A stretch of 64,000 bases of DNA, from IMG/VR virus record IMGVR_UViG_3300042261_002391, positions 24,469 through 88,468 of that record. One strand, written 5' to 3'. Made by a program: the position numbers and the translations under genes. Below the pieces are notes generated by a model. That model worked only from the letters and a program-made list of their open reading frames with translations, did not search any database and had not been told where the DNA came from. How positions within the stretch are numbered: the stretch's first letter is position 1; the number at the start of each line of letters is the position of its first letter. This document shows, piece after piece, positions 1 through 64,000 of the stretch. This stretch comes from a virus.

Positions 1-288
1 TTCTCTGTTTGTACCATCACACATTTCAAAAATCATGTTGACTATCGTATGTGTCATATTTCCATAATAACGATTTTCTTCAACCAATCGTTTAAACGTG
101 TTCACCCTGTTTTTTTCAATACCACTGGCTTCGCCACGGTTGTGTTCCATTCTTTTGAAAATATCAAAATTTAAAGTAGTGTATGTTCTACCAAATTCGG
201 TTACTTCGTCAATACTCTCAATAATTGGATAATAACTTTCAATTGTTACACCATTGATAACTTTTGAATAAGATTTTTTTAATTCCAT
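1..288 (-). CDS. hypothetical protein, runs off window edge (MELKKSYSKVINGV...)
   Basis: ATG at 288 just downstream of ECF-type promoter at 334-363; frame read by hand through the 5' part. Confidence 0.6.
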   Translation of the reverse strand, partial: MELKKSYSKVINGVTIESYYPIIESIDEVTEFGRTYTTLNFDIFKRMEHNRGEASGIEKNRVNTFKRLVEENRYYGNMTHTIVNMIFEMCDGTNRE

Positions 289-412
289 AATTGGTTAATT
301 TATGAATTACTAATAATGAGATTGTTTGTACTTCTTATACGTTTTTAAATAAAAATGGTTACAGATTTTAATGTTTTTATTTAAAAAAGAAAAGGGGATT
401 TCTCCCCTATCT

Positions 413-1300
413 TTATGCAGTTTCCAACAAGTATTCCAAAACTTTCGAATCGGTTTCCTGTCGTTTCTCCGGTACGGCAATGTTCCGGTTATCATCGTTC
501 AGGTACTGATTGATACCGTTATAAATCAGCCAATCATTAACTCTGCCTTTGTAACCTAAGTTAGGTATTTGTGCTTCGTGGTTGATTCTTGACATGATAT
601 CATTCAACGTATTGAAGTTCTTATTGTCAACCATAGCGATTTTGGTAGCTTCCAGAACTTCTGCTAAACGTTCAACCGGATTTTTAACCCAACTTCCACC
701 AAGTGCTTCGTATCTTGCAGTAATAGCCAGATTTATCTGAACTGCATTTTCGGCAAAGTGTTCCATCATTGCATTAAGCTTTTTAAAGCTTTGTTTAATG
801 CTGTCAGTATGTTTGCCAACAATGCAAAGATTAAATTCTTTCATTTCCTGAACCGGAACAGTTAAACCATTGGTGCAAACCAAACGGAAGTAACCAAAAG
901 TGATTTTGTATTTGGTCAAACCATTGTAAGAATGTTGAACTCTCAGCATCGGGCGAATCTTATCGTTAGTACCTTTCATCTGATAGGCATAACGGTCGTC
1001 AGTAATGGTATAATCAGCATAAAAACGGACGTTATTGATATGGCGATAAGTCACTTCGAATTTAATTCCGTTATCGTTTAATACCTTTTCAATCTCCGGA
1101 AAGATTTCTTCGTTTTTCACCAATGCATAAACAGGAGAACAATAATTTAAATCCACTTCTTCACCGTCAATAGTTCCGGTTACTACTCGTGAATATTCCT
1201 TGTTGGTTTTCCTTGGATTCTTGCGCAATTCAACAGGAAAGTAAAATCCTTCTGCTGTCACAATCTGTGCGCCTTGTTTAATCTTTTTTTCTTTTGCCAT
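413..1300 (-). CDS. DUF932/DUF945-family phage protein
   Basis: Motif HSYNG...FGYFRLVCTNGL typical of the family. Confidence 0.75.
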   Translation of the reverse strand: MAKEKKIKQGAQIVTAEGFYFPVELRKNPRKTNKEYSRVVTGTIDGEEVDLNYCSPVYALVKNEEIFPEIEKVLNDNGIKFEVTYRHINNVRFYADYTITDDRYAYQMKGTNDKIRPMLRVQHSYNGLTKYKITFGYFRLVCTNGLTVPVQEMKEFNLCIVGKHTDSIKQSFKKLNAMMEHFAENAVQINLAITARYEALGGSWVKNPVERLAEVLEATKIAMVDNKNFNTLNDIMSRINHEAQIPNLGYKGRVNDWLIYNGINQYLNDDNRNIAVPEKRQETDSKVLEYLLETA

Positions 1301-1545
1301 GATTAGCTGTATTAAGTGATTAATAATTGAACTATTTGTACTTCTTATACGTTTCTTAATTAAAAAAGGTTACACAAATATACACATTTTTTAAATAAAA
1401 ATACACTCACCAAAATATAAGGCAGGTGTGGATTACTGCACCCTAGTATTACCCAGCCTCATATAATTATTATACGTTTCTTAATTAAAAAAGGTTACAC
1501 ATTTCTGTGCAACCTCAAATGATTAACTGCTAGTACCTTTTTGCA

Positions 1546-2022
1546 TTATCCTAGCATTTCTTTCAGCTTCTGTTTCACCTTCAAATCAATCTGTTCTTCC
1601 AATGATTCATTGGTTAGTTCTTCGGCAATGTATTTCGCTGCTTTTTCTGCCTGCGTTTGAATGCTTTCTCTCAATTCGTCAATTTTCAGGTTTGATTTAA
1701 TCTCCTGTCTCAATTCTTCCATTAAGCCATACTTGGCAGTTTCAAGCAATTCTTTTCTGAGTTCTGGTTTTATCACAACAGTACTCCAAAAGCTACCGGA
1801 TTTCTTAACCTCAGTCAGCATGAATGTTTTAAGTTCATTCCTGATTTCATCAACCACATGATTGGCAGCATCTTTCATCGCATCAGTAGCAACAATTGAT
1901 TTCAAATGCTTTTTGCTGAACTCATGAACGATGTTACCACGGATTTCGACTTCAATTTCACTGTCGCCACCAATCAGCCTTTCTAAGGCTTGTAAGCTGT
2001 TAATTTGTATCTTTATGCTCAT
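1546..2022 (-). CDS. hypothetical protein (helical/coiled-coil)
   Basis: 158-aa ORF with own ECF-type promoter. Confidence 0.75.
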   Translation of the reverse strand: MSIKIQINSLQALERLIGGDSEIEVEIRGNIVHEFSKKHLKSIVATDAMKDAANHVVDEIRNELKTFMLTEVKKSGSFWSTVVIKPELRKELLETAKYGLMEELRQEIKSNLKIDELRESIQTQAEKAAKYIAEELTNESLEEQIDLKVKQKLKEMLG

Positions 2023-2090
2023 AATAATGTAATTAATTGGTTTATAGTTCTTATACGTTTTTTAATTAAAAAGGTTACAAAATTTCAAAT

Positions 2091-2423
2091 TCATTTTTCA
2101 TTGAATCCATTTAACAGTTCTTCAATCAATATATAACCAACACCTGTAAATGGTAATCCACCATCATAACTCCAATTATATTGAAGTCTTATTTGTGGTT
2201 GGTTTGTGGTTGGTTTTACCCTGAAGTTTTGAAATCTGCTGAATCCAAATATTGATTTTTTCAATATGTTGGTTACAACATCAATTTTTGATAGTTCATC
2301 AACAGAAAGATTAGATTTATTAATAGTTTCATAACCTTTATTCTGAAGTGATAAATTAGGGTAATTAGTAAAAATATCCATTAAAACATCAAATTCTTCC
2401 TTAGTAATTAAATTGATTTTCAT
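2091..2423 (-). CDS. hypothetical protein
   Basis: 110-aa ORF with own ECF-type promoter. Confidence 0.7.
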   Translation of the reverse strand: MKINLITKEEFDVLMDIFTNYPNLSLQNKGYETINKSNLSVDELSKIDVVTNILKKSIFGFSRFQNFRVKPTTNQPQIRLQYNWSYDGGLPFTGVGYILIEELLNGFNEK

Positions 2424-2544
2424 TGTGTTTGTATTTGTGGTTTGTACTTCTTATACGTTTTAAATTAAGAAAGGTTACACATTTCTGCGTAACCTTTCAA
2501 CCATTTAACCACTTAAATTAACTATTATGACAACAACAAAAGTC

Positions 2545-2874
2545 TTATTCGTCTTCTTCCATCTCATCTGGTTCTGGGTCTGGATAATCAATTTCAATTA
2601 CTCCGTCTTCAACACCTTGCCAGAAATTTTGGCTATTACCTAAAGTACCTTTAGTACCCTCCTGAAGTCTGTTCCTGCTGGGAACTATATTCCCGTAATA
2701 ATCCTGAGTATCTTCTTCAGGCAAAAAGCACGCACCAGATTCTAATAAACTCATCGCCTTCCTACCCATTGAACCTTCGAACTTCCACACCTCACCAGAT
2801 TCAATAAGATTCTGCATCTGGGTCATCCCGTGTTTGTTCTGAAGTTCTGTTATTCTTTCAAGTGTCATCTCCAT
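2545..2874 (-). CDS. hypothetical phage protein with acidic C-terminus
   Basis: 109-aa ORF. Confidence 0.75.
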   Translation of the reverse strand: MEMTLERITELQNKHGMTQMQNLIESGEVWKFEGSMGRKAMSLLESGACFLPEEDTQDYYGNIVPSRNRLQEGTKGTLGNSQNFWQGVEDGVIEIDYPDPEPDEMEEDE

Positions 2875-2902
2875 TGCCGTCAGTTTTATTGGTTTGTATT
2901 GA

Positions 2903-2989
2903 TAGCATTGGTACTGACCACCAGTCCAGTACTTTAGGGCTTCCCTTATTGCGAAGGGACGTTGCTGGATTTCACAACTTTCAATGCTA
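2903..2989 (-). ncRNA. candidate structured RNA (four-way junction) directly after an ECF promoter
   Basis: Closing stem TAGCATTG/CAATGCTA enclosing three GC-rich hairpins. Confidence 0.45.
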
Positions 2990-3026
2990 ATTTCTTATAC
3001 GTTTGAGCTGGGAAAAGGTTACAAAT

Positions 3027-3500
3027 TTAATGACGATTATCAATCAAATATCTACCCGCCTTAATATGACCATCTTCAAACAAGCATTTGAATACATGAT
3101 GAATGCAATACATTGGGTACTTTCCGGCACGAATCTTTTCACATTCGCCAAAGTCCATTGTTATTTTTGCGTCATGTTCACTAATCTCGTATTTGTATAA
3201 AGCATTATTAGCTTCTTCAATTGCTTCAAACTCAAAGCTACCACCATAATGCTTTTCAACCAGACGATTAAATTCATCAGCATCCATTTCAATTAACTCT
3301 GGTTTGGCTGGCTCTTCCTCGAATAATACATTGAAAGGATTTTCTTCTGTACATTCAATAACAACATCAACTGGTCTGGCAATTCTTCTTATATCCAATC
3401 CCCAATAAATGCCTTTCCGTATAGCATTAATTACTTCATCAGTTTCTTTATGGGTTTGAATTCCAACCTCAACATTAATTTTCACTTCTCTTGTTTCCAT
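3027..3500 (-). CDS. hypothetical protein (start moved to METREVK)
   Basis: ECF promoter at 3528-3556 lies inside the longer ORF-track call, so ATG 3500 is the likely start. Confidence 0.7.
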   Translation of the reverse strand: METREVKINVEVGIQTHKETDEVINAIRKGIYWGLDIRRIARPVDVVIECTEENPFNVLFEEEPAKPELIEMDADEFNRLVEKHYGGSFEFEAIEEANNALYKYEISEHDAKITMDFGECEKIRAGKYPMYCIHHVFKCLFEDGHIKAGRYLIDNRH

Positions 3501-3764
3501 AACAGTATTGTTTATTGGTTTGTACTTCTTATACGTTCTTAAATAAAAAAGGTTACCGAAATATATTTTAATAATGTAGGTATTTATATAATATTTAGCT
3601 ACATTTGTAGCAGTGTTTATTGTGACGCACATAGTGATTCTCGAATAGACGAGAAATAATGGAGAATATCTCACTCACTAAGATATGTTATTTATAGCAT
3701 AATCACACAAAAAAGTTGCCCCTACTAGTAAAAGCAACATTAAATTTGTAAGTTCAGGTGTACA

Positions 3765-4163
3765 TTACCCATAGACAAGTTCGTCGAACAATGCGTATTG
3801 TACAATGCTGTCAGCATCTCCGGCATCGTGATTATCAATCAATTCGGCAGGGTCAGTACATCTATCTTCGCAGAACATTTTAATGCCTTTAAGCATAGAA
3901 TCTCTAGTCAGTTTCCATTTGTCTGACGATTCAGCATCATGCAATGTCAACGAGCCACCGTAACCAATTACGTCTGATGCATAGTTTACTTTTTCTTGGT
4001 CTTCATCGCTTACACCAATGATTTTACCATCCCTGTCTTTATTGATTACAGCTTTCCCACACCAATAGTTGATACCACCTTCAAGTGCAGTTACAACTAA
4101 GTCGTTAATGTCTTGAGTGCTGAACTCATGTGATAAGGTAATCTCTACTTTAAACTTGTCCAT
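3765..4163 (-). CDS. conserved-looking hypothetical phage protein (ALEGGINYW...DADSIVQYALF)
   Basis: 132-aa ORF with own promoter. Confidence 0.75.
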   Translation of the reverse strand: MDKFKVEITLSHEFSTQDINDLVVTALEGGINYWCGKAVINKDRDGKIIGVSDEDQEKVNYASDVIGYGGSLTLHDAESSDKWKLTRDSMLKGIKMFCEDRCTDPAELIDNHDAGDADSIVQYALFDELVYG

Positions 4164-4215
4164 GATAGTATGTTTTAAATGGTTATACTTCTTATACGTT
4201 CTTAATTAAAAAAGG

Positions 4216-4479
4216 TTACAGCTCAATTACACTATTTAGTACATTAACAGCATTCGAAATGCCATCCTTACCTATGAAGAATAGGTAATCGTAAGATGTT
4301 GAACCTAATCTCATTCCATCATTATCATACCAATAGTTATATCCTTTGTTATATTCCTTTTTATCGCCTTTAGCATCATAATAAAAAGAACTTGAACTTG
4401 TTTTGGTCTGGTATTTTCCATCAGTAGTTTGATATGACTTACCTACAATCTTAATATCTTCTTTACTGTACATTGCCAT
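4216..4479 (-). CDS. hypothetical protein
   Basis: 87-aa ORF with own promoter. Confidence 0.65.
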   Translation of the reverse strand: MAMYSKEDIKIVGKSYQTTDGKYQTKTSSSSFYYDAKGDKKEYNKGYNYWYDNDGMRLGSTSYDYLFFIGKDGISNAVNVLNSVIEL

Positions 4480-4652
4480 ATGTGTATTGGTTATACTTCT
4501 TATACGTTCTTAATTAAAAAAGGTTACAAACGTACAATAAAAAAGGCGTACATTGCTGCACGCCTTTTCATTAAACAATGTCACAAATAAAAAGAACAAA
4601 ACAAAATCGATATCTTATACGTTTAATCTTTAAAAAGGTTACAATTATTATG

Positions 4653-4727
4653 AGCATGGAGTGGGATTCGAACCCACGACTTTACAGTTTTGCAGACTGT
4701 TGCCTTTGACCACTCGACCATCCATGC
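4653..4727 (-). tRNA. tRNA-Cys(GCA), copy 1
   Basis: Cloverleaf GCATGGA/TCCATGC, loop CTGCAAA, U73. Confidence 0.95.
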
Positions 4728-4763
4728 ATTATCTTATACGTTTTTAATTAAAAAAGGTTACAA

Positions 4764-5024
4764 TTATCCGGCACAACTTTTATACGCTAAGTGAAACACA
4801 TCAAACTTCTTTTTAATAACGTACAACTCATAAAAACTATCTGTTTTAGGCTGTACATTATCTACATGAATAATTTTAAATCTGGGTTCATCCGGATAAG
4901 TATGTTCTTCAATCGTTTCATGCTTGGCAAAGTATTCATTCAATGATGCAACCAGCCATTTATGAAACTCTAGTCCTAAATTCTGTTTAATCTTATTCTG
5001 ATTCCTTAATGCGTACCTTGCCAT
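4764..5024 (-). CDS. hypothetical protein
   Basis: 86-aa ORF. Confidence 0.7.
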   Translation of the reverse strand: MARYALRNQNKIKQNLGLEFHKWLVASLNEYFAKHETIEEHTYPDEPRFKIIHVDNVQPKTDSFYELYVIKKKFDVFHLAYKSCAG

Positions 5025-5029
5025 CAGTT

Positions 5030-5287
5030 TTAATTTAAGAGTTTACGACTTCTTTTTGATACCAGCTTTAACTCATAACCAATACCAATCAATTCAGCTT
5101 TTAATTCGTTTATTTCGGCTTCTGTTGGCTTCTTGCTGTTCTTCACAACATAATCATAGTCACAAGTACTGTGCTGTCCTACGTGTGCATAACAACAAAC
5201 ATCTCCGTTTTGATTTTCAACTTCATAAGGGAATATTGCTAGTACTTCTCCTTTGAACTTCCTGAACATTACTCTTATTAGTTTCAT
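5030..5287 (-). CDS. hypothetical phage protein (CYAHVGQHS motif)
   Basis: 85-aa ORF. Confidence 0.75.
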   Translation of the reverse strand: MKLIRVMFRKFKGEVLAIFPYEVENQNGDVCCYAHVGQHSTCDYDYVVKNSKKPTEAEINELKAELIGIGYELKLVSKRSRKLLN

Positions 5288-5353
5288 AACAGTAAGATAT
5301 AAGCTTGTATTTCTTCTACGTTTTTAATTAAAAAAGGTTACAAATGAGTATGC

Positions 5354-5944
5354 TTAAATTGCATACTCATTTTTCAGGCTTTCAAGTTCTGATTGAAGCA
5401 TTTCCCGACACCGGAATACCATTCCTTTAACTGTGCCTAATGGAACTTCGCAAAGTTCAGCTATTTCGTTATATTCCATTTCCTTAATGAAAAACAGTTC
5501 AGCAATACGCTGATATTTTGGTTTCAAACGACTGATAGCAGAATTAATCGTATTCATTGATTCATTGCTTTCAATCGTTTCCTGAACATCGTTACTTGCT
5601 TCAAATTGAAACAGTTCGTTTCCATCTTCGTCAACATAACCGTCAACGTTGATATTCTTACCAAACTTTGCATTTTTGGTTCTCCAATAGTCAATTACCC
5701 TATTGTTTGCAATGCTGTAAAGCCATGTAGTGAAAGCATTTTTGCTATCATATTGGCTGATAAAACGCTGAACTTTCATAAAGGTATCAGCAGTTAAATC
5801 TTCGGCTGTCATTTCGTCTTTCACCTTACCATTGATGAAGAACTTAACCTGATTGTAAAACTCATTGTAAACTCCGGTAATGTTTCCGGTTGAAACAGCT
5901 AACTGAATTGCTTGTTCTTTTGTCTTTGTCATTGTAGTTGCCAT
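5354..5944 (-). CDS. RNA polymerase sigma-70 factor, ECF subfamily
   Basis: Region 2 AEDLTADTF...FTTWLYSIANNRVIDYWR and region 4 YNEIAELCEVPLGTVKGMVFR. Confidence 0.95.
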   Translation of the reverse strand: MATTMTKTKEQAIQLAVSTGNITGVYNEFYNQVKFFINGKVKDEMTAEDLTADTFMKVQRFISQYDSKNAFTTWLYSIANNRVIDYWRTKNAKFGKNINVDGYVDEDGNELFQFEASNDVQETIESNESMNTINSAISRLKPKYQRIAELFFIKEMEYNEIAELCEVPLGTVKGMVFRCREMLQSELESLKNEYAI

Positions 5945-5987
5945 TGTTGTAAGTATTAAGGTTAAACGTTTGTTCTGAATTGTTTAG

Positions 5988-6019
5988 CAAAGTAAGCGAT
6001 TATAAATTTACTGTGCAAA
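5988..6019 (-). promoter_or_regulatory. Bacteroidota housekeeping-sigma-type (early) promoter of the ECF sigma gene
   Basis: TTTG-N20-TTACTTTG on the minus strand; similar elements precede 6783 (TAACTTTG), 8516 and 9077. Confidence 0.7.
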
Positions 6020-6782
6020 TTTTTTAATACTTTTTTTAATTAAAATTGTAACATTTTTTTTCGGACAATGATTATCAGATACTTAACTCGTACAATCTTT
6101 GCTTTATAATACCGTACAATGTTGAACTATACCGTACAATGTGACAAACATTAGTACATTGAACATTCTACATTCTATGTTAATTATCTTTTTTTTTATG
6201 CTGTTGATATATTCATGTTGCTATCATATTGTTGATAGCTAAGTAAAACTATTGTCCTTAATCAAACATAAATCTATTATTAATACACTTTAATATTTGC
6301 CGGATATTGCCGGATAGTTAATAATACTGTTCTGATTATATTGATAATAAACAAATTTGTTTATTTCTTCTCTGCCGGATATTGCCGGATAGATTAATAT
6401 TTGTTTTGTTATCATAATATTCTGAGGTTTGTTTTTAATTGTTTTTGTAGTTTCATATATAAAGTATATATACTTTATATATGCCGGATGATATAAACAT
6501 AATAATCCGGCATGGTTCTCCGGCTTCCGGCATCATGTATGGTATCATGTATGGCGCATACGTGTGTGTCTGCGCATCACTCGCTTACGCTCGTGTATTA
6601 CGCATACGTGAAGAAATCTTCCTTGACAAAATACTAATCCTCCGGATATATCCTAATTTCTATTGATGTTTTTTAACACATTGCCCTTATCTAAAATCAT
6701 TCTAAATAAGGCTTAGATGTTTTTTAATTAAAAACTATTCACTAACTTTGTCACATCGTTTAATCTTTAAAACCTCAATACT

Positions 6783-8330
6783 ATGGCAATTATTGTTAAA
6801 AAAGCAAATCAGCAAAATGTAGCTATTAGCGAACCAATTAAACCCGCTTTCATCCCTAGTGTTTATCAACAGCGTGTTTATGATTTCATTACCTCCGGTA
6901 ATGGGAATGCTGTGATTGATGCTGTTGCTGGCTCAGGCAAAAGTACGACAATTGTTAATGCTTTGCGCCTTATTCCCTCTGATAAATCAGTTTTATTCTT
7001 AGCTTTTAACAAATCAATTGTTGATGAATTGAAGTTGAAAATCAGTAACTCAAAAATTGATATTCAAACCTTGCATTCACTTGGTATGCAAACAATTAAA
7101 GATACTTTAAGGTTTGTTAATGTTGACGCTTCAAAGTATAAAATCTATGTTAAAGACTCCCTGAAATACGGCTATATCAAACCAACCGTAAAACTCGAAG
7201 AAGAAGAAATGGGCGAATATACCCAAAATATCAATAAGTTAGTTGATTTGATTCGTGTTTATTTGGCTTCCGATATCAATTTAGTTTATGATATCGCTGA
7301 TAAGTATCAGATTAATATTATTGATAATGAAGCTGATGTTGCTTTAAATGCTGTTAATTGGGGTATCAGCAATACCAAAAGTATTGATTTTACCGATATG
7401 ATTTTTCTGCCGAACGTGAAAAACTACCGGACTAAAAAATATGATTTCGTGTTTATTGATGAGTGTCAAGACCTGAACACAGCGCAAAGGGAATTATTTC
7501 TGCAATGCCTGAATGATAACGGTCGTTTTATTGCCGTAGGTGACCCAAGACAAGCGATTTATGGCTTTGCCGGAGCAGATGTAGAAAGCTTCAAAATATT
7601 GGCTAATTTGCCTAATACTATCAATTTGCCTTTATCAATCTCCTATCGTTGTGACTCTGATATCATTAACCTTGCCAAAACTATTGTTCCTCAAATTGAA
7701 TCTAGACCGAATGCACTTGCCGGAACAGTTGACCGGAATGCGCATTTAATTGATATTCAGGACGGTGACATGATTCTTTGCCGGAATACCGCTCCTTTAG
7801 TTGACCTTTGCATGAAATTTATTGCTGACAATACCAAAGCCTATGTAAAAGGCAAGGATATAGGCGCAAACCTAATCAATATTATCAAACGTACCAATAA
7901 AAAGCTAATGAAAGACGTTTTTGAACGTTTAAACAAAGAATTATATAAGATTGGCTGCAAAGTATGTAACAAGCAAAAATGCGATTTTAAGGAAGCTAAA
8001 AGCGATTCTCTTTATACTTCTATGAAAGATAAGATTGAAGCAATTGAAGTGCTTTCAAATAGCCTTGAAACAGCAAACGAAGTAATTGAAAGAATTGAAT
8101 TAATTTTCAAGGATGAAGATAGAACCGGAATTTGTTTATCTACTATTCACAAAGCTAAAGGATTGGAAAGTAATAATGTTTACATAATCTGCGAAGAGTT
8201 ATTCTTTCCTAAACGTGCTATGAAAGTAGCTTGGCAAGCTGAACAGGAATATAACATCGTTTATGTAGCTTATACACGTGCAAAGCATAAACTAGGATTT
8301 GTTATCGACTACGTTTATAAACGTGATTAA
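6783..8330 (+). CDS. UvrD/Rep-like superfamily 1 helicase
   Basis: AVAGSGKS, DECQD, VGDPRQAIYGF, STIHKAKGLE, YVAYTRAK motifs. Confidence 0.95.
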   Translation: MAIIVKKANQQNVAISEPIKPAFIPSVYQQRVYDFITSGNGNAVIDAVAGSGKSTTIVNALRLIPSDKSVLFLAFNKSIVDELKLKISNSKIDIQTLHSLGMQTIKDTLRFVNVDASKYKIYVKDSLKYGYIKPTVKLEEEEMGEYTQNINKLVDLIRVYLASDINLVYDIADKYQINIIDNEADVALNAVNWGISNTKSIDFTDMIFLPNVKNYRTKKYDFVFIDECQDLNTAQRELFLQCLNDNGRFIAVGDPRQAIYGFAGADVESFKILANLPNTINLPLSISYRCDSDIINLAKTIVPQIESRPNALAGTVDRNAHLIDIQDGDMILCRNTAPLVDLCMKFIADNTKAYVKGKDIGANLINIIKRTNKKLMKDVFERLNKELYKIGCKVCNKQKCDFKEAKSDSLYTSMKDKIEAIEVLSNSLETANEVIERIELIFKDEDRTGICLSTIHKAKGLESNNVYIICEELFFPKRAMKVAWQAEQEYNIVYVAYTRAKHKLGFVIDYVYKRD

Positions 8331-8348
8331 ACAGGCTAAAAACAAGCT

Positions 8349-8380
8349 AAAAAAGGCAGTCAAATATTGATTGCCTTTTT
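8349..8380 (+). terminator. intrinsic terminator
   Basis: AAAAAGGCAGTCAA/TTGATTGCCTTTTT hairpin; similar ones at ~8796-8827, 9748-9777, 11093-11124. Confidence 0.8.
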
Positions 8381-8515
8381 GCTTTGTGTACATTGCACAC
8401 GTACATACGGGAAACTATTTTTAATTAAAAAAGTTTGTCTACCTATTGCACAATTCAAAACTATTTACTTACTTTGTGCCGTTATTCAATCATTAATCTT
8501 TAATTCTTTGACACT

Positions 8516-8782
8516 ATGAACACTCAAGCAACAACAAATCAGACAGTTAGAAGTTTATCAACTATCGCTCGTGAAATCCGTCAGGATTGGGGTGCAAAAG
8601 TTTATTTTGGTGCTAAACCCTATCTTCAGGCAATGGGAACACTTGACAAAATATCTGATAACTATTATCAGGACTCAGGCAAAAGTATCGTTTTATACTT
8701 TCTCGCAAATGCCGGAACTTGGAGAGGCGAAACAGCCAAACGTATTAAGGCAGAACTCAAAAAAATGGCAGGCATCAAATAA
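8516..8782 (+). CDS. conserved-looking small phage protein (IAREIRQDW...FGAKPYL)
   Basis: 88-aa ORF with early promoter and terminator. Confidence 0.8.
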   Translation: MNTQATTNQTVRSLSTIAREIRQDWGAKVYFGAKPYLQAMGTLDKISDNYYQDSGKSIVLYFLANAGTWRGETAKRIKAELKKMAGIK

Positions 8783-9076
8783 GACCTGACCGGGCAAAAA
8801 AGCTATCAATACCTGATAGCTTTTTTTATTTCCAGATTCCTTATCTGGAATCAGTCTAAATAAAAATAACATCCTCTGGCGCATATGCGCATACCTATGC
8901 ACACGTGAATAACATTTTTTTTCAATTATCCAAACTTTAATGCAATTATTTTCACCCTGAAAAAAAAATCATTTTTAATTAAAAAAAGTTAGCTAAAAGT
9001 TTTTTTATTCAAAACTAATTCCGATATTTGCATAGAGTTATTTAACCAAATTTTTTAACCGTTTAAATTTAACAAC

Positions 9077-9733
9077 ATGAAAAACATTGCTTTAACAATC
9101 GAAATTACTTTGAAAGTGTTAATTGAATTAGTTATGGGTAAATTAACTACCTTTAAAGCCTTGAAAATCAGTACTAAATTCTCTGATATTATTGAAAGTG
9201 TTGCCCGACCTACTTTTGTAGGCATAAACAGCTATCTTTCAAGTACTTCCGGCGAACTTGCAAACCATGTAATTCTTTGCAATTTCAGCTATAAAAATGC
9301 TGTTTTGCGTGACTTGTCAAAACTGCAAAATTCGACAATTGCCGACGTTGAAGCAATTGCAAAAAACTGTTCTATGCCTATTGAATTAGTGAATGAAGCT
9401 ATTGAAAAGCTAAAAAATAGCTTTATTAACAACATGAATAAAGAAACAGCAAGCAATCAAAGCCTAGCCCAAAAAGATACTTTTACTGTTATTTCCGAAG
9501 CTGTTAAAGTTCACAACGAAACCAAACAGATTTATATCTATGGTTTGGCAATCAGCAAAAAAGTAATTGAAAAAGGCGAATATAAAACAGTTAACAGCAG
9601 ACCGTTAACAGTCGCACAGAATGAAGTTAAAAAGTACTTCAACTTCTCTTCTGATAAGTATCGCCAATTTATTGTTAACTCTGAAAATTTGAGTAGTGTT
9701 AAAATAAACGGTCAGGAATTAGAACTATGTTAA
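9077..9733 (+). CDS. hypothetical protein
   Basis: 218-aa ORF with early promoter and terminator. Confidence 0.8.
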   Translation: MKNIALTIEITLKVLIELVMGKLTTFKALKISTKFSDIIESVARPTFVGINSYLSSTSGELANHVILCNFSYKNAVLRDLSKLQNSTIADVEAIAKNCSMPIELVNEAIEKLKNSFINNMNKETASNQSLAQKDTFTVISEAVKVHNETKQIYIYGLAISKKVIEKGEYKTVNSRPLTVAQNEVKKYFNFSSDKYRQFIVNSENLSSVKINGQELELC

Positions 9734-10229
9734 AAACTAATTCCATTAAAAAGCTAGTCACCTGACTAGCTTTTTTTATTGACTATAATCTTATTAAGAA
9801 TCATTTTAAATAAGCATCAAACATGAAAATAACAGCCAAAATATTTGCATATATCAATTTCAATTTATTGCCAGTTTTTAGGCGTTTTAAAGCACTCACC
9901 TTTCAACCGGATGCCTTAATCAGATTAGAAAAGATAATAAATTGCTGGGCAGATAAACCCTACCCACAGGCGTATCCCACCCTCCCCGATACCCCCCAAG
10001 ACCCCCCCTTTTCACGTCCGGGGTGCAGCGTCCATGTCCCCTCATAGTTAAAAAAATTCTCTAAAAAAATTTTTAAAAATCCTAAATCATTTGCCTGATT
10101 TCCTGATACTTACGCCATTCTATTAATTTTCACGACTAAAAAATTTTCAAAAAAAATTTGTGTGTGGCTTGTGATAATAATCTTGAAGATATTAAACGTC
10201 ATATTAAAAATCTCACAAGTCATTAACGT

Positions 10230-10240
10230 AGTATTTATAG
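10230..10240 (+). promoter_or_regulatory. putative late promoter motif GTATTTATA (example site)
   Basis: Same sense-strand motif (or close variant) shortly upstream of starts at 10256, 16459, 20542, 25783, 28793, 29898, 35166, 39052, 48780, 50321, 52910, 57607, 60504. Confidence 0.65.
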
Positions 10241-10255
10241 ATAAACATTAGTAAA

Positions 10256-11089
10256 ATGTCAGTTATTAGCATCATAAAAGAAGAGGTATACAAATTTAAC
10301 GAAGAATATAATCCGGGGGATAAACAATTGTATGGGTATCATGTAACGTCTAAAGAGAAATTAGAATCGATTTTCGCCAATGGTTTTACTGTAGGCACAC
10401 GTCAGATGCAAGGCAGGGGTTTTTATGCTTTTTATGATTATAGTCATGCTGTACGATATTTAATGAAGGGTGAAATTCAGAATCCTGTAATGGTTAAGTT
10501 TGTTGTTACGTGTAAGAATTGTTTACTGTACTTGAATACTGAGATTGCCAAGCAGGTATTAGGGGCAGATTATCATTTAAAACTGCAATTAGAGCAGCAG
10601 TTTAAGTATAGGGGTGGATTAGAGTTTTTATTAAAGGAAGTTCAGACTGTATATGATAAGAATATGACGATGGAAGACTTAATACAGAAGTTAGATTATA
10701 TTGAAGAAAACAATAGTGAGGGCAATCAGAGTTTTTTTATTTTTAACATGATATCTACGAATACTAATGACAGGTTAGATTTAGTATGGAATGGCAATTA
10801 TGGTTTAGAATATCGAGTGAATTATGTCAGGATATTAGACCCTATTGGTTATTATGACTACACGACAACTGACAGGAAATATTATCAGAAGCCTCAAAAG
10901 TCTATTGTACCTGATACTGAAGATTATAAAGATTTACGTTTGATGTTACGTGATAGTAATCTTTTAGGGACGAAATCAGATTTATTAGAGTTGAAGTACA
11001 AGTTATATGATAGGTTAGCTCAGGTAAGAAACAACAGAGATTATGACTATTTCGATAATATAATTAATCAGATACAAAATCTTATATAA
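10256..11089 (+). CDS. putative ADP-ribosyltransferase-fold protein, possibly virion-packaged
   Basis: YGYHVT...GF...GRGFY pattern; N-terminal IIKEEV motif; late-type promoter. Confidence 0.5.
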   Translation: MSVISIIKEEVYKFNEEYNPGDKQLYGYHVTSKEKLESIFANGFTVGTRQMQGRGFYAFYDYSHAVRYLMKGEIQNPVMVKFVVTCKNCLLYLNTEIAKQVLGADYHLKLQLEQQFKYRGGLEFLLKEVQTVYDKNMTMEDLIQKLDYIEENNSEGNQSFFIFNMISTNTNDRLDLVWNGNYGLEYRVNYVRILDPIGYYDYTTTDRKYYQKPQKSIVPDTEDYKDLRLMLRDSNLLGTKSDLLELKYKLYDRLAQVRNNRDYDYFDNIINQIQNLI

Positions 11090-11151
11090 GCAAAAAAAGA
11101 GTGGTTATATAACCGCTCTTTTTTGTTTTCACTTCCCCATTTGTCATCATT

Positions 11152-12336
11152 TTAGTTCTCCACTTGTCTCATAAATTTTCTGCATCTTGGTGACATATTG
11201 TTAAAATCTCTGTCGGTGATAACACGTGGTAGTCTTATTATTTCGCCTTTTAGTTTATAGTTTGTGTTATAGAGGAATAATATTGGTAGGTAGTCATAGC
11301 CTCTGTGTAGCCATTTTTCGAGTGAATCATAGATGAATTCACGATAGATATTGTCTTTAGGTATTGTAATAATTATCATTGTATTAGTCTTATTTGTATT
11401 TAATTATTTCGTTTGCATCGTCATTAACTAGGTATTCGAGCACTTCCATTACTCTCAGGTCTTCTTTTCTCATTATGCCACAATAGTCCCATTTTTCCGG
11501 GTTGGATATATATTCCATCCATTTTTTTAGTTCTTCGGGTTTGTCTTGGCAATACTCGACTTTATTTTTAGCTTCATGAATAATTTTGGTAAGTAATGAC
11601 TTGCGTAATTCAGCTAAAAGTTTATGTGCTTTATATTCTATTTTTTCTGCCATACAATTATCGCATTATAGTGTCGTCGATTTTCAATAATTGTTTTTCC
11701 TTGTCATCAGGTCGATAAACAACGATTAATTCTTTATTGAAGTTCCTAAAGTTAATTAGTTCCAAGAATGTTTTATTTTGGAATGCTTTAGATTTAGCTT
11801 CGTTTGCTGATAATGCGAAGGTTGAGAAATATATCGATTTTTGATTAGGATTTGTATCGGATTCCGGGTAGCCATATTTAACAACCCATAGTTCGAGTTC
11901 GATTGTATCTACATCAACAAAATCCATATATGGATATTGTTTATCGGTGAATGTTTCGTTGTAGTCACAATGATTGCATTTATGTGGAAATTTTGCCGGG
12001 TATGTTGAATATACTACGCCAGTTGGTCTGAGGAATCCCACATTACATTTAGGACATTTAAAATCGACTTGTACTGTTTTAACATCTTTTCTAGTTTCCA
12101 TTTTTCTTCTCTTTTTTAAGATATGATATTACTGTCTTCAATGCCATGTGGTAGTCATATTCTTCTTTGGTTATTTCTTCTTTATCGTCGAATGAATGTT
12201 GACCTGCGCCTACTTCAAAATTGCGATAATATCTACCATTTTCTTCGGTGTACCAGTAACCAGCACCACGTAATGATGTTAAAACATCAATAGGGTCGAT
12301 TTCCACCTTTGTTCTTAAATTTCCCCAAACTTCCAT
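11152..12336 (-). CDS. four small hypothetical proteins (11152-11379, 11390-11653, 11658-12101 with CxxC zinc ribbon, 12091-12336)
   Basis: Tightly packed co-oriented ORFs. Confidence 0.65.
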
Positions 12337-12354
12337 AGTGTTTTTATTTAAAAT

Positions 12355-13659
12355 TTATAATATAAATGCATTATAACTATCATCGACCACTCCTTTGATA
12401 TCGTATATAATTGATTTATCGTCTTTTTTAAATTGATTCAAATCAATTGTAAGAAATTCGTTATGAGCGACGGCTAATGTGATGATATCATATTTTCCCA
12501 ATTCAGATATATTGTTAATTATATCAATATCGTATTCTGTTTTTGCTTGTTCTTTATTTACCCAAGGGTCATAGATATCAATGTCATATACGCCTAATTT
12601 ATTTAGTTGATTGCAGATGTCCACGACTTTGGTATTACGGATGTCGGTACAATTTTCTTTGAATGTAAAGCCGAGAATTAATATTTTTATAGTTGTAGTA
12701 TTTCCGTATTTGCGATTTACCAGCATTTTAACTGCGACATATTTTGGAAAGCCTTCGTTTACTTTACGTGCATCACTAATAAAATCGGGACGTACACCAT
12801 ATTTTTTAGCTTCTTCGATAAGGTAATATGGGTCAACGCCAATGCAATGACCACCTACGAGTCCCGGAGTGAATTTCAAGAAATTCCATTTAGTCCCGGC
12901 AGCGTTTATAACGTCGTATATATTTATACCCATTGCCCGGTAAACAATTGCAAGTTCATTCATTAACGCAATATTTACGTCACGTTGGATATTCTCTGTT
13001 ATTTTAGCTGCTTCAGCAACTTTAATGCTTGGTGCGAGATATGTACCGATTGTAATTACTTTTCGATATACGTCATCGATTAATTTAGCTGCTTCGGGGT
13101 TTGAGCCTGATGTTATCTTAATAACCTTATCAATTGTGTGAATACTATCGCCCGGGTTAACACGTTCAGGTGAATATCCCACATAGAAATCAGTATTACA
13201 GATTAACTTTGAATCTAATTGTAGTAAAGGTATGCATATGTTTTCAGTTGCTCCCGGGAAGACTGTTGATTCATATACAACAATATCGTCTTTTTTCAAC
13301 ACGGCACTAACGCTACGTGTTGCGAATTTAAGTGTCGTTATGTCAGGGTTATTATCTTGGTCGATTGGTGTAGGGACAGTAACAATATAGAAGTTACAGT
13401 TTTTAACGTCCTCAAGTTTATCGCTAACATATAATCCAATTTGATTTGTTTCTGCCGGGTTATCATTAATCAACACAGAAATCAATAATTCCTTATCAAC
13501 CTCAAGTGTAGTATCATTACCAGCACGCAATTCATTAACTCTACGTGAGTTTATATCAATACCTACGACTGGAAATTTTGTGGCGAATAATCTGGCTAAA
13601 GGTAGTCCAACATATCCTAAGCCAATTACGGCAATTTTAATATTATCAATATTATTCAT
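12355..13659 (-). CDS. nucleotide-sugar dehydrogenase (UDP-GlcNAc/GalNAc 6-dehydrogenase, TviB/WbpO-like)
   Basis: GLGYVG Rossmann motif, YESTVFPG, SPERVNPGD, PGLVGGHCIGVDPYYL, LGFTFKENC. Confidence 0.95.
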   Translation of the reverse strand: MNNIDNIKIAVIGLGYVGLPLARLFATKFPVVGIDINSRRVNELRAGNDTTLEVDKELLISVLINDNPAETNQIGLYVSDKLEDVKNCNFYIVTVPTPIDQDNNPDITTLKFATRSVSAVLKKDDIVVYESTVFPGATENICIPLLQLDSKLICNTDFYVGYSPERVNPGDSIHTIDKVIKITSGSNPEAAKLIDDVYRKVITIGTYLAPSIKVAEAAKITENIQRDVNIALMNELAIVYRAMGINIYDVINAAGTKWNFLKFTPGLVGGHCIGVDPYYLIEEAKKYGVRPDFISDARKVNEGFPKYVAVKMLVNRKYGNTTTIKILILGFTFKENCTDIRNTKVVDICNQLNKLGVYDIDIYDPWVNKEQAKTEYDIDIINNISELGKYDIITLAVAHNEFLTIDLNQFKKDDKSIIYDIKGVVDDSYNAFIL

Positions 13660-13717
13660 TATAAACTATATTGACGCAAAACTACTTATATTTATTTGAA
13701 AATACAAGGGTTTATAT

Positions 13718-14620
13718 CTATTTTTTCAATTCTTTTTCAAGAATTGTTGCCATGTTTTCGAGTTTACGCACAATTGAATTTTCATATAGTTTTTCCACGA
13801 TTGAGTTTCCCCTCATATATTCAATAGTTGATTCGCCATACATTTCGATTACTTTTGAATCTTCACACATATGATTAATTCTCGCATTGTCGAACATTTT
13901 TTCAACAATAGACCAGTCACGCATTTCTTCAATAACAGAGTGTCCGTGCATTTCCATAACTTTAGACATATGTGCAAGCCTATCTGCTTTGGAGGCTTCA
14001 TGCATTTCTTCAATATAAGCATCGCCTTTAACCATTACAATGCGTGAATGGTCAAACATTTTACAAACCTTAGCATCTTCAGTCATTTTCATGATTTTAC
14101 TATATTGGTACAACTCTTTAACCTTAGCACACCCCATTAATTCAATTATTTTTGTACCGTCGTGCATTTCTTCAATATAACAATCATCGGTGACAAGTCG
14201 TATTTCTGTACTATCTTCAACAATTTTTATTCTAGCATTATCATACATAGCAAAGATTACTGAATACTTAACTTCACCTATACTAGCGTTTTTAGTTAAG
14301 ATTGCACCTTCATTTAACAATAGATTTCTACGACCTTTAATAATCATAGAGAATATGATTTGATTTAGTTTAGCAATTATAGCATCTTGAAAAGCACCAT
14401 TGAACCATTCCGGGATGAATGTTTCTTCCACAACTAAACGATATTCATCTAGCTCATCTAAACGTGACCCTTCTTTAGGCGAATATGTTGCCCGGAAGAA
14501 TGTTTTATTTTCAATATCATCAGGAGTGATATACTTTTCAATCAAATCGTTATGTGATTTTGCAAATATATTATGAATCACATCTCCATTCTTTTTAATT
14601 AAAACCAAGTAAAATTCCAT
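13718..14620 (-). CDS. protein with C-terminal 9-aa tandem repeats (likely beta-solenoid)
   Basis: Periodic IEEMHDGTK/VKELYQYSK/IEEMHEASK pattern. Confidence 0.7.
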   Translation of the reverse strand: MEFYLVLIKKNGDVIHNIFAKSHNDLIEKYITPDDIENKTFFRATYSPKEGSRLDELDEYRLVVEETFIPEWFNGAFQDAIIAKLNQIIFSMIIKGRRNLLLNEGAILTKNASIGEVKYSVIFAMYDNARIKIVEDSTEIRLVTDDCYIEEMHDGTKIIELMGCAKVKELYQYSKIMKMTEDAKVCKMFDHSRIVMVKGDAYIEEMHEASKADRLAHMSKVMEMHGHSVIEEMRDWSIVEKMFDNARINHMCEDSKVIEMYGESTIEYMRGNSIVEKLYENSIVRKLENMATILEKELKK

Positions 14621-14668
14621 AGTCGTTTTTTCATAAATATGAAAAAAATAAAAAAAATATTGAAAAAA

Positions 14669-14696
14669 TGTAACCTTTTTAAATATCTAACGTATA
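14669..14696 (+). promoter_or_regulatory. ECF-type promoter driving the tRNA-like RNA cluster
   Basis: TGTAACC-N15-CGTATA. Confidence 0.75.
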
Positions 14697-14762
14697 TTTG
14701 TGTATCCTAGTTGGAAGACGAGGATTGCATTGGAGATAATTACGTAATAATACCAATGTATC

Positions 14763-14836
14763 TGTGACGTAGCGCAGTTGGTTAGCGTGCCTCCGGGATA
14801 GGGAGAAAGTCGTAGGTTCAAGTCCTGCCGTCACTA
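14763..14836 (+). pseudogene. tRNA-like element, aberrant anticodon loop GGGATAG
   Basis: Good acceptor, D and T arms; no U33. Confidence 0.7.
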
Positions 14837-14841
14837 CAAAG

Positions 14842-14916
14842 CAGCAATATAGCATAATTGGTAAATGTGCCTGCCAGTGTTGTAGGAGATTAAGATTCGA
14901 GTTCTTTTTATTGTTG
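14842..14916 (+). pseudogene. tRNA-like element, aberrant loop CAGTGTT
   Basis: Cloverleaf with CCTGC/GTAGG stem and TTCGAGT T-loop; A33, U37. Confidence 0.6.
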
Positions 14917-14989
14917 GGTTGAAAGCATATTAAGTACTGTATGCGGTTCAACAAAACATCGAAAATAAGTGTACATATGTTTCGATGTT

Positions 14990-15063
14990 GAGCGTGCCTT
15001 CTATGTGGTGTGGATACTCCCTGATTTGTGGAGAAATTGTTGGTTCAAGTCCAATCACGCTCG
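14990..15063 (+). pseudogene. tRNA-like element with 9-nt anticodon-position loop
   Basis: Perfect GAGCGTG/CACGCTC acceptor, GTTGG-TTCAAGT-CCAAT T arm, weak D arm. Confidence 0.6.
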
Positions 15064-15199
15064 CTTTTTGGGGTCTGCTAAAAACAGACACGTGGTTGAT
15101 ATTAGAATGCTTAACGAACCCGAAATTGCCAGAGTCTGGTTTACTATAGAATGCTTAACAGACCGAAATGCTCTGGCAATTTCCCAAATTTTTAAAACT

Positions 15200-15592
15200 A
15201 TGAATAAAATTTATCCAGTAATTCAAGTACCAGCGAATGGCAAACCGGATTGGTACACAGGAGCGAGGACTCTTTGTTTTGTATATTCTAAGCATCATGG
15301 AAACTTCATTCTTGAAGGTTATCGTGGTGAAGTAATGGAATTTCTTAAAAAGAACTGCACACATTATTTTTATTACGTGTCGATGTGGCATAATGGAAAA
15401 GCCAGAGGACATTGGGGTTTTTGGAGAAATTATATCACCATAGCTGAACCCGATAAGCGAGTACCAAAGTATAGGAAGCCGGAACACAAATATCGAATAT
15501 TTACTCGACCAGATGGTTACAGCAATTCAATTGAGGTAATGAAATTAAAAAGATTACCAAAACGTTGGATACCTGATTTTGATGACTTATAA
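15200..15592 (+). CDS. hypothetical protein (start moved to MNKIYP)
   Basis: Upstream part of the ORF-track call overlaps structured RNA; ATG 15200 has typical A-rich context. Confidence 0.7.
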   Translation: MNKIYPVIQVPANGKPDWYTGARTLCFVYSKHHGNFILEGYRGEVMEFLKKNCTHYFYYVSMWHNGKARGHWGFWRNYITIAEPDKRVPKYRKPEHKYRIFTRPDGYSNSIEVMKLKRLPKRWIPDFDDL

Positions 15593-16012
15593 TTTTTTAT
15601 ATCTACTACCGTAACAATATGGACAGATTTTTTTACCCGCAGTGGATGTATTATCATCAATAATACCATTACCACAGCAATATGGGCATATTTGAAAAAC
15701 AGGAATTTGATTTTTTAGAACATCAATTCTATTTAGCACTGCCTCATCGATTTTCCAATAGTCGAATTCATTTTCTTTGGGTTCATAATAATGCTGCATG
15801 TAAGTAGTTATATCTTCATATAGCTCATACATTCCATTAAAATTGGTAATAAGTTCCCATGTAGTTGCGGGGGTATTGGTATTCCATCGAACTTGGTATG
15901 CTTTTTCGGTTACCAATAAAATGGTGATACACAATAATGAACTGCTTGATGAAGTCATTCGTATTAAATAAGAATGATTTGCTTCTAAATTTTTATTAAT
16001 CGACATATCCAA
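15587..16012 (-). CDS. hypothetical protein with C-terminal DnaJ-type CxxCxGxG zinc finger
   Basis: CPYCCGNG...CPYCYGS. Confidence 0.7.
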   Translation of the reverse strand: MDMSINKNLEANHSYLIRMTSSSSSLLCITILLVTEKAYQVRWNTNTPATTWELITNFNGMYELYEDITTYMQHYYEPKENEFDYWKIDEAVLNRIDVLKNQIPVFQICPYCCGNGIIDDNTSTAGKKICPYCYGSRYKKL

Positions 16013-16165
16013 TAATTTTTAATGATTTTGGGTCACAAAGTAATTTTACTTCTCTTCCTTCCTTTTCGATATAAACAATTTGTTTTTTACCAACTAAATT
16101 ATCCCGGTGAAGTGTTCTACCCTTCAAGCCGGTTTTAGTTTCAACTAAATATCCTGAATTTCTAC

Positions 16166-16363
16166 TCATGGCATTGATTGTTTTTTACCTACGACCATAA
16201 TTACACGAATTTTTGGTGTAGAATCATTTAATAATGGATATTCATTAGCTTCATGATAATGGATTATTTCGAAACCATCGGCAACTAAATCATAAAAAAT
16301 TATTTGAAGTTCAGCAAGAGTTACTGATTCTTCAATTCGTTTGTATTTTATATATCGCTCCAT
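16166..16363 (-). CDS. hypothetical protein
   Basis: 65-aa ORF. Confidence 0.55.
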   Translation of the reverse strand: MERYIKYKRIEESVTLAELQIIFYDLVADGFEIIHYHEANEYPLLNDSTPKIRVIMVVGKKQSMP

Positions 16364-16458
16364 ATCACATTAAACCGCAAATTTATTAAATTTAAATGTA
16401 AATTGCAAGTTTTTTTGTATTTATAAGAAAATAATTTAAGTATTAATTTTTAACTATT

Positions 16459-16620
16459 ATGAGCAAGGAAAGAGATATTGAGATATTAGAGTATAAAATC
16501 ACTGAAATCGTTGAAAAAATAGCTGCATTTAAAAAACACGGTATTTCGGAGAAAAAAATGGAAAATCTAATAAGAATGAAAATAAAATACGAAGACCAAT
16601 TAATCGAATTAAAGCAATAA
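16459..16620 (+). CDS. small coiled-coil protein, 53 aa (below ORF-track cutoff)
   Basis: MSKERDIEILEYKITE... preceded by GTATTTATA. Confidence 0.55.
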   Translation: MSKERDIEILEYKITEIVEKIAAFKKHGISEKKMENLIRMKIKYEDQLIELKQ

Positions 16621-16633
16621 AAAAAGGGTAGCC

Positions 16634-17029
16634 TCAGACTACCCTTTTTTTATTTTGTATAAAATTTCTCACAAAACTAACATCCCTGTCGTATTCACTT
16701 GAGTATAAAACAATATCCTCAATATATTTTTGATGTCCATCATTATAATATTCAATGAATTCAATACAGATTGCAATTATATCGGCTTCAGTTGTTTTAT
16801 TCTTTTTGTATAGATTTAGAACCACCACAGCACACCATGCCTTAACATCTTTATGTAGTTCAGTATGATAGAGTTTAAAGTATTTTTGAAGATAATCTAT
16901 CACATATATTTTTTCAATAATGTGATTTTTATCACTTAAACCATCAGCAATTTCACCATATGTTTTAATTAAAACATCTGTATCAATAACTGGAAGATTA
17001 TTAACAATATCTGTTATAGTACTACTCAT
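16634..17029 (-). CDS. hypothetical protein
   Basis: 131-aa ORF. Confidence 0.6.
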   Translation of the reverse strand: MSSTITDIVNNLPVIDTDVLIKTYGEIADGLSDKNHIIEKIYVIDYLQKYFKLYHTELHKDVKAWCAVVVLNLYKKNKTTEADIIAICIEFIEYYNDGHQKYIEDIVLYSSEYDRDVSFVRNFIQNKKRVV

Positions 17030-17210
17030 TTTTTACATAAAAAGGAATGTGTATTTATTTAAATAAAACGTGTTGTAAAATAAGTCTTGATTCTTAAATC
17101 ATTAATCTTTAATCCCTGAATACACGAAAATTGAACATTCAAATCGTTATCGTTTCATGTCGGAAATCAACACAGTGTCTTATATCAACAAATAACACAT
17201 TCCAATACAA

Positions 17211-17663
17211 TTATTCATCCATTCCCCAAGGAATGTCGGTTGTGTAGTTAAAAGTATCTAATTCTTCTTGCAATGCATCGACTTTTTTCTGAAATTGATT
17301 GACAATTGTGTTGCGGGTATTTTCGTCATATTGAACTTCATATTCCCGGAGCATTTCTGCGTAACCTGAAGTTTGTGCGCCTTCAACAACGCTTACTTCA
17401 TTCCAAAAAACAATCAATGCTTTATATTCAGCAAGCAAATATATCTTAGACTGAATCTCACGATTGGCTTCGTTGATGACATATTTTAATGCAGTAAGAG
17501 TTTCAATCTTACGTAATAATTCAGTATATGCTTCATCAACGCTAAATTTTTTACCGTTCTGTGAACCAACAAGATACGAGTTCTTATCTTTAATTTGTTG
17601 CTTTAGTTTGACAATTTCGCCAACTAAACTCTTTTTTAATTTTAATGCCTTATATAGTTTCAT
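17211..17663 (-). CDS. coiled-coil protein resembling DIP1984/DUF6847 family
   Basis: MKLYKALKLKKSL...LKYVINEAN...LQEELDTFNYTT pattern. Confidence 0.6.
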   Translation of the reverse strand: MKLYKALKLKKSLVGEIVKLKQQIKDKNSYLVGSQNGKKFSVDEAYTELLRKIETLTALKYVINEANREIQSKIYLLAEYKALIVFWNEVSVVEGAQTSGYAEMLREYEVQYDENTRNTIVNQFQKKVDALQEELDTFNYTTDIPWGMDE

Positions 17664-17715
17664 AACTAAAATTTTGTACAAAGAAAGTTAATTATATTTG
17701 AAAATACAAGTGTTT

Positions 17716-18603
17716 TTAAATTTTTGTTTTAATCCTGAAATCAACTGACCATCCGATTGGCATGTGTTGTGGATTCATTGTATCGATAAAGTGGTTTCGC
17801 CAGAGCTTAACAAAATTTTCGATTTTATCTTCAGAATCAAGTTTTTGAATCACGTGATAGCCGTGGTCATAATACATTCTATTTTCAGCTTTAAACTTAT
17901 CAACATTATTAAAATGTTCATCTGACAAATATTTGTAAATCTTGTATAACTGCAGATAATTATAGCTACATAATGTTTCAAACGGAATACCACTTAACTC
18001 AGAAATAAGCTTTAATTTTTCCAATTTCAGTTCATAACTAATCCAATGATATGATTTAAATAATGAACCAATATTACTAATTAAAATCACATCATCACGA
18101 CTAAATTCACGAAGTTTGGTGGTATATTCTGCATTGAGTTCAGCAATTGTTTTAACGCCATAAATTCGGGCAATTTCATCCTTAAATTGGGTTGCTTTCA
18201 CTTCATAATCAGCATGTGGCTTATAATTGATTAAAACAACATCATGATGATTTTTAGACTTATATTCTTCCGGGAAGAAAGACCTATAGCAATATGGAAC
18301 AATGTGGTGGCGTTGCAGTCCATCTACAACGCCACTAACAACACATCTGTTTTCACGAGCATTTCTACCAAATTCCTCATTGTCTTCAAAACCATTACCA
18401 CGTGGGTCGAAGGTGAATTTAATTTTCTTGTTGCCAATGACTTTAGCAAGGTCTTTTTCCAAGTACCACATTGCTTTTTTCTCACCACAAGTAAACATAT
18501 GTCTACCATTCGGGTGATGTACCATCCAATTTTCCTTGTTGAGACTATTACTGCCTTCAATCAATACATTATTATTATTTTTCTTAAACTGATTACCGTT
18601 CAT
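17716..18603 (-). CDS. stand-alone homologue of the EXD2 C-terminal HNH-like domain
   Basis: CGEKKAMWYL, ENRCVVSG, HHIVPYCYRSFFPEEYKSKNHHDVVL, WRNHF..M.P..MP.GWSV. Confidence 0.75.
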   Translation of the reverse strand: MNGNQFKKNNNNVLIEGSNSLNKENWMVHHPNGRHMFTCGEKKAMWYLEKDLAKVIGNKKIKFTFDPRGNGFEDNEEFGRNARENRCVVSGVVDGLQRHHIVPYCYRSFFPEEYKSKNHHDVVLINYKPHADYEVKATQFKDEIARIYGVKTIAELNAEYTTKLREFSRDDVILISNIGSLFKSYHWISYELKLEKLKLISELSGIPFETLCSYNYLQLYKIYKYLSDEHFNNVDKFKAENRMYYDHGYHVIQKLDSEDKIENFVKLWRNHFIDTMNPQHMPIGWSVDFRIKTKI

Positions 18604-19594
18604 AATAAATCAACATAAATCGATTTTTAATTGCTTCATAGGATGAATTTAAAATAAAATCATTATAGTCATCATCTAAAGCGTTTTTAAATTTTGAAAT
18701 AGCTGCACCTAATTCACCGCCCCGTAAATCAGGTAGCCAAGACATAACAATATCACCATTAAATTTTTGTGAAATCATTTTGTTCCGGGCATCGATTTTG
18801 TTTAATCTATCGAGTTCGCCAGTCAAATTAGCTTCAGGAAAATATTGACTAATTATATCAACATAATCACTTTTGTTACGATTAAACGGATATGAAACAT
18901 TAATTTCATTATCCTTTAAGTAGTTAAGGAATAGATGATATGAACCACGTTTACGATTTCTTTTTTTATCGATGCTGTTTAGGTTTTCCATTTGAAACAT
19001 AACAGTATCAAAATACTTTCCAGCAATGCAAAATTTAAAAATATCTTCAAGCGTATCGAAACCTTGAAGGTATCTATCGTAATCGTATCCACCAAATTCA
19101 AAAATTTTTCGTGCATCATTACTCAACAAAATATCGTGTGAGTTTGAACCTTTAAAATTCCTGAATTTGTAAAAAAGTCCCTGCCATCCATATGACAAAC
19201 CAAACTTATGGTATGTTTTACCCATGATATTACCAAGCGGGTCGTAAGAAAAATAAATCTTTGCTGTTTCCCACTTAGTGTTGATAATTGGGATGATGTC
19301 AACCTGAAAATTCTTATAATCGAATGAATACACACCACCGTTGCAATAAATAGCATTAGGTTTGAAAGTAAATTCAATATAATTTTTCCAATTGATATTT
19401 GAATTATGGTCAACCATAACTAACAAATCCAAATCTCCATGAGTTTCTTTAGTATGGTAACAAGTGACTACTTCACAAATAGTATTGAAGTCAGATGATA
19501 CTATCTGAGCTAATTCATAACCGATTTGTTTGAATTCATCGGTGTTTTTTCTCTCAGTAAAAACACCATATTTTTGTAATGCTCTTCCTCCCAT
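18593..19594 (-). CDS. Pol-beta-superfamily nucleotidyltransferase
   Basis: HGDLDLLV and FQVDII acidic motifs. Confidence 0.7.
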   Translation of the reverse strand: MGGRALQKYGVFTERKNTDEFKQIGYELAQIVSSDFNTICEVVTCYHTKETHGDLDLLVMVDHNSNINWKNYIEFTFKPNAIYCNGGVYSFDYKNFQVDIIPIINTKWETAKIYFSYDPLGNIMGKTYHKFGLSYGWQGLFYKFRNFKGSNSHDILLSNDARKIFEFGGYDYDRYLQGFDTLEDIFKFCIAGKYFDTVMFQMENLNSIDKKRNRKRGSYHLFLNYLKDNEINVSYPFNRNKSDYVDIISQYFPEANLTGELDRLNKIDARNKMISQKFNGDIVMSWLPDLRGGELGAAISKFKNALDDDYNDFILNSSYEAIKNRFMLIYYER

Positions 19595-19661
19595 TTCAAT
19601 TTATTTTTCGTTAATATTTTGCAATTATACGAAAAATAAATTGAATATGTTACAGGTTTTA

Positions 19662-19994
19662 TTAAAATATTTTAAAAGAAATCGTATTGTCTAGGATATC
19701 AGGCTCAGACATTGACCAATTTTCAGTTTCTTCTATTTCATCTAAAAATATTTCAAGTAGTTCATGGTCTTCATCATAAGCTTCTTGTAATAATTCTTCA
19801 GTACTTATAGATTCAAAATCGAAAATTTCTTCTTCTTCTCCATCTTCATTAATATATGGTATTGAAGTTTCTTCAGGACAATTATCTAAATCATACGACC
19901 AAACTATACAATTTCCATCCAATGAATAATTACCATTAATCTCATCATCGATGAATTTACTTTCAATTCTTTCGAATAGTTGTTTTATGTTCAT
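19662..19994 (-). CDS. highly acidic small protein
   Basis: 110 aa, strongly D/E-rich. Confidence 0.7.
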   Translation of the reverse strand: MNIKQLFERIESKFIDDEINGNYSLDGNCIVWSYDLDNCPEETSIPYINEDGEEEEIFDFESISTEELLQEAYDEDHELLEIFLDEIEETENWSMSEPDILDNTISFKIF

Positions 19995-20008
19995 ATTTAA
20001 CTATTATA

Positions 20009-20542
20009 TTAATTAACTAATTTTAATTTATCAATTCCTGATTTATTCCATATGCAACCAGAAGGTATATCCCAGAAATATAACCATGAATAATAATTAT
20101 CGAGAGCGTTATTCATAGCATATTTATTAAATAGCTCTATATAATTAACTATTTCAATACCAGCATAATCTTGTGTAACTTTAATCCAATCAATACCAGG
20201 ACTTATTGGCTTAATTTTTCTTGATGTATCGAATCCTTGATGATATTTTTTAGTAAATTCAATAAAATCTTCATTATTTTTAATTGAAAATACTTTATTA
20301 TTTGGGAAAACTTCATAGATATATTTTGCATCATTTGGTCTATGTCTTTGCGTAATATTAATCCATTTAGTCCCAATTGCATACCAAAACCCTGATGGTT
20401 TCATAGTACGTTCATAAGTAATTATTTGTGATTTATCAAATACAGAATCAATTTTATTTGGTGATGTATGATATCTACCATCAGGGTTTAACTCTGAATT
20501 AAAATTATCTATTTCTTCTTTTATATATTTCATTAGTTTCAT
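20009..20542 (-). CDS. hypothetical protein (KPSGFWY motif), N-terminal IKEEI motif
   Basis: 177-aa ORF with late-type promoter. Confidence 0.7.
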   Translation of the reverse strand: MKLMKYIKEEIDNFNSELNPDGRYHTSPNKIDSVFDKSQIITYERTMKPSGFWYAIGTKWINITQRHRPNDAKYIYEVFPNNKVFSIKNNEDFIEFTKKYHQGFDTSRKIKPISPGIDWIKVTQDYAGIEIVNYIELFNKYAMNNALDNYYSWLYFWDIPSGCIWNKSGIDKLKLVN

Positions 20543-20623
20543 AACTTAATTTAATTTTAGATACAATTAACGTGTTTTTCACATAAATACAATAATAATA
20601 AAAAAAGCCAGTTTTCACTGGCT

Positions 20624-21253
20624 TTATATTTCAACTACGATAGGCTCGTATATTGGTACGTAATTATCGTTGAGCAATGCTGCATTAATAAATTTAATAC
20701 CATCAATTTCACAAATCCCATGACTTTCATGTAAATGACCAAAACAATGAATCTTAGGTTTTACTCTTTCAAGTACTTCAGTACGTAAAGATTCACTACC
20801 TTCATTACTTTTCTTATGCGGTATGTAGTCAAGAATTTGATGTGGTGGAGTATGTGTTATTAACACATCAGTCTTATCAGGAATCATTTCCCAATATTGT
20901 TTTAGTATCTCTTCAGGACGATTAAATGCCCAATCATAAAAGGGTTTAGATACTGGTGTTCCATAGAAATACAAACCATCAAGTTCAATACCATCATCTT
21001 CCAAATAAAATACATTACTCGGCACTAAACTTTTTGCTAAATGTGGATTGGTTTCAAATAGAAAATCATGATTTCCGGCAATACAAATTCGATATTTATA
21101 TTGATTCAAGCTAGAAAACCATTTAAAAAAATTAGTCAATTCATGGACACGACCGAGCGGTGTCATATCACCACAATGGATAATTGCATCAGCTTGTGGA
21201 AGCACGAATTTTTTATGTAAATTATGAGTATCAGATATTATACAGATTTTCAT
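20624..21253 (-). CDS. calcineurin-like metallophosphoesterase
   Basis: ISDTH, HCGD, AGNHD, ITHTPP, FGHLHE. Confidence 0.95.
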   Translation of the reverse strand: MKICIISDTHNLHKKFVLPQADAIIHCGDMTPLGRVHELTNFFKWFSSLNQYKYRICIAGNHDFLFETNPHLAKSLVPSNVFYLEDDGIELDGLYFYGTPVSKPFYDWAFNRPEEILKQYWEMIPDKTDVLITHTPPHQILDYIPHKKSNEGSESLRTEVLERVKPKIHCFGHLHESHGICEIDGIKFINAALLNDNYVPIYEPIVVEI

Positions 21254-21561
21254 TTAGTGTTTTTATTAAATTTTTTTAACTCAAGCAACAAGACATCGAT
21301 ACTAATTTCAATGTCACTAAAAACTCTTGAATTAAACAAGTATTCTATTTTATCTTCACAATAGTAATTTAATTCAAAATTATAAAAAGTATTTCCGACG
21401 CTATACCAAATTGAATTAATATATATGTCATATGTATTTCCTTTGCTTATTATTTTTTCTGGTAAACCATCAAATTTTTCAATAATTTCACCACCAACAT
21501 TATTTTTAATTAAAAAAACCTTAAATGATTCTTTATTGTATTGAGTCGGATACACTCCCAT
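21250..21561 (-). CDS. hypothetical protein
   Basis: 103-aa ORF. Confidence 0.65.
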   Translation of the reverse strand: MGVYPTQYNKESFKVFLIKNNVGGEIIEKFDGLPEKIISKGNTYDIYINSIWYSVGNTFYNFELNYYCEDKIEYLFNSRVFSDIEISIDVLLLELKKFNKNTK

Positions 21562-21573
21562 ATAGAAATTAAG

Positions 21574-21876
21574 TTATTTACTTATTATTTTTTCATATAT
21601 GGCATCGATTCTTTTATTGCTATCATTGATTCTATTATCTATTTTATCCAAACGACTGTTCATTTCATTCTCTAAATCAATAATAGCGTTTTTATTCTCG
21701 ACACCGTTTTTTTCAATATCATTGATTTTATTGATTGCAATAACTTTAAATTCACCAATAATGAATGCAGCAATAATTGCAAATATTGCTATTCTCAAAA
21801 TCCATTTGATAATGATTTTTGTTTTACTTGGCTTAATTACAACATCTTCAACAATATCATCTAAGATATTACTCAT
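21574..21876 (-). CDS. single-TM coiled-coil membrane protein
   Basis: Hydrophobic WILRIAIFAIIAAFII followed by heptads. Confidence 0.65.
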   Translation of the reverse strand: MSNILDDIVEDVVIKPSKTKIIIKWILRIAIFAIIAAFIIGEFKVIAINKINDIEKNGVENKNAIIDLENEMNSRLDKIDNRINDSNKRIDAIYEKIISK

Positions 21877-21955
21877 ATATTTAAAATTATTTCACATATA
21901 AATACATCAATATGAGATAAGAACAGTATAATACGTGTTAAATAGTGTTGATTTT

Positions 21956-22852
21956 TTACGTTAATAATGGGATTTCTTTCAATGAATCTAAACGCATGTG
22001 ACCAACACCATATTTAGTATTCCAGCTATTTGTAAATAAATAAGTGAAAATCCCGGCATTATTTAGTTCAACAAAATTTTCGAATCTGTCATCAACAAAA
22101 ATTTCAATGCCTGCTTGTTTTGCTGCATCAACCTTACTTTCCATAATATCAAGACTATAGACTGGTTTTTTCGGATAATTATGTTTATCCAACCATTGTT
22201 CAGTAATTTCTTTCTTAACTGGTCTTGATGTTATGTAGCAATGAGGTTCGAATGGCAATTCTTCAGCCAAGACCAACGGTTTTAAATTAAGATAAAACTC
22301 ATCGAGTGTATTGGCATTACGCATAGCCTCAAATCTTTTGGTAATTTTTCTATCAAGAAAGAACGAATTTGGCGTTGAGCTAATTTCAGGATACAATTCA
22401 TGCCATCCACCAGTAAAATCAGCTAATACACCATCAATGTCCAATCCGATTTTAGGCATTTTCAAAAATCTTTTTGGTCTATCATCCCCTTGTGGAAATG
22501 TGTAATAAAAGGCATTTAAAAAATGTACGTTGCATGCTGCATGTGCAATGTGTAAGCAACCTGTTTCCGGGTCATAATCTTCGCCAGCTTCCATCGCAGC
22601 CACATGTCGTTTTAATGAAGCAATTACTGAAGTCCAACTAAAACCATTTTCCCAATTCCGGTCATAATATTTGTTTGCCCCAATTGTTAGTACTTCAACA
22701 AAATCACGAAAAGCACGAGGTTCTACCAAGTCATATCTTAATTTACCTTGATTGAATCTAAGTCCACCGCCTTTGCTGGTGACAGCATTAATATCTTTAC
22801 CATCAGCCAATAATTTTTCTTTAATATTTTCTTCCATTTTTTTATTATTCAA
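21956..22852 (-). CDS. dATP/dGTP diphosphohydrolase (DUF5664) fused to HAD 5'(3')-nucleotidase
   Basis: KLRYDLV...GANKY...NWENG...DPETGCLHIAHAACN then IGLDIDGV...ITSR...FVDD. Confidence 0.85.
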   Translation of the reverse strand: MNNKKMEENIKEKLLADGKDINAVTSKGGGLRFNQGKLRYDLVEPRAFRDFVEVLTIGANKYYDRNWENGFSWTSVIASLKRHVAAMEAGEDYDPETGCLHIAHAACNVHFLNAFYYTFPQGDDRPKRFLKMPKIGLDIDGVLADFTGGWHELYPEISSTPNSFFLDRKITKRFEAMRNANTLDEFYLNLKPLVLAEELPFEPHCYITSRPVKKEITEQWLDKHNYPKKPVYSLDIMESKVDAAKQAGIEIFVDDRFENFVELNNAGIFTYLFTNSWNTKYGVGHMRLDSLKEIPLLT

Positions 22853-23878
22853 ATATTTTTACGCCGAACAACTCTTGAAGTTCTCTTAATGGAGCTTCAT
22901 ATGTTTGAGTTTCTGTTTTAATATAGTCAGCAATTGAATATACTTCCAATTCAGTAATTTCCATCTGACAATCTTCAATAGTTTGTAATTTTTCAGGTCT
23001 TGATTTTTTACGAATACTTGTTACATAAGTAAAAATTGCACGTAAATGTCCCGGTGGTAGGTCTGGATGTGAGGCAATACGTAACGAACCATACGATTTA
23101 TCAGTATCGCTATTACGTAATACCCAACGTGCATCAACACGTAATTCACTAACAAAACCCCTGACTCTATCCCAATAGGTGTTGTTTAAATCAATATCTT
23201 CCATTTATTATTTTATTACCCTTTCAGGACAACCATGAATTTCCATTGCTCTAACGCCCAAAGCAGTTACTTTTCGTATTTCGGCAAGAGCTTCTTCATC
23301 ATTCAAATAATATACAGAATTTTTTGCTTTTTGTAAATGAAATTCCATATAGTTAATCCATTCAGCAATCGATTTTTCTTCATCTGGAATACCTATTGCT
23401 TCCCTTCGTGGTGTCCACGTTGCATCTTGATAGTCTCTTTCGCCATCAATACGCTTATATACTTCCTGTCTTTCCATTATTTTTTACGATTATTCTTACG
23501 TGATTGTTTCTGCATTTTGTTACGATTTTGACGTTTCTTTTTGTACGCAGCATCGAATTGATTAACAGTAACATTTCCCCGGTGAACAATTGGTTTGAAT
23601 TTAATTTTCGATTGTTTCAACTGTTCAATCAAAAATTCACGTTTCTGTTCTTCAGTGAGTTCTAATAGTTCTTCAGCATCAGGTACTAATTCAAATTCCG
23701 GTGAGGAAATAAAACCGTCAGCTAATTCGTTTTTTAATTCATCAACAACAGGAGCATTACTTAATACATCCTGCAAATCATCTTTTTCTCGCATATTGTA
23801 ATAATTTTTAATGTCATCTAAAGTTAACTCAATATCTGGATATACCACCTGTTCAATGTCTCGTTTACCTTTAGTCAT
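22845..23878 (-). CDS. three hypothetical proteins (22845-23204; 23208-23477 possibly MazG-like; 23477-23878)
   Basis: Overlapping, translationally coupled ORFs. Confidence 0.65.
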
Positions 23879-23955
23879 GTAATTTATTTTTGTGTAAAAA
23901 TATAAAATGTTTTTTTTATATACAAGAAAAAAGGGAGCATTGCCCCCTTTTTTAT

Positions 23956-24399
23956 TTACTTCTTGTAAAAATCACCCTTTTCGGCTTTATACACATCATA
24001 TGCATCGATTGCTATTTTACGTGCTGCTATATATTTTTTACGTGCTTCTTGAATTTTTTCTTCCTTAAGACTTATTTTTACTGATGGTGCTGGACTTTTA
24101 AAATCCTTATACACCTCACGTTGCAAGAAGTGAAAGAAACGATTAATTGTACGCAATGTTTGTTTATTAACACAACTATTGATATTATTCTTCAATTTCT
24201 TTCTTTGGTTGAGAGATAAGTTTGTAATCATTAATGATAAAATGTTTTCATTAATGTTGAAGTTATTCAATCTCCAATTTTCAATTGCAATTTTTTCATT
24301 GATTTTTTGTACTGCGGTGTTTACACCTTTTACTAACTCGTTTACGCTTCTGTGATTTAATACGTTATTTTCTTTTACTAAAGTTTCCATAATATACAT
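23956..24399 (-). CDS. basic hypothetical protein downstream of amber leader
   Basis: 147-aa ORF. Confidence 0.75.
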   Translation of the reverse strand: MYIMETLVKENNVLNHRSVNELVKGVNTAVQKINEKIAIENWRLNNFNINENILSLMITNLSLNQRKKLKNNINSCVNKQTLRTINRFFHFLQREVYKDFKSPAPSVKISLKEEKIQEARKKYIAARKIAIDAYDVYKAEKGDFYKK

Positions 24400-24501
24400 T
24401 TTTTATTTTTGATTATAATTTATTGAACAATAATAATATTCCAAATTCCGATATGGAATATTTGCGATTCTCAAATCACGAATCTGGTTATAATCAAACT
24501 A

Positions 24502-24537
24502 TTATGGAGGTCTGTTGATAATCTATGTGTCTTTCAT
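24502..24537 (-). CDS. putative amber-containing leader peptide MKDT(TAG)IINRPP(TAA)
   Basis: Read by hand; starts 5 nt after PTH2 stop; followed by an 11-bp inverted repeat that masks the next start region. Confidence 0.65.
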
Positions 24538-24541
24538 ACTT

Positions 24542-24880
24542 TTAATTTTTTAATGCTAAATCTAATGATTGAGTAATTTTACGCATCTCCGGAGTACCGT
24601 AGAAGCATACAGAGGTCATTTGGTTGTCGATGTCAGGTTCGTGGAACGAAATAACATCAGCACCATTAGAAACTAATTTTGAATAAAGTTTTTGGAGTTC
24701 ATCTTCATTATTAATTTCAAGTACGATAATGTAATTAGAAGCTTCATACCATCTATTAAACAATTTATTATTTTTTATCGAAAAATCAGCAATGGCATGA
24801 TTTGATTGTGCAATCATTAATCCATTACTTAAATCATTTCTAACAACAATAACTAATTTATCAATCTACTTATCTTTCAT
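24542..24880 (-). CDS. PTH2-family peptidyl-tRNA hydrolase with in-frame TAG at codon 5
   Basis: MKDK*IDKLVIVVRNDLSNGLMIAQSNHA... matches the PTH2 N-terminal signature (KxVIVVRxDL...G...AQ..HA); FHEPDIDNQMT later. Confidence 0.8.
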
Positions 24881-25783
24881 AACTAAACAATTTAATTTAT
24901 TAATAATATTTTCGTTATATTTTATTCTAATCATTCTTATTTTATTTTCAAAGCAATAGTTGTTTTTTATTAAGTCCCTTCTTTTAATGTTTAAAAATTC
25001 TGACTTCCCGCCAAATGCATCAATTGGCTTATAATGTTGAATTCCATCAAATTCAATGACAATATTTAAATCAGGTAAATAAAAATCAAATCTAAGATTA
25101 CCATTATCGATACAATTATCAAATGATTTTTCTCTTATATAGAGTATATTTTCATTGTTTAAAAATTCAGCAATAATAGATTCTCCTTTTGATTCATTAC
25201 ATATTGGACATCCAATTCCTCTCATGTGATGTACTGGTGCTTGTTGAAACATACCGTGATTAGGACATATTATTGTAACTTTGGTTTTATTGTTAATATA
25301 ATTAACCAATGAATAGTCATACTTTCTATTATGAATATTATTCGATGTTTCAATAAATTCTTCCTGAGATAATTTAAGTTTATTAGCCTTATATTCAATT
25401 GCGCATTTAGGACAGCCTGACTTTTTTAAAATGTGACTTTTAGGCGTTTGTTGAAATATACCGTGTTTTTTACACTGAATTTTTATTTTGGTATAATAAT
25501 TTACATAATCAACCAATGTATAATCATACGTATCGCCATGTATCTCGACACATTTAGCAATAATATCTAATGTGGTATGCCTATTTTTTTGCAAAATTTT
25601 AGTATACCCACATTTTTTACAACCTTGACCAGCTATATGATTTTTAGGCGTTTGAAAAAAATCGCCATGAATTGGACACGTGATAATTATTTTTGTAGTG
25701 TTATTAATATATTCGACTTTATTATAGTCATACTTATCACCATGTTTTTTTATTGCATTAAGTATAAATTTACTAGTATTCAT
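24866..25783 (-). mobile_element. free-standing homing endonuclease (three DUF723-like CPxHG/CxxC repeats + PD-(D/E)xK domain) inserted at the PTH2 gene
   Basis: KHGDKYDY...CPIHG repeats; LRFDFYLP...IEFDGIQH. Confidence 0.85.
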
Positions 25784-25885
25784 AATATCGTTTACTATAA
25801 ATACTAAGTATTTGTCTAAAAGATAACCAGCTTTTAAATCCTTTCTGGTAATCGTAACTAATTTAACCTAGTGTGTGTGTCTCAT
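25784..25885 (-). pseudogene. displaced 5' end of a PTH2 gene, MRHTH(TAG)VKLVTITRKDLKAGY
   Basis: Homologous to the PTH2 N-terminus at 24880 and in frame with the endonuclease. Confidence 0.7.
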
Positions 25886-25972
25886 AACTTTTAGAGTTTA
25901 ATTATAAATACTATTGAATTGCAAATGTAATGAATAATTTTTAATATACAAGCAATTTCAAATAAATTTTTG

Positions 25973-26046
25973 AGATTCTAGTGGGATTCGAACCCACGAT
26001 TTTCAAGTTTTAGAGACCTGTGCAATAACCACTCTGCCATAGAACC
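25973..26046 (-). tRNA. amber suppressor tRNA (CTA anticodon)
   Basis: GGTTCTA/TAGAATC acceptor, CAGGT-CTCTAAA-ACTTG anticodon arm, U73. Confidence 0.92.
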
Positions 26047-26055
26047 ATTTAATTA

Positions 26056-27019
26056 TTAATCAACTACGATTTCAAAATCGACATCTTTTTCACTTGAGCT
26101 GCAGTAAAATCTAAAGCTATAACCCTTATCTTTACAGGCAGCAATTAATCTGTGAGCAAATTCTTCACCACCACCATCATTTTCAGGCATTAATACCTCA
26201 ATATCGTCAATTATAATCGTCTTGAATGGCGGTTCTTTAATACTATCATCATATCTTGCAATGACGCATTTTTTAATAACTTCTTCTTTAACTGTAACAT
26301 CATTAAGAAGATTAAATTTATTTAAAACACTTCTCACGTTTTTATGAAATGTATTGCCATTACGAAAACTTACTGATGTTTCAGTGGGTAACACACCTAA
26401 TTTACCTTCTTTATTCAGAATTGAATTTGCAGTTCCCAATGCTTTCTCTAAACGAACTACATATTCAGCTATATTGTAGATTTTATTATTCCTATTAATC
26501 TTCATTGTCTTCAAATTTAAACATTTTTTTTCGTATTATCTCGTAGTTTTTAAAGCATAAGCACATTGTTTTAAACTCTTTGCCTTCTTTAGCTACTTGA
26601 TAAATATATTTTTCACCTTCTTTAATTGTTATCTGCAAACCATTATCAATTCCCCAATCTTTTCTTTCTTCCGGGGTACTATGACTCATTATATAAACAT
26701 AGCCATCACATAAACGTTCGAATTTAGATATTGGATATGTTCGTTTTAATAATTCAAAGTTTTGCATAGAACTACATTTATATACGAAACAGATTGAAAA
26801 AGGTTACAAAATATCTTTAATAATTTCATCAAACTCTTCTGCGGTCATACTTACTTCCATTCTAAGCTCAGAAATCTTTCTTATAGCAAACACTGCTTCG
26901 CCATAAGCATCTTCATAAATAACAAATAATTGATTGTCGTATTCGCCGGAAAATGGCTTCAACAAAGTCATTGCTGAATCTTCGTCGTAAATTGTAATTG
27001 CTTTTCTTTTATTTGACAT
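26056..27019 (-). CDS. three hypothetical proteins (26056-26514, 26495-26767, 26804-27019 starting MSNKRK)
   Basis: ORFs; the 26804 ORF-track start overlaps tRNAs and was trimmed. Confidence 0.6.
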
Positions 27020-27037
27020 GTTGAGTAAATTTTTTTG

Positions 27038-27123
27038 TAGCGGATACAGGATTCGAACCTGTGACTCCTTTTGGGAGTTCTGGCTTATGAGACCAGCGAG
27101 ATAGTCCACTTCTCTAATCCACA
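27038..27123 (-). tRNA. tRNA-Met(CAT), initiator-like, with long variable arm
   Basis: 1:72 mismatch, loop CTCATAA, extra arm ACTCC-CAAAA-GGAGT. Confidence 0.85.
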
Positions 27124-27128
27124 ATGTG

Positions 27129-27220
27129 CGGAAGGTGAGGGATTCGAACCCTCGGTGCGGAGGTTCTCTCCGCACGGTAGTTTAGCAAACTACTGATTTA
27201 AGCCACTCATCCAACCTTCC
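27129..27220 (-). tRNA. tRNA-Ser(GCT)
   Basis: Class II cloverleaf, loop TTGCTAA, G73. Confidence 0.95.
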
Positions 27221-28087
27221 TTAATTAATAACAATATCCTTATCTGAAAAAGCTTCGCATATTTCAGTATTTGGTTTAATCCATGCTTCACCACATTCAA
27301 GCAAATATCTTGGATATAAATGCTCTTTAGCAAATTTCCTAATATGCTCACAATCTTGAAGCGATAATAACAATACCTTTTCAAGCCGTTCTGCATTATT
27401 TGCAGCCAATGCTTCGCTAACTATACTCATACTTACTGAACATTAAAGTTTTTCAATATAAATGGATTTGGTTTACCTTTACATTCCGATAAATACCAAG
27501 GCAACAACTTTCTTCTCGCAAATGCACTAACAGCACTTCTAATATCACTCCAATCTGAACCGTTCATTGCATCAAGAATAAGCCTTTCCAAGATTTGAGA
27601 TGTTTCATATTGTACTTCAGATTTGCTTGCTTTAATTGTATTTTCAACTAATGTCTGTTCATAGGCTTCTTCAAGAGTATCGCCCGGATAATACCAATGT
27701 GGACATAAATGAGCTTCAATACCAAGTGTTTCGGCTTCATGCTCCCATTCAGGTTTTTCCCACCTATTTGTACGTTTATTTAAACACCAACCATTTTCGA
27801 TTAGATATTGTTCTCTTTCAAGATTTGTTTTCATATTATTCAACTTTTACGTGTTTCAATGAATCACATGGAACACAAGTTATCGATGAATATGAACCGC
27901 CTTGTGTGCTAACGCTATTAACAACAGCATAGCATAAGCCAGTCCGTTCATCTTTAAAATATGTCAAATTTTTCTTAACCTGTTTAATATCTGTTTCTTC
28001 ACTCATTTGACATGAGGCAACAAAAAATACCAATAATAACAATGCAATCTTTTTCATACCATTCTTTTTGCAATTATACGAAAACAA
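27221..28087 (-). CDS. three small proteins (27221-27430, 27433-27843, 27836-28087 lipoprotein-like VASC)
   Basis: ORFs downstream of ECF promoter at 28074-28102, so the last true start is likely MKKIALL. Confidence 0.6.
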
Positions 28088-28097
28088 TTTGAAATTG

Positions 28098-28793
28098 TTA
28101 CAACTTTTTCAATAAATTTTTATTTTCATTTCTTTTTTCTCTTCTTTTAGTTCTCCCGTTACCCTTATTTAATGCACCATATGTCGGTGTTAATGAATGG
28201 CAATTAGGACATAATAATTCTAAATTATTCAAGCTATTATTGTCAGAATTTCCATCTTTATGTTCTAATTGTATTGGTACTAATCCAGTAGTTTGATTAA
28301 TTTCATGCCATCCACACTTCATACATTTATCACCACATTTAAATATTAAATATTTTTTATATGTATCTGAGCTATATGTTGTGTTACCCGATTCGATATT
28401 ATTGAAAATTAAATTTTGTTTATATGTATTACTACATTCAACAGAACAAAATTTATTTTGATTACTGTTTAAATCATTTCCACAATTTAAACATTTTTTT
28501 AGCTTTACAAAATTGCTCACTCTTTTAGGATATTTTCTATTATTATATTTAGCACTACACGACCTACAACAAAATTTTCTACTATCATTAATCATTCCGA
28601 TAAATTCGCCACCACAATTTAAGCAAACAATCTTTTCACGTATATTAGATGTATTTTGTTTATATCCTAATTTATTTAATTTAACTTGAACGCTCCTAAA
28701 ACTACGATTTAATTCTTTAGCGATTCCTTCAAGTCTCATACCTGATTTATTCAAAAAAACAGCTTTTTCAATATCTTCTTTCGACCATTTCAT
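28098..28793 (-). mobile_element. HNH homing endonuclease
   Basis: CMKCG...LEHKDGN...N...LCPNCH; follows tRNA-Gly. Confidence 0.9.
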
Positions 28794-28851
28794 AATATAT
28801 AATTTATTATAAATACTATAAAATGCGAAAAAAGATTTTCGAAACTAATTG

Positions 28852-28925
28852 TGCGGGTAAAGGGAGTCGAACCCTCTCTATTTCTGCTTGGCAAGCAGAT
28901 GCACCACCAACTATGCGTCACCCGC
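28852..28925 (-). tRNA. tRNA-Gly(GCC)
   Basis: Cloverleaf, loop TTGCCAA. Confidence 0.9.
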
Positions 28926-28957
28926 AAATTAGCAGGAATTACTTCCTGCAATTTTTT

Positions 28958-29158
28958 TTAAGGCATGAGCCTAAATGTTAGCTTATTTCTAAGTTTTGGA
29001 TTGCCAACCCAATACACATATTCTTCAGCTTTTTCATAAGCATAGAATTGGGAAATAGCTTTAACATAGAACGTTAGAACTTCACCACTCGTAAGCGTGA
29101 ATTCTACCAACCAATATTTCATTGGTTGTTTTTCGATAACCTTTTTTGAATTCTTCAT
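28958..29158 (-). CDS. hypothetical protein
   Basis: 66-aa ORF. Confidence 0.55.
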   Translation of the reverse strand: MKNSKKVIEKQPMKYWLVEFTLTSGEVLTFYVKAISQFYAYEKAEEYVYWVGNPKLRNKLTFRLMP

Positions 29159-29227
29159 TCTTGCAATTTATCAGATAATCTGATAAACTACGAACTGTTA
29201 ACTTTTCTCATACTCATTATTACATTG

Positions 29228-29303
29228 AACGTCTGGAGGGATTCGAACCCTCATGTATCCAATTACACTTCTCTACGTTCGTAGCGTAGCGTGATACAGA
29301 CGC
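29228..29303 (-). tRNA. tRNA-Arg(ACG) with rearranged D-arm
   Basis: Good acceptor, anticodon and T arms; D-loop-like AATTGGATA lies 3' of the anticodon arm. Confidence 0.8.
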
Positions 29304-29307
29304 ATGT

Positions 29308-29898
29308 TTATTTTTTTCTGTTTTCGTATTTTAAGTATCTTTCTTTTCTTGCAGAATTTTTATTTTTAGATGTAAATGTATCCAATTGACTATTACAATT
29401 AGAACAAACTAATCGTAAATTTTCTCGTTTATTATTTGAAGCATCACCGTTAATATGGTCTAGCACAAATACTAAAGGTTTCCCATTCCAAAAATTTTCA
29501 ATACCACAAATCGCACATTTATTATCTTGTTCTTTTAATACGTGTTTTTTTACAAACACAGGCATATAATCGGCTCTACAATATTTTTCGTTATTTTTTA
29601 AAAAATCTTCGTATTTTATTTTTGCCTTATATTCAAACTCACATGTTTTATTACAATATTTCCCACAATAATAATCACATTCTTTACCACAATTAAGACA
29701 ATAAACAATCTTTTTTTTACCCTTATTTGCTGGAACAAAATTAATTGGGAATTTAGCTCTCCTTGGTAATGAAATTCCTAAACTATTACATATTTTTTTT
29801 ATATATGTATCGGAAACATTATACATTTTACCGATTTCACGATATGTTTTTTTTTCAACAAAAATTAAATTTTCTAATTCTTCTTTAATGTATTTCAT
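29308..29898 (-). mobile_element. HNH homing endonuclease
   Basis: CAICG...LDHINGD...NLRLVCSNCN. Confidence 0.9.
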
Positions 29899-29981
29899 AA
29901 TATTTTTTTATATAAATACTATGAATATTAAAATCGAACTAAAAAATCAAAAATAAATTTTATTGTTATTGGTTCGATTAG

Positions 29982-30053
29982 TAGGGATTAGAGGATTCGA
30001 ACCTTTACAATTTTGTTAGGAACAAAATATGCTATCCATTACATCAAACCCCC
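29982..30053 (-). tRNA. tRNA-Arg(CCT)
   Basis: Loop TTCCTAA; paralogue of the TCT gene. Confidence 0.9.
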
Positions 30054-30181
30054 ATTTAATTTTCATCTGTTTTAATTGGTATATAAATAACCTCACCGCA
30101 ACATAAACCATAGTCACTTCCATTAATTGGAGCTACTGGTTGATTACATTTAGGACAATATGCCATATGTTTTAAATTTAG

Positions 30182-30253
30182 TAGGAATTAGAGGATTCGA
30201 ACCTCTACGATTTCGTTAGAAGCGAAATATGCTATCCATTACATCAAATCCCC
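30182..30253 (-). tRNA. tRNA-Arg(TCT)
   Basis: Loop CTTCTAA. Confidence 0.93.
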
Positions 30254-30291
30254 GTTAGTGAACATTACCCTATTACCTATAGAGGCAAATA

Positions 30292-30516
30292 TTATTTCTT
30301 TCTAAAGAAAACTTTTAATGGGTTTAATTTAGCAAAGATAAAGTAGAGTATAAAGAAAAATAGAGACAATAGGTAGAAAATAGAAATTGAAAACCAATAA
30401 CTTCCCGTTGTGTCTATTAACCACTTCAGAATAGCGTCGTAACCCATAGGATTGAAAAATGTTCCTAAAAAGAGGAACAGAGTCGCTAGTTTCTCCCTGT
30501 TTATTACCTTCATCAC
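30292..30516 (-). CDS. small membrane protein
   Basis: Two hydrophobic segments. Confidence 0.65.
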   Translation of the reverse strand: MMKVINREKLATLFLFLGTFFNPMGYDAILKWLIDTTGSYWFSISIFYLLSLFFFILYFIFAKLNPLKVFFRKK

Positions 30517-30559
30517 TTTCCATATTTTTCGAATTAATAAATGTAATTTTTTTCATATG

Positions 30560-30633
30560 AGCCGAGGACAGGACTCGAACCTGCAACTTCCTGATTACAA
30601 GTCAGGCACTCTACCAATTAAAGTTACCTCGGC
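30560..30633 (-). tRNA. tRNA-Thr(TGT)
   Basis: Loop CTTGTAA. Confidence 0.95.
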
Positions 30634-31082
30634 ATTGTTCTTTCTTTTCGACCATTTCCACGATTAGCACCTTTATATGTTGGTGTTAAACTATGACAAT
30701 TAGGACATAAAAGTTTTAAATTTTCTTCTTTATTATTCAAATAATTACCATCAATATGTTCGATTTCCAACGGTATTTTACCAGTGTATTGATTAACTTC
30801 AGACCATCCGCATTCAGAGCATTTGTTGGAGAATTTTTCAAATATATATCTTTTAATGTGACATGATAATTGATATTCACCTCTCATTCCATCAACTAAT
30901 CCAGCTTTCCATTTATCGATATACTCCAGATATTTAATATCTGCGCCAATTTTTGCTTTTTCAGATGAATGTAATTTTGAGCAATCTTTGCAATATACCA
31001 CCTTCCATTTTTTTATTTCGGAAGGTCTTCGATAGATTGGTTTATTACAATCACTACAATTACAATTTGGTTTTCTCACCAT
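30624..31082 (-). mobile_element. HNH homing endonuclease (stop overlaps tRNA-Thr 5' end)
   Basis: CSECG...IEHIDGN...LCPNCH; lies between two tRNA-Thr genes. Confidence 0.9.
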
Positions 31083-31099
31083 ATTTATTTTCTATTTTG

Positions 31100-31171
31100 A
31101 GCCGACTATTGGAATCGAACCAATATTTACGGGTTACAAAGCCGTAGTAATAACCGTTATACGAAGTCGGC
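31100..31171 (-). tRNA. tRNA-Thr(TGT), variant with C31:C39 mismatch
   Basis: GCCGACT/AGTCGGC acceptor, loop TTTGTAA. Confidence 0.85.
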
Positions 31172-31176
31172 ATTTG

Positions 31177-31521
31177 TTATATTATATGACCAATTCTCTC
31201 TTTCACATGTGCTTTATATCTTTCGATATTTCTAACACTACCACGTGTTGCCGGGTGATAAATGAATTCATGCGATATTTGGTGCTTTTTAAGCTCTTTT
31301 TCGACCTTTCTGCCCATTGCTATTACAACACCATTAAATGATTGAATATCGTTTATATCATCTTCAAATACGTTTTTAAACTCACATTCATTCCAATCAA
31401 TTCCAATGTTTTCAACTGCTTTTGATAAATGTGCTGCAGCTAATCGCTTATCAACCCAAGTAACATTCATTCTAATTGCAGTATTACTTCTTCTTTCTCC
31501 GACAAATAAAAATCGTTTCAT
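31177..31521 (-). CDS. small uracil-DNA-glycosylase-superfamily-like protein
   Basis: LFVGE, VIAMGRKV, IYHPA motifs. Confidence 0.5.
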   Translation of the reverse strand: MKRFLFVGERRSNTAIRMNVTWVDKRLAAAHLSKAVENIGIDWNECEFKNVFEDDINDIQSFNGVVIAMGRKVEKELKKHQISHEFIYHPATRGSVRNIERYKAHVKERIGHII

Positions 31522-31525
31522 ATTA

Positions 31526-31888
31526 TTAATTGTTAATCATTTCGTTTTTAGATTCCAAAAATTTTTCTAAAATCAATTCCTTCCTGAATGTTGTTGTTAC
31601 ATATTCATCAATTTTATTCAAAGTTAGGTTTTTAATTAGTTCTTCAACAGTAATGTATTTACCTTCAGAATAAACCATTGGTGGATATGAAACACCTTTC
31701 CAAATACGTGGAGTAAAATATTTTACTCCCAGCCTTGCCCAACCATAGATTGCAATTTCTTTTGGTCTAATATTGGTGATTTTTTGGCATTCACTACAAT
31801 AGCATAAAGAAACCGGAGCATAATCAGTAGAATAAACACCTTCACTTTCCCGTTCTTCACAAAAATCACAAATTGTTGCGTTATTCAT
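31526..31888 (-). CDS. hypothetical protein with CxxC pairs
   Basis: 120-aa ORF. Confidence 0.6.
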   Translation of the reverse strand: MNNATICDFCEERESEGVYSTDYAPVSLCYCSECQKITNIRPKEIAIYGWARLGVKYFTPRIWKGVSYPPMVYSEGKYITVEELIKNLTLNKIDEYVTTTFRKELILEKFLESKNEMINN

Positions 31889-31909
31889 TCTTTTTATTTA
31901 AAAAGTTTG

Positions 31910-31981
31910 CGCTCCGAGGGAATTACGATATCCCAACCCTCACTTTAACAGAGTGACGCTCTACCTTTGAGCTACCGAAGC
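31910..31981 (-). tRNA. tRNA-Asn(GTT), atypical T-loop ATCGTAA
   Basis: Loop CTGTTAA, G73. Confidence 0.85.
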
Positions 31982-32163
31982 ATTTGTTTTAAACATCATC
32001 GATGTCTTTTTGTTTTTTCCTATCATACTTCTTTTTTGATGTATGAATTTTGTTTACTGTCACCCAACCAGTGGAATTTTCTAGTTCGGCTTCTCTCGAC
32101 CCTTTTCTCGATGCGAGAACATAGTCCGATAGTTTCTTCTTTTTCATTTCACTAGTTTTTTTG

Positions 32164-32235
32164 CGCCCCGAATAGGACTCGAACCTATAATCTATTGGTT
32201 AACAGCCAATTGCTTCACCATTAAGCTATCGGAGC
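32164..32235 (-). tRNA. tRNA-Asn(GTT)
   Basis: Canonical cloverleaf. Confidence 0.95.
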
Positions 32236-32952
32236 ATTGTTTATTTTTTCATGTAATTCAATATGACAATTAGCACATAGTAATATACATTTATCCACTT
32301 CTTTTTTTAAACGTTCGATTGAATAACTTTTACCACTAACCGTAAAATCTTTCATATTTGGATTGGTGTGATGAAATTGTAACACACTTATTGACTTATC
32401 ATATCCACAAATTTCACACTTACCTCCCTTATATTGAATTAACTCAATTTTTTTTCGCTTTCTCCATTCAATAACTGATTGAGATTTTGTTTTTGTCTTT
32501 TCCCTCTTAAATATTTTCAAATCGGGTATTAATTTTCTCAAAGTATCTCTACTGGTATTAAAATGCTTTGCAGTTAATCTTAGTGATTTTACGGTATTAT
32601 AGTATGTAATAATCTCATCAACATCAAATCTTTTTTTTACAGTATTAATTGGTTTATTTAACTTATATTTTCTACATATTTTAATTAACTTATCTTCACT
32701 AATGTCAACTATTTTAAGTATTTCATCATATGTTTTTTCTTCAATCCTTAATTTTTTTATTAATTCGATTGTCCTTTCATCAACGCCAAATAAAAAACTG
32801 TTAATATTACCACCAAGACCAGCATTATTTAAATGATATGATACCGTACTTTTACTACAATTTAAGTTTTTGGCGATTTCATTAATACTTTTACCCCTTT
32901 TCCTTAATTCTAAAATTTTTTCTTTCATATTATTAATACCGATGATTAACAT
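32221..32952 (-). mobile_element. HTH + HNH homing endonuclease (C-terminus overlaps tRNA-Asn)
   Basis: KSINEIAKNLNCSKSTVSYH; CEICG...FHH...LCANCH. Confidence 0.88.
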
Positions 32953-33017
32953 CTTTTGTTAATAAATACGTATAACTGCAAAAAAGTTCGATTCTTTATC
33001 ACAAAATTAATATTTTA

Positions 33018-33089
33018 GCTCTCGTATTGGACTCGAACCAATCCCGCCCTGCTTCACGCAGAGTGTACCTTCCACTATACGAACGAAAT
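33018..33089 (-). pseudogene. degenerate tRNA (loop CGTGAAG)
   Basis: T and D arms present, weak acceptor, G33. Confidence 0.65.
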
Positions 33090-33188
33090 AACTACTACTC
33101 AACTTCACCGCTAAATTCCATTTTTTGTAGAGAACATAAATCTAATCAATGATGTTAGCGCATCATGTTTCAACTTCCAATTCTTTTG

Positions 33189-33262
33189 TAGTGAGGGTGA
33201 GGGTCGAACTCACACATCTTTTGCTTATAAGACAAATGCCGTCACCATTTAGCTACCTCACC
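33189..33262 (-). tRNA. tRNA-Ile(TAT)
   Basis: TTTGT-CTTATAA-GCAAA, A73. Confidence 0.88.
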
Positions 33263-33271
33263 ATTTATTAA

Positions 33272-33478
33272 CTACCATTCAATAGTAACATCTTTTACTG
33301 ATTCAACATCAATTTCATGATAATATTTCCTATGTTTTTTATTGAAAAGAGTGCTTCTAATATTATTAAAACTACAATCACTTGGGCAATGAATTAGTGC
33401 AGTTCCATTTCCTTTTTCTTCCGTGCCTTGACAATAATATGTATAGGTATATTCAAGTAAAACATATTTCCATTCCAT
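33272..33478 (-). CDS. hypothetical protein
   Basis: 68-aa ORF. Confidence 0.5.
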   Translation of the reverse strand: MEWKYVLLEYTYTYYCQGTEEKGNGTALIHCPSDCSFNNIRSTLFNKKHRKYYHEIDVESVKDVTIEW

Positions 33479-33483
33479 AACAA

Positions 33484-33885
33484 CTAACTTAAAATTTGTT
33501 TTACAATATTACTTACAATAATGTTATCAGCTTTTCCTTTGTACAGTGCATTAAATTTGCCCATTATCATTCCGAATGATTTCATGTCCAATGCGATTGC
33601 ATAATCAGCAATAATTGAATCAACTGCTATCTTAATTTCATCATCAGACATTAATTCTGGTAAATATGCAGCATAGAAATTAGCTTCCTCGATATTTGAA
33701 CATTCAATCGCCGAATTTTTCATTTGTTTCAATACTTCAAACGCAACTGAATCGGGAAGATTTGTAGTCCCTTTACGCTGTAATTCACTTTTAATCATTT
33801 TCAAACGATTGATTAGCACGTTGTCACGATTTTTTTCTGCAAGTGCTTGTTTCAATTCTTCATTTACTTTTTCCTGCAATAGCAT
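33484..33885 (-). CDS. GatB/YqeY domain protein
   Basis: LKQALAEKN...LKMIKSELQ...YLPELMSDDEI...MKSFGMIMG...GKAD. Confidence 0.9.
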   Translation of the reverse strand: MLLQEKVNEELKQALAEKNRDNVLINRLKMIKSELQRKGTTNLPDSVAFEVLKQMKNSAIECSNIEEANFYAAYLPELMSDDEIKIAVDSIIADYAIALDMKSFGMIMGKFNALYKGKADNIIVSNIVKQILS

Positions 33886-33959
33886 AGTTTCAATTTTTAA
33901 ATTAACACACAAAATTAACTAAATAATTCAATCTACCAAAATATTTGATAAATTTTTTG

Positions 33960-34033
33960 AGCAGCATCCCGGATTTGAACCGAGACCTCAACCTTGGAAG
34001 GGTCATATGCTAACCGTTAAACACCAATGCTGC
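33960..34033 (-). tRNA. tRNA-Gly(TCC)
   Basis: Loop CTTCCAA, U73. Confidence 0.92.
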
Positions 34034-34104
34034 TTATGTGATAAAGAGATAATCAATATGAAGCAATTAAATCGACATACCTCGAACTTTCCGTCATTAC
34101 CTCG

Positions 34105-35166
34105 CTATAATGTCCGGGAGTTTATCTCTTCACATTTTAAGTTAATTAAATCATCATAACTATATTCTTTATTTTCAAGTATTAATAATACAGAAAACCC
34201 CAACTTAATATATTCATTAAACTTATCAATAATATTATTTTTATTTAATGTAAATTTTGATTTAATTTCAATTATTTTATTTTCATGAGGAATATAAAAA
34301 TCTGGGATTGCTACTCTATATTTTTTATTAGATGAATCCCAATATTTAATTCTAAAATACTCTACTTCATAATCAATTTTATTATTATCTAAATTAATTG
34401 CAAAATTTAATTCATATGAACTTCTATAGTATATTTTTTTTCCGTTCCATGTTTCATGCCAGCCATGTTTATATTGGTATTTAGTCTCTGAACTTAAAAC
34501 ATTATTGTTTAACTTACCTATCAAACATGCGTTAATTTCACTCTCGGATAGATTTCTAGTTTTAATACCAAATGATTTTAATATATGCAATATATTTTCA
34601 GAATTTTTATTATAATTATATTTAATTGCAATATCTTTAGGTGATAAATTATTGTCAAAATATTCCTTTAACAATAACTCCCTTATCCTATAATACTCTT
34701 CAAATATTTTCAATGTTCCAACAGAATCCAAATCAAACCCAAATTCAATTAAATTATTAAACCATTTTTTTGAGTGTTTACATATTTCAATATTTACACA
34801 TTTTTCCTGTCCACAAATTTTACATAATTTAGGTTTGTTATTTTTTTGTGACTTTATCGATAAAGTATTTTTTATTTTGTTCTTAGTTGCTTCACTCACT
34901 ATTCTAATTTGATTATTGAATTTAGCTGAACATGAATGTGAACAAAAATTAAGTTGTCTTTTATTCAATGAAGTATTACAAAATTTACATTTATTAGTAC
35001 ATTCAACTCTTCGTCGATTATATGTATTTAAGTCAAAACCAACAGATTTTGCAATATTTTTCAACTTTAAAATACCTGCAGAATTATCTGAAAATCCAAA
35101 ATAAACATACGCTTCTGTTCTACTATTAAAACTATTTAAAATATCAAACATTTTGCTATTTTCCAT
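34105..35166 (-). mobile_element. PD-(D/E)xK (TnsA-like) homing endonuclease
   Basis: YRSSYEL...YEVE...IPDFYI...IEIKS; follows tRNA-Phe. Confidence 0.8.
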
Positions 35167-35263
35167 ACTAAAGTTTATAATAAATACTTACTTTAGCGGA
35201 AAAAACACGTTATGAGCCAAATATAATAAACATATTTCCAAGGTTCATAATAATCATATTTCG

Positions 35264-35336
35264 TTGGAAAGGTGGAAATCGAATCCACTTAAACGGTTTT
35301 TCAAACCGTCAGATACACCACGTCTCTCACTTTCCA
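35264..35336 (-). tRNA. tRNA-Phe(GAA)
   Basis: ACGGT-TTGAAAA-ACCGT, divergent D arm. Confidence 0.85.
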
Positions 35337-35374
35337 ATATTAAATTTCACATATAAAGAAATTCATATAAAAAT

Positions 35375-35528
35375 GGTTCTGGTGTGAGCCTCCTACTCAC
35401 GTCTCCCGATGATATTTCGACCATCATAAATGTCTCGGAGATTATTGATGTATCAAACCGTATTGCCAAGTACGTTTACATTAACTTTCTACTGAACATT
35501 AGGTCAGCCTCTTATGCAATCCAGAACC
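35375..35528 (-). ncRNA. unidentified structured RNA inside tRNA operon
   Basis: Closed by GGTTCTGG/CCAGAACC, several internal stems. Confidence 0.45.
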
Positions 35529-35602
35529 TTCACATCTAAAGATTCATGACTTCTTTTCGATGCACAAACCAAAACGATGGTGTCCTATCCATTTTGGTTT
35601 TG

Positions 35603-35697
35603 AGGAAGAAGTCGGACTCGAACCGACACACCACGTTCTTCACATGATTACTCGTAGTTTTCAAGACTACTCCCTTACCAATTAGGGTTATTCTTCC
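35603..35697 (-). tRNA. tRNA-Ser(TGA)
   Basis: Class II cloverleaf, loop CTTGAAA. Confidence 0.92.
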
Positions 35698-35707
35698 ATT
35701 ATTATCG

Positions 35708-35788
35708 TAGTGATGGTGGGATTCGAACCCACATTACCTTACGGTACACCTTATCAGGGTGCTGCCTTAACCAATCGACCACATCACT
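35708..35788 (-). tRNA. tRNA-Ile(GAT) with long variable arm
   Basis: Loop CTGATAA; extra arm ACC-GTAA-GGT. Confidence 0.88.
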
Positions 35789-35851
35789 ATATTTTAGTAA
35801 TACTATGCATTAATTATTGAAAAGCGATAATTTTCGCATAATATTACTATG

Positions 35852-35926
35852 AGCACGGAGTGGGATTTGAACCCACGACTTTACAGTTTTGCAGACTGTT
35901 GCCTTTGACCACTCGACCATCCGTGC
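35852..35926 (-). tRNA. tRNA-Cys(GCA), copy 2
   Basis: Nearly identical to 4653-4727. Confidence 0.95.
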
Positions 35927-35960
35927 ATTATTTTTACCCAACATGTCAATGAACTAAAAC

Positions 35961-35991
35961 AAAAAACCCGAAACTTTTGATTTCGGGTTTT
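35961..35991 (-). terminator. attenuator terminator of tRNA operon 1
   Basis: AAACCCGAAA-TCAAAAG-TTTCGGGTTT + U tract, between leader ORF and first tRNA; boxA-like GTTCATTGACAT follows at 35943-35954. Confidence 0.9.
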
Positions 35992-36010
35992 ACTTTATGC
36001 TTAATATTCT

Positions 36011-36145
36011 TTACGAACCTATCGCATCCTCTACACCCGAATCAATTACAATATTTCTGCCTGTAATGTTAGAACAGAATATACCATTTCCATTGCGACT
36101 TGATGTCCCAAAATTTGAACTTGATATGGTTGTAAAAGTATTCAT
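36011..36145 (-). CDS. attenuator leader peptide of tRNA operon 1: MNTFTTISSSNFGTSSRNGNGIFCSNITGRNIVIDSGVEDAIGS
   Basis: Translated by hand; residues 2-32 use only N,T,F,I,S,G,R,C. Confidence 0.88.
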   Translation of the reverse strand: MNTFTTISSSNFGTSSRNGNGIFCSNITGRNIVIDSGVEDAIGS

Positions 36146-36173
36146 CGTTTTTATTTTTAATTGTTAATATTAA

Positions 36174-36233
36174 TTCGTTTTCATCTAAATACGTTGCAAA
36201 GGTAAAAAAGGTTACACAATTTGCAAACATTTT
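36174..36233 (-). promoter_or_regulatory. composite promoter (housekeeping TTTG-N19-TACCTTTG + ECF TGTAACC-N16-CGTAT + late-like GTATTTA)
   Basis: Near-identical copy at 60951-61010. Confidence 0.8.
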
Positions 36234-36295
36234 TCAGGAAAAAATGAAAAAAAAATCATTAATTTTTATAAGTATTTAATTTTCAAACATATCCA

Positions 36296-39052
36296 TTATG
36301 TGGTTACATCAACAATTTTTATTGTATTATCACTACCATCAATATATTTTAGCTTAATTGTACCTGTAGATGTTTTAATAATTTCCTTAGAATAGTCGGC
36401 AAAGATATGTGTTGCACTTGAAAAATCAATTCCGACAAAATTAATATTACCAAATATCATATTTTGTTGAAATGTCACTCCCGATATTGGTATATTAAAA
36501 TATGAAACCAAATGACCGAAAGTATTTAAATTACTACCACTTGATAATGTGATATCTATACAACTATCTCCAAATATATTATTAAAACAATTATCATTCA
36601 AATGGATGCTATTGCAAGCAACTCCAAATATGTTTGAATCACACGTAATGCTCAAAAAATTACCATTACAATGATTGCCAAATACATTATTAGTGCAATT
36701 CTCACCAATATTGTTATACATACATTTATTACCTAAAATAATTGAGTTACAATGACTGCCAAAATTGTTTTCCACACAATTAAAACCTAAAACTGTTGAG
36801 GTAACTCCTGATGAAAATACATTTGATATATTAGCAGCACCTAAAGTACAATTATTTAACCCAAATCCCGATGTATTTATTTGACAATCATCGCCAAAAG
36901 TGTTTGAGGTACACTCATCGCCAAAAGTGTTTGTGGAATTATTTGAATCAAAACGATTAAAGCCACAAGTATTGCCAAAAGTGTTCGCATAACAGTTATA
37001 GCCAAAAATGTTCCCATAACAAGTATTGCCAAAAATATTTTCATTACAACCATCACCAAAAATATTTGAATGACAACTATTACCAAAAGTATTTGAACCA
37101 CAATTATCACTAAAAATATTTGAATAACAACTATTGCCAAAAAAATTCACTGAGCAACTATTGTTAAAAGTATTTGAATAACAGCTATCGCCAAAAGTGT
37201 TTCCATAACAAGTATTGCCAAAAATATTTAAATAACAACCTACGCCAAAAGTGTTTCCATAACAAGTATTGCCAAAAATATTTAAATAACAACCTACGCC
37301 TAAAGTGTTTGAGCTACAATTATTGCCAAAAATATTTTCACTACAACCATCAGCTAAAATATTTCCACTACAGTTAATGCCAAATCTGTTATTATAAGAG
37401 CCACCGCTTAAAGTGTTTAACCTACAAATATCACTAAAAATGTTTTCATTACAACCATTAGCTAAATTATTGGTATTACAGTTATCACCCAAAATATTTG
37501 AATAAGAACCACTAAATACATTATCATAACAACCATAACCCAAAGTATTGTTATAACATATATTATTAAAAATATTATTATAAGAATAACTTCCAAATTT
37601 ATTGTAATAACAATTATATGTTAAAGTATTATTATTACAATTATCAGCAAAAGTATTGTTAGCACACACACTATATAACGTGTTTGAATAACATCCATCA
37701 CCAAAAGTATTATTTACAGAATTATTACCTAAAAAATTTGACTGGCAACCACCATTAAAAATATTTGAAGAGCAATTATTTCCAAACGTGCATAAACTAA
37801 AATTTTTTCCTAAAATATTAAAATTACATGACTTACCAAAAACATTTGACTGACAATAATCACCAAAAACATTCGAGGCAAATTCCCTTCCAATAATATT
37901 ATTATCACACCCATTACCAAAAGTATTTGAGTCACAGTTTATACCAAATATATTACGAGTACAATTATTACCAAAAGTGTTTGATGTAAATAAATCGGAA
38001 ATAGTATTTAGCTGAAAATCAGCCCCATATTTATTATTAGTAATTGAAGAGAATTGGCTATCAATATTACTATTAGATAAATAAAATACGTTATTTTGTA
38101 ATATCGATGGGATGTACCCTGTTTGGCTATTTACGCCATTAATTATTGAATCGAAAATATTATTCTTAACTAATAATTCATATGTATTATACTCATCAAA
38201 ACCTTGAAACGTTAAACAGTCAATATAGTTCGAATAACCATCAGAATAAGACATATAGCTCCAATATTGTGTTATATTGTAGTCAACAATTTTTGCCCAA
38301 GATGTATCATCTGTGACATCATTTAAATTATCATCAATTACACTAAGATAAACACCACCTGTAGAACCTGTTACTTGTACATAAGTATTTACGCTGTATG
38401 CAGTCCCACCACTCCACTGAGGATATCCATTAGTATCTTCAGTAAACAAATATCTTCTGAATTTAACATTTCTAAAGTCATACCCTAAGCTATTATTGTT
38501 TTTTACGTCATGTCTTTTATATATAACACCCTTAAAATCAGGTATTAATGTAACATTAGTTAAATCAGGATTTAAAGCTGTGCCACCAGCATTTTCAGCA
38601 GTCGCAAAACCATAATCTAGCATCCAATTGTTTGGATTCCAGTCGTAATAAATTATATCTTGTGGATATTGTTGTGAATATGCTTGTGGATAGAATTCGC
38701 TAATTGTACTTGCTTTAATAATTAGCGGTTCTAAGTTCCCAACATTAATATCATCAAGTCTATCGTAACCATCAAACATATAATGAACAGTTCTATAATC
38801 ATTTATTCTATAGAAAGTATTGGGTGTTAATCCGGAGGTAGTTGTTAAACCAGTTAATTGATTATAAGTTAAATTAATCACACCTGCAGTATTACCACTG
38901 ATTTCAACAAAATATCCTTCACCATTGAGATAGGTGTCTGGGTCTTGTGATAGTGTAGTATTTATTGGTGATGATGATACATAAACATCGCCAGTTCTAA
39001 GATAATTTCTATAATCGGAAACTGAAAGTTTATCTAGTTCTTGTGTTGCCAT
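36296..39052 (-). CDS. large beta-helix repeat protein (9-aa NxFGxxCxx repeats), probable virion fibre/spike
   Basis: Dozens of 9-aa repeats; exact 54-bp tandem duplication near 37189-37300; late-type promoter. Confidence 0.75.
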   Translation of the reverse strand: MATQELDKLSVSDYRNYLRTGDVYVSSSPINTTLSQDPDTYLNGEGYFVEISGNTAGVINLTYNQLTGLTTTSGLTPNTFYRINDYRTVHYMFDGYDRLDDINVGNLEPLIIKASTISEFYPQAYSQQYPQDIIYYDWNPNNWMLDYGFATAENAGGTALNPDLTNVTLIPDFKGVIYKRHDVKNNNSLGYDFRNVKFRRYLFTEDTNGYPQWSGGTAYSVNTYVQVTGSTGGVYLSVIDDNLNDVTDDTSWAKIVDYNITQYWSYMSYSDGYSNYIDCLTFQGFDEYNTYELLVKNNIFDSIINGVNSQTGYIPSILQNNVFYLSNSNIDSQFSSITNNKYGADFQLNTISDLFTSNTFGNNCTRNIFGINCDSNTFGNGCDNNIIGREFASNVFGDYCQSNVFGKSCNFNILGKNFSLCTFGNNCSSNIFNGGCQSNFLGNNSVNNTFGDGCYSNTLYSVCANNTFADNCNNNTLTYNCYYNKFGSYSYNNIFNNICYNNTLGYGCYDNVFSGSYSNILGDNCNTNNLANGCNENIFSDICRLNTLSGGSYNNRFGINCSGNILADGCSENIFGNNCSSNTLGVGCYLNIFGNTCYGNTFGVGCYLNIFGNTCYGNTFGDSCYSNTFNNSCSVNFFGNSCYSNIFSDNCGSNTFGNSCHSNIFGDGCNENIFGNTCYGNIFGYNCYANTFGNTCGFNRFDSNNSTNTFGDECTSNTFGDDCQINTSGFGLNNCTLGAANISNVFSSGVTSTVLGFNCVENNFGSHCNSIILGNKCMYNNIGENCTNNVFGNHCNGNFLSITCDSNIFGVACNSIHLNDNCFNNIFGDSCIDITLSSGSNLNTFGHLVSYFNIPISGVTFQQNMIFGNINFVGIDFSSATHIFADYSKEIIKTSTGTIKLKYIDGSDNTIKIVDVTT

Positions 39053-39175
39053 ATTAATTTCTAGTTTAATATAAATACAAAATATTAACTAAATAACTAT
39101 AATATTATATACAAATCAAGAACATAAAAAAAAGGCTGTCCATTTGGACAGCCTTTAATATTATAGAATTATGAA

Positions 39176-41449
39176 TTAAATCTTTTCTTCTTTTTCGCAC
39201 ATGTCGAAAGTGAAATCAACAGATTGTCCGTCAAGAGTGAGTGTTAATTTATTTTCGTCAAAACTCTTGAACTCGGTGAACCATTTTTTCGATAAGATAA
39301 GAGCAAATTTAATTTCAGCAATTTCTTGCATAATTTTTCTCTTTTGCTTATTCAAAATGTTCGATTTTGTTTCGAGATATGTTTTTAACACACCCTTTTG
39401 CTGTTCTTCAGATAATGTTTTGTAAATATCAGATTCGGTCTGTGCAACGTATTTATTAATCGCATCAGCCATAACCAATTCATTAATCTTCAAAGGAGCA
39501 CCGGATTTAATTTTAGCTACAACATCTTCGACTTTAGGAAGTGATGATAATCCTTTAATCTTCGTAGCAAGATTTACTGACATGTAGAAGTCGGTTGATT
39601 CAGCAGAAGTTACTTTTGGTGCGAAACCATTGAAATCTGTGATACCAATTTCTTTTAACCAATCAGCACATTCCTGACCAAGTAATTCGACGAACGATTG
39701 ACTTGTTTTTGGGTAAAGTGATTTCCGATAATAATCGTAAACCTTTTTATCACCTTGCAATTTAACGAGTTTCCATTCTAATTTGGCAAGTTCAACAGCA
39801 CTAATTGATTTAATCATACCTTTATTAACAATTGGTAATGATTTCAAATCAATTACAATAATGTTTGGTGCAGATGTTACATGAGATTCTTTAGTGTAAA
39901 ATGCCACAACCGAATACTTAACATTGTTTTTGTCCAAAATGTCAATCAATTCACTAGAATACGATACCGGGATTTTGTCAACATTTACAATACCGTCTTT
40001 TACCAAAGTGAACGTATTGTATTTGAATGTAGCTACCTTATCAATGCCGTACTTATTTTTAGGTAAAATTCCTTCACCTTCAATGTAAATACGAACACTC
40101 AAATTAGCACGTTCTTCGTTCCAAACTAAGTCAGTTAATGGATAACCTCTTTCAGGATTACTGTTAACAAATTTAATGTCAACTTTCTTTTCTTCTAATT
40201 CTTTCAAGATTGCTGATGCTTCATCAACACTTTTAGCTTCGGCAAGTCTTTGTTTATCGGCATCTGTTAAAGTACTACCAACAGCAACTTTTTTCCGTCC
40301 AATACGATTGTACTGGAAATCTTCATGATTAGGATAGAACAAACAACCTTCAAGGCTACCCAAATCACCGATAAGATTCATCAAGCAATAAGCATTGTCC
40401 GGAACTGGAACAATAGTTTCACGACTTCCGTTAGGGAAACGTTTAGAAACGTCGGTGATACAATCCTTAATTGCAGATTTGAATGAATTCAGTTTTTGTT
40501 TACCAAAAGCATTTGCAAGCATTTTGTAATAGTAATTATCACCCAATGCATAGAAGATTTTTTCGGCTTCATCATTCAATAATTTGTCAGCCAAAACATA
40601 GATACCCGCATACAATGAAGTATCAGTAAGTTGTTCAGAATCACCGACAGCATTTGGTGAGAAGAAGTATACTTCTTCAACATCAGCACCGACCATAATC
40701 TTACTGTCAACAATATTATACAACAATACGCTGCCGTTTGAAACGCTAAATGCAAAGTCATACAAATACTTGTCAGTAATCTCAACCAACGTTTTCTTTC
40801 CACTACGGAATGTTGATGAGATTTTTGCATTGAACACTGGTTCGAAATCATCAAACCCATCACAACTTACTTTCTCACCACCGAGAATCGATGCCATTTC
40901 AGTAATCCTGCGTGAATCAGCATAATAACCATATTCAACAAAAGTTGAAGCGGTAATGTCATTTTCAAGTGATTTTAATGCTTTAGTTACATCACCCCAA
41001 GGACAGTCATTGTTGTAACCATCAGTAAGGAAAATCATTGAAAATACGCTGTCTGGTCTGTTTTTCTTAATTCGTTGAACTAATTCACCAACCAATTCAA
41101 GTGGTTTTAAGAATGCTGTTAACCCAACAGGACGAAGCCATTTGTCGATTGCATCATTTAAATCACTAAGTGTTTTTAATGATTTTACTTCAACCTCTTC
41201 TTTCAAAATACCAGCATCCCTACTGCCCGAAAACCAAACAATAGAAATAGTATCGCCATCTTTCATGATGTTCGATAGTTTGTTCTTAAGCTGTGTTCTG
41301 ATGTGTTGAAGTTCGTAAGACATTGACCCTGATACGTCAACTACGAAGATGTGATTAGTTTTTTTTGGAAGTTCCACAACTACTTCATTATTTACTTTTT
41401 GCGAAACAAGGAAATAGTTTTCATCAATTTTTACATTTTGTTTTCTCAT
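39176..41449 (-). CDS. vWA domain protein
   Basis: MIDAS DVSGS, GLT, FLTDG; ECF promoter at 41504-41533. Confidence 0.85.
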   Translation of the reverse strand: MRKQNVKIDENYFLVSQKVNNEVVVELPKKTNHIFVVDVSGSMSYELQHIRTQLKNKLSNIMKDGDTISIVWFSGSRDAGILKEEVEVKSLKTLSDLNDAIDKWLRPVGLTAFLKPLELVGELVQRIKKNRPDSVFSMIFLTDGYNNDCPWGDVTKALKSLENDITASTFVEYGYYADSRRITEMASILGGEKVSCDGFDDFEPVFNAKISSTFRSGKKTLVEITDKYLYDFAFSVSNGSVLLYNIVDSKIMVGADVEEVYFFSPNAVGDSEQLTDTSLYAGIYVLADKLLNDEAEKIFYALGDNYYYKMLANAFGKQKLNSFKSAIKDCITDVSKRFPNGSRETIVPVPDNAYCLMNLIGDLGSLEGCLFYPNHEDFQYNRIGRKKVAVGSTLTDADKQRLAEAKSVDEASAILKELEEKKVDIKFVNSNPERGYPLTDLVWNEERANLSVRIYIEGEGILPKNKYGIDKVATFKYNTFTLVKDGIVNVDKIPVSYSSELIDILDKNNVKYSVVAFYTKESHVTSAPNIIVIDLKSLPIVNKGMIKSISAVELAKLEWKLVKLQGDKKVYDYYRKSLYPKTSQSFVELLGQECADWLKEIGITDFNGFAPKVTSAESTDFYMSVNLATKIKGLSSLPKVEDVVAKIKSGAPLKINELVMADAINKYVAQTESDIYKTLSEEQQKGVLKTYLETKSNILNKQKRKIMQEIAEIKFALILSKKWFTEFKSFDENKLTLTLDGQSVDFTFDMCEKEEKI

Positions 41450-41675
41450 ACAATGAAATTTTATTACAGTTATTTATTATTTTCAGTTTTTATTATTTAC
41501 AGTCTTATACGTTACAGTTTTTAAAATGTTACATATTTGCATCAAAAACTTACTTTATTAAGACACAAATATAATACAATATAATTAAATTACAATATAG
41601 TTTTTTACTAAATACTATAAAATAAATAAAAATCTCCTAAATTATATCAATTCAGGAGATTTTTATTTAAAATGT

Positions 41676-43265
41676 TTATATGAACTTATTCATTAATTTT
41701 CTCAATGAATCACTCATCGATAAATGATATTCATCAATCATTGCAACCATATTATTATCATCAAAATTATCTCTTGCCAATGCCATTCCAACAAATAATT
41801 TATTAACAACCCCAACAACGTCACCATTCCCAGACTTAGCATATTTAGCCAAAAACTCTTTCCAAAAAACATGTGACGAATTCCAATATATTACATGTTT
41901 ACCACTTTCTCTACCAAAACTACAAACCGGGTCACCTTCACCCATTTCTCTCGTTTCCCATCTAACAAATTCTCTACTACCATTTTGACTTGGGTGAACC
42001 TCTTTCCGATTTCTAGGACCTGTATTTTCATTGTGTTTTTCAGGTTTAGATTTTTCACCACCAACTTTATTATTTTTCCCCGCTAATTTTAATAATTTAG
42101 TATCGTTAATTTCTTTAAAACTACCATCCATAGTTTCGTTTACATTTTTATCGTCAATGTTAACATCTTTTTCAAGTCTTTTCAAAGTTAATGCAGATTT
42201 TGCATAAATCGAAACATATGATGATAGCTTATCCATGAACCCTTGGTCTATAGTAGTTTTATCTTTTTCTGTGATAACTTTTAAAAAGGATGAACCGAAA
42301 ATATAATCATCATTTCCATCAATAAACAACTCAAATCTAAATCCGTTTAAATAACCATCACCTTTTGTAAAAGTTCCCAAACACAAACCTTCACCAACTA
42401 ATCTGTAATTTCTATAAATATATATTCCATTATTAGCAGCATTTCTACCGATTGATTCCGAAAATTTACCGGATTGACTCTCTAAATAATATGCATTAAA
42501 TCTGTAGGTTTTATTTTTATATTCGAAAGTTTCATTAAATTCACTCATTAATTTTGACCAATTTTCATTTCTATACATTGGGTCAAATGGTTTTACCAGA
42601 CAACCATTAACGAAAATATTGACTTTATTTTCCTCAATGATATATTTATAATTTAAACCAAATTTTTTAATCAAAGTGTCTTTAAAATTAGTAACATTTG
42701 TTGTATTACTAGCTCTATCGATATTTGAAATTTCAACAATCGTACCTGTTTCGGAACTTGTTTTAGTTTTAAACTTTTCATATTCCTCATCAGAACCTTC
42801 ACCAATAGTAGCCGACCAAATATTGTTATCAATCATATAATCATAATCAAATACTGCAATAAGAAATGGTGAATTCAATTCTTTAGTCTTAATAACTAAT
42901 TTCCTACCGATAGATAAAAAGGCTGTCTTTAAACCAGTTCCATAACATCCAAGGTCAATACTTGAGTCCTTAGACCCAATTGAGCCTAATTTCAATGCTT
43001 CATGTAGAATATTAAAATCCATTCCACACCCATCATCAATAATAGTAATATTGCTTTCAGGTTTTAACTCTTTATCTGCTAATTTAAAATTAATATTAAC
43101 CCATACATTTTTTGAATTTACGTCGGTTTCTAATGAATTATCAACAATATCAGCAATTGCTGTATAATTATTATAACCTGAATTTCTCATAGTTGATAAA
43201 TAACCAACATTTGGCAGAATGCCCACATTCTGAATCGAGTCAGAATTTTTAAAATAATTTTCCAT
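41676..43265 (-). CDS. MORC-like GHKL ATPase
   Basis: AIADIVDNS, DDGCGM, GCYGTGLK, GTIVEI. Confidence 0.9.
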   Translation of the reverse strand: MENYFKNSDSIQNVGILPNVGYLSTMRNSGYNNYTAIADIVDNSLETDVNSKNVWVNINFKLADKELKPESNITIIDDGCGMDFNILHEALKLGSIGSKDSSIDLGCYGTGLKTAFLSIGRKLVIKTKELNSPFLIAVFDYDYMIDNNIWSATIGEGSDEEYEKFKTKTSSETGTIVEISNIDRASNTTNVTNFKDTLIKKFGLNYKYIIEENKVNIFVNGCLVKPFDPMYRNENWSKLMSEFNETFEYKNKTYRFNAYYLESQSGKFSESIGRNAANNGIYIYRNYRLVGEGLCLGTFTKGDGYLNGFRFELFIDGNDDYIFGSSFLKVITEKDKTTIDQGFMDKLSSYVSIYAKSALTLKRLEKDVNIDDKNVNETMDGSFKEINDTKLLKLAGKNNKVGGEKSKPEKHNENTGPRNRKEVHPSQNGSREFVRWETREMGEGDPVCSFGRESGKHVIYWNSSHVFWKEFLAKYAKSGNGDVVGVVNKLFVGMALARDNFDDNNMVAMIDEYHLSMSDSLRKLMNKFI

Positions 43266-43382
43266 TTCATTTGTTTTTTATTAATACGATATATTCATTT
43301 TTATATACCATATCTAATTATTATTTATTTGAATCAATTAATTACTAATTAATTCACGACAAACATATAAACTTAATTTCAT

Positions 43383-44429
43383 TTACACAAGTATTTTTAA
43401 AAATTCGTCATAATTTTCATCTAAAATTAAAACATACACATATCCACACGCCTCAACAGATTTTCTTTTTGCATTAATTTTATCCCATCCACCTTGTCGT
43501 TTTAACCAATATGCTGATTTAATTTCAATGATATTATTATTATACTTAAAATCAGGTAAATGCCATTTTCCATATTGACTATCTAAATATTTGAATGTTG
43601 GCGAATTATTAATATCATCAATAATACTAATATTCTCACAATATTCAAGGAAACGAAACTCATGTAATGATTGATAATATAATTTAGTGTTTTTATATTG
43701 TTTAATCATATGATTAGTAATTGGGTTCTCATTGTATTTACACATATTTTGTGATGCTAATTCTTTAAATTCATCAGTTTTTGAATAATGAGTCACACCA
43801 TAATTTTTTAATATCGAATCTTTTTGTTTTTCTTTAACATATGTTAACGATTGGGGATATTTAACACCATACTTATTTAAATTATTAGTGATTCTTTTAT
43901 TAACTAAAGCCTTAGACTGCATACAATACTCAACGTCATAATTATTTTTCAATGTGTTTTTTGATTTTTCCTTTACTTCTTCTAATTGAAAAACATTTTC
44001 TACTTGGTATTTGCTAATAACAGTATCTTTTACTTTCGATTGATTCCAATGTGATGGCTCTGCAATCTCAGAACATTTATGTGAACAGTATTTTCTAGGC
44101 TTTCCTCGATAAAATTCCACATCATTATCACAATTAGGATTCTGACATTTCGGGTGACTATGTTTTTCAACATAATTTAATTCTTGCCACTCATATTTAT
44201 TGTGTCCAATTGCATATTTTGAAAATTTGCCCCTATTAAAATTCGGTCGTTCATCACAATATCCGCATTGACATTTAGGCTCGATTTCATTTAAAACAGT
44301 TAGCACATAATAATCAGCAGTTGACATATTATGTACGTCACGTATATGATTAGTTAAATCACCGCCTAAATTGTTTTTAAATTCCTTTCCACAAATTTCA
44401 CATTTAATCATAAAAAAATCCTCCAGCAT
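43383..44429 (-). mobile_element. free-standing PD-(D/E)xK homing endonuclease next to nrdJ
   Basis: C2H2 finger, KYGV repeats, HLPDF...IEIKS. Confidence 0.75.
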
Positions 44430-44478
44430 TTAATATAAATAGTGGAGGATGATTGAAAAGTATATGATGTGGGAATTC

Positions 44479-47055
44479 TTACCCGCACCGTGAATTTCCG
44501 CACCCCATGCAAGTTAAACACCCCTCTTTATATTCAAGATGTTCACTGCCACAATTCGGACATTTTCCTTTTCCCTTTTCGCCATCTTTAATATATCGTT
44601 TTATCACACGTGCAACACCATTTTTCCAAGTATTGATATATTCTTCACTAAAATTCAAAGATTCAATCAATTCGTGTAAATATATTGTAGGCATTCCATG
44701 TCTCATAATACCCGAGATAAGTTTGGCGTAATTCCAGAATACAGGATTAAATGCGTGATTGACACCAGTATGTACTTGTTTAACGCCGTCAGCATCAATA
44801 TATTCAATGTCGTAACGTTTGATTTTTATTGGATTATTATTTTCATCAACAGCATCGATAATATTCTTCACCACTTCACATTCTTTAACATTTGGCGGTA
44901 ATTTACTTAAACCATTTTCAAGTTTTCCTGTGAATATTTCATAAGGTCTACCATCTTTCAATCCAACAACAGCAATCCATTTTTCAAGATTGTTTTGGAA
45001 ACGATGAATATCTGCTTTCAAACGTTTAGGACGCTTTGGCGCATGATTTTCATGGAAGTGTTCTTGATTATCTTTAACTTCTTTAGCAGGTTTTTCATCA
45101 GTACTAACCAACACACCGCTTCTACTACCATCACGATAAACAGTAAGACCTTTACATCCCACACGCCAACCAGTTTCATATACCTTAGCAACCATTTCTT
45201 CAGTAATCGTATTTGGAAGATTAACTGTTACTGAAATTGAATGGTCTACATGCTTTTGTAAACGACCCTGCATTTCAACTTTCTTAACCCAATCAACATC
45301 GTTTGATGTTGCTTTATAATATGGAGATTTTTTTACGATTTCATCAAGTTGTTCGCTGTTCATGCTCTTAACAACTTTAATATCGTATCCGTTGATTTCA
45401 AGCCATTTTTCGAACTTATGGTGAAATACTGGATATTGCATCCATGCAATACCTTCATCATCAACATAGTCAATACGCACATCTTTTTCCTGTGGATTGA
45501 TTTTCCTACGCCTCATATACAATGGCAAGAATACTGGTTCGATTCCTGATGTTGTTTGAGTCATTAAACTCAATGTTCCAGTTGGTGCGATAGTGAGCAA
45601 TGCAATATTTCTACGCCCATACTTAACCATATCATCATATAGTTTAGAGTCTGCTTCTTTAATTCTTAAAATAAAAGGATTATTAACCTCACGCTTAGAA
45701 TCGTAAACAGGGAAAGCACCACGTTCTTTAGCCATATTTACTGATGAACGATAAGCATTTAATTTTAATGTTTCATGAACTTTTTCGCTAAAATCGTTTG
45801 CTTCGTCAGTGCCATAACGTAAACCTAAAGCAGCCAACATATCACCTTCAGCAGTAATACCTAAACCAGTTCTACGACCATTAATAGTCATTTGTTTGAT
45901 TTCATTCCAAAGACTGATTTCGATTTGTTTAATAAATTCTTCTTCAGGGTCTGATTCAATTTTAGCTAATATTGCGTCAATTTTTTCAATTTCAAGGTCG
46001 ATAATATCGTCCATGTATCTTTGAGCAATCCGAGCGTCTAATTTAAATGCTTCCCAATCAAAATACGCCTGTGGTGTGAATGGATTACGGACATAACCGT
46101 ATAAATTAAGTGACAATAAACGACAGCTATCATTTGGACATAACGGAATTTCACCACAAGGATTAGTACTAACAGTTCTAAAACCCAAATCAGCGTAACA
46201 ATCAGGAATACTTTCACGAATAATAGCATCCCAAAATAAAATACCGGGTTCTGCTGATTTCCATGCATTGTGAATAATCTTTTTCCAAATTTTATTAGCA
46301 TCCGCATCTTTCACATATTTTGGCGCATTGCTATCAATTGGATATTTTTGATGAAATGGCGTATTATTCAATGCAGCTTCCATAAATTCATCAGTAATTT
46401 TTACTGAAATATTTGCACCAGTTACTTTACCTTGTTCGAGTTTTGCATCAATGAATTTTTCAGAATCAGGATGTTTAATTGATGTGCTTAGCATTAATGC
46501 GCCTCTACGACCATCTTGGGCAACTTCCTTAGTTGTATTTGAATAACGTTCCATGAAAGGAACAACACCTGTTGATGTAATTGCTGAGTTTTTTACCGGG
46601 CTTCCAGTTGGTCTGATAAACGACATATCAAGTCCAACACCGCCACGTCTTTTTTGTAGCTGAACAACTTCTTGGTCAAGTTTCAAAATACCGCCATAAC
46701 TATCACTATCTGTCTTGTTCCCAATAACGAAACAATTGGATAATGAAACAATTTGATTGTTATTGCCGATGCCTGACATTGGTGAACCACCCGGAACAAT
46801 TCTATTGAATCCTTTCAATGTTTCGTAAATATATTCTTCACTTAAACCATTGGGATACTTTGCTTCGATTCTCGCAAGTTCTTTAGCGATTCTTCGATGC
46901 ATATCATCGGGAGTTAGTTCATATAAATTCTTATCGTCCTTTAGACAATATTTTCTAATCCATACATCTGTAGCAAGCTCATCCCCTTTAAAATACTCTA
47001 AAGTAGCTTTTTCCACTTCGTGTTTAGGATAAATTTTTAGATTTTTTTCCGTCAT
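44479..47055 (-). CDS. nrdJ: adenosylcobalamin-dependent (class II) ribonucleotide reductase
   Basis: SLSNC, STNPCGEIPL, TIAPTGT, KGLTVYRDGSR, C-terminal Zn ribbon. Confidence 0.93.
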   Translation of the reverse strand: MTEKNLKIYPKHEVEKATLEYFKGDELATDVWIRKYCLKDDKNLYELTPDDMHRRIAKELARIEAKYPNGLSEEYIYETLKGFNRIVPGGSPMSGIGNNNQIVSLSNCFVIGNKTDSDSYGGILKLDQEVVQLQKRRGGVGLDMSFIRPTGSPVKNSAITSTGVVPFMERYSNTTKEVAQDGRRGALMLSTSIKHPDSEKFIDAKLEQGKVTGANISVKITDEFMEAALNNTPFHQKYPIDSNAPKYVKDADANKIWKKIIHNAWKSAEPGILFWDAIIRESIPDCYADLGFRTVSTNPCGEIPLCPNDSCRLLSLNLYGYVRNPFTPQAYFDWEAFKLDARIAQRYMDDIIDLEIEKIDAILAKIESDPEEEFIKQIEISLWNEIKQMTINGRRTGLGITAEGDMLAALGLRYGTDEANDFSEKVHETLKLNAYRSSVNMAKERGAFPVYDSKREVNNPFILRIKEADSKLYDDMVKYGRRNIALLTIAPTGTLSLMTQTTSGIEPVFLPLYMRRRKINPQEKDVRIDYVDDEGIAWMQYPVFHHKFEKWLEINGYDIKVVKSMNSEQLDEIVKKSPYYKATSNDVDWVKKVEMQGRLQKHVDHSISVTVNLPNTITEEMVAKVYETGWRVGCKGLTVYRDGSRSGVLVSTDEKPAKEVKDNQEHFHENHAPKRPKRLKADIHRFQNNLEKWIAVVGLKDGRPYEIFTGKLENGLSKLPPNVKECEVVKNIIDAVDENNNPIKIKRYDIEYIDADGVKQVHTGVNHAFNPVFWNYAKLISGIMRHGMPTIYLHELIESLNFSEEYINTWKNGVARVIKRYIKDGEKGKGKCPNCGSEHLEYKEGCLTCMGCGNSRCG

Positions 47056-47277
47056 ATTAAAAATATTTTTTATTAAAATTATTTTCGCAAATATATTCTA
47101 TTGCCTCAATAAATACAAGCATTTTAGAAAAAGTAAAGAATAATTTTAAGCTTTTTTTTAAGTATTTGTAGATTAGATTTTTAGCAATTTTTATTAAAAT
47201 GTTAAATAAAAATTACAAAAAAGGGTGCTATAAAATAGCACCCCAAAAAAACGGAAATAAATACAAAACAGAAAATA

Positions 47278-48042
47278 TTACTTATTAGTATCTGTAGTAA
47301 TCGACCCTGCAGTATTACTAACAACTGATGAACCATTTTGATTATCGGCATTAATAAGACCTTTAGATTTTAATTTAAAACTAGCATCCTTACTTGACAT
47401 GCTACGATAACTCACTGTTGCATCAGATAATGTTGCTGACATATTAAACACGCCATCACTAGTTGCAGTATAGGTATACGTATTTGATGTTGAAATTCCA
47501 AATCCACTACCAACCGAAAATGCATCTTGGTTTGCAGCGAGATAAATGAAATTCCAATTATCGTCTTCGCACTCTTTAATCATTTGTTTAATGGTATCCA
47601 ACTTATACTCCTTACTGGCATTTTCCTGACCATCGGTTACAATACAAACCAATACTTTCGATGGTTTCACGTAATCTAATTTAGCAAACGTTGCCCGGGT
47701 GCTATTAATTGTTTTACCAATTGCATCGTATAATGCAGTCATACCTCTAGGCTTCCAAACTTCTTTTGAAATTTTTTCAGCCTTTTTAATGTCGATATTG
47801 TCATAAACCAATTCATATTGGTCATCGAATAATACAACGCTGATTGTTGCCTCATCCGGCAATTTTTTCTGTTCATCCAGAAATGTACCGAATCCACCAA
47901 CACTATCGTCAATAATGTTGGACATAGACCCTGAACGGTCAAGAATACAGATTATGTGTGTTTTTTCATTTGTTGGCATTTCTACCTCTACTTTAACTCT
48001 AGCCATATTAATTATAATTAAACTTGAAATTATTTTTAGCAA
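47278..48042 (-). CDS. vWA domain protein
   Basis: ILDRSGSM, GMTALYDAIG, VTDGQENAS (start may be slightly downstream). Confidence 0.9.
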   Translation of the reverse strand: MLKIISSLIIINMARVKVEVEMPTNEKTHIICILDRSGSMSNIIDDSVGGFGTFLDEQKKLPDEATISVVLFDDQYELVYDNIDIKKAEKISKEVWKPRGMTALYDAIGKTINSTRATFAKLDYVKPSKVLVCIVTDGQENASKEYKLDTIKQMIKECEDDNWNFIYLAANQDAFSVGSGFGISTSNTYTYTATSDGVFNMSATLSDATVSYRSMSSKDASFKLKSKGLINADNQNGSSVVSNTAGSITTDTNK

Positions 48043-48108
48043 ATATAATATATTAAAATGGAAAATGCAAGTTATTTTTATTTAGACTAAATAAAAAATA
48101 ATGAAATA

Positions 48109-48780
48109 TTAAATAAAATCAGTACCATCAAATTCTTTTTTTAATTTATGGCATCTTTTGTAATTACCGCCTTTAGGTGCTAAACCTACGAATATTAGTG
48201 ATTGTCTAAAATTAAAATTATTTCTAATTAATGCTTCTAATAAGGTATCATCACTAATTTTTTTCTTGTTAGTTGTTTTATTTCTACCTCTCCATGTAGG
48301 TGTTAAAGCATGACAATTAGGGCATAATGCCTCTAAATTTTCTCTACTATTGTTATGATGATTACCGTCGATATGTTCCAATTCCAATGGAAGTGGAACA
48401 TCTAACCATTTACTTAATCCACACTTATTACATTTATTATTTTGTTCTAAAATAATTCTTTTTCTTAGTCTTTCATAACTTAATGTGGAAAATTCAGCAT
48501 TTAGTATTTTATCATTAAATAGTTTAGTCCTATTTTCTTTAATTTTTTTGATTTTATCAATGTCGATGATTTTAATGATATTGTTATCTTCCAATTTCTT
48601 AGATGGAAATACACCACCAACTTTCCTACCTTTTAATGACTTACTTACGGCAATATTAATATTGGTTCTATTTTCTTTTGTACTATATGCTCTAGCACAT
48701 GCTCTCGAACAAAAATCGCCGTTACTATATTTACTGTATTTTACGGCATCATTTACCTGACAATTTTTACATTTTTCCAT
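48109..48780 (-). mobile_element. HNH homing endonuclease (start moved to MEKCKNC)
   Basis: CNKCG...LEHIDGN...LCPNCH; ORF-track start overlaps tRNA-Lys. Confidence 0.9.
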
Positions 48781-48836
48781 AATTTGAACTAATTTTAATA
48801 TAAATACTATTAAAATTAAAATTAGTTCAAATTTAG

Positions 48837-48910
48837 TACTCCCGATGGGACTTGAACCCATAGTCTCGCACTTTAAAAGAGTGGGGTTTTACCAATTAAA
48901 CTACGGAAGT
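48837..48910 (-). tRNA. tRNA-Lys(TTT)
   Basis: Loop CTTTTAA. Confidence 0.9.
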
Positions 48911-48946
48911 ATCTTATTATAATAACTGTTATATTTTAACAGTTTG

Positions 48947-49028
48947 TAGGAATGGTAGGATTCGAACCTACTAGACCGAAGTACTTGATTTACAGTCAAG
49001 CCTAACCCTCCAACGTTAGCGCATTCCC
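48947..49028 (-). tRNA. tRNA-Tyr(GTA)
   Basis: CTTGA-CTGTAAA-TCAAG, variable arm, A73. Confidence 0.92.
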
Positions 49029-49038
49029 ATTTATATTG

Positions 49039-49130
49039 TGGAACATGTAGGATTCGAACCTACTTACTGCGACCAATACGACTATTTAGCGATGCAGGTT
49101 GGATTTACAGTCCAGTGCCGTTAATGTTCC
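49039..49130 (-). tRNA. tRNA-Tyr(GTA) with rearranged D-arm
   Basis: Perfect acceptor and T arms; only 8 nt between acceptor and anticodon stems; GTCGT-ATTGGT in the variable region. Confidence 0.8.
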
Positions 49131-49141
49131 AAATTTCCGTG

Positions 49142-49213
49142 TACTCCCGGTGGGAATCGAACCCACAACCCACTGATTAAGAGTCAGTTACTCTACCTTT
49201 AAGCTACAAGAGC
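49142..49213 (-). tRNA. tRNA-Lys(CTT)
   Basis: ACTGA-CTCTTAA-TCAGT. Confidence 0.93.
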
Positions 49214-49227
49214 AAATATATAAAAAC

Positions 49228-49255
49228 AAAAAACCCGAATCTTTCGAATCGGGTT
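49228..49255 (-). terminator. attenuator terminator of Lys/Tyr tRNA operon
   Basis: AACCCGATTC-GAAA-GATTCGGGTT + U tract. Confidence 0.9.
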
Positions 49256-49286
49256 CTTTTAATTTCTGGCTTTGCAAAATCATTGC

Positions 49287-49382
49287 TTATTTTTTGCGTC
49301 CTGCAGAACAAAACATTCCCGATTCCATAAGAGATTTCTTATAAGATTTATAACCGTAATATTTTTTTGCAGTAGCTTTCAT
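49287..49382 (-). CDS. attenuator leader peptide: MKATAKKYYGYKSYKKSLMESGMFCSAGRKK
   Basis: Translated by hand; 10 of residues 2-16 are K or Y. Confidence 0.88.
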   Translation of the reverse strand: MKATAKKYYGYKSYKKSLMESGMFCSAGRKK

Positions 49383-49417
49383 TTCTTTATTTTTTAATTG
49401 TTCAACTTTTAATAGTG

Positions 49418-49459
49418 CAAATATACGCATAAATACGAAATAAACAAGAAAAGGTTACA
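49418..49459 (-). promoter_or_regulatory. composite promoter (ECF + late-like + TTG-N19-TATATTTG)
   Basis: TGTAACCTTTTCTTGTTTATTTCGTATTTATGCGTATATTTG. Confidence 0.75.
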
Positions 49460-49511
49460 AAAAATAGCAACATTTTTCAAAGTTTTTTCTAAATTATTGA
49501 TTTTCAATATT

Positions 49512-50321
49512 TTATTCAACTAATCTAATTGTCCAATAGTCGGCAGATAACCCTGATTGTTCGACATATCCGTAAGGCAAATAGAAATATCCATTAATTC
49601 CCCATTTTTCACCCCAACTATTACGAACAATTAATGCTTGTTTATTATCGTCATAACCAACAGCAAGTACGGCATGTCCACCCATTGATTGTTCTCCGGG
49701 TTTAGGCATTGATGCAATTCCTGTACGAGCAACTTCATCACTCATAAACGATTCATATATTGTAAACCCAAATGCTACGGGATATCCATCAGATAAGCAA
49801 TGTTTTACTTCATATAACGTATGTGGACTAATTCTTAAATATTCCAGTACTTGATTATCTAACGCAACACGATAACAATCATTATTCGGTTTTGTTTTAA
49901 ATTTCCAAATATCATATTTCCACATTGATTCTGAACAAACACCGTCTTTGACCATTGTTTTAATACCATCACGAATCATCGCACCAGCATCTTCATTAAT
50001 AGTTCCCTCCAATGCTCTTTCATTATAATAAATGAACAATCTTGAAGGAATAAAATCTTGTTTCTTTTGTTTAATTTGTTCAAATTGAAATGCAGCACCT
50101 AAAGCATTTGCAGTACAACTACCTAATTCGCCTTGATTATAGACTGGTGGACAATATTGTCTTAAATCTACTATTGATGGTAGTTCATGAGGAGCAGTAA
50201 TTTTAAATTTACGGTCACGTGGGTCTACATTATCTTTTACCCAACCAAATTTAAATGTTTGTTTTTCGGGTTTACCGAAAATTTTCTTGAAGAATTTTTT
50301 AATTAATGTTAATAGTTTCAT
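49512..50321 (-). CDS. papain-family (C1A) cysteine peptidase
   Basis: QGELGSCTANA, GGHAVLAVGY, RNSWG. Confidence 0.95.
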   Translation of the reverse strand: MKLLTLIKKFFKKIFGKPEKQTFKFGWVKDNVDPRDRKFKITAPHELPSIVDLRQYCPPVYNQGELGSCTANALGAAFQFEQIKQKKQDFIPSRLFIYYNERALEGTINEDAGAMIRDGIKTMVKDGVCSESMWKYDIWKFKTKPNNDCYRVALDNQVLEYLRISPHTLYEVKHCLSDGYPVAFGFTIYESFMSDEVARTGIASMPKPGEQSMGGHAVLAVGYDDNKQALIVRNSWGEKWGINGYFYLPYGYVEQSGLSADYWTIRLVE

Positions 50322-50384
50322 AGTATTTCGTTTTCATATAAATACTATGAAAAATGGCTACATTGTTAAATGCAGCCATTTTAT

Positions 50385-51515
50385 TTATCCTACTTCATAA
50401 CCATCCTTAAACGGTTTTGAATATGTTGGTCTGATTTTCTTCCATATAATTTCATCATATGGTCTTTTATCAAACATTTTAAATAAGATGCTGCAATATT
50501 CAGTTTTAAGTGCTTCTGCTGCAAATTCTTTACGTGTTTTAATATCATTGATATGATAAATACGAATGAATTCTTTCAACGATAGTCTTTCAATTGAGTT
50601 ATATTCGTTTTCCAACGAAGCAACTGTTTTTTTCAACCAATCATAAAATTCGTCAGGTACTCGGTCAAGTAACGAATCAAAATCATAATTATTCATCAAA
50701 TGTTCCCATACCGTAATATTTGAAACATTCGTTAAAATACCATGTAATCTGATATATTCACTAAATTTTACTTTAACACGAAAACCGTCAGAAAACCTAA
50801 CAACAAAACCTTCACGATTTTCTTCTTCAAGTGCCTTCAAATCATTAAGATTCTTTATGTTTTTTAATTCATATTTCTTAACAACAGTAAAATACTTAGA
50901 ATACATCGCAATCAATTTATCGTATGGTAATTCTTCCCCGGTTGAAGTTATAATGTTACCTAGTAACACTAATTCCCTTCTATCACCATAATCGACAACA
51001 ATACGATTTTCTTTATATAAAATTTCGAACAAATATGTGCAATTACGATTCAATGCATCAAAAGTATTATTTTCAATCATTTTACGTGCTTCAATAACTT
51101 GCTCGGAAATAAATGAACCACGACTAGCAACAATCCATTGCATTATTTCTTCATAAAAGAAAACTATAATCAATGACCCATCCATTTTTTCAAAAATTTC
51201 AAATTCTTTAGACATATCAATTTCTGATGGGTCGTGTTCTTCAAAATTCTTGAATTTCATGAATGGTCTAGCAAGAATATTACCATTGCCATCAACAACC
51301 ATTCCACGACAAGATAATGTGTATACATCCCAAAATCTTTTAGATTGTACTTTAGGTGAATAATTCAAAATCCAAATATCATATTCTGGATGCTTATTGG
51401 CAACAATTAATCCATTGTCAATATATTCCCGCAATAATGCCCAATCAACTTCTTCCAACATTTCCATTCTATGTCCCCCTCTTTTTAGGATATGAGTATA
51501 ACTTGTTTCTTTCAA
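50385..51515 (-). CDS. T4 Rnl1-family RNA ligase
   Basis: EKMDGSL, SRGSF, FE, EGFVV, RVKVK (true start probably the internal MEMLEE). Confidence 0.9.
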   Translation of the reverse strand: MKETSYTHILKRGGHRMEMLEEVDWALLREYIDNGLIVANKHPEYDIWILNYSPKVQSKRFWDVYTLSCRGMVVDGNGNILARPFMKFKNFEEHDPSEIDMSKEFEIFEKMDGSLIIVFFYEEIMQWIVASRGSFISEQVIEARKMIENNTFDALNRNCTYLFEILYKENRIVVDYGDRRELVLLGNIITSTGEELPYDKLIAMYSKYFTVVKKYELKNIKNLNDLKALEEENREGFVVRFSDGFRVKVKFSEYIRLHGILTNVSNITVWEHLMNNYDFDSLLDRVPDEFYDWLKKTVASLENEYNSIERLSLKEFIRIYHINDIKTRKEFAAEALKTEYCSILFKMFDKRPYDEIIWKKIRPTYSKPFKDGYEVG

Positions 51516-52332
51516 GAAATTCTCGTCTCAATTGTTTTGTTTCATATTTATTCTCGCCTAAAACATATACGTATTTATGCTTTTTACCGATTTCCCGGGA
51601 TTCGCACGATAACATATAATCTTTAGATAATTTTTTTATCCTTTTAGCAATATCTTCAGGCATTTGGTCAAACTTTACACTATCACCTTTCTGCCAATCA
51701 AGTTGCCAAATAATTCCATCATTTTTTGCAACTTTTCTATATACTGAACGTGCTCTAAAATATCTGTCTGATACCCATCTACCTGATTCAATTCTATATT
51801 GTTTGCTTGCACCAGATTTCTTACCAATATAATAAAAATTACATGCTTGATAAAGAGTACCTAATTCATTTGCCTCCACATCAGAATATGCGACAAATAC
51901 TCTAAATCTGGTGTTTTTAACCATCCAATTAATAGCGTACATTATTAATGAACTTCCCAAATTTTTGGGTGACCAACTAATGCATGCACCTCTGCTAATT
52001 AATCTTTCAATCTTTTTGGTCTTTTCTCCAACTAATTTCGAAAAAACACTAGGCATATCCATTATCACAACACCTGCTAATATACCATTATATCTTGCAG
52101 TAAAAATGTGCGTTGGATATAAACTCATTCTGCCAAGCCATTCATGTCGTTCGATAAATTCTTTTACTTCATCGTAACACGCATCCTTTTCTTCGAATTG
52201 TATTGTAAAATCAGAAACTCTTAAATCCTTAACATCGTCTTCAGATAAATTTGCTCTTTTTAAATCTTCATCCCGGTTAGCAACCCTTATTTCATATTGC
52301 CAACAATTTTCAGTGTTTGTTTTTATTCCCAT
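51469..52332 (-). CDS. Mom-like GNAT DNA-modification protein
   Basis: ISRGACISWSPKNLGS...VAYSD...GTLYQACNF. Confidence 0.75.
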   Translation of the reverse strand: MGIKTNTENCWQYEIRVANRDEDLKRANLSEDDVKDLRVSDFTIQFEEKDACYDEVKEFIERHEWLGRMSLYPTHIFTARYNGILAGVVIMDMPSVFSKLVGEKTKKIERLISRGACISWSPKNLGSSLIMYAINWMVKNTRFRVFVAYSDVEANELGTLYQACNFYYIGKKSGASKQYRIESGRWVSDRYFRARSVYRKVAKNDGIIWQLDWQKGDSVKFDQMPEDIAKRIKKLSKDYMLSCESREIGKKHKYVYVLGENKYETKQLRREFLERNKLYSYPKKRGT

Positions 52333-52835
52333 TTATGTGCATGTATTATACCGTGCTCCAACTTAGCATCATGAAATATTTCTTTCACGATTTTCAAATA
52401 ATCTTCTTGCTTCAAATAATGCTGATATGTTCCAGATTTGGTCAATCCCGAGGCTTTATTTGGATTCATATATGTCGAGCGAACAAACACCTGTCCGTGC
52501 CTTTTTAATCCATTATATGCCAATAAAAGTATCATTAATTGAACCTCACATTCCATCACAACATTTAACACATTAAATATTGTAGCTGTATCTGTATTAA
52601 ATGCCAAAACATGCTCTAATATCATTAAGTTATGTGCTGCGGTTCTATTATACGGGTCATACACCAAATTTGTTACATTTTTTTCACGTAATTTTTCACT
52701 AAATAAATCATATTTACCACCGCCAATATCAAAATTCACTGTATTCGGTTTCCAGCCAAAATATTTATCCACAATTTTAAATCCCGCTGGGACTTGTTTC
52801 ATAGATGATGCTTCTGAAGAATATTTTTGTATCAT
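52323..52835 (-). CDS. SAM-dependent methyltransferase
   Basis: FDIGGGKYD, YDPYN, NVLNVV. Confidence 0.8.
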   Translation of the reverse strand: MIQKYSSEASSMKQVPAGFKIVDKYFGWKPNTVNFDIGGGKYDLFSEKLREKNVTNLVYDPYNRTAAHNLMILEHVLAFNTDTATIFNVLNVVMECEVQLMILLLAYNGLKRHGQVFVRSTYMNPNKASGLTKSGTYQHYLKQEDYLKIVKEIFHDAKLEHGIIHAHKWE

Positions 52836-52909
52836 TACTATAATCCATTCTAATCAGCAAAGGTAAAACTATTTTAAAAACAATCAAGTATTTATAGAAA
52901 AAAATAGTA

Positions 52910-53347
52910 ATGAAAAATTCAGTCAATAAAATAATCAATGAAGAAGTTGGAAATTATTTAAACGAAGCATATGTTTTTGAAGGAGATAATTTTAAATTTC
53001 AACAACGCATAAATAATTCGACATTTATAAATTATGAAGGGTTTTCAACCGATTATGACCTTAATATAATTGAGAGTGATGTTATGGTTAATTGGCATAT
53101 TGTATTCTGGTTAAACCAATATGGAATTGAAAATTTCAATATAATCGTTGACAGTGTTGAGGGAACATATAAGATTCAATATTTAAATAAACAAACCGAT
53201 GTTCAAGAACAGGAAGTAGAAAAGAATATTTCTGAAATTAAATGGAAATTCGTTGTAGGTGCTGCAAGTCTTAATATTGGTGGTGGCTTATATGTTTCCG
53301 GATTAAATTTTGATTTTAAAACAAATACATGTGATGTCAAATTCTAA
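52910..53347 (+). CDS. hypothetical protein with N-terminal IINEEV motif
   Basis: Late-type promoter directly upstream. Confidence 0.75.
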   Translation: MKNSVNKIINEEVGNYLNEAYVFEGDNFKFQQRINNSTFINYEGFSTDYDLNIIESDVMVNWHIVFWLNQYGIENFNIIVDSVEGTYKIQYLNKQTDVQEQEVEKNISEIKWKFVVGAASLNIGGGLYVSGLNFDFKTNTCDVKF

Positions 53348-54176
53348 TGTCATAACAAATATTATTACTGAAGAAATTAATAAGGTATTGTACGAAAATG
53401 AAAAATTTAACGATACTGACATAATCAATCCCGAGAATATTGATTTATATCGTGAATACGATAAACTAAATGCACAATTGTTTGATGATAAGCTTCCACG
53501 AGTACCAATGAAATGGTCAAATCGAAAATATAGTCTTGGTCACGTTAATGCACACATAAACAGAGCATCAAGAGAATCAAAAATTAATTACTTGGGAATG
53601 TCTAATTTTCATGCAATGCCGTATCGTGTGTTTAAAGATACTCTAGCACATGAAATGATACATGTTTTGCTTTTAATTAACGGAAAACACGATTATGGCG
53701 ATAATCATGGATATAATTTTCATCGAGAAGCAAATAGAATTAATAGTATGGGTTTAGGCTATAATATTACTGCACATAGTAATGATAAATTGGGTGTAAG
53801 TGATAGTGTTAAAGGTAGGGAAATGATTGCGATTATATTAAAAATCAACAACGTTAATTACATAGCAGTCACTTCAAATAAAGTATATGAAACTGAATTC
53901 AGTAGAGTTGTTAATTTATTCGAAAGATTGGTTAATCGTGGAAAATATAACGAGGTCGATATTACGATTGTTAAATCAAGTAATCCGTTATTGCAAAAAT
54001 ACAAACATTTAAGGAATTTTAATTCTGGAATATCTTATTCCCCGCTATCTGATGACCAATTAAACAGTTTATTACAAGACACAATATTGACAAAGTATGA
54101 AGTACGAAGGGATAAACCAGTTGTAATGACTGAAGAAACACACGATAATAATTGGGAAGAAGTGATTATCGTTTAA
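53334..54176 (+). CDS. SprT-like zinc metalloprotease with N-terminal IITEEI motif
   Basis: LNAQLFDDKLP, TLAHEMIH, HG..F. Confidence 0.85.
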   Translation: MSNSNVITNIITEEINKVLYENEKFNDTDIINPENIDLYREYDKLNAQLFDDKLPRVPMKWSNRKYSLGHVNAHINRASRESKINYLGMSNFHAMPYRVFKDTLAHEMIHVLLLINGKHDYGDNHGYNFHREANRINSMGLGYNITAHSNDKLGVSDSVKGREMIAIILKINNVNYIAVTSNKVYETEFSRVVNLFERLVNRGKYNEVDITIVKSSNPLLQKYKHLRNFNSGISYSPLSDDQLNSLLQDTILTKYEVRRDKPVVMTEETHDNNWEEVIIV

Positions 54177-54221
54177 TAATTATATTACACACACAAAACG
54201 ATTATTTTTAATTAATATCAT

Positions 54222-54416
54222 ATGAAAAATCTATTAGAAAAATTGAAAAACTGGTTTAAGAAAAACTGGTTTATTGTAGTAAACTACTTAGTGATTTTTA
54301 TCGCTTATTCAAATGTTTACGAAAAGGAAGGTACTGTACTTGCAGAAGTACTTTTAGGTCTTTGGTTATTTGCTTCCGCAGCATACGGAATTTATAAACT
54401 AACAATTAGAAAATAA
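54222..54416 (+). CDS. small two-TM membrane protein
   Basis: 64 aa, hydrophobic. Confidence 0.65.
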   Translation: MKNLLEKLKNWFKKNWFIVVNYLVIFIAYSNVYEKEGTVLAEVLLGLWLFASAAYGIYKLTIRK

Positions 54417-54449
54417 AAACAAAACCCATCAATTACGATGGGTTTTGTT

Positions 54450-54740
54450 TTAAAATATTAATTCAGTGTAAATATCACTACACCACCTACCTTGAGTTTT
54501 GACGATTTTAATGGGTTTTTTCATCCATTGTTTTGGATTTTTCGATACTAATTTCCAATTAGGATATTTAATATTGTTATCACACGCATAACCGCCATAA
54601 CATTTACCTTCATAATTTTCATTGTCATGATATTTGCAATACGAACATCTAATTTTGCCACTTCTTTCAAGAGTGTGTTTATATGCACGATTAAATTCAT
54701 AACGATTTGTAGTTGTTTCACTAATAATTTTTGCCTTCAT
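54450..54740 (-). CDS. small basic protein (CSYCKYH...NWK...KQW)
   Basis: 96-aa ORF preceded by leader ORF and hairpin. Confidence 0.75.
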   Translation of the reverse strand: MKAKIISETTTNRYEFNRAYKHTLERSGKIRCSYCKYHDNENYEGKCYGGYACDNNIKYPNWKLVSKNPKQWMKKPIKIVKTQGRWCSDIYTELIF

Positions 54741-54757
54741 AATTTTCTAAGTTTAAC

Positions 54758-54790
54758 TTAGAAAACAGATGCCCTTTCTTTAATTTTCAT
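54758..54790 (-). CDS. putative leader peptide MKIKERASVF
   Basis: Its stop lies in an 11-bp inverted repeat (54743-54765) abutting the next ATG. Confidence 0.5.
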   Translation of the reverse strand: MKIKERASVF

Positions 54791-54942
54791 AGTAAAATTT
54801 TTTATATAAATAGTTGATAGTTATTTCAAATTTCTTTTCTTAACCGTTTTTTTTATAATCGGCTTTGTTCTGCGTGGGTCATTAACTTTCAATGGCTTTC
54901 CACAATTACAATCATCTTGTTTATTAGTATTACTCATCACAC

Positions 54943-56863
54943 TTATACTTGTAATAACAATCTCTTATCTTCCCTATTGTAGATTTTAGCAATAGTACCT
55001 TGACCATGAATAATTTGAATGAAATATCCTTTAAATGGATATATCGAATTCATAAATTCTGAATTTAATTCAGGTACGGATATTGGTTGAAATGTATCTG
55101 TAACATATTCAATTATGAAAGATAATTTATTATTGGGGTATGGTTCACATCCGTTAGAATAACATTTTTCACGATATTCGTCATCATGTTCAAAAATTAA
55201 TCGGTAGATTAATGTATCAAAATCATTTTGACTCAACCATTCTTCAAAACGATGATATCTATCTCTTTTAATCATTCCACGTTGTCTTTCTTTCCCAATG
55301 AAAGCTTCGCCTTCTTCAGATTCAAACCAATTATGTAATTTTTCTAAATCAAGTGCCATAATCAATCAAATAAAACATTCCACTTTTCTTTAAACAACTC
55401 AGAATATTCATTAGCATCAACGAAGTTTACTTGCAATACTCCAACGCCTGTCATTACACCAACAAACAACAAGTTAGGGTCAGAAATACCTTCACACGCA
55501 TATGAATCAAATATTCTAATCTGACAATAATCATCATTAATTAACACCTTAACCAAGTGTTTATCGTCACGTTTTTCAACATATTTTGCAGGAAACATCC
55601 ATATTTTTTGAATGTCTATTTCTGCGGTTCTTTCCTGAAACTCCATTTGTCAAATCCGAATTGAGCTATTTTATACTTATCTTCAATATTTAGTGTATCC
55701 TTTTCAGGATTACCTAAAACTCCGCTAATATACATCTGAATTTCCTGAAAAGCAAGAAAACTGTCGAAAACTTTATAGAATTCGTAATCAGCTAGAATCG
55801 GGTTGATTATCAATTCTGAGTCATTACTCAAGCGAATAGTATTGTGACCCAAACTATAATACCCTTCGTTATAGCAAGAGTCATACACGAAAATTGGCGA
55901 CTTAAATTTCCGGAAATAAGATGTAACATCATAGTTGATAATTTCGTTATAGATGTCAACCATATTTCCATTAAAGCTTCTTTCGGTATTAACTAATGGC
56001 TTAATTTCTTCAAAATCGTATGTAATGGTAGTCTTAACACCATTATTACCAACCAATTCGTATAATTTAAAACCAACATAGATTTTACCACAAAATCCAA
56101 TAATAAAGTATGAATAGTTATGATACTTCTGTGGGTTTATTTTCTTCATAAAGAAATTACCCAATCTTAAAAATGGGCTTATGTCTTTATGTTTACCATA
56201 ATAGTCAGCACGTCTAAAAGCGTCGAACATTTCATTTTTTTTCAGTTTAATCTCAGTTCGCTCATAAACAATGGTTTTATCAATGCCAAGTGTTCCGGCA
56301 ACGCCATCGTAATAATCTTTTTTCTTCGATAAAATTAACATGAGTTTTATTTATTGAGGTTTAACACTAAATAATGCTTGTTTCATTAATTAAAAGTCTT
56401 TAAATTGTGGGTATTTTTTTAGTAAAATTTTATCAAAATGTATAAATGATTCACGCTCATTATCATCTCCAATCTCATATTCAATATTAATGTATTCATT
56501 AAACCATGAATATTCGCCGTTAAAATGCAGCACATTATACTTTTTGTATAAGATATTTAAATATCTTTGGTATTGATTATCGTTATATACGTAATATCTT
56601 ACACTATAAAGGGTATTGTCAACAAACAACAATACAACATCCTTTTTAAAAGAATATTCATCTAATCTTACAATCGTAACATTATCAGGATAATCAGTAG
56701 TGTTCGCATCATTAATATCGACACCTTTTTTTATTAGTGATTCTTTACTATCATATCCCAAAATAAAATATTTTAGAACTGTTTTGGAATTAGCACCAAC
56801 CTGAGAGAACACAGTCGTTGAAAACAACAACACAATCAAAGCCAATATAAATTTTTTCATCAT
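54943..56863 (-). CDS. four hypothetical proteins (54943-55365, 55362-55646, 55616-56341, 56390-56863 with signal peptide)
   Basis: Co-oriented ORFs downstream of ECF promoter at 56875-56905. Confidence 0.7.
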
Positions 56864-56908
56864 TATTTTTTTTACTTATACGTAAAGGCTCTAAAAAATG
56901 TTACAATT

Positions 56909-57607
56909 CTAACAAAATTTTATCCATTTTCGTATGGTATTGTCACTCACGCCATATTTCTTTCCAGTTGCAGCATATCCAATCTCATTAACACTATTCA
57001 ATAAAACATCTAGGTCTGGTCTGTCTACTTTACGTAAGCTCTTATGGTGACATTTTTGACACATAACGCTATTATTACTTATTGTTGCACCACACGAACA
57101 AAGCTTGTTTTTTTGTTTAGGTTTTTTTTCTCTAAATTTTAACAGCTTATTGTTTTTTCCTGCAAATGTATCTGATTGAGAATGACAGTTGGGACATAAA
57201 AATTCTAAATTTTCAATTCTGTTGTCATTATTAATACCATTTTTGTGTTCTAATTGTAATGATAATTTTTTACCTTCCCAACATCCAGTATTTCCGCATT
57301 TACATTTATACTCCAACAACCCTTTATTAATTAAACGTTTTTTTAGAGTAGCTCTATTCGTATAGGTTGAATTTTCAACGAGAATATCTTCTATTGGAAT
57401 TATTTCTTTAATTGATGTATGGTCACCATAATAATGATATTTAGGTATTACAATTCCTCTTTTAATTAGTTGTGATTTAATTGAGGCATATCCACCACTA
57501 CCGTTGCTACTATACCCAAAATTAATTAATACTTCCCTTAGTGACTTACTTTTTGCCAATACAGCAATAATCTCAGCATTACTATATTTTTCAATCTTAC
57601 TATTCAT
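56909..57607 (-). mobile_element. HNH homing endonuclease with C-terminal HTH
   Basis: LQLEHKNG...NLEFLCPNCH; GKKYGVSDNTIRKW; follows tRNA-Trp. Confidence 0.9.
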
Positions 57608-57673
57608 AACAATATTTTTTATATAAATAGTATTTCGAACAGCAAAAGTATTATTACATCAAAACTAATTTTG

Positions 57674-57745
57674 CACGCTTGGAAGTAATCGAAACCTCAT
57701 CTTCGGGGTTGGAAGCCGACATCTTAGCCATTAGACGACAAGCGT
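57674..57745 (-). tRNA. tRNA-Trp(CCA)
   Basis: Loop TTCCAAC, G73. Confidence 0.88.
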
Positions 57746-57766
57746 ATATTTATTTTTTCCCACTAA

Positions 57767-58279
57767 TTAAAATATTGATGCCCCTATTGTATATACAATT
57801 GCACTAAATGCAACTAATTCAATCCACCATGTTTTATTCTTTTTTAGTAATAACCCAATCAAAATCATTAAAGACGCTGATATCGCATTAACATGCCACA
57901 TATTATAACCAAATAGAATTGCTAATTGACTAAATCCAACACCTGCGATAGCTGCTGCAGCGTGTATTTTATATATCCAACTATCATTTATTTGAGCTGC
58001 TGCACCAACAAAACAAATACCAGCACCAGCAAAAAATATTAATGGTGTCACATCTATCCCGGCAATTATTGCTGGTATCGCAAAACCCCAACAAAATAAT
58101 GTAAATAGAAAGTTATATTGTTTAGGTAATGCATAGTAACTAGCACTGATTGAACTTTGTACACCGTATTTAATCCAAATAAACGATACATATGATACGA
58201 ACACAAGTACCATTATAATAAACGAAACTAATTGAAATCCCATATAATCATTTTTTTTCATAAATACGAAGAATATCAA
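57767..58279 (-). CDS. multi-pass membrane protein (SISASYY motif)
   Basis: Several TM segments; start likely at MGFQL. Confidence 0.75.
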   Translation of the reverse strand: MIFFVFMKKNDYMGFQLVSFIIMVLVFVSYVSFIWIKYGVQSSISASYYALPKQYNFLFTLFCWGFAIPAIIAGIDVTPLIFFAGAGICFVGAAAQINDSWIYKIHAAAAIAGVGFSQLAILFGYNMWHVNAISASLMILIGLLLKKNKTWWIELVAFSAIVYTIGASIF

Positions 58280-58282
58280 ATT

Positions 58283-58376
58283 AAAGTCGATAAACTACAT
58301 TCGGTTCAAGGCACTCTATAGTCCCGACTAATTTACCATAGATGCAGTAGTTCTTAACTCGTCTAACATCGACTTT
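58283..58376 (-). ncRNA. unidentified rod-like structured RNA in tRNA operon 2
   Basis: Nested stems AAAGTCGAT/ATCGACTTT, AACTAC/GTAGTT, TCTATGGT/ACTATAGA. Confidence 0.45.
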
Positions 58377-58377
58377 G

Positions 58378-58450
58378 TGGAGCTATCGGAGTACGATTCC
58401 GAAACATGACATTGCAAGTGTCATATGATAGCCAGTTTCACCATAACCCC
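58378..58450 (-). tRNA. tRNA-Ala(TGC), atypical T-loop ATCGTAC
   Basis: G3:U70, loop CTTGCAA. Confidence 0.88.
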
Positions 58451-58461
58451 AAATTTAATCG

Positions 58462-58532
58462 TTGCGATAACGGGAATCGAACCCGTATTGTCTCCTTATG
58501 AGAGAGGTATCCTACCGTTAGAAGATATCGCA
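58462..58532 (-). tRNA. tRNA-Met(CAT) (or lysidine Ile2)
   Basis: Loop CTCATAA. Confidence 0.85.
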
Positions 58533-58540
58533 ATATTGTG

Positions 58541-58614
58541 TGGAGTCGAAGGGACTCGAACCCTCAACATCCTGCGTGCAAGGCAGGTGCTCTAGCCAAT
58601 TGAGCTACGACCCC
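58541..58614 (-). tRNA. tRNA-Ala(TGC)
   Basis: Canonical, G3:U70. Confidence 0.95.
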
Positions 58615-58625
58615 AAGTTAATTTG

Positions 58626-58698
58626 TACACCCGGTCGGATTCGAACCGACACTTTATACGTTCTAAGCGTATTGACTCTACCGTTGGTCTACGAGTGC
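58626..58698 (-). tRNA. tRNA-Leu(TAG), short variable loop
   Basis: ATACG-CTTAGAA-CGTAT. Confidence 0.9.
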
Positions 58699-58704
58699 AT
58701 TTTG

Positions 58705-58777
58705 TAGCTACGGTCGGATTCGAACCGACACTTAACTGTGTTTGAAACAGACGACTCTGCCGTTGGTCTACGTAGCC
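58705..58777 (-). tRNA. tRNA-Leu(CAA), short variable loop
   Basis: Loop TTCAAAC. Confidence 0.88.
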
Positions 58778-58789
58778 ATTTAATTTTTG

Positions 58790-58862
58790 TAGCTGCAATC
58801 GGATTCGAACCGATACTTTATACGTTCTTAGCGTATTGACTCTGCCGTTGGTCTACGCAGCC
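58790..58862 (-). tRNA. tRNA-Leu(AAG), short variable loop
   Basis: ATACG-CTAAGAA-CGTAT. Confidence 0.88.
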
Positions 58863-58871
58863 AAATAGTTG

Positions 58872-58959
58872 TAGCTCAGATGGGACTCGAACCCACACGC
58901 CCCTCACGGAGCAGCAGATTTTAAGTCTGCTATGTACTACCAAATTTCATCACTGAGCC
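58872..58959 (-). tRNA. tRNA-Leu(TAA)
   Basis: Class II cloverleaf. Confidence 0.95.
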
Positions 58960-58964
58960 ATTCC

Positions 58965-59216
58965 TTAATTAATCTTAACAAGAGTATTGGAATTAAGTGC
59001 TTTCCTAATATATCTCATCAATGTTATTCCACGATATTCAGCAAAAAATGTTGATGTTCCAACATCTGCTTTATCGTTCATATCAACTTCAAATTGATAA
59101 ATATCTTCACCCACATACAAATTGTAATACAATACACCTGCAATAGCATGACTGAATTTTGCTGTTGTATCTTTTACTGCTTCTATAATTGTAATCATAA
59201 TTTCGAATTTTAGCAT
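58965..59216 (-). CDS. hypothetical phage protein
   Basis: Likely start MITIIE; ITLMRYIRKAL motif. Confidence 0.65.
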   Translation of the reverse strand: MLKFEIMITIIEAVKDTTAKFSHAIAGVLYYNLYVGEDIYQFEVDMNDKADVGTSTFFAEYRGITLMRYIRKALNSNTLVKIN

Positions 59217-59300
59217 GGGCGGGAGGATTCGAACCTAATGCTGCAGACAATCCATATTTCCCCTCGGGCGGGGAACGTCTTACCGTTAAACGACACCCAT
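59214..59300 (-). pseudogene. degenerate tRNA (loop CGCCCGA, long insert, broken T stem)
   Basis: Acceptor and D arm intact. Confidence 0.65.
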
Positions 59301-59365
59301 ATTTTTAATTTATCGGTAATATAACCTATAAACGTTATTTATCGGTAATATAACCTATAAATTTG

Positions 59366-59439
59366 TAGTCGTAGAGGGAATCGAACCCCCGATATTTTGC
59401 TTGTAAAGCAAACGCTCTAAACCACTAAGCCATACGACT
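59366..59439 (-). tRNA. tRNA-Val(TAC)
   Basis: Loop TTTACAA. Confidence 0.93.
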
Positions 59440-59446
59440 ATTTATG

Positions 59447-59520
59447 TGCTTCCAGTTGGATTCGAACCAACGACATTCACTTTGTAGGAGTGACATTCTT
59501 AACCACTGAAATATGGAAGC
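59447..59520 (-). tRNA. tRNA-Val(TAC), C33 variant
   Basis: TCACT-CCTACAA-AGTGA. Confidence 0.87.
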
Positions 59521-59619
59521 ATTTTTGTATGAAAATTCCGTCAATAACTCTCATTTTCGACGTTAGTGTTGGTTATTTCCGACAAAACAATATCTTTTGT
59601 TGATAATAAGCAACATCAG

Positions 59620-59709
59620 TACAGCGTAGGGGATTCGAACCCCTGATACCTCTATTAGAAGTATATCAGATTGAAAGTCTGACAACATAAGCCACTCGTT
59701 CAACGCTGC
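59620..59709 (-). tRNA. tRNA-Glu(TTC) with long variable arm
   Basis: TCAGA-CTTTCAA-TCTGA; extra arm ATACTTCT-AAT-AGAGGTAT. Confidence 0.85.
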
Positions 59710-59741
59710 ATCTTTCAGATTATATCGATTATAATCCATTG

Positions 59742-59813
59742 TACTCGGTACGGTACTCGAAACCGTATGGCAAGGTTGAAAACCTTGAATCCTAACCGTT
59801 AGATGAACCGAGC
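59742..59813 (-). tRNA. tRNA-Glu(TTC)
   Basis: CAAGG-TTTTCAA-CCTTG. Confidence 0.9.
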
Positions 59814-59838
59814 ATTTCTTTTGCTTATCATTTAAGCA

Positions 59839-60504
59839 TTAATATTTTTCATAATACTTTATCCACTTTCTTATGGCATTATCACTTACACCATATTTTC
59901 TACCTGTACCTAAATATCCTAGTTCTTTGATTTCATCAACTAATTGTTTATATTCAGGACGTTTAACTTTACGTTGATTGATTGATTTGTCCTTATTTAG
60001 AGTGCTTTTATTGACAAGATTTTTTATTTTCTTAATCCTTTCAACATTTTTTCCTCCATGTGTTGGGAGTGTTGCATTACAATTAGGACAAACAATTCTC
60101 AAATTTTCAATTCTATTATCATCATGCATTCCATTAATATGGTCAAGAATTAAACTCATATGCTTTCCATGCCAATTTTCATCCTGTCCACACAATTCAC
60201 ATTTACGTTCTTTTAATCCTTCTTTATATAGACGATTTTTTAAATTACACGTACTATGTGTTGAATTAAGAACTAATATATCTTCAATCGGTATTTTCAG
60301 CATAAAATTATATTTGTTGTCGTTAAAATTTGTCTGATTGATACGAATAAAATGATTCGTATCTAAATTAAATAACTTAATATATTTTTTTACTGTATTT
60401 CGATTTCCACATAAATTGTTACCATATAATTTTCTTGACACTTCTGATAACGATACTGATTCTTTTACGATTTTTTCAAATTCTAATTTATTCATAACTG
60501 TCAT
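59839..60504 (-). mobile_element. HNH homing endonuclease with C-terminal HTH (paralogue of 56909-57607)
   Basis: LDHING...NLRIVCPNCN; GRKYGVSDNAIRKW; follows tRNA-Asp. Confidence 0.9.
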
Positions 60505-60565
60505 TTATTATAAATACGAATCAGTTCGAAAAAACAGCGAAAAACCTCAATAAAATCAACATTGC

Positions 60566-60635
60566 CGAACGTGTGGGATTCGAACCCCTACTTCTGAGAG
60601 ACAGTCAGAGATGTTAGCCATTACACTACACGCCC
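60566..60635 (-). tRNA. tRNA-Asp(GTC), U37
   Basis: TCTGA-CTGTCTC-TCAGA. Confidence 0.83.
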
Positions 60636-60646
60636 GTTATTTTTTG

Positions 60647-60719
60647 CGGTACTGATGGGACTCGAACCCACGACCTGAGCATAGACAGTGCCCCATTCTC
60701 ACCACTGAACTACAGTACC
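60647..60719 (-). tRNA. tRNA-Asp(GTC), U37
   Basis: GGGCA-CTGTCTA-TGCTC, G73. Confidence 0.9.
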
Positions 60720-60758
60720 GTATTTTTCAACCCACAATTTCAATGAACTACATAAAAC

Positions 60759-60790
60759 AAAAAAACCCGGCTTAATCTTAAGTCGGGTTC
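60759..60790 (-). terminator. attenuator terminator of tRNA operon 2
   Basis: AACCCGACTTAA-GA-TTAAGCCGGGTT + U tract; boxA-like GTTCATTGAAA at 60738-60748. Confidence 0.9.
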
Positions 60791-60817
60791 TTTAAACAAT
60801 AACAATAGAAAGGAGGT

Positions 60818-60925
60818 TTATTGTTTCAAATTTTTGAACCCGACTTTGCATAACATATCCTCTGCATCTGCCCATAAGAGGTCAACTGCCACAACCACTG
60901 CTAATATGTTTAGTAAAGTCTTCAT
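60818..60925 (-). CDS. attenuator leader peptide: MKTLLNILAVVVAVDLLWADAEDMLCKVGFKNLKQ
   Basis: Translated by hand; residues 8-25 use only L,A,V,D,W,E,M. Confidence 0.88.
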   Translation of the reverse strand: MKTLLNILAVVVAVDLLWADAEDMLCKVGFKNLKQ

Positions 60926-60950
60926 TTTGTTATTTTTTAAATTTTTAACT

Positions 60951-61010
60951 ATTCGTTTCATCTAAATACGTTGCAAAGGTATAAAAGGTTACACAATTTG
61001 CAAACATTTT
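60951..61010 (-). promoter_or_regulatory. composite promoter, near-identical to 36174-36233
   Basis: TTTGCAAATTGTGTAACCTTTTATACCTTTGCAACGTATTTAGATGAAACGAAT. Confidence 0.8.
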
Positions 61011-61078
61011 TGCGAGAAAAATTGATTTTTTTTAAAAATTTTATTTAATTGTTTGAATATCAGTAAATTAAAAATACG

Positions 61079-61495
61079 CTAAATATTAAATATTTTTGGC
61101 AGACCTAATGATTTATGGTATGAATTGAATATTGATTTAATATTTAATGTTCCAGCAGGATTCATTGAATGAACCAATATTGTTTCAGGAAGTGCTAGTT
61201 TATTTTCGGCACAGTAATCAATCAACCATTTGGCACAATCATATCCGGTTTTTTCAACGAAGCTATCGTAAAGTTCGTTATATGTTTCCGAACCATGTAA
61301 ATCCGGGTCATAGTGTTCATCAGCTAAATCATGGTCAAATGAAACCATTGTAGGCAATCCGTTTTCTTCAATAGCTTTTATGAATTCATTATAACTACGG
61401 ACAACTTTCCAGCCAAGCAAATATAATTGATTATAGGTATAGTCGAAACTATCTTGAGGTTGACGATAATCGTCGAGATATAGATTATAAGTCAT
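61079..61495 (-). CDS. cyclic-phosphate processing receiver-domain protein (RNA repair associated)
   Basis: LYLDDYR, SFDHDL, TGYDCAKWL, VHSMNPAG. Confidence 0.85.
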   Translation of the reverse strand: MTYNLYLDDYRQPQDSFDYTYNQLYLLGWKVVRSYNEFIKAIEENGLPTMVSFDHDLADEHYDPDLHGSETYNELYDSFVEKTGYDCAKWLIDYCAENKLALPETILVHSMNPAGTLNIKSIFNSYHKSLGLPKIFNI

Positions 61496-61497
61496 GA

Positions 61498-61695
61498 TTA
61501 TTCATTTAATTCGTTTACTGTGACCATAAATCTTGGATAATAGCCATTATCTGACTTTCCAAATATTATTAAAGACACGTCTTTTTGTTTTTCAGTAGGG
61601 TCACCTGTTGTGGGAATGATATTGATTCTATCATTAAATTCCGGAATTTCTTCCAAATCGGACTTAATTGTTTTTAACAGTTCTTCAGCATCCAT
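61498..61695 (-). CDS. hypothetical protein (start moved to MDAEEL)
   Basis: ORF-track start overlaps tRNA-Gln. Confidence 0.6.
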   Translation of the reverse strand: MDAEELLKTIKSDLEEIPEFNDRINIIPTTGDPTEKQKDVSLIIFGKSDNGYYPRFMVTVNELNE

Positions 61696-61710
61696 ATGTT
61701 CTAAATTTAT

Positions 61711-61785
61711 TGGTTGTCCAGCGTGGACTCGAACCACGACTCCGACAGTCAAAGTGTCGTATGCTAACCATTACATAACAGGACA
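61711..61785 (-). tRNA. tRNA-Gln(TTG), CCA encoded
   Basis: CGACA-CTTTGAC-TGTCG, U1:A72. Confidence 0.93.
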
Positions 61786-61788
61786 ATT

Positions 61789-62553
61789 TTATGAAAATGC
61801 TTCTTCTAAGCACATTATTAATTTTTGCATGTTTGCTCGATAAAAGCCAGCACTATTAGTACAACCACATTCGACTATTTTATACTGACCATTAACCAAA
61901 CACACATCCATTACAAACGTTTCATTTATTTCAAACAACTTTATCATTTCTCTTACGAAAGAATATGCTGATTCATCAACAAATTCATCTAAACAATACC
62001 TACCGCCTAAACTATACTGACTTGCGGTAGCAATTTCACCTTTTACAATCCAAAATCGAATTTCTTTTTGTATTTTCTTTACACTTGAAATCTGTATTTT
62101 AGTGTCAAGGTTTAATATTGTTGAATGACCGTTTGTTGATTGTTCGTTTTTAAATATATTCCATTGCTCCATATCGAAAACACGCCCGGTAAATACTTTT
62201 GTATCTTCAGTAGGTCTAGCGAAAAAAATATCTTCACGAAAAAAATTATCACCAAATTTAACGATTTCCGAATCATAATTCAACAAATTGTCTTTATAAT
62301 ACTTACTATATACTTCGTAATCATGATTTTCGCATAAAGTTGAACCCGGATACCAACCATATTGTTTGGAGATTCTCGACATTTTTACAGCACCAAAAGG
62401 AAACACATCATTTCTTTTGGTTTTAAATTTAAATGTTTCAATGAATGGTCTTACATTAACAATTTCATATGGTAAATTTAAACGATTCAATGCTAGAATC
62501 AAACTGTTATAGTTTTCTTCACGGAATACATTTTCTTGAACGATATAATACAT
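61789..62553 (-). CDS. ATP-grasp domain protein (DUF4343/R2K-like)
   Basis: FARP...KVFTG, EIRFWIV.G, VMDV, KIVE...NSAGFY. Confidence 0.85.
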   Translation of the reverse strand: MYYIVQENVFREENYNSLILALNRLNLPYEIVNVRPFIETFKFKTKRNDVFPFGAVKMSRISKQYGWYPGSTLCENHDYEVYSKYYKDNLLNYDSEIVKFGDNFFREDIFFARPTEDTKVFTGRVFDMEQWNIFKNEQSTNGHSTILNLDTKIQISSVKKIQKEIRFWIVKGEIATASQYSLGGRYCLDEFVDESAYSFVREMIKLFEINETFVMDVCLVNGQYKIVECGCTNSAGFYRANMQKLIMCLEEAFS

Positions 62554-62554
62554 A

Positions 62555-62857
62555 TCAAATATTTTCGATTATCCAATCAGTTAAATTAGTTTCAGCAGCC
62601 ACTTGATTATATGACCATTTACAATCTTCCCAATTTAACATATCTTTAGTCTGTTTATAGATTAGACTATCTTTTTCACAATAAATTCTAAATGTTTTAT
62701 ATCTCTCATCATCAGGATACTTTTTAGCATCTTTATATGCTGAAGATAATCCATGTGTGGACGTTTGGTAAACTTTACCTCGTTTACTTAAATTACTGCC
62801 ACGATGTTTATGTGGCTGGTAATATAACCCGGTTGGTACATGTTTTAATTTATACAT
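62555..62857 (-). CDS. hypothetical protein
   Basis: MYKLKHVPTGLYY; housekeeping-type promoter TATCTTTG at ~62873-62880. Confidence 0.65.
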   Translation of the reverse strand: MYKLKHVPTGLYYQPHKHRGSNLSKRGKVYQTSTHGLSSAYKDAKKYPDDERYKTFRIYCEKDSLIYKQTKDMLNWEDCKWSYNQVAAETNLTDWIIENI

Positions 62858-62912
62858 CGCTCTTTTTTCTTGCAAAGATAAATAATAATTTCAATCACAC
62901 AAGTATTTTTTG

Positions 62913-62995
62913 TAGTCCCCGCAGGATTCGAACCTGCAAACCCGTTAGAGTGTCGGCTTCAAAGACCGATGCATTAACCATTCTGCCAGAGGACT
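62913..62995 (-). tRNA. tRNA-Gln(TTG) with long variable arm
   Basis: TCGGT-CTTTGAA-GCCGA; extra arm ACTC-TAAC-GGGT. Confidence 0.83.
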
Positions 62996-63006
62996 ATAAT
63001 AAAAAG

Positions 63007-63053
63007 CTGTCTTGACAGGATTCGAACCTGTACTCTCTTGGTTCAGAGCCAAT
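63007..63053 (-). pseudogene. 3' part of tRNA-Gln(CTG), 5' acceptor and D arm missing
   Basis: TTGG-CTCTGAA-CCAA, T arm and 3' acceptor only. Confidence 0.75.
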
Positions 63054-63056
63054 AAT

Positions 63057-63133
63057 TGGTGTGTCTAGGAAGATTCGAACTTCTCACCAACAGAATCACA
63101 AGCTGTCGTGCTAACCGTTACACTATAGACACC
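63057..63133 (-). tRNA. tRNA-His(GTG), G-1 present, A73, CCA encoded
   Basis: GTGTCTA/TAGACAC, loop TTGTGAT. Confidence 0.88.
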
Positions 63134-63136
63134 ATA

Positions 63137-64000
63137 TCACGAGTTTTCATAAAACTCTAAAAATTTTTTAATTTCATTTTCAATATAAATTTTTCCTGAT
63201 TCACTATTAATACTTTTCCATTTAATTCTATAAACATTAAAACCGTTCTCTTTTAATATTTTATCTCTTTCAATATCATGTTCTTTTCTGTACTTATGTT
63301 GACTACCATCAATTTCCAAATCAATATTTTTATTTTTTAAATAGAAATCTAAAAAATAATTACATGAACTTCGTAATCCTAAATTATTTTTATTTATCGG
63401 AAAATTATGACTAAAATCAATATTATTATTTTTTAATACATTAATAAAAAATTGTTCAGGATAGCTTATAATATTTCTTGTTTGCCAACCTTTATGTGAG
63501 CCATTAAATATCGCATTTTCCATATATTTTTTCTGATTGTCGCTTCTTAATTTATTTCTACAAGTATCAGAACAACATTTATTTTTCAAATAAGAACCTT
63601 TATGACTAACATTAACAATAAATTCATTGTTACATATTATGCATATTCTAGTTAATTCAGGTAATTTAATTTCATTTTTCGTTCTTTTAACCTTAACGCT
63701 ATTTTTTAGTCTATTACTTATTTTATTTTTTGTTTCTGTTGATAATATTCTATTTTTATTATTAAAACTTGCAGCACAACTACTATTACAAAATTTATTA
63801 TATTTACTTATTATAGGTTTTCCGCAAAATAAACAATATTTGATTTTCTTCTCAAAATGACTTACATCGATATTATATTTTTTTATTAAAATATCTAATT
63901 TATCATACGTTGTTTTATTTGAGTAACCATAATATTTAAGTAACACATCATTTTTAGAATTAGCATTTCTTATAATTTCAAATAAATTTTTTTCTATCAT
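63137..64000 (-). mobile_element. DUF559/Vsr-like homing endonuclease
   Basis: SYPEQFF...YFLDF...LEIDGSQH...DIERD...YRIKW. Confidence 0.85.

What the first reader, a model, noticed from the sequence alone, without database searches (positions are those of the whole stretch)
24502..26046. Amber-gated module: suppressor tRNA directly upstream of three ORFs with TAG at codon 5-6
Seen: tRNA(CTA) at 25973-26046, then MRHTH*VKLVTITRKDL (ATG 25885), MKDK*IDKLVIVVRNDL...AQSNHA (ATG 24880, PTH2 family) and MKDT*IINRPP (ATG 24537). The PTH2 signature strand lies just after the TAG and before the next Met, so intact enzyme needs read-through. The TAG sits at the equivalent position in two diverged copies of the N-terminus, which argues against sequencing error. 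TAG is a real stop elsewhere (e.g. 12091, 13718, 33484, 56909), so this is conditional read-through, not genome-wide recoding. Inference: a sensor of suppressor tRNA level or RF1 failure that turns on peptidyl-tRNA recycling.
Basis: partly seen in the sequence, partly recalled or inferred. Interest (0 to 1): 0.88.

Follow-up and report, generated by a model that had tools for sequence, protein, structure and literature searches.

The report
Suppressor-tRNA-gated phage tRNA-hydrolase module
A freshwater giant phage that uses the normal genetic code carries its own UAG-reading tRNA next to a small tRNA-hydrolase-like gene and a tiny stalling leader that can each be read only past an early UAG stop; dozens of distant phages, some lab-grown, keep this layout, which I did not find described in print.

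Summary
They are three different things.

1. ATG 24880 is the live gene: a PTH2-fold protein whose first strand begins right after the TAG.
2. ATG 25885 is the decayed 5' end of an older copy of that gene, cut off by an inserted homing-endonuclease gene.
3. ATG 24537 (MKDT-TAG-IINRPP-stop) is a conserved amber-interrupted leader. Its Arg-Pro-Pro end pairs with the start codon of the next gene.

Of 62 non-redundant relatives (30-60% identity), 43 have a short ATG leader, then TAG, then the PTH2 strand, with no usable start after the TAG. None uses TAA or TGA. A co-oriented tRNA(CUA) lies within 6 kb in 37 of the 48 gated loci. Cultured Yersinia and Pectobacterium jumbo phages have the same layout, unannotated or truncated.

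The contig and a complete relative otherwise use the standard code, with TAG as a real stop.

Most likely the phage suppressor tRNA gates both the enzyme and, through the stalling leader, the next gene. Nothing is experimental. What the circuit is for is inference.

This scan has met the module before on other DNA. I found no published description.

The parts
25972..26046 (-). Amber-suppressor-type tRNA, anticodon CUA. Elongator-type cloverleaf, discriminator U73.
   Evidence: ARAGORN. Rfam RF00005 59.3 bits. A 92%-identical copy lies 1.3 kb upstream of PTH2 in L004/G003. Nearest tRNA in its own phage is tRNA-Cys(GCA) at 74%.
25903..25913 (-). Promoter-like motif TAGTATTTATA, 17 nt upstream of the old leader ATG 25885.
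   Evidence: 14 matches in the window against 6.8 expected; 0 of 100 shuffles reach 14. Exact copies lie mostly on the coding strand just upstream of gene starts. The same motif precedes leader ATGs in L003, L004 and L008.
25820..25885 (-). Decayed 5' end of an older amber-gated PTH2 copy: MRHTH-TAG-VKLVTITRKDLKAGYL. It is in frame with the endonuclease ORF.
   Evidence: It matches the clade consensus VKLVTVTRKDLxAGYQ better than the live copy does. An equivalent remnant sits upstream of the homologous endonuclease in L042. L113 has one upstream of an unrelated HNH/NUMOD3 endonuclease.
24866..25783 (-). Homing-endonuclease-like gene, 305 aa: three treble-clef Zn repeats plus a C-terminal nuclease domain. 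It has its own TAGTATTTATA motif at 25796-25806 and ends at the PTH2 gate TAG.
   Evidence: phrog_559 E 6e-78, phrog_681, phrog_9084. Pfam DUF723/DUF4379. 68% identical to the ORF in the same place in L042.
24542..24880 (-). Live PTH2-fold gene: leader ATG 24880 (MKDK), gate TAG 24868-24866, 107 codons, stop TAA 24544-24542.
   Evidence: PF01981. AF2 pLDDT 95.5. Foldseek TM 0.78-0.83 to 2zv3, 1wn2, 1q7s, 1xty. The gate is conserved in 43+5 of 62 non-redundant loci.
24502..24537 (-). Amber-interrupted leader MKDT-TAG(24525-24523)-IINRPP-TAA, starting 4 nt after the PTH2 stop.
   Evidence: Conserved mini-ORF M-x(1-4)-TAG-[IV]-x-x-R-[PGAS]-P(-P). There are 41 hits with TAG on the PTH2 strand, against 5 with TAA and 6 with TGA.
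24500..24508 (-). 3' end of the leader (UCCAUAAUA): one arm of a long-range pairing.
   Evidence: RNAduplex gives -10.2 kcal/mol over 9 bp; 0.7% of control windows do as well. 12-13 of 15 loci give -10 to -19 kcal/mol against a control mean near -3.8, with compensatory changes. The pairing is also in the MFE fold.
24386..24394 (-). Other arm (UAUUAUGGA), covering the start codon ATG 24390-24388 of the next gene.
   Evidence: The start context ATTATTATGGAAAC is conserved across the clade.
23956..24390 (-). Conserved downstream gene (METLVK..., 144 aa), no known family. It is the presumed target of the leader.
   Evidence: Syntenic 'MET.VK' genes follow the leader in 14 loci. Alignment A2. No credible Pfam hit (two sub-threshold chance-level matches only) and no Atlas lead.

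Best explanation
This is a suppressor-tRNA-gated module of a standard-code jumbo phage.

Gate on the enzyme. Translation of the PTH2-like gene starts at the ATG of a 4-codon leader and meets UAG at codon 5. Host RF1 ends it there, releasing a tetrapeptide. If instead the phage's own tRNA(CUA), encoded just upstream, decodes the UAG, the full 112-residue protein is made. Its first beta-strand begins two residues after the UAG.

Gate on the next gene. Four bases after the PTH2 stop, a second UAG sits in a 12-codon leader. Only a ribosome that reads through it reaches Arg-Pro-Pro-stop. That motif is of the RAPP/RGPP stalling kind, and there the ribosome sits on the RNA segment that otherwise pairs with the start codon of the next gene. 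This should switch that gene on.

Both outputs therefore follow the ratio of suppressor activity to RF1 activity.

The remnant. The upstream copy (ATG 25885) is a scar. A homing-endonuclease gene entered the old PTH2 copy after codon ~22, at the G-Y-Q coding site, and a complete, diverged copy with its own amber gate now follows it.

What is shown and what is inferred.
- Shown: the sequences, their conservation, the linkage to tRNA(CUA), the fold, the pairing.
- Inferred: that the tRNA is made and charged, that it reads these UAGs, that RPP stalls the ribosome, that the protein hydrolyses peptidyl- or aminoacyl-tRNA, and what the circuit is for.
For: 1. No alternative start. There is no ATG, GTG or TTG between the TAG and Met 24817. 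In G001 the next start is 71 codons into a 106-codon frame. 43 of 62 non-redundant homologues have none.

2. The leader ATG is the real start. Where hosts use Shine-Dalgarno sites, a GGAG-type site lies 5-9 nt before the leader ATG, not before the strand. This holds in L073, L076, L079, L084, L096-L098, L107, Yersinia fHe-Yen9-04 and Pectobacterium CBB.

3. The gate stop is always TAG: 48 of 48 against 0 TAA or TGA, although TAG is 10-17% of the stops that precede long open frames in G001 and G000.

4. Linkage to the tRNA. A tRNA(CUA) lies within 6 kb in 37 of 48 gated loci. All 42 copies are co-oriented, and in 11 loci it is the only tRNA present. Three complete genomes without a nearby copy were checked. 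Two carry one elsewhere. The third has only a sub-threshold tRNA-like element with a UUCUAAA loop, 2.2 kb upstream of its PTH2.

5. Conserved 3' context TAG-R-T-W-A-A-A: purine at +4 in 47 of 48, T at +5 in 39 of 48.

6. The family profile aligns the residue after the TAG with Met1 of M. jannaschii Pth2. The fold is confirmed.

7. The leader: enrichment, fixed position and covarying pairing with the next start codon. RAPP arrest mechanism in PMC10951233.

8. Seven of 13 PTH2 genes with ordinary starts instead have the amber R-x-P-P leader upstream. PTH2 is thus tied to UAG read-through either way.

9. Standard code otherwise. No other credible amber-interrupted gene in the contig.
Against: - There is no experimental or expression evidence. 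No RNA run holds the stretch.
- TAG ends 13 of 111 long ORFs in this contig and 24 of 446 in G001. They show no tandem back-up stops, so a strong suppressor should be costly.
- The suppressor tRNAs of different phages are very unlike each other, and the amino acid inserted is unknown.
- The Lys of the archaeal Pth2 G-K motif is Tyr or Leu here, so the enzymatic activity is unproven.
- In this window the endonuclease ORF is in frame and ends at the same TAG. Read-through would also make an endonuclease-PTH2 fusion.
- The live PTH2 copy has no promoter-like motif of its own.
- The window's leader has R-P-P, not the studied R-A/G-P-P. Its 9-bp pairing is among the weaker ones.
- Only 27% of this phage's genome is in hand.
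Confidence: 0.72

Rival explanations
1. The suppressor's main job is ordinary code-15-type recoding of late genes in the three quarters of this genome that are not in hand. PTH2 and the leader would then be two recoded ORFs among many, not a dedicated gate.
For: Only 27% of the genome is in the record. Phages with suppressor tRNAs and recoded late genes are well known (Borges et al., bioRxiv 10.1101/2021.08.26.457843). TAG is a minority stop here.
Against: The complete relative G001 (364.7 kb, terminal repeats) has 88.8% cover by ORFs of 80 aa or more under the standard code. Freeing TAG gains no more than freeing TGA, TAG ends 24 long ORFs, and PTH2 is the only convincing ATG-leader-TAG gene. 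The position of the TAG, always in the first 2-16 codons, and its fixed 3' context are not what scattered recoding gives.
Confidence: 0.1
2. The TAG is a true stop of a tiny upstream ORF. PTH2 is then made by re-initiation at the next codon (ATT here, GTT/GTA/ATT elsewhere), and the nearby tRNA(CUA) is unrelated.
For: The codon after TAG is ATT, ATA, GTT, GTA or ATG in 38 of 48 loci. In L074 it is ATG, and in Mycobacterium phage IkeLoa it is the annotated GTG start with a well-spaced GAAGG.
Against: GTT and GTA (20 of 48) differ from AUG at two positions and are not known bacterial starts (my knowledge). A start-stop device would work with TAA or TGA, yet 48 of 48 are TAG. This reading does not explain the co-oriented tRNA(CUA), or the same TAG inside the RPP leader and at codon 47 of the HD-like gene of cultured phages.
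Confidence: 0.08
3. The PTH2 gene is a decaying pseudogene, or it works as the 91-residue product from Met 24817.
For: Gene callers output the 91-aa form (P0002). Cultured-phage annotations leave the gene out or truncate it.
Against: The TAG is the only defect. It is kept at the same place across 30-60% identity, with the region between it and the next Met conserved (K3, L4, R9, D11, G15 invariant). Most homologues have no Met at that place. The 91-aa form lacks strand 1.
Confidence: 0.03
4. The TAG is decoded as a non-standard residue (pyrrolysine-like), as ARAGORN's label 'tRNA-Pyl' suggests.
For: ARAGORN's label.
Against: The label follows from the anticodon alone. The tRNA has an ordinary cloverleaf with the GG D loop and a T-psi-C-type T loop, and scores 59 bits on the general tRNA model. 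The suppressor tRNAs of relatives are unrelated to one another. Pyl genes were not searched for.
Confidence: 0.01

Closest known systems
Stop-codon recoding in phages with phage-encoded suppressor tRNAs (TAG read as Gln, 'code 15'; crAss-like and Lak phages; Borges et al., bioRxiv 10.1101/2021.08.26.457843)
   Same: A phage-borne tRNA(CUA) is needed to read in-frame TAG. The proposed use is to make some genes depend on the phage's own tRNA.
   Different: Here the genome is standard-code and TAG still ends genes. There are only a few client ORFs. The TAG sits at a fixed place in the first codons with a conserved 3' context, and the clients are tRNA-related genes next to the tRNA, not lysis or structural genes.
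RAPP/RGPP/RAGP ribosome-arrest leaders (ApdA, ApdP, SecM; PMC10951233)
   Same: A short upstream ORF ends in Arg-(x)-Pro-Pro and lies on RNA that pairs with the next gene's initiation region.
   Different: The stalling end is reached only after an in-frame UAG is read through. The input is therefore suppressor activity, not secretion or a small molecule. The window has R-P-P-stop, not R-A-P-P, and the stall is untested.
prfB (RF2) autoregulation through an early in-frame UGA
   Same: An early in-frame stop makes output depend on the contest between a release factor and another decoding event.
   Different: Same-frame read-through by a dedicated tRNA, not a +1 frameshift. The product is not a release factor, and no feedback is shown.
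Archaeal/eukaryotic peptidyl-tRNA hydrolase 2 (M. jannaschii 2zv3, S. solfataricus 1xty, human Bit1 1q7s)
   Same: Pfam PF01981 above cut-off and the same fold (TM about 0.8). The N-terminus is at the same place.
   Different: About 22-30% identity. A two-residue deletion and Tyr/Leu replace the Lys of the G-K motif. The C-terminal half is shorter, with an invariant E-P-D...Q-x-T. The host is a phage and the substrate is unknown.
Jumbo phage XacN1 and relatives: suppressor tRNAs reported with no known target (PMC5852040)
   Same: A standard-code jumbo phage with tRNA(CUA) genes and a peptidyl-tRNA hydrolase gene.
   Different: That study read through TAG only at ORF ends and found no targets. 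Early TAGs in leaders were not examined. I did not check XacN1's own Pth gene.

Membership tests
PTH2 (PF01981, peptidyl-tRNA hydrolase 2) | Match to the family profile above the curated cut-off | tested here: met
   40 bits against 23, E 5e-10, profile positions 2-89. The profile of A1 hits 2zv3 at E 3.6e-9.
PTH2 (PF01981, peptidyl-tRNA hydrolase 2) | Pth2 alpha/beta fold | tested here: met
   AF2 pLDDT 95.5, pTM 0.88. The top 13 Foldseek hits are all Pth2 structures, TM 0.73-0.83.
PTH2 (PF01981, peptidyl-tRNA hydrolase 2) | Catalytic residues: Lys of the G-K motif and the Asp reported for S. solfataricus Pth2 (recalled from memory) | tested here: inconclusive
   The Lys position aligns with Tyr or Leu after a 2-residue gap. 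An invariant E76-P77-D78 and T84 exist, but the profile alignment stops before them.
PTH2 (PF01981, peptidyl-tRNA hydrolase 2) | Hydrolysis of peptidyl-tRNA | not testable with these tools
   Needs an enzyme assay or complementation of a pth(ts) strain.
Code-15 (TAG-recoded) phages | Coding density clearly higher when TAG is read as sense; many genes with in-frame TAG | tested here: not met
   In G000 and G001, freeing TAG gains no more than freeing TGA. PTH2 is the only real ATG-leader-TAG gene.
Code-15 (TAG-recoded) phages | TAG no longer used as a terminator | tested here: not met
   TAG ends 13 of 111 (G000) and 24 of 446 (G001) open frames of 100 codons or more.
Code-15 (TAG-recoded) phages | Phage-encoded tRNA(CUA) | tested here: met
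RAPP-like arrest-peptide leaders | C-terminal R-[AG]-P-P motif | tested here: inconclusive
   The window has N-R-P-P-stop. Relatives range over RPP, RGP, RAP, RSP, RGPP and RAPP.
RAPP-like arrest-peptide leaders | The leader overlaps RNA that masks the initiation region of the regulated gene | tested here: met
   9-bp duplex over the next gene's ATG. Conserved with compensatory changes in 12-13 of 15 loci.
RAPP-like arrest-peptide leaders | Ribosome stalling at the motif | not testable with these tools
   Needs toeprinting or in vitro translation.
Homing endonuclease genes | Nuclease family match, and sporadic insertion at one conserved target site beside an immune allele | tested here: met
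   phrog_559/681/9084. Present in the window and L042-44 but absent in most relatives. An unrelated HNH sits at the same G-Y-Q site in L113. Intact copies behind the endonucleases read GQQ or GLM instead of GYQ. Cleavage itself is not tested.

The most novel reading that the evidence does not exclude
The module is a self-contained meter of stop-codon read-through. The phage suppressor tRNA is sensed twice: by a direct UAG gate on a tRNA-ester hydrolase, and by a UAG-dependent Arg-Pro-Pro stalling leader that unmasks the next gene. The PTH2-like enzyme then acts back on the suppressor's own acylated or peptidyl form, or on the drop-off products that read-through and stalling create. Suppression would thus be held at a level that serves the phage without wrecking termination at its own TAG-ended genes.
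Probability: 0.2. Interest if true: 0.92.

Novelty: new variant of a known kind. Interest (0 to 1): 0.8.

Why it matters
Suppressor tRNAs in standard-code jumbo phages have had no known targets. The XacN1 paper (PMC5852040) says so outright. Here they have dedicated, conserved clients:
- a Pth2-fold gene;
- a stalling leader;
- in other phages, an HD-like tRNA-enzyme-like gene.

If the gate works as read, it is a natural counterpart of the amber-suppression switches used in synthetic biology. It would also be a simple step on the road from standard code to recoded phage genomes.

It explains why these genes are missing or truncated in the annotations of cultured phages (Yersinia fHe-Yen9-04, Pectobacterium CBB). 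It can be tested directly in laboratory hosts.

The recurrent endonuclease insertions at one site also show how such a gate is copied and kept when the gene is disrupted.

Tried and rejected
I could not check whether the Q at the gate position in database proteins (MKQVKLV..., MKDKQVNKLMV...) is a real CAG/CAA or a TAG translated under code 15. Near-identical leaders with TAG in IMG/VR DNA suggest the latter.
- Relatives of the upstream 152-aa gene: none found. No endonuclease-free sister locus of this phage could be shown.
- Identity of the suppressor from similarity to the phage's own tRNAs: no clear parent. The best is tRNA-Cys at 74%.
- Other amber-interrupted genes in the contig: every candidate whose homology spans a TAG overlaps a longer ORF on the other strand or frame, so all are alt-frame artefacts.
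- Phage-encoded release factor: no RF-1 domain in G000, G001, G004, G007 or G008.
- Function of the downstream 144-aa gene: no credible Pfam hit (two sub-threshold chance-level matches only) and no usable Atlas lead.
- RNA evidence: no RNA holder listed. The PTH2 gate TAG is not covered by contigs of the second sample or the second study.
- Scan of bacterial and archaeal genomes: the close hits are phage contigs filed inside MAGs, and the rest are true archaeal Pth2, so it gave no host clue.
- L010 (high GC, two tRNA(TCA) nearby): the in-frame TGA upstream looks like the previous gene's stop and a GTG start is present, so it is not a TGA analogue on this evidence.
- Initiator-type tRNA(CUA) starting at UAG: rejected. 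G1-C72 is paired and the anticodon stem has no three G-C pairs.
- Single-sequence fold of the leader region: z-score -0.69, not significant on its own.
Full report
WHAT THE WINDOW IS

The window is bases 24469-88468 of an 88,468-bp virus record. CheckV rates the record 27% complete. The window's own PTH2 protein also occurs on a 339,914-bp contig. The sequence is 32% G+C, has 39 tRNA genes in 64 kb, and its genes lie almost all on the minus strand. Public runs that hold the stretch are freshwater and lake metagenomes. It is a piece of a jumbo phage.

THE OBSERVATION

The tRNA(CUA) lies at 25972-26046 on the minus strand. It scores 59.3 bits on Rfam's tRNA model and has an ordinary cloverleaf.

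Read on the minus strand there is one continuous frame:
- ATG 25885, MRHTH, TAG, VKLVTITRKDLKAGYL...
- a 305-aa ORF, ending ...NCLVMKDK, TAG
- IDKLVIVVRNDL... (107 codons), TAA 24544-24542
- four bases later, ATG 24537, MKDT, TAG, IINRPP, TAA.

The 107-codon part is PTH2 (PF01981, 40 bits against a cut-off of 23). Its model (pLDDT 95.5) matches archaeal and human Pth2 structures at TM 0.78-0.83. Strand 1 is residues 3-9. The first canonical start after the TAG is residue 17.

IS THE PHAGE RECODED?

No.
- Freeing TAG lengthens ORFs no more than freeing TGA.
- TAG ends 13 of 111 long open frames in the contig. In the complete relative G001 (364.7 kb, terminal repeats) it ends 24 of 446.
- A scan for 'short ATG leader, stop, long frame with no start in 12 codons' finds PTH2 as the only convincing TAG case in both genomes.
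- Every other TAG with homology running across it lies in an alternative frame of a longer real gene.

THE GATE IS CONSERVED

Thirteen and then 80 IMG/VR loci encoding relatives (30-60% identity, contigs up to 508 kb) were fetched. They collapse to 62 distinct N-termini:
- 43 have ATG + 1-10 further sense codons + TAG + 1-13 codons + K-L-[VY]-x-[VI]-x-R-x-D, with no ATG, GTG or TTG after the TAG;
- 5 have the same but also a possible start;
- 13 have ordinary starts;
- 1 is unclear.

No gate uses TAA or TGA, though TAG is only 10-17% of the stops that precede long frames. Leaders vary freely: MK, MKK, MT, MS, MCL, MKDK and so on. Where hosts use Shine-Dalgarno sites, the site precedes the leader ATG. 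After the TAG the context is fixed as TAG-R-T-W-A-A-A. The family profile aligns the residue after the TAG with Met1 of M. jannaschii Pth2. The TAG therefore sits just in front of the natural N-terminus, where any inserted residue should be harmless.

LINKAGE TO THE tRNA

A tRNA(CUA) lies within 6 kb in 37 of 48 gated loci. It is always on the same strand, and in 11 loci it is the only tRNA present. Seven of the 13 ordinary-start homologues also have one 300-950 nt downstream.

Three complete genomes lacked a nearby copy. G007 has one 113 kb away. G010 has one 39 kb away. G008 has only a sub-threshold tRNA-like element (RF00005 23.6 bits, below the 29-bit cut-off; ARAGORN did not call it) with a UUCUAAA loop, 2.2 kb upstream of its PTH2.

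The suppressor tRNAs are very unlike each other. The amino acid inserted cannot be told. No RF-1-domain gene is present in five genomes, so host RF1 is the competitor.

CULTURED PHAGES

Yersinia phage fHe-Yen9-04 has GAGGA-7 nt-ATG TCT CAC TAG ATT..., giving MSH*IDKTWIYVFVRTDL. The gene is not annotated, and a tRNA-Sup-CTA lies 3.1 kb downstream.

Pectobacterium phage CBB has MAQ*NEKTWIYVFVRTDL, annotated in truncated form, with tRNA(CTA) 3.7 kb downstream.

Mycobacterium phage IkeLoa has ATG TAG GTG with the GTG annotated as the start, and tRNA(cta) 250 nt downstream.

The XacN1 paper states that no targets could be found for its two tRNA(CUA) genes. It had read through only ORF-terminal TAGs (PMC5852040).

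THE FIRST COPY IS A SCAR

The 305-aa ORF is a homing-endonuclease-like gene (phrog_559, E 6e-78). It is 68% identical to an ORF in the same position in L042-44.

Upstream of it the window keeps 22 codons of an older PTH2 start. These match the clade consensus VKLVTVTRKDLxAGYQ better than the live copy does. L042 has a more decayed remnant of the same kind.

In L113 an unrelated HNH/NUMOD3 endonuclease sits at the same point, after G-Y-Q-A-V-Q-A. It is again in frame with a TAG-bearing remnant and again followed by a complete gated copy. The intact copies behind endonucleases read GQQ or GLM instead of GYQ, as expected for alleles immune to cleavage. That last point is inference.

In the window the endonuclease ORF ends at the gate TAG. 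In L042 it ends at a TGA overlapping the leader ATG. Read-through here would therefore also give an endonuclease-PTH2 fusion.

THE THIRD COPY IS A CONSERVED LEADER

Mini-ORFs of the form M-x(1-4)-TAG-[IV]-x-x-R-[PGAS]-P(-P) occur 41 times on the PTH2 strand of the 62 loci. The same pattern with TAA occurs 5 times and with TGA 6 times.

In the window's clade the mini-ORF starts a few bases after the PTH2 stop: MKDT*IDIRPP, MKHL*MTTRPP, MKDK*IQIRPP and so on. In the distant clade it lies 400-1100 nt upstream: MH*VHSRGPP, MKDYL*IKTRAPP. That includes 7 of the 13 PTH2 genes with ordinary starts.

R-A-P-P and R-G-P-P are known arrest motifs that block peptide-bond formation with the A-site Pro-tRNA (PMC10951233).

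The leader's 3' end is complementary to the start-codon region of the next gene. In the window, 24508-24500 pairs with 24394-24386 (9 bp, -10.2 kcal/mol; 0.7% of control windows match it). In 12-13 of 15 loci the duplex is -10 to -19 kcal/mol against a control mean near -3.8, with compensatory changes: compare L066 AAUGGUGUG/CACACCAAU with L052 AAUAGUGUG/CACAUUAUU.

A ribosome that stops at the TAG leaves this pairing intact. One that reads through and stalls at RPP-stop sits on it. The next gene (METLVK..., 144 aa) is conserved but has no known family.

OTHER CLIENTS ELSEWHERE

A ~190-aa HD-like protein is fused to PTH2 in L067 and L079. It is amber-gated as a separate gene in L064, L075 and L081. 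It follows PTH2 in the two cultured enterobacterial phages, with a conserved TAG at codon 47, and is annotated there as two ORFs.

Its model (pLDDT 95) most resembles class II A/CCA-adding enzymes, weakly: TMq 0.59, E 0.009. An 86-88-aa gene after PTH2 is amber-gated in L068 and L072 but not in L071. Neither gene is in this contig or in G001.

WHAT IT MOST LIKELY DOES

The phage tRNA(CUA) decodes these early UAGs in competition with RF1. As a result the PTH2-like enzyme and, through the stalling leader, the next gene are made in step with suppressor activity. I put this at about 0.72.

The purpose is inference. It could be timing, a check that the phage's tRNA supply works, clearing of drop-off products that read-through and stalling create, or feedback on the suppressor itself. 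Feedback is the bold reading, at about 0.2.

Against a strong suppressor stand the phage's own TAG-ended genes. Against a classical hydrolase stands the missing Lys.

NOVELTY

Searches of the held literature found stop-codon recoding in phages, suppressor tRNAs without targets, and RAPP leaders. None describes an amber-gated Pth2 or an amber-dependent arrest leader.

This scan's own notes show the same module found earlier on other DNA: 368 notes in at least 234 genomes. This window is therefore a further instance. Two things are particular to it. The endonuclease insertion duplicated the gate, and the leader sits behind PTH2 rather than in front.

I found the RPP motif independently before reading those notes. 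The idea that the leader hides the next start, and the RAPP paper, came from the notes, and I tested the pairing here.

Noticed in passing
L121:4324-4890 (Yersinia phage fHe-Yen9-04) and L122:4309-4875 (Pectobacterium phage CBB): The HD-like gene right after PTH2 has a conserved in-frame TAG at codon 47 (DSG*GDS / DTG*GDS). It is annotated as two separate ORFs (g408+g409; CBB_407+CBB_408).
   Followed up: partly
L067:5971-6903, L079:5971-6909: PTH2 is fused in one frame to the ~200-aa HD-like domain. This fusion links the two proteins functionally.
   Followed up: partly
L068:4440-4700, L072:6527-6793, L071:6377-6607: An 86-88-aa gene of no known family directly after PTH2 is amber-gated (MM*I..., MT*I...) in two lineages. 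In a third it has a normal AAGGAGG + ATG start.
   Followed up: partly
window 25796-25806, 25903-25913, 28808-28818, 29911-29921, 48799-48809, 50337-50347 (minus strand): The motif TAGTATTTATA recurs 10-20 nt upstream of gene starts: 14 matches against 6.8 expected. It is probably a phage promoter element.
   Followed up: partly
window 24440-24495 and the same place in L050, L051, L052, L058, L059, L061, L066: Between the leader and the next gene lie conserved palindromic repeats of the type GATTCGCAATTCGCAAATCGC / TTGCGAATTGCGAA. They could be RNA hairpins or a protein-binding site.
   Followed up: no
window 27037-27123, 35602-35697, 35707-35788, 59619-59709, 62912-62995: Several phage tRNA genes are unusually long for their type (Met 87 nt, Ile 82 nt, Glu 91 nt, Gln 84 nt). 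They may carry introns or extra arms.
   Followed up: no
window 28098-28793 (minus strand): A 231-aa ORF with Cys-rich repeats and an HNH-like end (LEHKDGNSDNN...CPNCH) sits among the tRNA genes. It may be another mobile endonuclease.
   Followed up: no
L138 (JBAZIW010000001.1, 362,763 bp): A contig filed as a 'Candidatus Paceibacterota' MAG has the same length as the IMG/VR jumbo-phage contig of L050 and carries the module. It is probably a phage genome binned as a bacterium.
   Followed up: no
L077:3714-3790 (G008): An atypical tRNA-like element with a UUCUAAA anticodon loop and an odd D arm lies 2.2 kb upstream of a gated PTH2. ARAGORN misses it and RF00005 scores it 23.6 bits.
   Followed up: partly
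L123:3974-3982 (Mycobacterium phage IkeLoa) and other Bixzunavirus records: The annotated GTG start of the peptidyl-tRNA hydrolase is directly preceded by ATG TAG, and tRNA(cta) follows 250 nt downstream. Whether the ATG-TAG matters there is open.
   Followed up: no

What the first reader, a model, noticed from the sequence alone, without database searches (positions are those of the whole stretch)
29228..29303. tRNA-Arg(ACG) with the D-arm rewired into the variable region
Sequence: GCGTCTG TATCACG CTACG-CTACGAA-CGTAG AGAA GTGT AATTGGATA CAT GAGGG-TTCGAAT-CCCTC CAGACGT. Only 7 nt separate acceptor and anticodon stems, and a typical Arg D-loop (AATTGGATA with the GG and A20) sits 3' of the anticodon arm. 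CAC before the anticodon stem can pair with GTG after it, rebuilding a D-stem with altered connectivity. The other stems are intact, it is the only CGN reader in the window, and the operon leader contains a CGC codon, all suggesting function.
Basis: seen in the sequence. Interest (0 to 1): 0.85.

Follow-up and report, generated by a model that had tools for sequence, protein, structure and literature searches.

The report
Phage arginine tRNA with rewired D-arm
This 76-base gene of a giant freshwater phage is very probably a working arginine tRNA (anticodon ACG) that has every normal tRNA part, but one strand of the D-stem and the whole D-loop lie after the anticodon arm instead of before it. 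Many unrelated phages share this non-cloverleaf layout, and I found no paper describing it.

Summary
Window 29228-29303 (- strand) has an intact acceptor stem, anticodon arm (ACG) and T-arm. Only 7 bases separate the acceptor and anticodon stems, and an Arg-type D-loop (AATTGGATA) lies between the anticodon arm and the T-arm.

The proposed CAC/GTG pairing around the anticodon arm is real:
- I collected 64 homologues from 55 viral contigs and 7 more from cultured phages.
- All three pairs covary, with 19 triplet combinations.
- In a test that used no alignment, 138 of 144 cells paired, against 67 in shuffles.

Other results point to a working tRNA:
- All 59 members with an Arg anticodon keep A20, the ArgRS identity base. 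Four of the 5 members with Ile anticodons have U there.
- 33 of 64 encode CCA.
- It is the only CGN reader in the 88-kb record.

The gene is poorly detected. ARAGORN finds 3 of 71, Rfam's tRNA model scores 35 bits, and all 7 GenBank records leave it unannotated.

Expression, charging and the 3D fold are untested. This scan has reported the same family many times on other DNA, and one note says part of such a claim failed a later check. Eight literature searches found no description.

The parts
29297..29303 (-). Acceptor stem, 5' strand (tRNA bases 1-7)
   Evidence: Pairs 7/7 with 29229-29235, including G1-U72. All 7 pairs covary in 64 homologues and 98% of cells are paired.
29295..29296 (-). 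U8 and A9 (TA)
   Evidence: TA at 63 of 64 rows of alignment A2; the 87-base L009 row is misaligned at its 5' end and not counted.
29291..29293 (-). CAC: strand of the rewired D-stem that runs on into the anticodon stem (bases 11-13; by inference equivalent to canonical 23-25)
   Evidence: Pairs with GTG at 29266-29268. The three pairs show 4-5 pair types each. Alignment-free test: 138/144 cells paired.
29273..29289 (-). Anticodon arm: 5-bp stem and loop CTACGAA, anticodon ACG at 29280-29282
   Evidence: All 5 stem pairs covary. The loop is identical in all 18 ACG members.
29269..29272 (-). Linker AGAA between the anticodon stem and the returning D-stem strand
   Evidence: The linker is 3-8 bases long in the family. 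In the 76-77-base class it starts with A or T, then G, and ends in A.
29266..29268 (-). GTG: second strand of the rewired D-stem (bases 36-38; by inference equivalent to canonical 10-12)
   Evidence: Covaries with 29291-29293.
29256..29265 (-). T followed by the D-loop-like AATTGGATA (A14, A15, G18, G19, A20 equivalents)
   Evidence: TAATTGG is nearly invariant. A follows GG in 59/59 Arg-anticodon members. The motif resembles the D-loop AATGGATA of the phage's own canonical Arg tRNAs.
29253..29255 (-). CAT connector to the T-stem (the last T could act as position 48)
   Evidence: AT directly before the T-stem in all 64, but both database scans required it.
29236..29252 (-). T-arm: 5-bp stem and loop TTCGAAT
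   Evidence: Four of the 5 stem pairs covary.
29228..29235 (-). Acceptor stem 3' strand and discriminator (T at 29228); no CCA encoded
   Evidence: CCA follows the discriminator in 33 of 64 family members. The two canonical Arg tRNAs nearby do not encode CCA either.
29308..29898 (-). HNH endonuclease gene ending 5 bases upstream of the tRNA (context)
   Evidence: Pfam HNH_3, E 1e-5.
29981..30253 (-). Canonical tRNA-Arg(TCT) at 30181-30253 and tRNA-Arg(CCT) at 29981-30053, the neighbouring isoacceptors (context)
   Evidence: ARAGORN and Rfam, 61.9 and 53.6 bits. Sequences.

Best explanation
This is a functional phage tRNA-Arg. Its anticodon ACG is presumably deaminated to ICG by the host TadA and would then read CGU, CGC and CGA.

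The chain runs in a non-cloverleaf order:
1. acceptor 5' strand, U8, A9
2. one D-stem strand (CAC)
3. the anticodon arm
4. a short linker
5. the other D-stem strand (GTG)
6. the D-loop (AATTGGATA)
7. a 3-base connector, the T-arm, and the acceptor 3' strand

The 3-bp helix closes around the anticodon arm and extends it. In a normal tRNA the D-stem does the same by stacking on the anticodon stem. The relocated D-loop still offers G18/G19 to the T-loop and A20 to arginyl-tRNA synthetase. In effect, canonical segment 10-21 has moved from before the anticodon arm to after it, and each new chain junction joins positions that are neighbours in the normal L-shape.

Shown: the sequence anatomy, the covarying helix, conservation of the core bases, the link between A20 and Arg anticodons, encoded CCA in relatives, and the spread among phages.

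Inferred: transcription and processing, arginylation, inosine formation, use on the ribosome, and a preserved L-shape.
For: 1. Anatomy. Rfam aligns the acceptor, anticodon and T arms and deletes only the D-arm.

2. Family. Model R1 finds 64 genes in 55 IMG/VR contigs at 44-92 bits, while canonical tRNAs score at most about 44 bits. It also finds 7 copies in cultured phages of Microbacterium, Salmonella, Listeria, Agrobacterium, Stenotrophomonas, Streptomyces and Limnohabitans at 64-80.5 bits.

3. Covariation.
- 19 of 20 pairs change on both sides. The score is 0.957, against 0.234 for shuffles and at most 0.163 for slid partners.
- The rewired helix shows CG/AU/GC/UA at each position.
- RNAalifold predicts the same four helices.
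- The alignment-free test gives 138/144 paired cells, and 0 of 5000 shuffles reach that.

4. Identity. A follows GG in 59/59 Arg-anticodon members. About 35 of these came from searches that did not fix that base. Four of the 5 Ile-anticodon members have T there.

5. tRNA 3' end. CCA follows the discriminator in 33/64, where about 1 is expected by chance.

6. Decoding niche.
- It is the only CGN reader in the 88-kb record.
- CGT, CGC and CGA make up 184 of 484 Arg codons in 41 long ORFs.
- The gene lies beside Arg(TCT) and Arg(CCT).
- In 20 of 27 cases where a canonical Arg tRNA lies in the same locus, the rewired gene has a different anticodon.

7. Not an assembly artefact. A contig from a different study and habitat spans 28919-29773 at about 96% identity. 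None of its 28 listed differences falls inside the gene.
Against: - No RNA evidence. The one metatranscriptome contig laid on this stretch stops outside the gene.
- Nobody has shown charging or decoding.
- Thermodynamics alone does not favour the 3-bp helix. The model fold has -19.5 kcal/mol against an MFE of -25.0 for this gene, and the MFE contains the helix in only 5 of 64 members.
- The alignment behind searches was fitted to my model. Both database scans fixed TTGG, ATG and the T-loop, so the invariance of those motifs is partly built in.
- In 7 loci, including phage Zooman, a canonical Arg tRNA with the same anticodon lies nearby, so the rewired copy is not always needed for coverage.
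- G1-U72 is unusual, though the phage's canonical Arg tRNAs share it. The U73 discriminator is also unusual.
- The 3D equivalence rests on my recall of tRNA tertiary contacts, not on a model.
Confidence: 0.7

Rival explanations
1. It is a conserved tRNA-like RNA that does not work in translation. It could be a decoy or sponge for a host nuclease or defence sensor that targets tRNA-Arg, or a regulator. It would keep tRNA hallmarks only so that those proteins recognise it.
For: - No expression or charging data exist.
- Some phages carry it beside a canonical tRNA with the same anticodon, including Zooman.
- The window also encodes a T4 Rnl1-type RNA ligase, a tRNA-repair enzyme in T4 by established knowledge, which shows pressure on tRNAs.
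Against: - A decoy does not need the ArgRS identity base A20 in 59/59 members, an encoded CCA end in 33/64, or a 7-bp acceptor stem that covaries.
- It usually fills an isoacceptor slot that the phage's canonical tRNAs leave empty.
- The family spans five Arg anticodons, as a decoding set would.
Confidence: 0.13
2. It is a working tRNA, but of the D-armless kind known from animal mitochondria. CAC/GTG merely lengthens the anticodon arm. The D-loop-like stretch is a flexible connector, and there is no canonical elbow or L-shape.
For: - In secondary-structure terms the gene is an acceptor/T domain plus a long anticodon hairpin with an internal loop.
- D-armless tRNAs work in mitochondria (PMC7609411, PMC4013460).
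Against: - A flexible connector would not keep U8, A14, G18-G19 and the TTCGAAT T-loop nearly invariant. CM-only finds whose D-loop varies elsewhere (TAACTGG, TAA-CGG) still keep them.
- The mitochondrial cases need co-evolved EF-Tu and synthetases (PMC4013460, PMC12221289). These phages infect ordinary bacteria of at least three phyla.
Confidence: 0.1
3. It is a dead tRNA gene, scrambled by recombination or homing-endonuclease damage in a tRNA array rich in HNH genes.
For: - An HNH endonuclease gene ends 5 bases upstream.
- Gene finders and annotators skip the gene.
- A few relatives do look damaged: L056 has a degenerate acceptor stem, L054 is partial, and L009 has an 11-base duplication in the anticodon loop.
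Against: - The same scrambled order recurs in 71 genes with compensatory changes in all four helices.
- The closest relatives (L023, L088, L144, L148) differ from the window gene almost only by paired changes.
- Encoded CCA and the invariant core bases argue for selection.
Confidence: 0.03
4. It is a precursor that is cut and religated, for instance by the phage's RNA ligase, into a normal cloverleaf order. Alternatively it is an assembly artefact.
For: - The phage encodes an Rnl1-type RNA ligase.
- Permuted tRNA genes that are processed through circular intermediates exist in a red alga (my own knowledge).
Against: - Restoring the normal order needs three cuts and three joins inside 76 bases. 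No conserved processing motifs were seen.
- The helix that covaries is the one formed by the order as encoded.
- An independent contig from another study carries the same order, as do 7 finished phage genomes.
Confidence: 0.02

Closest known systems
Canonical class I bacterial and phage tRNA-Arg(ACG) (Rfam RF00005), for example the phage's own tRNA-Arg(TCT) and (CCT) at 30181-30253 and 29981-30053
   Same: - 7-bp acceptor stem.
- 5-bp anticodon stem with loop CUACGAA.
- 5-bp T-stem with loop TTCGAAT.
- U8, A14, G18, G19 and A20 equivalents.
- An Arg-type D-loop motif very like the neighbours' AATGGATA.
   Different: - The D-arm is not a hairpin between positions 9 and 26.
- Its two strands flank the anticodon arm, and the D-loop lies where the variable loop should be.
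- RF00005 therefore scores only 35 bits, against 54-62 for the neighbours.
D-arm-lacking mitochondrial tRNAs of animals, such as tRNA-Ser(AGY/UCU) (PMC4013460, PMC7609411)
   Same: There is no D hairpin between the acceptor and anticodon stems, only a short connector.
   Different: - The mitochondrial tRNAs have lost the D-arm and its elbow contacts, and they rely on adapted partner proteins.
- Here every D-arm element is kept but moved.
- The setting is phages of ordinary bacteria.
Class II tRNAs (Leu, Ser, bacterial Tyr) with long variable arms
   Same: Extra bases (17 by Rfam's alignment) lie between the anticodon arm and the T-arm.
   Different: - Class II tRNAs keep a normal D-arm, and their extra bases form their own hairpin.
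- Here the extra bases pair back across the anticodon arm. The local hairpin GTGT/ACAT does not hold in relatives.
Circularly permuted tRNA genes of the red alga Cyanidioschyzon merolae (my own knowledge, not checked here)
   Same: The gene order of tRNA segments differs from the cloverleaf order.
   Different: In the alga, the whole 3' half precedes the 5' half and processing restores a normal tRNA. Here an internal segment is displaced, and the covarying helix fits the encoded order.
Engineered non-canonical tRNA folds in E. coli (PMC11551756)
   Same: A tRNA that departs from the cloverleaf and is meant to work on bacterial ribosomes.
   Different: That tRNA was built in the laboratory, and the cells had to be evolved to use it. 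Its abstract states that all known bacterial tRNAs are cloverleaf. The present family is natural and widespread in phages.

Membership tests
tRNA (Rfam RF00005, cloverleaf) | 7-bp acceptor stem with an unpaired discriminator | tested here: met
   7/7 pairs including G1-U72. In the family 98% of cells are paired and all 7 pairs covary.
tRNA (Rfam RF00005, cloverleaf) | Anticodon arm: 5-bp stem, 7-base loop with U33 and a purine at 37 | tested here: met
   Loop CTACGAA. The stem is 5/5 paired and all five pairs covary.
tRNA (Rfam RF00005, cloverleaf) | T-arm: 5-bp stem with a T-psi-C type loop | tested here: met
   GAGGG / TTCGAAT / CCCTC.
tRNA (Rfam RF00005, cloverleaf) | D-arm hairpin between position 9 and the anticodon stem | tested here: not met
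   Only 5 bases lie between A9 and the anticodon stem. Rfam deletes 15 model positions there. The D elements exist but in a different chain order.
tRNA (Rfam RF00005, cloverleaf) | Score at or above the family's gathering threshold | tested here: met
   35.3 bits against a threshold of 29. This is third lowest of the window's 38 matches. Relatives score 38.7-44.1 bits.
tRNA (Rfam RF00005, cloverleaf) | L-shaped tertiary fold with D-loop/T-loop elbow contacts | not testable with these tools
   The partner bases (U8, A14, G18, G19, T-loop) are present. No RNA 3D prediction or probing data were available.
Arginine-accepting tRNA (substrate of bacterial ArgRS) | Identity bases A20 in the D-loop and C35 with G36 or U36 in the anticodon (established knowledge; reviewed in PMC9976931, which I did not read in detail) | tested here: met
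   A follows GG in this gene and in 59/59 Arg-anticodon members. The anticodon is ACG. Four of 5 Ile-anticodon members lack the A.
Arginine-accepting tRNA (substrate of bacterial ArgRS) | Actual aminoacylation with arginine | not testable with these tools
   This needs a charging assay or charge-sensitive tRNA-seq.
   91.2 bits, the second-best score of all members. It belongs to the 76-base class with the AGAA linker, together with L023, L052, L088, L144 and L148.
D-armless mitochondrial-type tRNA | Loss of the D-arm elements, including the GG elbow bases | tested here: not met
   The D-loop motif with GG and a covarying 3-bp D-stem are retained.

The most novel reading that the evidence does not exclude
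The rewired layout is a natural second tRNA topology that works on bacterial ribosomes. It would be kept in phages because it does something a cloverleaf cannot: it may escape host defence or toxin nucleases (or phage nucleases aimed at host tRNAs) that recognise the normal D-arm side of tRNA-Arg, while still being charged by ArgRS and accepted by EF-Tu and the ribosome. Members with Ile anticodons, and the Tyr-like gene in this same window, would then mean the design is a general solution that several tRNA identities have adopted.
Probability: 0.2. Interest if true: 0.92.

Novelty: new variant of a known kind. Interest (0 to 1): 0.8.

Why it matters
The cloverleaf order of tRNA segments is treated as universal outside animal mitochondria. 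A 2024 paper states that all known bacterial tRNAs adopt it (PMC11551756).

A conserved, covarying family of phage tRNAs would show three things if its members work:
- The L-shape can be reached by a different threading of the chain.
- ArgRS, TadA, RNase P, EF-Tu and the ribosome tolerate that threading.
- Phage tRNA complements are under-counted. ARAGORN missed 68 of 71, and 7 of 7 GenBank records lack the gene.

The family would also give synthetic biology a natural non-cloverleaf scaffold. The question is testable now, because cultured phages of Salmonella, Agrobacterium, Microbacterium, Streptomyces and Stenotrophomonas carry it.

Tried and rejected
- **Variable-arm hairpin GTGT/ACAT.** This would make the gene a D-armless class II-like tRNA. 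Rejected: relatives such as GGTT...ACAT cannot form it.
- **The MFE fold of the single sequence.** It pairs GUAUC with GAUAC and uses a shifted register that destroys the anticodon stem. It is not conserved in the TCT-type members, and slid registers lose covariation.
- **An extra pair between base 10 and the base after GGAT.** There is no covariation in the 76-77-base class. A 2-bp pairing of this kind does exist in the 80-82-base subtype.
- **Exact 37-base search of viral contigs.** No hit.
- **BLAST of the 3-kb neighbourhood against GenBank phages.** It found only HNH genes and ordinary tRNAs.
- **RNA evidence.** The one metatranscriptome run with a share of the stretch gave a contig at 28989-29207, outside the gene. 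Nothing can be said about expression. Run X2 covers both ends of the gene, but no listed piece bridges 29246-29275.
- **Cellular genomes.**
  - A strict motif scan of 185,579 species genomes gave one hit, on a 201-kb contig of a MAG.
  - Model R1 found nothing in 150 other genomes sampled from that MAG's order.
  - The family was not found in cellular genomes searched, but the search was narrow.
- **Literature.** Eight full-text searches and one review (PMC7609411) gave no description. Subscription journals are not covered.
I could not find out which part of the earlier, similar claim failed its check.
- **tRNAscan-SE** could not be run.

Full report
**Setting.** The window is part of an 88-kb IMG/VR virus record that CheckV rates 27% complete, so the phage is probably a jumbo phage of about 300 kb. 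It has about 30% G+C. DNA runs from freshwater and lake-water metagenomes hold most of the stretch, and a wastewater contig about 96% identical carries the gene region. ARAGORN finds 39 tRNA genes, nearly all on the - strand, interspersed with HNH endonuclease genes.

**The observation.** On the - strand, 29303 to 29228 reads as follows:
- a 7-bp acceptor stem (G1-U72 at its end)
- TA, then T, then CAC, then G
- a 5-bp anticodon stem with loop CTACGAA
- AGAA, then GTG, then T
- AATTGGATA, then CAT
- a 5-bp T-stem with loop TTCGAAT
- the acceptor 3' strand and a T discriminator

Rfam's general tRNA model matches exactly these coordinates at 35.3 bits (threshold 29). It deletes the D-arm and inserts 17 bases in the variable region. 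ARAGORN does not call the gene. That includes the side claims: it is the only CGN reader, and the leader ORF at 36011-36145 contains a CGC codon.

**Is it more than chance?** A motif scan of viral contigs asked for an AATTGGAT loop within 5-9 bases of a T-arm. It returned about 28 unrelated contigs with the same order of parts, all with Arg anticodons.

I built a covariance model (R1) from 21 of these genes with the proposed structure. It separates the family cleanly:
- 64 genes in 55 contigs score 44-92 bits.
- Ordinary tRNAs in the same 1.5 Mb score at most about 44 bits.
- The window gene scores 91.2 bits and is the only member in its 88-kb record.

BLAST with two members, followed by R1, found seven cultured phages that carry it:
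- Microbacterium phage Zooman
- Salmonella phage SSBI34 (Vequintavirinae)
- Listeria phage LPML1
- Agrobacterium phage Atu_ph04
- Stenotrophomonas phage SOVA965
- Streptomyces phage TunaTartare
- Limnohabitans phage DC31

In all seven GenBank records the place is unannotated, even where neighbouring tRNAs are annotated.

**The pairing.** On the 64-sequence alignment, 95.8% of cells pair, and 19 of 20 pairs show changes on both sides. The covariation score is 0.957, against 0.234 for shuffles and at most 0.163 when partners are slid by 1-3 columns.

The three pairs of the rewired helix behave as follows:

| Pair | Pair types (counts) |
|---|---|
| First | CG 49, AU 9, GC 4, UA 2 |
| Second | GC 26, CG 18, AU 12, UA 7, GU 1 |
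| Third | CG 22, GC 17, AU 7, UA 3, unpaired 15 |

RNAalifold predicts the same four helices. That alignment was fitted to my model, so I repeated the count without any alignment. I compared bases 11-13 of each gene with the three bases just before the T-AAYTGG motif. In the 48 genes of 75-79 bases, 138 of 144 cells pair. Shuffles give 66.7 +/- 6.1, and none of 5000 reaches the observed value. There are 19 different triplet combinations.

The closest relatives of the window gene (L023, L088, L144, L148) differ from it almost only by compensatory changes in the acceptor stem, the anticodon stem and this helix. One example is CAC/GTG becoming CGC/GCG. The alternative local hairpin GTGT/ACAT fails in relatives.

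**Signs that it is a tRNA, and an arginine one.**
- U8 and the first A after the helix (A14), GG, and the T-loop are nearly invariant. This includes members found only by the model, whose loops vary elsewhere.
- The base after GG is A in all 59 members with Arg anticodons (TCT 27, ACG 18, TCG 8, CCT 5, GCG 1). About 35 of these came from searches that left this base free. Four of the five members with Ile anticodons (TAT, GAT) have T there. A20 is the main D-loop identity base for bacterial ArgRS (established knowledge).
- CCA follows the discriminator in 33 of 64 members.
- All 18 ACG members share the loop CUACGAA, which I recall as the loop of the bacterial TadA substrate.
- In the window the gene lies next to the canonical Arg(TCT) and Arg(CCT) genes, whose D-loops (AATGGATA) resemble its relocated loop.
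- CGT, CGC and CGA supply 184 of 484 Arg codons in 41 long ORFs.
- Across loci, the rewired gene usually has an anticodon that the nearby canonical Arg tRNAs lack (20 of 27 cases). One contig carries four rewired genes, three of them Arg (TCT, ACG, CCT) beside a canonical TCG.

**How it most likely works (inference).** In a normal tRNA the D-stem stacks on the anticodon stem, and the D-loop reaches the T-loop. Here the strand CAC runs straight into the anticodon stem, as canonical 23-25 do. The strand GTG is followed by T and the D-loop, as canonical 10-13 are followed by 14-21.

So segment 10-21 appears to have moved to the variable-loop position. The new joins are roughly 9 to 22, 44/45 to 10, and 21 to 46-48. 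By my recollection of the tRNA core contacts, each links bases that are neighbours in the L-shape. G at base 14 and A at base 32 could form the usual 26-44 purine pair. None of this was modelled.

**Caveats.**
- There is no evidence of expression or charging.
- Nearest-neighbour energies do not favour the 3-bp helix. The model fold has -19.5 kcal/mol against an MFE of -25.0, and the helix appears in the MFE of only 5 of 64 members.
- Motif invariance is partly built into the searches.
- In seven loci a canonical copy with the same anticodon lies nearby, for example in Zooman.
- 'Gene finders miss it' is only partly true. ARAGORN overlaps 3 of 71, but RF00005 does reach its threshold on this gene and on several relatives, at the bottom of the score range.

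**Not an artefact, not cellular.**
- A contig from a different study and habitat spans 28919-29773 at about 96% identity. None of its 28 listed differences lies in the gene, though 6 further differences are not shown.
- A strict motif scan of 185,579 species genomes gave one hit, on a 201-kb MAG contig that carries two family members in a tRNA array.
- R1 found none in 150 other genomes sampled from that order.

**Comparison with what is known.** The gene works like a class I tRNA-Arg but fails one defining feature of the cloverleaf, the D hairpin between position 9 and the anticodon stem. It differs from the other known departures as follows:
- Mitochondrial D-armless tRNAs have lost the D elements (PMC4013460, PMC7609411).
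- Class II tRNAs have extra bases that form their own hairpin.
- Permuted algal tRNA genes are processed back to the normal order (my own knowledge).

Eight full-text searches and a 2020 review of non-canonical tRNAs gave no description. A 2024 paper states that all known bacterial tRNAs are cloverleaf (PMC11551756).

This scan has reported the same family many times on other DNA. One note warns that part of such a claim failed a later check, and I could not learn which part. For that reason I claim only the following:
- the pairing and the family are shown;
- function and fold are inferred;
- 'undescribed' holds only for the library searched.

**Verdict.** This is a member of a widespread phage tRNA family with a non-cloverleaf chain order that appears to be undescribed. 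I rate it a new variant of a known kind, of high interest, and experimentally testable in cultured phages.

Noticed in passing
window 49039-49130 (-): A 92-base tRNA-Tyr(GTA)-like gene next to a normal tRNA-Tyr. Rfam tRNA scores it 34.4 bits, ARAGORN does not call it, and R1 does not match it. ACGGC after TA can pair with GTCGT after the anticodon arm, followed by ATTGGT. The design looks like the same rewiring in another identity, with a possible CTGC/GCAG pseudoknot. It is flagged separately by the scan (e1-6073666).
   Followed up: partly
window 27037-27123, 35707-35788, 59619-59709, 62912-62995 (-): tRNA-Met(CAT), Ile(GAT), Glu(TTC) and Gln(TTG) are 82-91 bases long because they carry hairpin-forming long variable arms. 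That is unusual for these class I identities.
   Followed up: partly
L079:8349-8424, L023:9034-9110, L110:7511-7591, L143:692-772, L167:7359-7439: These members of the rewired family have Ile-type anticodons (TAT or GAT). Four of the five have T instead of A after GG, so the design is not limited to arginine.
   Followed up: partly
L062, L084, L102, L110:8929-9008, L122, L124, L129, L138, L143:1681-1760, L149: An 80-82-base subtype has a second base after TA and a TGAAAAT-like tail. Bases 10-11 covary with the two bases after AATTGGA (GT/AC, GC/GC, AC/GT, CA/TG). The D-loop would then be a bulge in a 4-5-bp helix.
   Followed up: partly
L063, L068, L098, L100, L121, L157: These are 88-89-base tRNAs with anticodon TAT. 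They keep a normal D-arm yet also carry a TAATTGG motif in a 21-base variable region. They may be intermediates or relatives of the rewired design.
   Followed up: no
L171 (Microbacterium phage Zooman, OK040793.1 89187-89262 and 95033-95111): Zooman carries two unannotated rewired genes. The first (ACG) lies between the annotated canonical tRNA-Arg(acg) and tRNA-Arg(ccg), and an RtcB-like RNA ligase gene lies close by.
   Followed up: partly
window 50385-51515 (-): A T4 Rnl1-type RNA ligase gene (Pfam RNA_lig_T4_1, E 2.4e-19). In T4 this enzyme is part of tRNA repair.
   Followed up: no
window 25972-26046 (-): A tRNA with anticodon CTA, an amber suppressor. ARAGORN labels it Pyl, and Rfam tRNA scores it 59.3 bits.
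   Followed up: no
L009:2260-2346: An 87-base family member whose anticodon loop holds an 11-base duplication (CTTCGAAACTTTCGAA). It is probably damaged or carries a small insert.
   Followed up: no
window 33018-33089 (-): ARAGORN calls a 72-base tRNA-Ser(tga) here, but it lacks a long variable arm and Rfam gives no match at its threshold. The call is doubtful or the gene degenerate.
   Followed up: no
window 36011-36145 (-): A 44-codon ORF upstream of the tRNA array has CGC at codon 17 and AGA at codon 30. The scan has proposed it elsewhere as an attenuator leader, which I did not test.
   Followed up: no

Follow-up and report, generated by a model that had tools for sequence, protein, structure and literature searches.

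Putative leader-peptide attenuators ahead of the tRNA gene clusters of a phage

Multivalent leader-peptide attenuators are known from enterobacteria, where they include the ilvGMEDA leader (Leu/Val/Ile) and the thr leader (Thr/Ile), besides trpL, hisL, pheL and leuL. Phenylalanyl-tRNA synthetase of E. coli is under leader-peptide control by the pheM-pheST attenuator, and in T-box riboswitches uncharged tRNA is bound directly, without a ribosome. In the textbook account, the genes for tRNAs themselves respond to growth rate and ppGpp through their promoters. A literature search turned up no report of tRNA genes under leader-peptide attenuation.

The DNA analysed here, referred to as the window, is a stretch of 64,000 nucleotides from a virus, a large freshwater phage (IMG/VR record IMGVR_UViG_3300042261_002391, positions 24,469 to 88,468); coordinates are those of the window, and all features located below are on the minus strand. 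In a search of sequencing runs, the stretch was present in freshwater, lake and wastewater DNA metagenomes only. Three units were read directly, each consisting of a promoter, an ORF of 31-44 codons, an antiterminator, an intrinsic terminator and then a tRNA cluster, with the unit ends 15-40 nt ahead of the cluster. This layout had been claimed in a preliminary description of the window, and all of its parts were confirmed at 3/3 sites. The promoters of unit 1 (36194..36227, TTTG ... TAccTTTG, Bacteroidota type) and unit 3 (60974..61004) share a 41-nt block that is identical in the two, and unit 2 (about 49418..49451) carries a variant with TAtaTTTG. Leader ORF 1 (36011..36145) has 44 codons, of which codons 2-32 specify N, T, F, I, S, G, R and C only; leader ORF 2 (49287..49382) has 31 codons and is rich in Lys and Tyr at codons 2-16; and leader ORF 3 (60818..60925) has 35 codons, with codons 8-25 restricted to L, A, V, D, W, E and M. 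The product of leader 3 looks like a signal peptide. Upstream in-frame ATGs of leader 2 (within the promoter) and leader 3 were rejected as starts because they are not conserved in relatives.

The tRNA genes downstream fall into separate groups. Cluster 1 (25972..35926) contains Cys, three Ile, four Ser, Phe, two Gly, two Asn, two Thr and three Arg tRNAs (one of the last being atypical), one CAU tRNA and a CUA suppressor, with HNH/HTH ORFs interleaved among them; its first tRNA after the terminator is Cys, at 35926. Cluster 2 (48836..49213) contains Lys(CUU), an atypical Tyr(GUA), Tyr(GUA) and Lys(UUU), beginning with Lys at 49213, and cluster 3 (57673..60719) contains two Asp, two Glu, two Val, four Leu, two Ala, Met and Trp tRNAs, beginning with Asp at 60719. 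A remnant of a fourth cluster (61711..63132; His and two Gln) is cut off by the contig end; the Pro tRNA and the leader that belong to it are off the contig, past an HNH insertion. Metagenome contigs were scanned for exact matches in order to reach the fourth leader of this phage, without result.

These units are probably ribosome-mediated (leader-peptide) transcription attenuators that regulate tRNA genes, an interpretation that rests on sequence alone, without support from expression, Term-seq or Ribo-seq data. They have in common with the ilvGMEDA- and thr-type attenuators a short ORF close to the promoter in which regulatory codons are concentrated, and an intrinsic terminator with a competing antiterminator; on the proposed mechanism they would also share a kinetic choice set by ribosome position and the sensing of more than one amino acid by one leader. 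Unlike those systems, the phage leaders would sense up to eight amino acids each, four leaders partitioning all 20, and the units are phage-borne in a Bacteroidota-type expression context, do not resemble the Rfam leader families in sequence, and lack a demonstrated 1:2 pairing that clearly overlaps the antiterminator. They would also regulate tRNAs rather than biosynthetic enzymes, so that the sensed molecule would be the product. Since the first downstream genes are tRNAs, which lie outside the classical scope of biosynthesis, transport and synthetase genes, the units are regarded as a variant and not as ordinary members of this group. The pheM-pheST attenuator is likewise placed on a gene of the translation apparatus and read via decoding of the cognate codon, but it controls the synthetase for one amino acid, with no tRNA genes and no partition of the code.

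The composition of each leader was compared with its own cluster by binomial tests of cognate residue counts against the proteome of the contig. Cognate residues numbered 37/43 in leader 1 (P = 9e-9), 12/30 in leader 2 (P = 6e-4) and 22/34 in leader 3 (P = 3e-4), and a 3x4 table gave a chi-square of 55 (P = 4.5e-10). The longest runs composed only of cognate residues, 31 residues in leader 1 and 18 in leader 3, were the maxima among 2353 six-frame segments of the contig. Each leader is enriched for exactly the amino acids of the tRNAs downstream, as the preliminary description had it. Its further statement that leader 2 is built from Lys and Tyr held as to enrichment but not as to exclusiveness, these residues making up only about 40%; several non-cognate residues of leader 2 are conserved, partly because they are located in an RNA hairpin.

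Relatives were located by using the RNA ligase gene as an anchor; a 918-aa neighbouring protein used as an IMG/VR anchor yielded no relatives, and megablast of 5.7 kb around leader 1 against GenBank phages gave no match. A search of related genomes for a small ORF and terminator before tRNA clusters, with composition tracking the cluster, had been proposed beforehand, and such units were found: on 40 related contigs, composition alone assigned 54 of 55 unique leaders to the right cluster class. Pooled over relatives, the cognate fractions against proteome background were 0.85 vs 0.435, 0.34 vs 0.146, 0.70 vs 0.347 and 0.39 vs 0.072; because related leaders are homologous, the independence implied by pooled P values is overstated. 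Ahead of the Pro/His/Gln cluster of the relatives stands a fourth leader in which Gln, Pro and His abound (core, e.g., IQPQPQQHPQ). This leader had not been seen in the preliminary description, and its composition means that a prediction of the attenuator reading held. The four sets {C I S F G N T R}, {K Y}, {D E V L A W M} and {P H Q} together comprise all 20 amino acids. The complete 349-kb genome of one relative, G001, contains seven candidate units over both strands, of which four are located 11-59 nt before tRNA clusters, and 4/4 of its tRNA clusters have such a unit. The Ala tRNAs have been lost from G001, yet Ala codons are kept in its leader, a point against the attenuator reading.

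The enrichment is limited to the ORF frame (in class 1, 0.81 in frame vs 0.31 and 0.44 out of frame), and codon usage within split boxes follows tRNA identity: AAY:AAR was 40:1 in class 1 vs 7:115 in class 2, TTY:TTR was 25:7 in class 1 vs 6:60 in class 3, ATH:ATG was 55:2 vs 19:22, and GGN accounted for 33/59 of the GNN codons in class 1 vs 1/151 in class 3. The ATG is invariant in 24 class-2 relatives, indels within the control codons, upstream of the antiterminator, are 3-nt multiples only, and the start contexts are like those of the phage's own long genes, with no Shine-Dalgarno motif and an A-rich upstream region. Translation of the leader ORFs is inferred from these features, in the absence of ribosome or expression data. 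They also bear on the possibility that the leaders are untranslated RNA switches in the manner of T-boxes, to which tRNAs or a protein would bind directly, codon-like triplets pairing with anticodons without a ribosome. T-box leaders likewise put an antiterminator/terminator choice under the control of tRNA, and a decision over translation-related genes that is governed by the state of a specific tRNA is common to T-boxes and the proposed attenuators; nevertheless, such a switch is considered extremely improbable here, given the conserved ATG, reading frame and stop with 3-nt indels, the restriction of the enrichment to the ORF frame, and up to 30 control codons for eight amino acids, which do not suit a single specifier. 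The phage units contain no T-box motif, and an Rfam cmscan of the whole window, judged by family gathering scores, returned tRNA matches only, with no T-box, Thr, Leu, Trp, His or Phe leader family.

In each attenuator unit, a 5′ strand of the antiterminator was located within the leader ORF: 36035..36043 in unit 1 (GAUUCGGGU, which pairs with the 5′ arm of the terminator), 49317..49326 in unit 2 (GGAAUCGGGA) and 60836..60847 in unit 3 (AAAGUCGGGUUC, duplex -20 kcal/mol). The terminators follow at 35956..35991 (-14 kcal/mol, with a U run), 49222..49256 (-16 kcal/mol) and 60755..60793 (-14.5 kcal/mol, one A-C mismatch), and their tail CGGGTTTTTTGTTTT is confined to these three sites in the whole window. 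Across all 23 leaders first examined, terminators ranged from -11 to -21 kcal/mol and antiterminator duplexes from -11 to -20 kcal/mol; the distance from terminator to first tRNA is mostly 12-40 nt, extending to about 150 nt in some relatives. An antiterminator is present in every leader examined (99% paired in class 2) and becomes the minimum-energy fold once the 3′ arm of the terminator is removed. Across classes, the antiterminator and both terminator arms co-vary three ways at five columns (e.g., G-C-G to A-U-A and C-G-C to G-C-G), which supports the earlier claim of a distal-ORF segment complementary to the 5′ arm of the terminator, and the divergent relatives L036, L043 and L038 have very different stem sequences with the same logic. 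Each leader ORF also contains a hairpin preceding the antiterminator and overlapping it by only about 2 nt: in ORF 1 (36050..36085) a UUCUG..CAGAA core just upstream of the antiterminator, possibly a pause hairpin; in ORF 2 (49326..49343) a UAUAAG..CUUAU hairpin abutting the antiterminator, with G-C to A-U covariation in six relatives; and in ORF 3 (60859..60881) a hairpin around the Leu-Leu-Trp codons.

The small ORFs could instead encode functional micropeptides, that of class 3 being like a hydrophobic signal or membrane peptide, with the hairpins acting as ordinary terminators that insulate upstream genes and the tRNA match being an inherited coincidence. The conservation of the leader peptides among relatives and the signal-peptide look of leader 3 would fit this. 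It is nonetheless regarded as very unlikely: a 1-nt indel just ahead of the antiterminator shifts the frame and alters the entire tail peptide while the RNA motif is kept, tails and stop positions are freely variable, residue order changes among leaders of one class while composition stays, 4/4 classes match their own cluster, and the antiterminator co-varies with the terminator.

Under the attenuation mechanism, a strong host-type promoter would start each transcript and a ribosome would enter the short ORF. When the control codons are decoded fast, the ribosome would move onto or just beyond the antiterminator strand in the distal ORF; the downstream hairpin and U run would then form, ending transcription 15-40 nt short of the first tRNA. 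Where charged tRNA is scarce for any one of the control codons and decoding is slow, the ribosome would stall upstream, the antiterminator strand would pair with the emerging 5′ arm of the terminator, and RNA polymerase would read into the matching tRNA cluster; that shortage of a single tRNA suffices has not been shown. Slow decoding would open the cluster supplying the same amino acids, and each cluster would therefore be under negative feedback by its own products. That the competition is kinetic and that the switch runs in this direction are inferences, and coupling of transcription and translation in the host, which is unknown, is assumed. Equilibrium folds of the full leaders prefer the terminator even with a modelled footprint of a stalled ribosome, so that a kinetic switch, like that of trp, has to be assumed. 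Class 2 leaders have their stop codon 11-24 nt beyond the antiterminator, so the way in which the ribosome would block that strand is uncertain. Since the switch was not recovered by equilibrium folding with modelled footprints of the ribosome, the notion that untranslated units stand open by default was given up. As a whole, the proposal of attenuation applied to tRNA genes themselves, made in the preliminary description, gained support, in that every part testable from sequence (the frame-specific match, 3-nt indels, co-variation and the fourth leader) came out as predicted.

The units might be real attenuators and yet respond not to the loss of tRNAs but to amino-acid starvation or the general capacity for translation, in which case any slowing would open all tRNA operons and class composition would add little. 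The three near-identical promoters fit such co-regulation, and stalling cannot separate a missing amino acid from a missing tRNA. Tracking of individual isoacceptors by the leaders, moreover, is weak: the pooled association was 53/65 vs 26/47 (P = 0.003) and is not phylogenetically independent, a first impression that the ACG codon occurs only with Thr(CGU) was broken in three genomes once more were added, and the count for synonymous codons in the leaders (217 observed vs 185 expected) is suggestive only. A general sensor is still held to be unlikely, as four non-overlapping, cluster-matched sets and the discrimination within split boxes would then be superfluous. A Leu codon in the Lys/Tyr leader that seemed to match a Leu tRNA (L039 and L023) was rejected, since the ARAGORN calls for the odd 89-nt tRNA disagree between the loci (Leu in one, Cys in the other).

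The purpose of codon-specific attenuation can be addressed only tentatively. The Lys and Tyr tRNAs form their own small operon adjoining an Rnl1-type RNA ligase gene (50385..51515) that lies between clusters 3 and 2, and a gene for a cREC_REC, cyclic-phosphate-processing receiver domain protein (61079..61495) lies directly upstream of the unit 3 promoter. A variant tRNA-Lys of phage T5 rescues infection from PARIS (bioRxiv 10.1101/2024.01.02.573894). A large phage-borne tRNA complement is common to the present phage and such anti-nuclease tRNA sets; the T5/PARIS-type cases concern tRNA function and not regulation, and no attenuator is described there (bioRxiv 10.1101/2024.01.02.573894). It is possible, though doubtful on present evidence, that the four leaders constitute a codon-resolved tRNA homeostat doubling as a counter-defence. 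If a host anticodon nuclease or shut-off removed particular tRNAs, only the channel with the stalled codon would open and replacements would be made, and the Lys/Tyr channel, with the genes for RNA ligase and cyclic-phosphate processing beside it, would serve as a module for repair and replacement. The anti-defence purpose remains a guess, and the link to PrrC-type nucleases rests only on the neighbouring RNA-repair genes.

If the attenuation mechanism is true, feedback of decoding speed on the transcription of the decoding tRNAs would represent a new principle in the control of the translation apparatus and would explain the sorting of tRNA genes into fixed amino-acid groups in large phages. 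The leaders would then be small natural devices that sense how fast specific codons are decoded, and they could serve as reporters. Should the counter-defence interpretation also be true, the arms race over immune systems that cleave tRNAs would gain an inducible layer.

The window makes up the final 64 kb of a virus contig that is 88.5 kb long and has a G+C content of approximately 30%; three tRNA clusters in the window are each preceded by a putative minus-strand regulatory unit (units 1-3). The positions given for these sites in the preliminary description held at all three when the sequence was read directly, and the order of parts is the same at each: a promoter, an A-rich leader, an ATG-initiated ORF (44, 31, and 35 codons in units 1, 2, and 3, respectively), an intrinsic terminator, and the first tRNA gene 15-40 nt beyond it. 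The promoters are of the Bacteroidota type (TTTG, then TAnnTTTG), and an identical 41-nt promoter block is shared by positions 36179-36219 and 60956-60996. Within the window, the terminator tail CGGGTTTTTTGTTTT is present at the three unit sites only. Strong terminators are absent inside the clusters, the next ones lying at 54419, 47222, and 23932, so that each unit may also control several protein genes; internal promoters were not excluded.

ARAGORN counted 39 tRNA genes in the window, almost all on the minus strand, and the Rfam tRNA model added two atypical minus-strand genes (34-35 bits), for Arg (anticodon ACG, 29228-29303) and Tyr (anticodon GUA, 49039-49130). Both are missed by ARAGORN and have only 4-5 nt in place of the D arm, and their variable region contains a long insert; the Arg (ACG) tRNA would decode the rare CGC codon, which is kept in all class-1 leaders (those of the cluster 1 type). 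A tRNA with the CUA anticodon of an amber suppressor (25972-26046, minus strand) lies at the far end of cluster 1 and occurs at the same place in relatives. No leader-terminator unit was found before the isolated tRNA-Cys (4652-4727, minus strand) or tRNA-Ile (14763-14837, plus strand), both remote from the clusters. HNH/homing-endonuclease ORFs lie amid the tRNA genes at 28098-28793, 29308-29898, 43383-44429, and 63137-64000; such insertions stretch cluster 1 to approximately 10 kb, and one such ORF divides tRNA-His from the upstream sequence at the contig end. Cluster 4 is truncated there, with His and two Gln tRNAs left behind the HNH endonuclease gene.

Each leader had been described as built from the amino acids of its own cluster. 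This applied without exception to codons 2-32 of leader 1 (N, T, F, I, S, G, R, and C only), followed by a cluster for Cys, Ile, Ser, Phe, Gly, Asn, Thr, and Arg plus a CAU tRNA and the CUA suppressor, and to codons 8-25 of leader 3 (L, A, V, D, W, E, and M only), followed by a cluster for Asp, Glu, Val, Leu, Ala, Met, and Trp. Leader 2, which precedes Lys, Tyr, Tyr, and Lys tRNAs, is enriched rather than exclusive (Lys or Tyr at 12 of 30 residues). Against the contig's own proteome, binomial P values were 9e-9, 6e-4, and 3e-4 for leaders 1, 2, and 3, and the leader-by-set table gave a chi-square of 55 (P = 4.5e-10). Among the 2353 segments that the contig yields in six frames, the longest cognate-only runs were those of leader 1 (31 residues) and leader 3 (18). 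The correspondence between leaders and tRNA sets is genuine.

Relatives were retrieved from IMG/VR through the Rnl1-type RNA ligase gene sited between clusters 3 and 2, which yielded 39 loci, including complete genomes of 349, 328, and 322 kb. The cluster order is common to all: [Pro His Gln] - [Asp Glu Val Leu Ala Trp Met] - ligase - [Lys Tyr] - [Thr Cys Ile Ser Phe Gly Asn Arg ... suppressor], and all 20 amino acids are divided among the four tRNA sets. The earlier idea, that a ribosome stalled on the leader frees an antiterminator and induces the operon carrying the replacement tRNA, led to the expectation of a Pro/His/Gln-rich fourth leader in relatives. This leader (class 4) was found, with cores such as IQPQPQQHPQ or IQQQPQQHPQ, its own antiterminator (GAAUGGGG), and a terminator (CCCCAUUC ... 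GUGGGG followed by a U run). When both strands of the complete 349-kb relative (G001) were searched, 116 terminator-like hairpins were obtained, 19 with an upstream complement and 7 of those with a small ORF. Four of these seven candidates account for the four tRNA clusters, one ahead of each at a distance of 11-59 nt. In several relatives, cluster 3 is separated from the ligase gene by a phage tmRNA gene (locus L005, 4785-5265; L008, 3131-3481; L011, 5341-5694); none was detected in the window contig.

In pooled unique leaders, the cognate fraction was 0.85, 0.34, 0.70, and 0.39 for classes 1 to 4, against proteome backgrounds of 0.435, 0.146, 0.347, and 0.072, respectively. Composition alone assigned 54 of 55 unique leaders to the correct cluster, and the one misassigned leader sits before a doubtful tRNA call. 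The enrichment is restricted to the ORF frame (class 1, 0.81 vs 0.31 and 0.44 in the other frames). Where a split codon box is divided between clusters, the leader codons also distinguish its two halves: AAY:AAR was 40:1 in class 1 and 7:115 in class 2, and between classes 1 and 3, TTY:TTR was 25:7 and 6:60, TGY:TGG 11:0 and 9:14, ATH:ATG 55:2 and 19:22, and GGN among GNN codons 33/59 and 1/151. These counts pool related sequences, by which P values are inflated; the direction is uniform. Neither base composition nor RNA structure would give rise to such a pattern. Tracking of individual isoacceptors is weak. Anecdotally, cluster 3 of G001 (L003 region) lacks Ala tRNAs, yet its leader has three Ala codons, and in another relative (G006, locus L022) cluster 4 has no His tRNA and the leader is one His codon short of its relatives'.

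There are signs, without RNA data, that the leader ORFs may be translated rather than functional as peptides. In an alignment of 24 class-2 sequences, the ATG is invariant, the control codons vary in length only by whole triplets, and stop positions are variable. A 1-nt indel right before the antiterminator shifts the frame of the conserved RNA motif GAAUCGGGA in the window and in loci L007 and L024, so that their C-terminal peptide is wholly different. A Shine-Dalgarno motif was found in only 2% of the long phage ORFs, and A-rich upstream regions are common to long ORFs and leaders.

Each of the 23 leaders in the first set examined had a terminator (-11 to -21 kcal/mol) and, in the distal ORF, a segment able to pair with the terminator 5' arm (-11 to -20 kcal/mol); with the terminator 3' arm omitted, this antiterminator pairing gives the minimum-energy fold. 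Five columns show co-variation of all three strands across classes and genomes (G-C-G/A-U-A, C-G-C/G-C-G, and U-A-U/G-C-G or A-U-A). Divergent relatives use unrelated stems, e.g., GUAAGACUGG with CCGGUCUUA, in the same layout and with the same Lys/Tyr or class-1 composition. In class 2, the antiterminator helix is invariant and 99% paired; just 5' of it, an ORF-internal hairpin, independently recovered by RNAalifold, has a G-C pair replaced by A-U, a double change, in six sequences and may be a pause hairpin, although this was not shown. Some relatives have 140-390 nt from the class-2 terminator to the first tRNA, with 2-4 copies of a motif like GTGAAAAAC(G/A)TTTATTACCC (L008, 12700-12850; L010, 12750-12890; L011, 13150-13300; L023, 7756-7830; L039, 2535-2610); this stretch is missing from the window. 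Equilibrium folding of whole leaders favoured the terminator in most modelled states, so that the choice must be a kinetic one, like that of the trp leader, with the outcome without translation undetermined. The class-2 stop codon lies 11-24 nt past the antiterminator, so blocking would need a ribosome sitting between the two strands.

The proposed mechanism falls within a known class, that of leader-peptide attenuators. No description of attenuation of tRNA genes (direct product feedback), of leaders sensing up to eight amino acids each, or of a four-way partition of the code among leaders was found in the literature searched, and no Rfam family matched the leaders.

The tRNA island also holds an RNA-repair-type gene set, comprising the Rnl1-type RNA ligase (50385-51515), a cyclic-phosphate-processing receiver domain protein (cREC_REC, 61079-61495), and an R2K ATP-grasp protein (61789-62553). 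Genes for a papain-family (Peptidase_C1) protein (49512-50321) and a Mom-family protein (51469-52332) flank the ligase gene. Homeostasis after host shut-off, or a codon-usage mismatch, would explain the design equally well as repair and replacement of tRNAs. The small Lys and Tyr operon adjoins the ligase gene, and phage T5 is rescued by its own tRNA-Lys from PARIS, which cleaves host tRNA-Lys (bioRxiv 10.1101/2024.01.02.573894); by this analogy, and with no direct test data, a repair-and-replace role is plausible.

Follow-up and report, generated by a model that had tools for sequence, protein, structure and literature searches.

The region directly upstream of a large tRNA array in a lake phage appears to be a ribosome-mediated leader-peptide transcription attenuator placed ahead of a phage tRNA operon, a reading to which we assign a probability of roughly 0.8. 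It lies in the 64,000-nucleotide stretch analyzed here (positions 24,469 to 88,468 of IMG/VR record IMGVR_UViG_3300042261_002391), referred to below as the window, which holds three such units (Table 1). What we describe is probably a known mechanism, with tRNA genes as the regulated targets, in a lake phage. A sequence-only reading of unit 1 had proposed an unusually multivalent attenuator, and this proposal is supported here, as its sequence-level predictions were met and were repeated in paralogues and in related phages. The attenuator function itself is only inferred, because there are no expression, RNA, ribosome, or termination data; the sequencing runs that match the stretch are freshwater and lake metagenome DNA, with no RNA run listed.

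Table 1. Coordinates of the features of the tRNA leader units in the window.
Feature	Position	Strand	Description
tRNA block of unit 1	27037..35926	minus	17 tRNAs, interrupted by homing-endonuclease genes and a YqeY-like ORF
Conserved box GTTCATTGACAT	35943..35954	minus	between the terminator and tRNA-Cys (35926)
Intrinsic terminator of unit 1	35955..35991 (hairpin 35991-35963)	minus	12-bp G+C-cored stem, 5-7 nt loop, T run
Leader ORF of unit 1	36145-36011	minus	ATG start, 44 codons, TAA stop at 36013-36011
Antiterminator 5' strand ATTGATTCGGGTG	36034..36046	minus	codons 34-38; predicted to pair with 35988-35977
Sensor run	36050..36142	minus	codons 2-32, only N, T, F, I, S, G, R, C
A-rich 5' untranslated leader	36146..36185	minus	no Shine-Dalgarno motif on reading the sequence
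Promoter-like motif GTAAC-N-GTATTTA	36186..36215	minus	GTAAC, 18-19 nt, CGTATTTA; overlaps a TAccTTTG box
Unit 2	49222..49458	minus	promoter motif, K/Y-rich ORF 49382-49287, GGAATCGGGA segment, terminator 49257-49230
Unit 3	60755..60992	minus	promoter motif, ORF 60925-60818, AAGTCGGGTTC segment, terminator 60791-60762

The most striking property of the leader ORF of unit 1 is its composition. Residues 2 to 32 had been described as drawn solely from N, T, F, I, S, G, R, and C, with all eight present, and translation of the ORF bears this out, as it does the accompanying account of the codons: isoleucine is written with both ATA and ATT, serine with TCA/TCT and AGT, glycine with GGG, GGA, GGT, and GGC, and arginine with AGA and CGC, AGG being absent. 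These eight amino acids make up 0.44 of the phage's proteins, so that the probability of a run of 31 residues (p^31) is 8e-12. A six-frame scan of the 88-kb contig returned 31 as the longest run restricted to the set, the next ones being 21 and 19, and the maxima in 60 Markov-1 genomes matched for dinucleotide content were 15.4 +/- 1.6, with none above 20. The set was not picked post hoc, because it is the amino acid content of the downstream tRNA block. Altogether, 37 of the 43 residues of leader 1 fall within the set of its own block (binomial P = 1.3e-8), and 34 of its 43 codons are read by tRNAs of the block under strict wobble.

The block contains, in order, tRNAs for Cys, Ile(gat), Ser(tga), Phe, Gly(tcc), Ile(tat), Ser(tga), Asn (two), Thr (two), Arg(tct), Arg(cct), Arg(acg), Gly(gcc), Ser(gct), and a tRNA with a CAT anticodon. 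The list given in the sequence-only reading was right as to the eight amino acids but counted two serine tRNAs where there are three (two TGA and one GCT), and its end of the array at 27129 was incomplete, as the CAT tRNA (27123-27037) directly follows Ser(GCT). tRNA calls were those of standard ARAGORN plus two Rfam-supported tRNAs; relaxed ARAGORN with introns was dropped because it produced too many false calls. Arg(acg), at 29303-29228, was missed by ARAGORN and is identified by an Rfam match and the anticodon loop CTACGAA. In this gene the acceptor and anticodon stems are just 7 nt apart, and the anticodon arm is followed by a D-loop-like stretch. A second Tyr(gta) tRNA (49039-49130, minus) was also matched by Rfam and missed by ARAGORN, which gave in addition several "???" calls in the blocks of relatives.

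The identifiable protein genes between the tRNAs of the block are mostly homing endonucleases (HNH, HTH-HNH, and TnsA-like). Among or near the tRNAs of the window we located nuclease genes at 34105-35166, 32221-32952, 29308-29898, 28098-28793, 43383-44429, and 63137-64000 (all minus), of the types TnsA-like/DUF7487, HTH+HNH, HNH_3, HNH, phrog_3339 homing endonuclease, and DUF559, which are likely homing endonucleases or related enzymes. A YqeY-like (GatB_Yqey-related) ORF lies between Gly(tcc) and Ile(tat) at 33484-33912 (minus). One relative (G007) has this block in compact form (11 tRNAs in 1.3 kb), and the interruptions in the window therefore look secondary. A weak terminator-like site is found inside the block at 30479-30460, and a single transcript covering all 17 tRNAs of the 9-kb interrupted block has not been shown. 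The tRNA region is closed by a CTA-anticodon tRNA of the amber suppressor type (25972-26046, minus), and 13 of 82 long ORFs end in TAG.

Upstream of the leader, the promoter-like pattern has exactly three matches in the 64-kb window, one ahead of each leader unit, with 0.16 expected, and the motif also precedes the units of relatives; an exact 20-mer of the promoter found no match in IMG/VR. At the other end, the leader's TAA is separated by a spacer of 20 nt from the terminator, whose hairpin has a calculated energy of -13.5 kcal/mol. The two strands of the proposed pairing, TTCGGGT (36041-36035) and ACCCGAA (35988-35982), are present as described, the latter lying within the 5' arm of the terminator. 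The best duplex between the leader of unit 1 and the terminator 5' arm plus loop comprises 11 pairs with one bulge and reaches -14.0 kcal/mol (RNAduplex), compared with -7.3 +/- 1.9 kcal/mol for shuffled leaders (p = 0.007).

Between the terminator and the first tRNA there is a conserved box with a TTGACA core. Exact matches of GTTCATTGACAT occur in the window only at 35954-35943 (unit 1) and 60748-60737 (unit 3), and over the window and relatives (L005, L006, L009, L002, L099, and others) the box can be written as GTTCWTTGAMATGTTGG and is usually found 22-29 nt before the 5' end of the tRNA. It might serve in processing, in pausing, or in the binding of a protein. We rejected it as a sigma-70 promoter for the tRNAs, since a -10 element at 17 nt spacing would land inside the tRNA. 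In several sister units only 3-16 nt separate the terminator from the tRNA, and therefore no promoter fits between them.

Folding of the full transcript of unit 1 without a ribosome gave a terminator probability of 0.94, and when a ribosome was masked with the complete terminator present, the terminator won at equilibrium in most units, whatever the position of the ribosome. The switch must therefore be kinetic, as in classical attenuators such as trp. To represent this situation, transcripts were cut before the 3' arm of the terminator, the ribosome mask was extended 13 nt past the first A-site base, and the RNA upstream was removed. In these folds, the 5' arm is predicted to pair with the leader segment at probabilities of 0.5-0.9 for all A-site positions inside the cognate run, and in 35 of 35 units this pairing disappears no more than 1-2 codons from the end of the run. 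In unit 1 the change takes place at codons 31-33, around the last codon of the run (codon 32), in agreement with the earlier observation that the restricted composition stops just before the antiterminator. Comparison of folds with and without a ribosome footprint, a check suggested in the sequence-only reading, thus predicts an antiterminator that is available as long as the A site is in the cognate run.

Folding without a ribosome gave a more heterogeneous picture. Before the 3' arm is made, the predicted probability of the antiterminator is 0.69 in unit 1 and varies from 0.01 to 0.92 across units. The minimum-energy fold of unit 1 pairs codons 2-8 with the antiterminator segment, a possible protector, and this pairing is not conserved across units. 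In unit 1 the antiterminator segment lies 7 codons (21 nt) ahead of the stop codon. A ribosome halted at the stop would thus leave the segment exposed, and once translation has run smoothly, either tight coupling or the pairing of codons 2-8 must prevent antitermination.

The two other units of the window repeat the arrangement with different amino acids. In the leader of unit 2, K or Y accounts for 11 of the first 15 residues past the start, and the tRNAs downstream are Lys(ctt), Tyr, Tyr, and Lys(ttt). The leader of unit 3 is rich in L, A, V, D, E, M, and W, with 18 consecutive residues from this set, and precedes tRNAs for Asp (two), Glu (two), Val (two), Leu (four), Ala (two), Met, and Trp. 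Near the end of each ORF there is a segment complementary to the 5' arm of the terminator, GGAATCGGGA in unit 2 and AAGTCGGGTTC, a perfect 11-mer, in unit 3.

Relatives were retrieved through the cREC-domain gene that lies beside unit 3, yielding IMG/VR contigs of 46-327 kb with the same order of tRNA blocks. Units were cataloged by a simple rule, i.e., a terminator before a tRNA and then the first in-frame ATG downstream of a GTATTT motif; one unit of G003, with an interrupted T run, was missed by the rule and added by coordinate. The catalog holds 35 units from 12 phage records and divides into four classes, the tRNA blocks of which partition all 20 amino acids (CISFGNTR, KY, DEVLAMW, and PHQ). 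The Pro/His/Gln unit is truncated where the window's contig ends and is present in relatives. Pooled by class, the leaders are enriched in their own set 1.84x, 2.34x, 2.03x, and 4.99x, and in the other sets 0.1-1.05x. Homologues of leader 1 occur in six other phage records, and those in G002, G003, G004, G006, and G007 have 79-88% of their residues in the set where the block could be scored; the copy of G004, at the end of its contig, was excluded from set scoring. No tRNAs were present in three additional 20-kb stretches of G008 or in one such stretch of G007, and blastn of positions 35900-36300 against INPHARED phages gave no match.

Within each class the leader peptides are conserved in alignments, and the ATG and stop are retained in all leader units. 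In-frame dN/dS ranged from 0.47 to 0.73 over the leader classes and was about 1.0-1.45 in shifted frames, with the exception of the +2 frame of class 1, where the control value of 0.63 is close to the in-frame value of 0.52. Replacements at variable columns also tend to stay within the set, with 37 of 60 in class 1 (0.44 expected, P = 0.004) and 25 of 40 in class 3 (P = 2e-4).

The complementarity between leader and terminator is equally general. In 33 of 35 units, the last codons of the ORF include a segment able to pair with the 5' arm of the terminator (p <= 0.05 compared with shuffles), at an energy near that of the terminator. The arms are represented by 27 distinct hexamers among the units, and the leader segments covary with them, as in TTCGGG-CCCGAA, ATCGGG-CCCGAT, and GTCGGG-CCCGAC, in GAATGGGG with CCCCATTC, and in TGCTTGGG with CCCAAGCA. 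The Lys/Tyr unit of G005, whose two tRNAs were confirmed by Rfam (anticodons GUA and UUU), combines GTGAAGATCAG with CTGATCTTCAC. Contiguous pairs beside the G/C core numbered 3.42, compared with 1.78 +/- 0.22 when leaders were permuted among units, and the maximum in 5000 permutations was 2.67. In a more distant phage (L049:281-480, plus strand) we also observed a 14-codon leader with five consecutive Gln codons, followed by a terminator and two Gln tRNAs; there, the segment complementary to the terminator arm sits just past the stop codon.

The relative G005 has its block divided in two, and the leaders are divided accordingly. The first is made mainly of I, T, and R and stands ahead of Thr, Arg, Arg, and Ile tRNAs. 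The second lacks R, is composed of N, F, S, G, I, C, and L, and is followed by tRNAs for Phe, Ile, Ser, Gly, Gly, Ser, Asn, Leu(tag), Leu(aag), and Cys. Leu(tag) and Leu(aag) have been transferred here from the D/E/V/L/A block and have taken their codons along: the Leu codons of this second leader are CTA, CTG, and CTT. In G005 and G008, the block-3 leaders write Leu with TTA/TTG alone, and the blocks retain no Leu tRNAs other than Leu(taa) and Leu(caa). Every remaining block-3 leader combines CTA/CTC with TTA/TTG, and Leu(tag) and/or Leu(aag) are present in its block. Such co-variation of codons and isoacceptors would be the prediction of a sensor of decoding and not of a micropeptide. At the level of sequence and its comparison, then, the parts of the units, their conservation, the covariation of the arms, and the match between leader codons and tRNAs can be regarded as demonstrated.

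Measured against what characterizes attenuators, unit 1 has a short ORF between a promoter and the first regulated gene, an arrangement kept in relatives; the ORF is enriched in codons cognate to what the operon supplies; a factor-independent terminator precedes the first regulated gene; and an antiterminator that depends on the position of the ribosome shares a strand with the terminator, although this last point is met only computationally. The expectation that the regulated genes are those of amino acid biosynthesis or of synthetases is not met, as tRNAs take their place.

We propose that transcription would start at the dedicated promoter, near 36190, and that a ribosome would load on the A-rich leader and translate the 44-codon ORF while the polymerase approaches the terminator (35991-35963). 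Codons 2-32, cognate to the downstream tRNAs, would sample most of the isoacceptors. When a charged tRNA is scarce, decoding would be slow and the ribosome would stall upstream of codon ~31, leaving 36046-36034 free to pair with the 5' arm and loop of the terminator (35988-35977); this antiterminator pairing would block the terminator and let the polymerase enter the tRNA genes. With fast decoding, the ribosome would cover the segment while the terminator forms, and transcription would stop. The outcome would be a negative feedback on the tRNA supply for eight amino acid classes, and the sister units would act likewise for Lys/Tyr and for Asp/Glu/Val/Leu/Ala/Met/Trp, as would those of relatives for Pro/His/Gln. 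Translation of the ORF, stalling, read-through, and the physiological signal that is sensed are all inferences.

The same architecture might respond to another signal, either amino acid starvation or the general pace of translation (uncharged tRNA, or a shortage of ribosomes after host shut-off), and the codon match would then only set which shortages count. We consider this improbable. In its favor, a stalled ribosome cannot distinguish a missing tRNA from an uncharged one, as established for the trp and his attenuators. Besides, many units are predicted to form the antiterminator in the absence of any ribosome, so that the operons would open on an overall failure of translation as well. However, amino acid starvation is not relieved by extra tRNA, and the choice of codons follows the isoacceptor genes from block to block, which points to the encoded tRNAs as the regulated quantity.

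The conservation of the peptides within each class would also be expected of functional micropeptides, in which case the hairpin would be an ordinary terminator or insulator of the upstream genes and the tRNAs would be expressed from other promoters; a TTGACA-core box does follow the terminator in units 1 and 3. This is very improbable in our view, as the composition of the leaders tracks the tRNA content over four classes and through the block split, a private promoter is located upstream of the terminator, and the leader segment covaries with the terminator arm, the tRNA begins only 3-16 nt past the terminator in several units, and, as noted above, a -10 element 17 nt beyond TTGACA would land inside the tRNA. 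Even less credit can be given to chance, or to a by-product of composition, either an AT-rich frame or a vestige of the N/F/G/C/S-rich repeats found in the upstream 918-aa gene. The second-longest run among called ORFs (19) is indeed in this neighboring protein, but the run of 31 is far above the simulated maxima and has homologous leaders in relatives. A relic of the repeat protein was also sought by BLASTP of the leader against its neighbor and rejected (E = 5.5). The 918-aa protein itself (36296-39052, minus) consists mostly of short N-x-F-G-x-x-C-like repeats; it had no Pfam or PHROG match, and no relative of it was confirmed in IMG/VR.

Over the whole contig, only 2 of 82 ORFs have a Shine-Dalgarno-like motif and the region upstream of starts is 47% A, and TAnnTTTG boxes are found at the leader promoters. 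The near absence of Shine-Dalgarno motifs, the A-rich starts, and the TAnnTTTG boxes point tentatively to a Bacteroidota host, an inference from sequence features alone. Leader-peptide attenuation has been proposed for the trp operons of Bacteroidota.

The tRNA blocks are flanked by genes linked to RNA repair or modification (50385-51515, 61079-61495, 51469-52332, and 61789-62553, all minus). A T4 Rnl1-like RNA ligase (phrog_562) is located just upstream of the Lys/Tyr unit, a protein with a cREC_REC cyclic-phosphate-processing receiver domain adjoins unit 3, and a Mom-like protein and an R2K ATP-grasp protein are also found beside the blocks. This neighborhood fits a setting of tRNA repair or counter-defence. 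A wider interpretation, which we put forward only tentatively and would not ourselves bet on, is that of a self-regulating phage tRNA supply, in which four attenuators covering the 20 amino acids report codons that cannot be decoded and only the missing subset is transcribed. The shortage could be caused by decay of host tRNAs after shut-off or by cleavage through an anticodon-nuclease defence, and it is alongside this last idea that the existence of a separate Lys/Tyr unit, beside a T4 Rnl1-like ligase, may be cited.

If this were true, the units would be a ribosome-based sensor of tRNA-targeting immunity and would represent a new logic of attenuation in which the sensed molecule is the product. 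On the main reading itself, the ribosome would gauge decoding capacity directly and feed back on the genes for the missing molecules, in what would be a natural sensor with eight inputs that resolves isoacceptors. Such control would account for the regulation of the big tRNA sets of large phages and for the grouping of these sets by amino acid, and it would provide a testable link between phage tRNAs and host defences that target tRNA. In uncultured phages, the leaders could also serve to predict which tRNAs share one transcription unit. Leader-peptide attenuation itself belongs to textbook knowledge; its use in the control of tRNA genes is not described in the papers that could be searched. 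Full-text literature searches returned no account of it, with most subscription journals outside their scope, and for this reason the absence is not proof.

The nearest mechanism is found in the multivalent attenuators of enterobacteria, such as thrL (Thr, Ile) and the ilvGMEDA leader (Ile, Leu, Val), together with trpL, hisL, pheL, and leuL. They would have in common with the phage units a short translated ORF rich in regulatory codons between the promoter and the first gene, an intrinsic terminator, a mutually exclusive antiterminator set by the position of the ribosome, and the reading of several amino acids at once. However, enterobacterial attenuators regulate biosynthetic enzymes, whereas the phage units would regulate tRNA genes, and the sensed molecule would therefore be the operon's own product. 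Unit 1 samples eight amino acids and most isoacceptors, compared with two or three amino acids in the enterobacterial cases, and the phage-borne units differ also in the lack of a Shine-Dalgarno motif and, in many of them, of a conserved 1:2 protector hairpin. The Rfam models Thr_leader (RF00506) and His_leader (RF00514) scored only 23.8 bits against a threshold of 55 and 20.9 bits against a threshold of 49, respectively, the match being mainly over the terminator in both cases.

Other leaders resemble the phage units in single aspects. The pheM leader attenuates pheST, an aminoacyl-tRNA synthetase operon, and it is cellular and reads one amino acid; it would share with unit 1 the leader-peptide attenuation of a gene of the translation apparatus rather than of a biosynthetic pathway, the difference being that its target is a synthetase. 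The Bacteroid-trp leader motif of Rfam, said to have been described by Weinberg in 2010, reportedly belongs to Bacteroidota trp operons, reads only Trp, and controls biosynthetic genes. The motif had no match at unit 1, and its likeness lies in that leader-peptide attenuation can work in hosts without Shine-Dalgarno initiation, the type of host suggested here. T-box riboswitches are different in that they bind uncharged tRNA directly through RNA, with neither an ORF nor a ribosome, and the T-box covariance model gave no gathering-level match in 25000-64000 and none at E <= 10 in 35940-36260.

As to function, the nearest published case that we found is that of Anabaena sp. PCC 7120, whose trn operon is an extra tRNA array that is horizontally mobile and remains silent until translation is impaired; direct repeats and the repressor TrcR govern it at the promoter (PMC8421152, PMC10272220). 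There is no leader peptide in its control, and the terms "attenuat," "leader," and "terminator" are absent from the text of the 2021 Anabaena paper. The response of the Anabaena array is global, whereas the phage units would act on one subset of tRNAs at a time.
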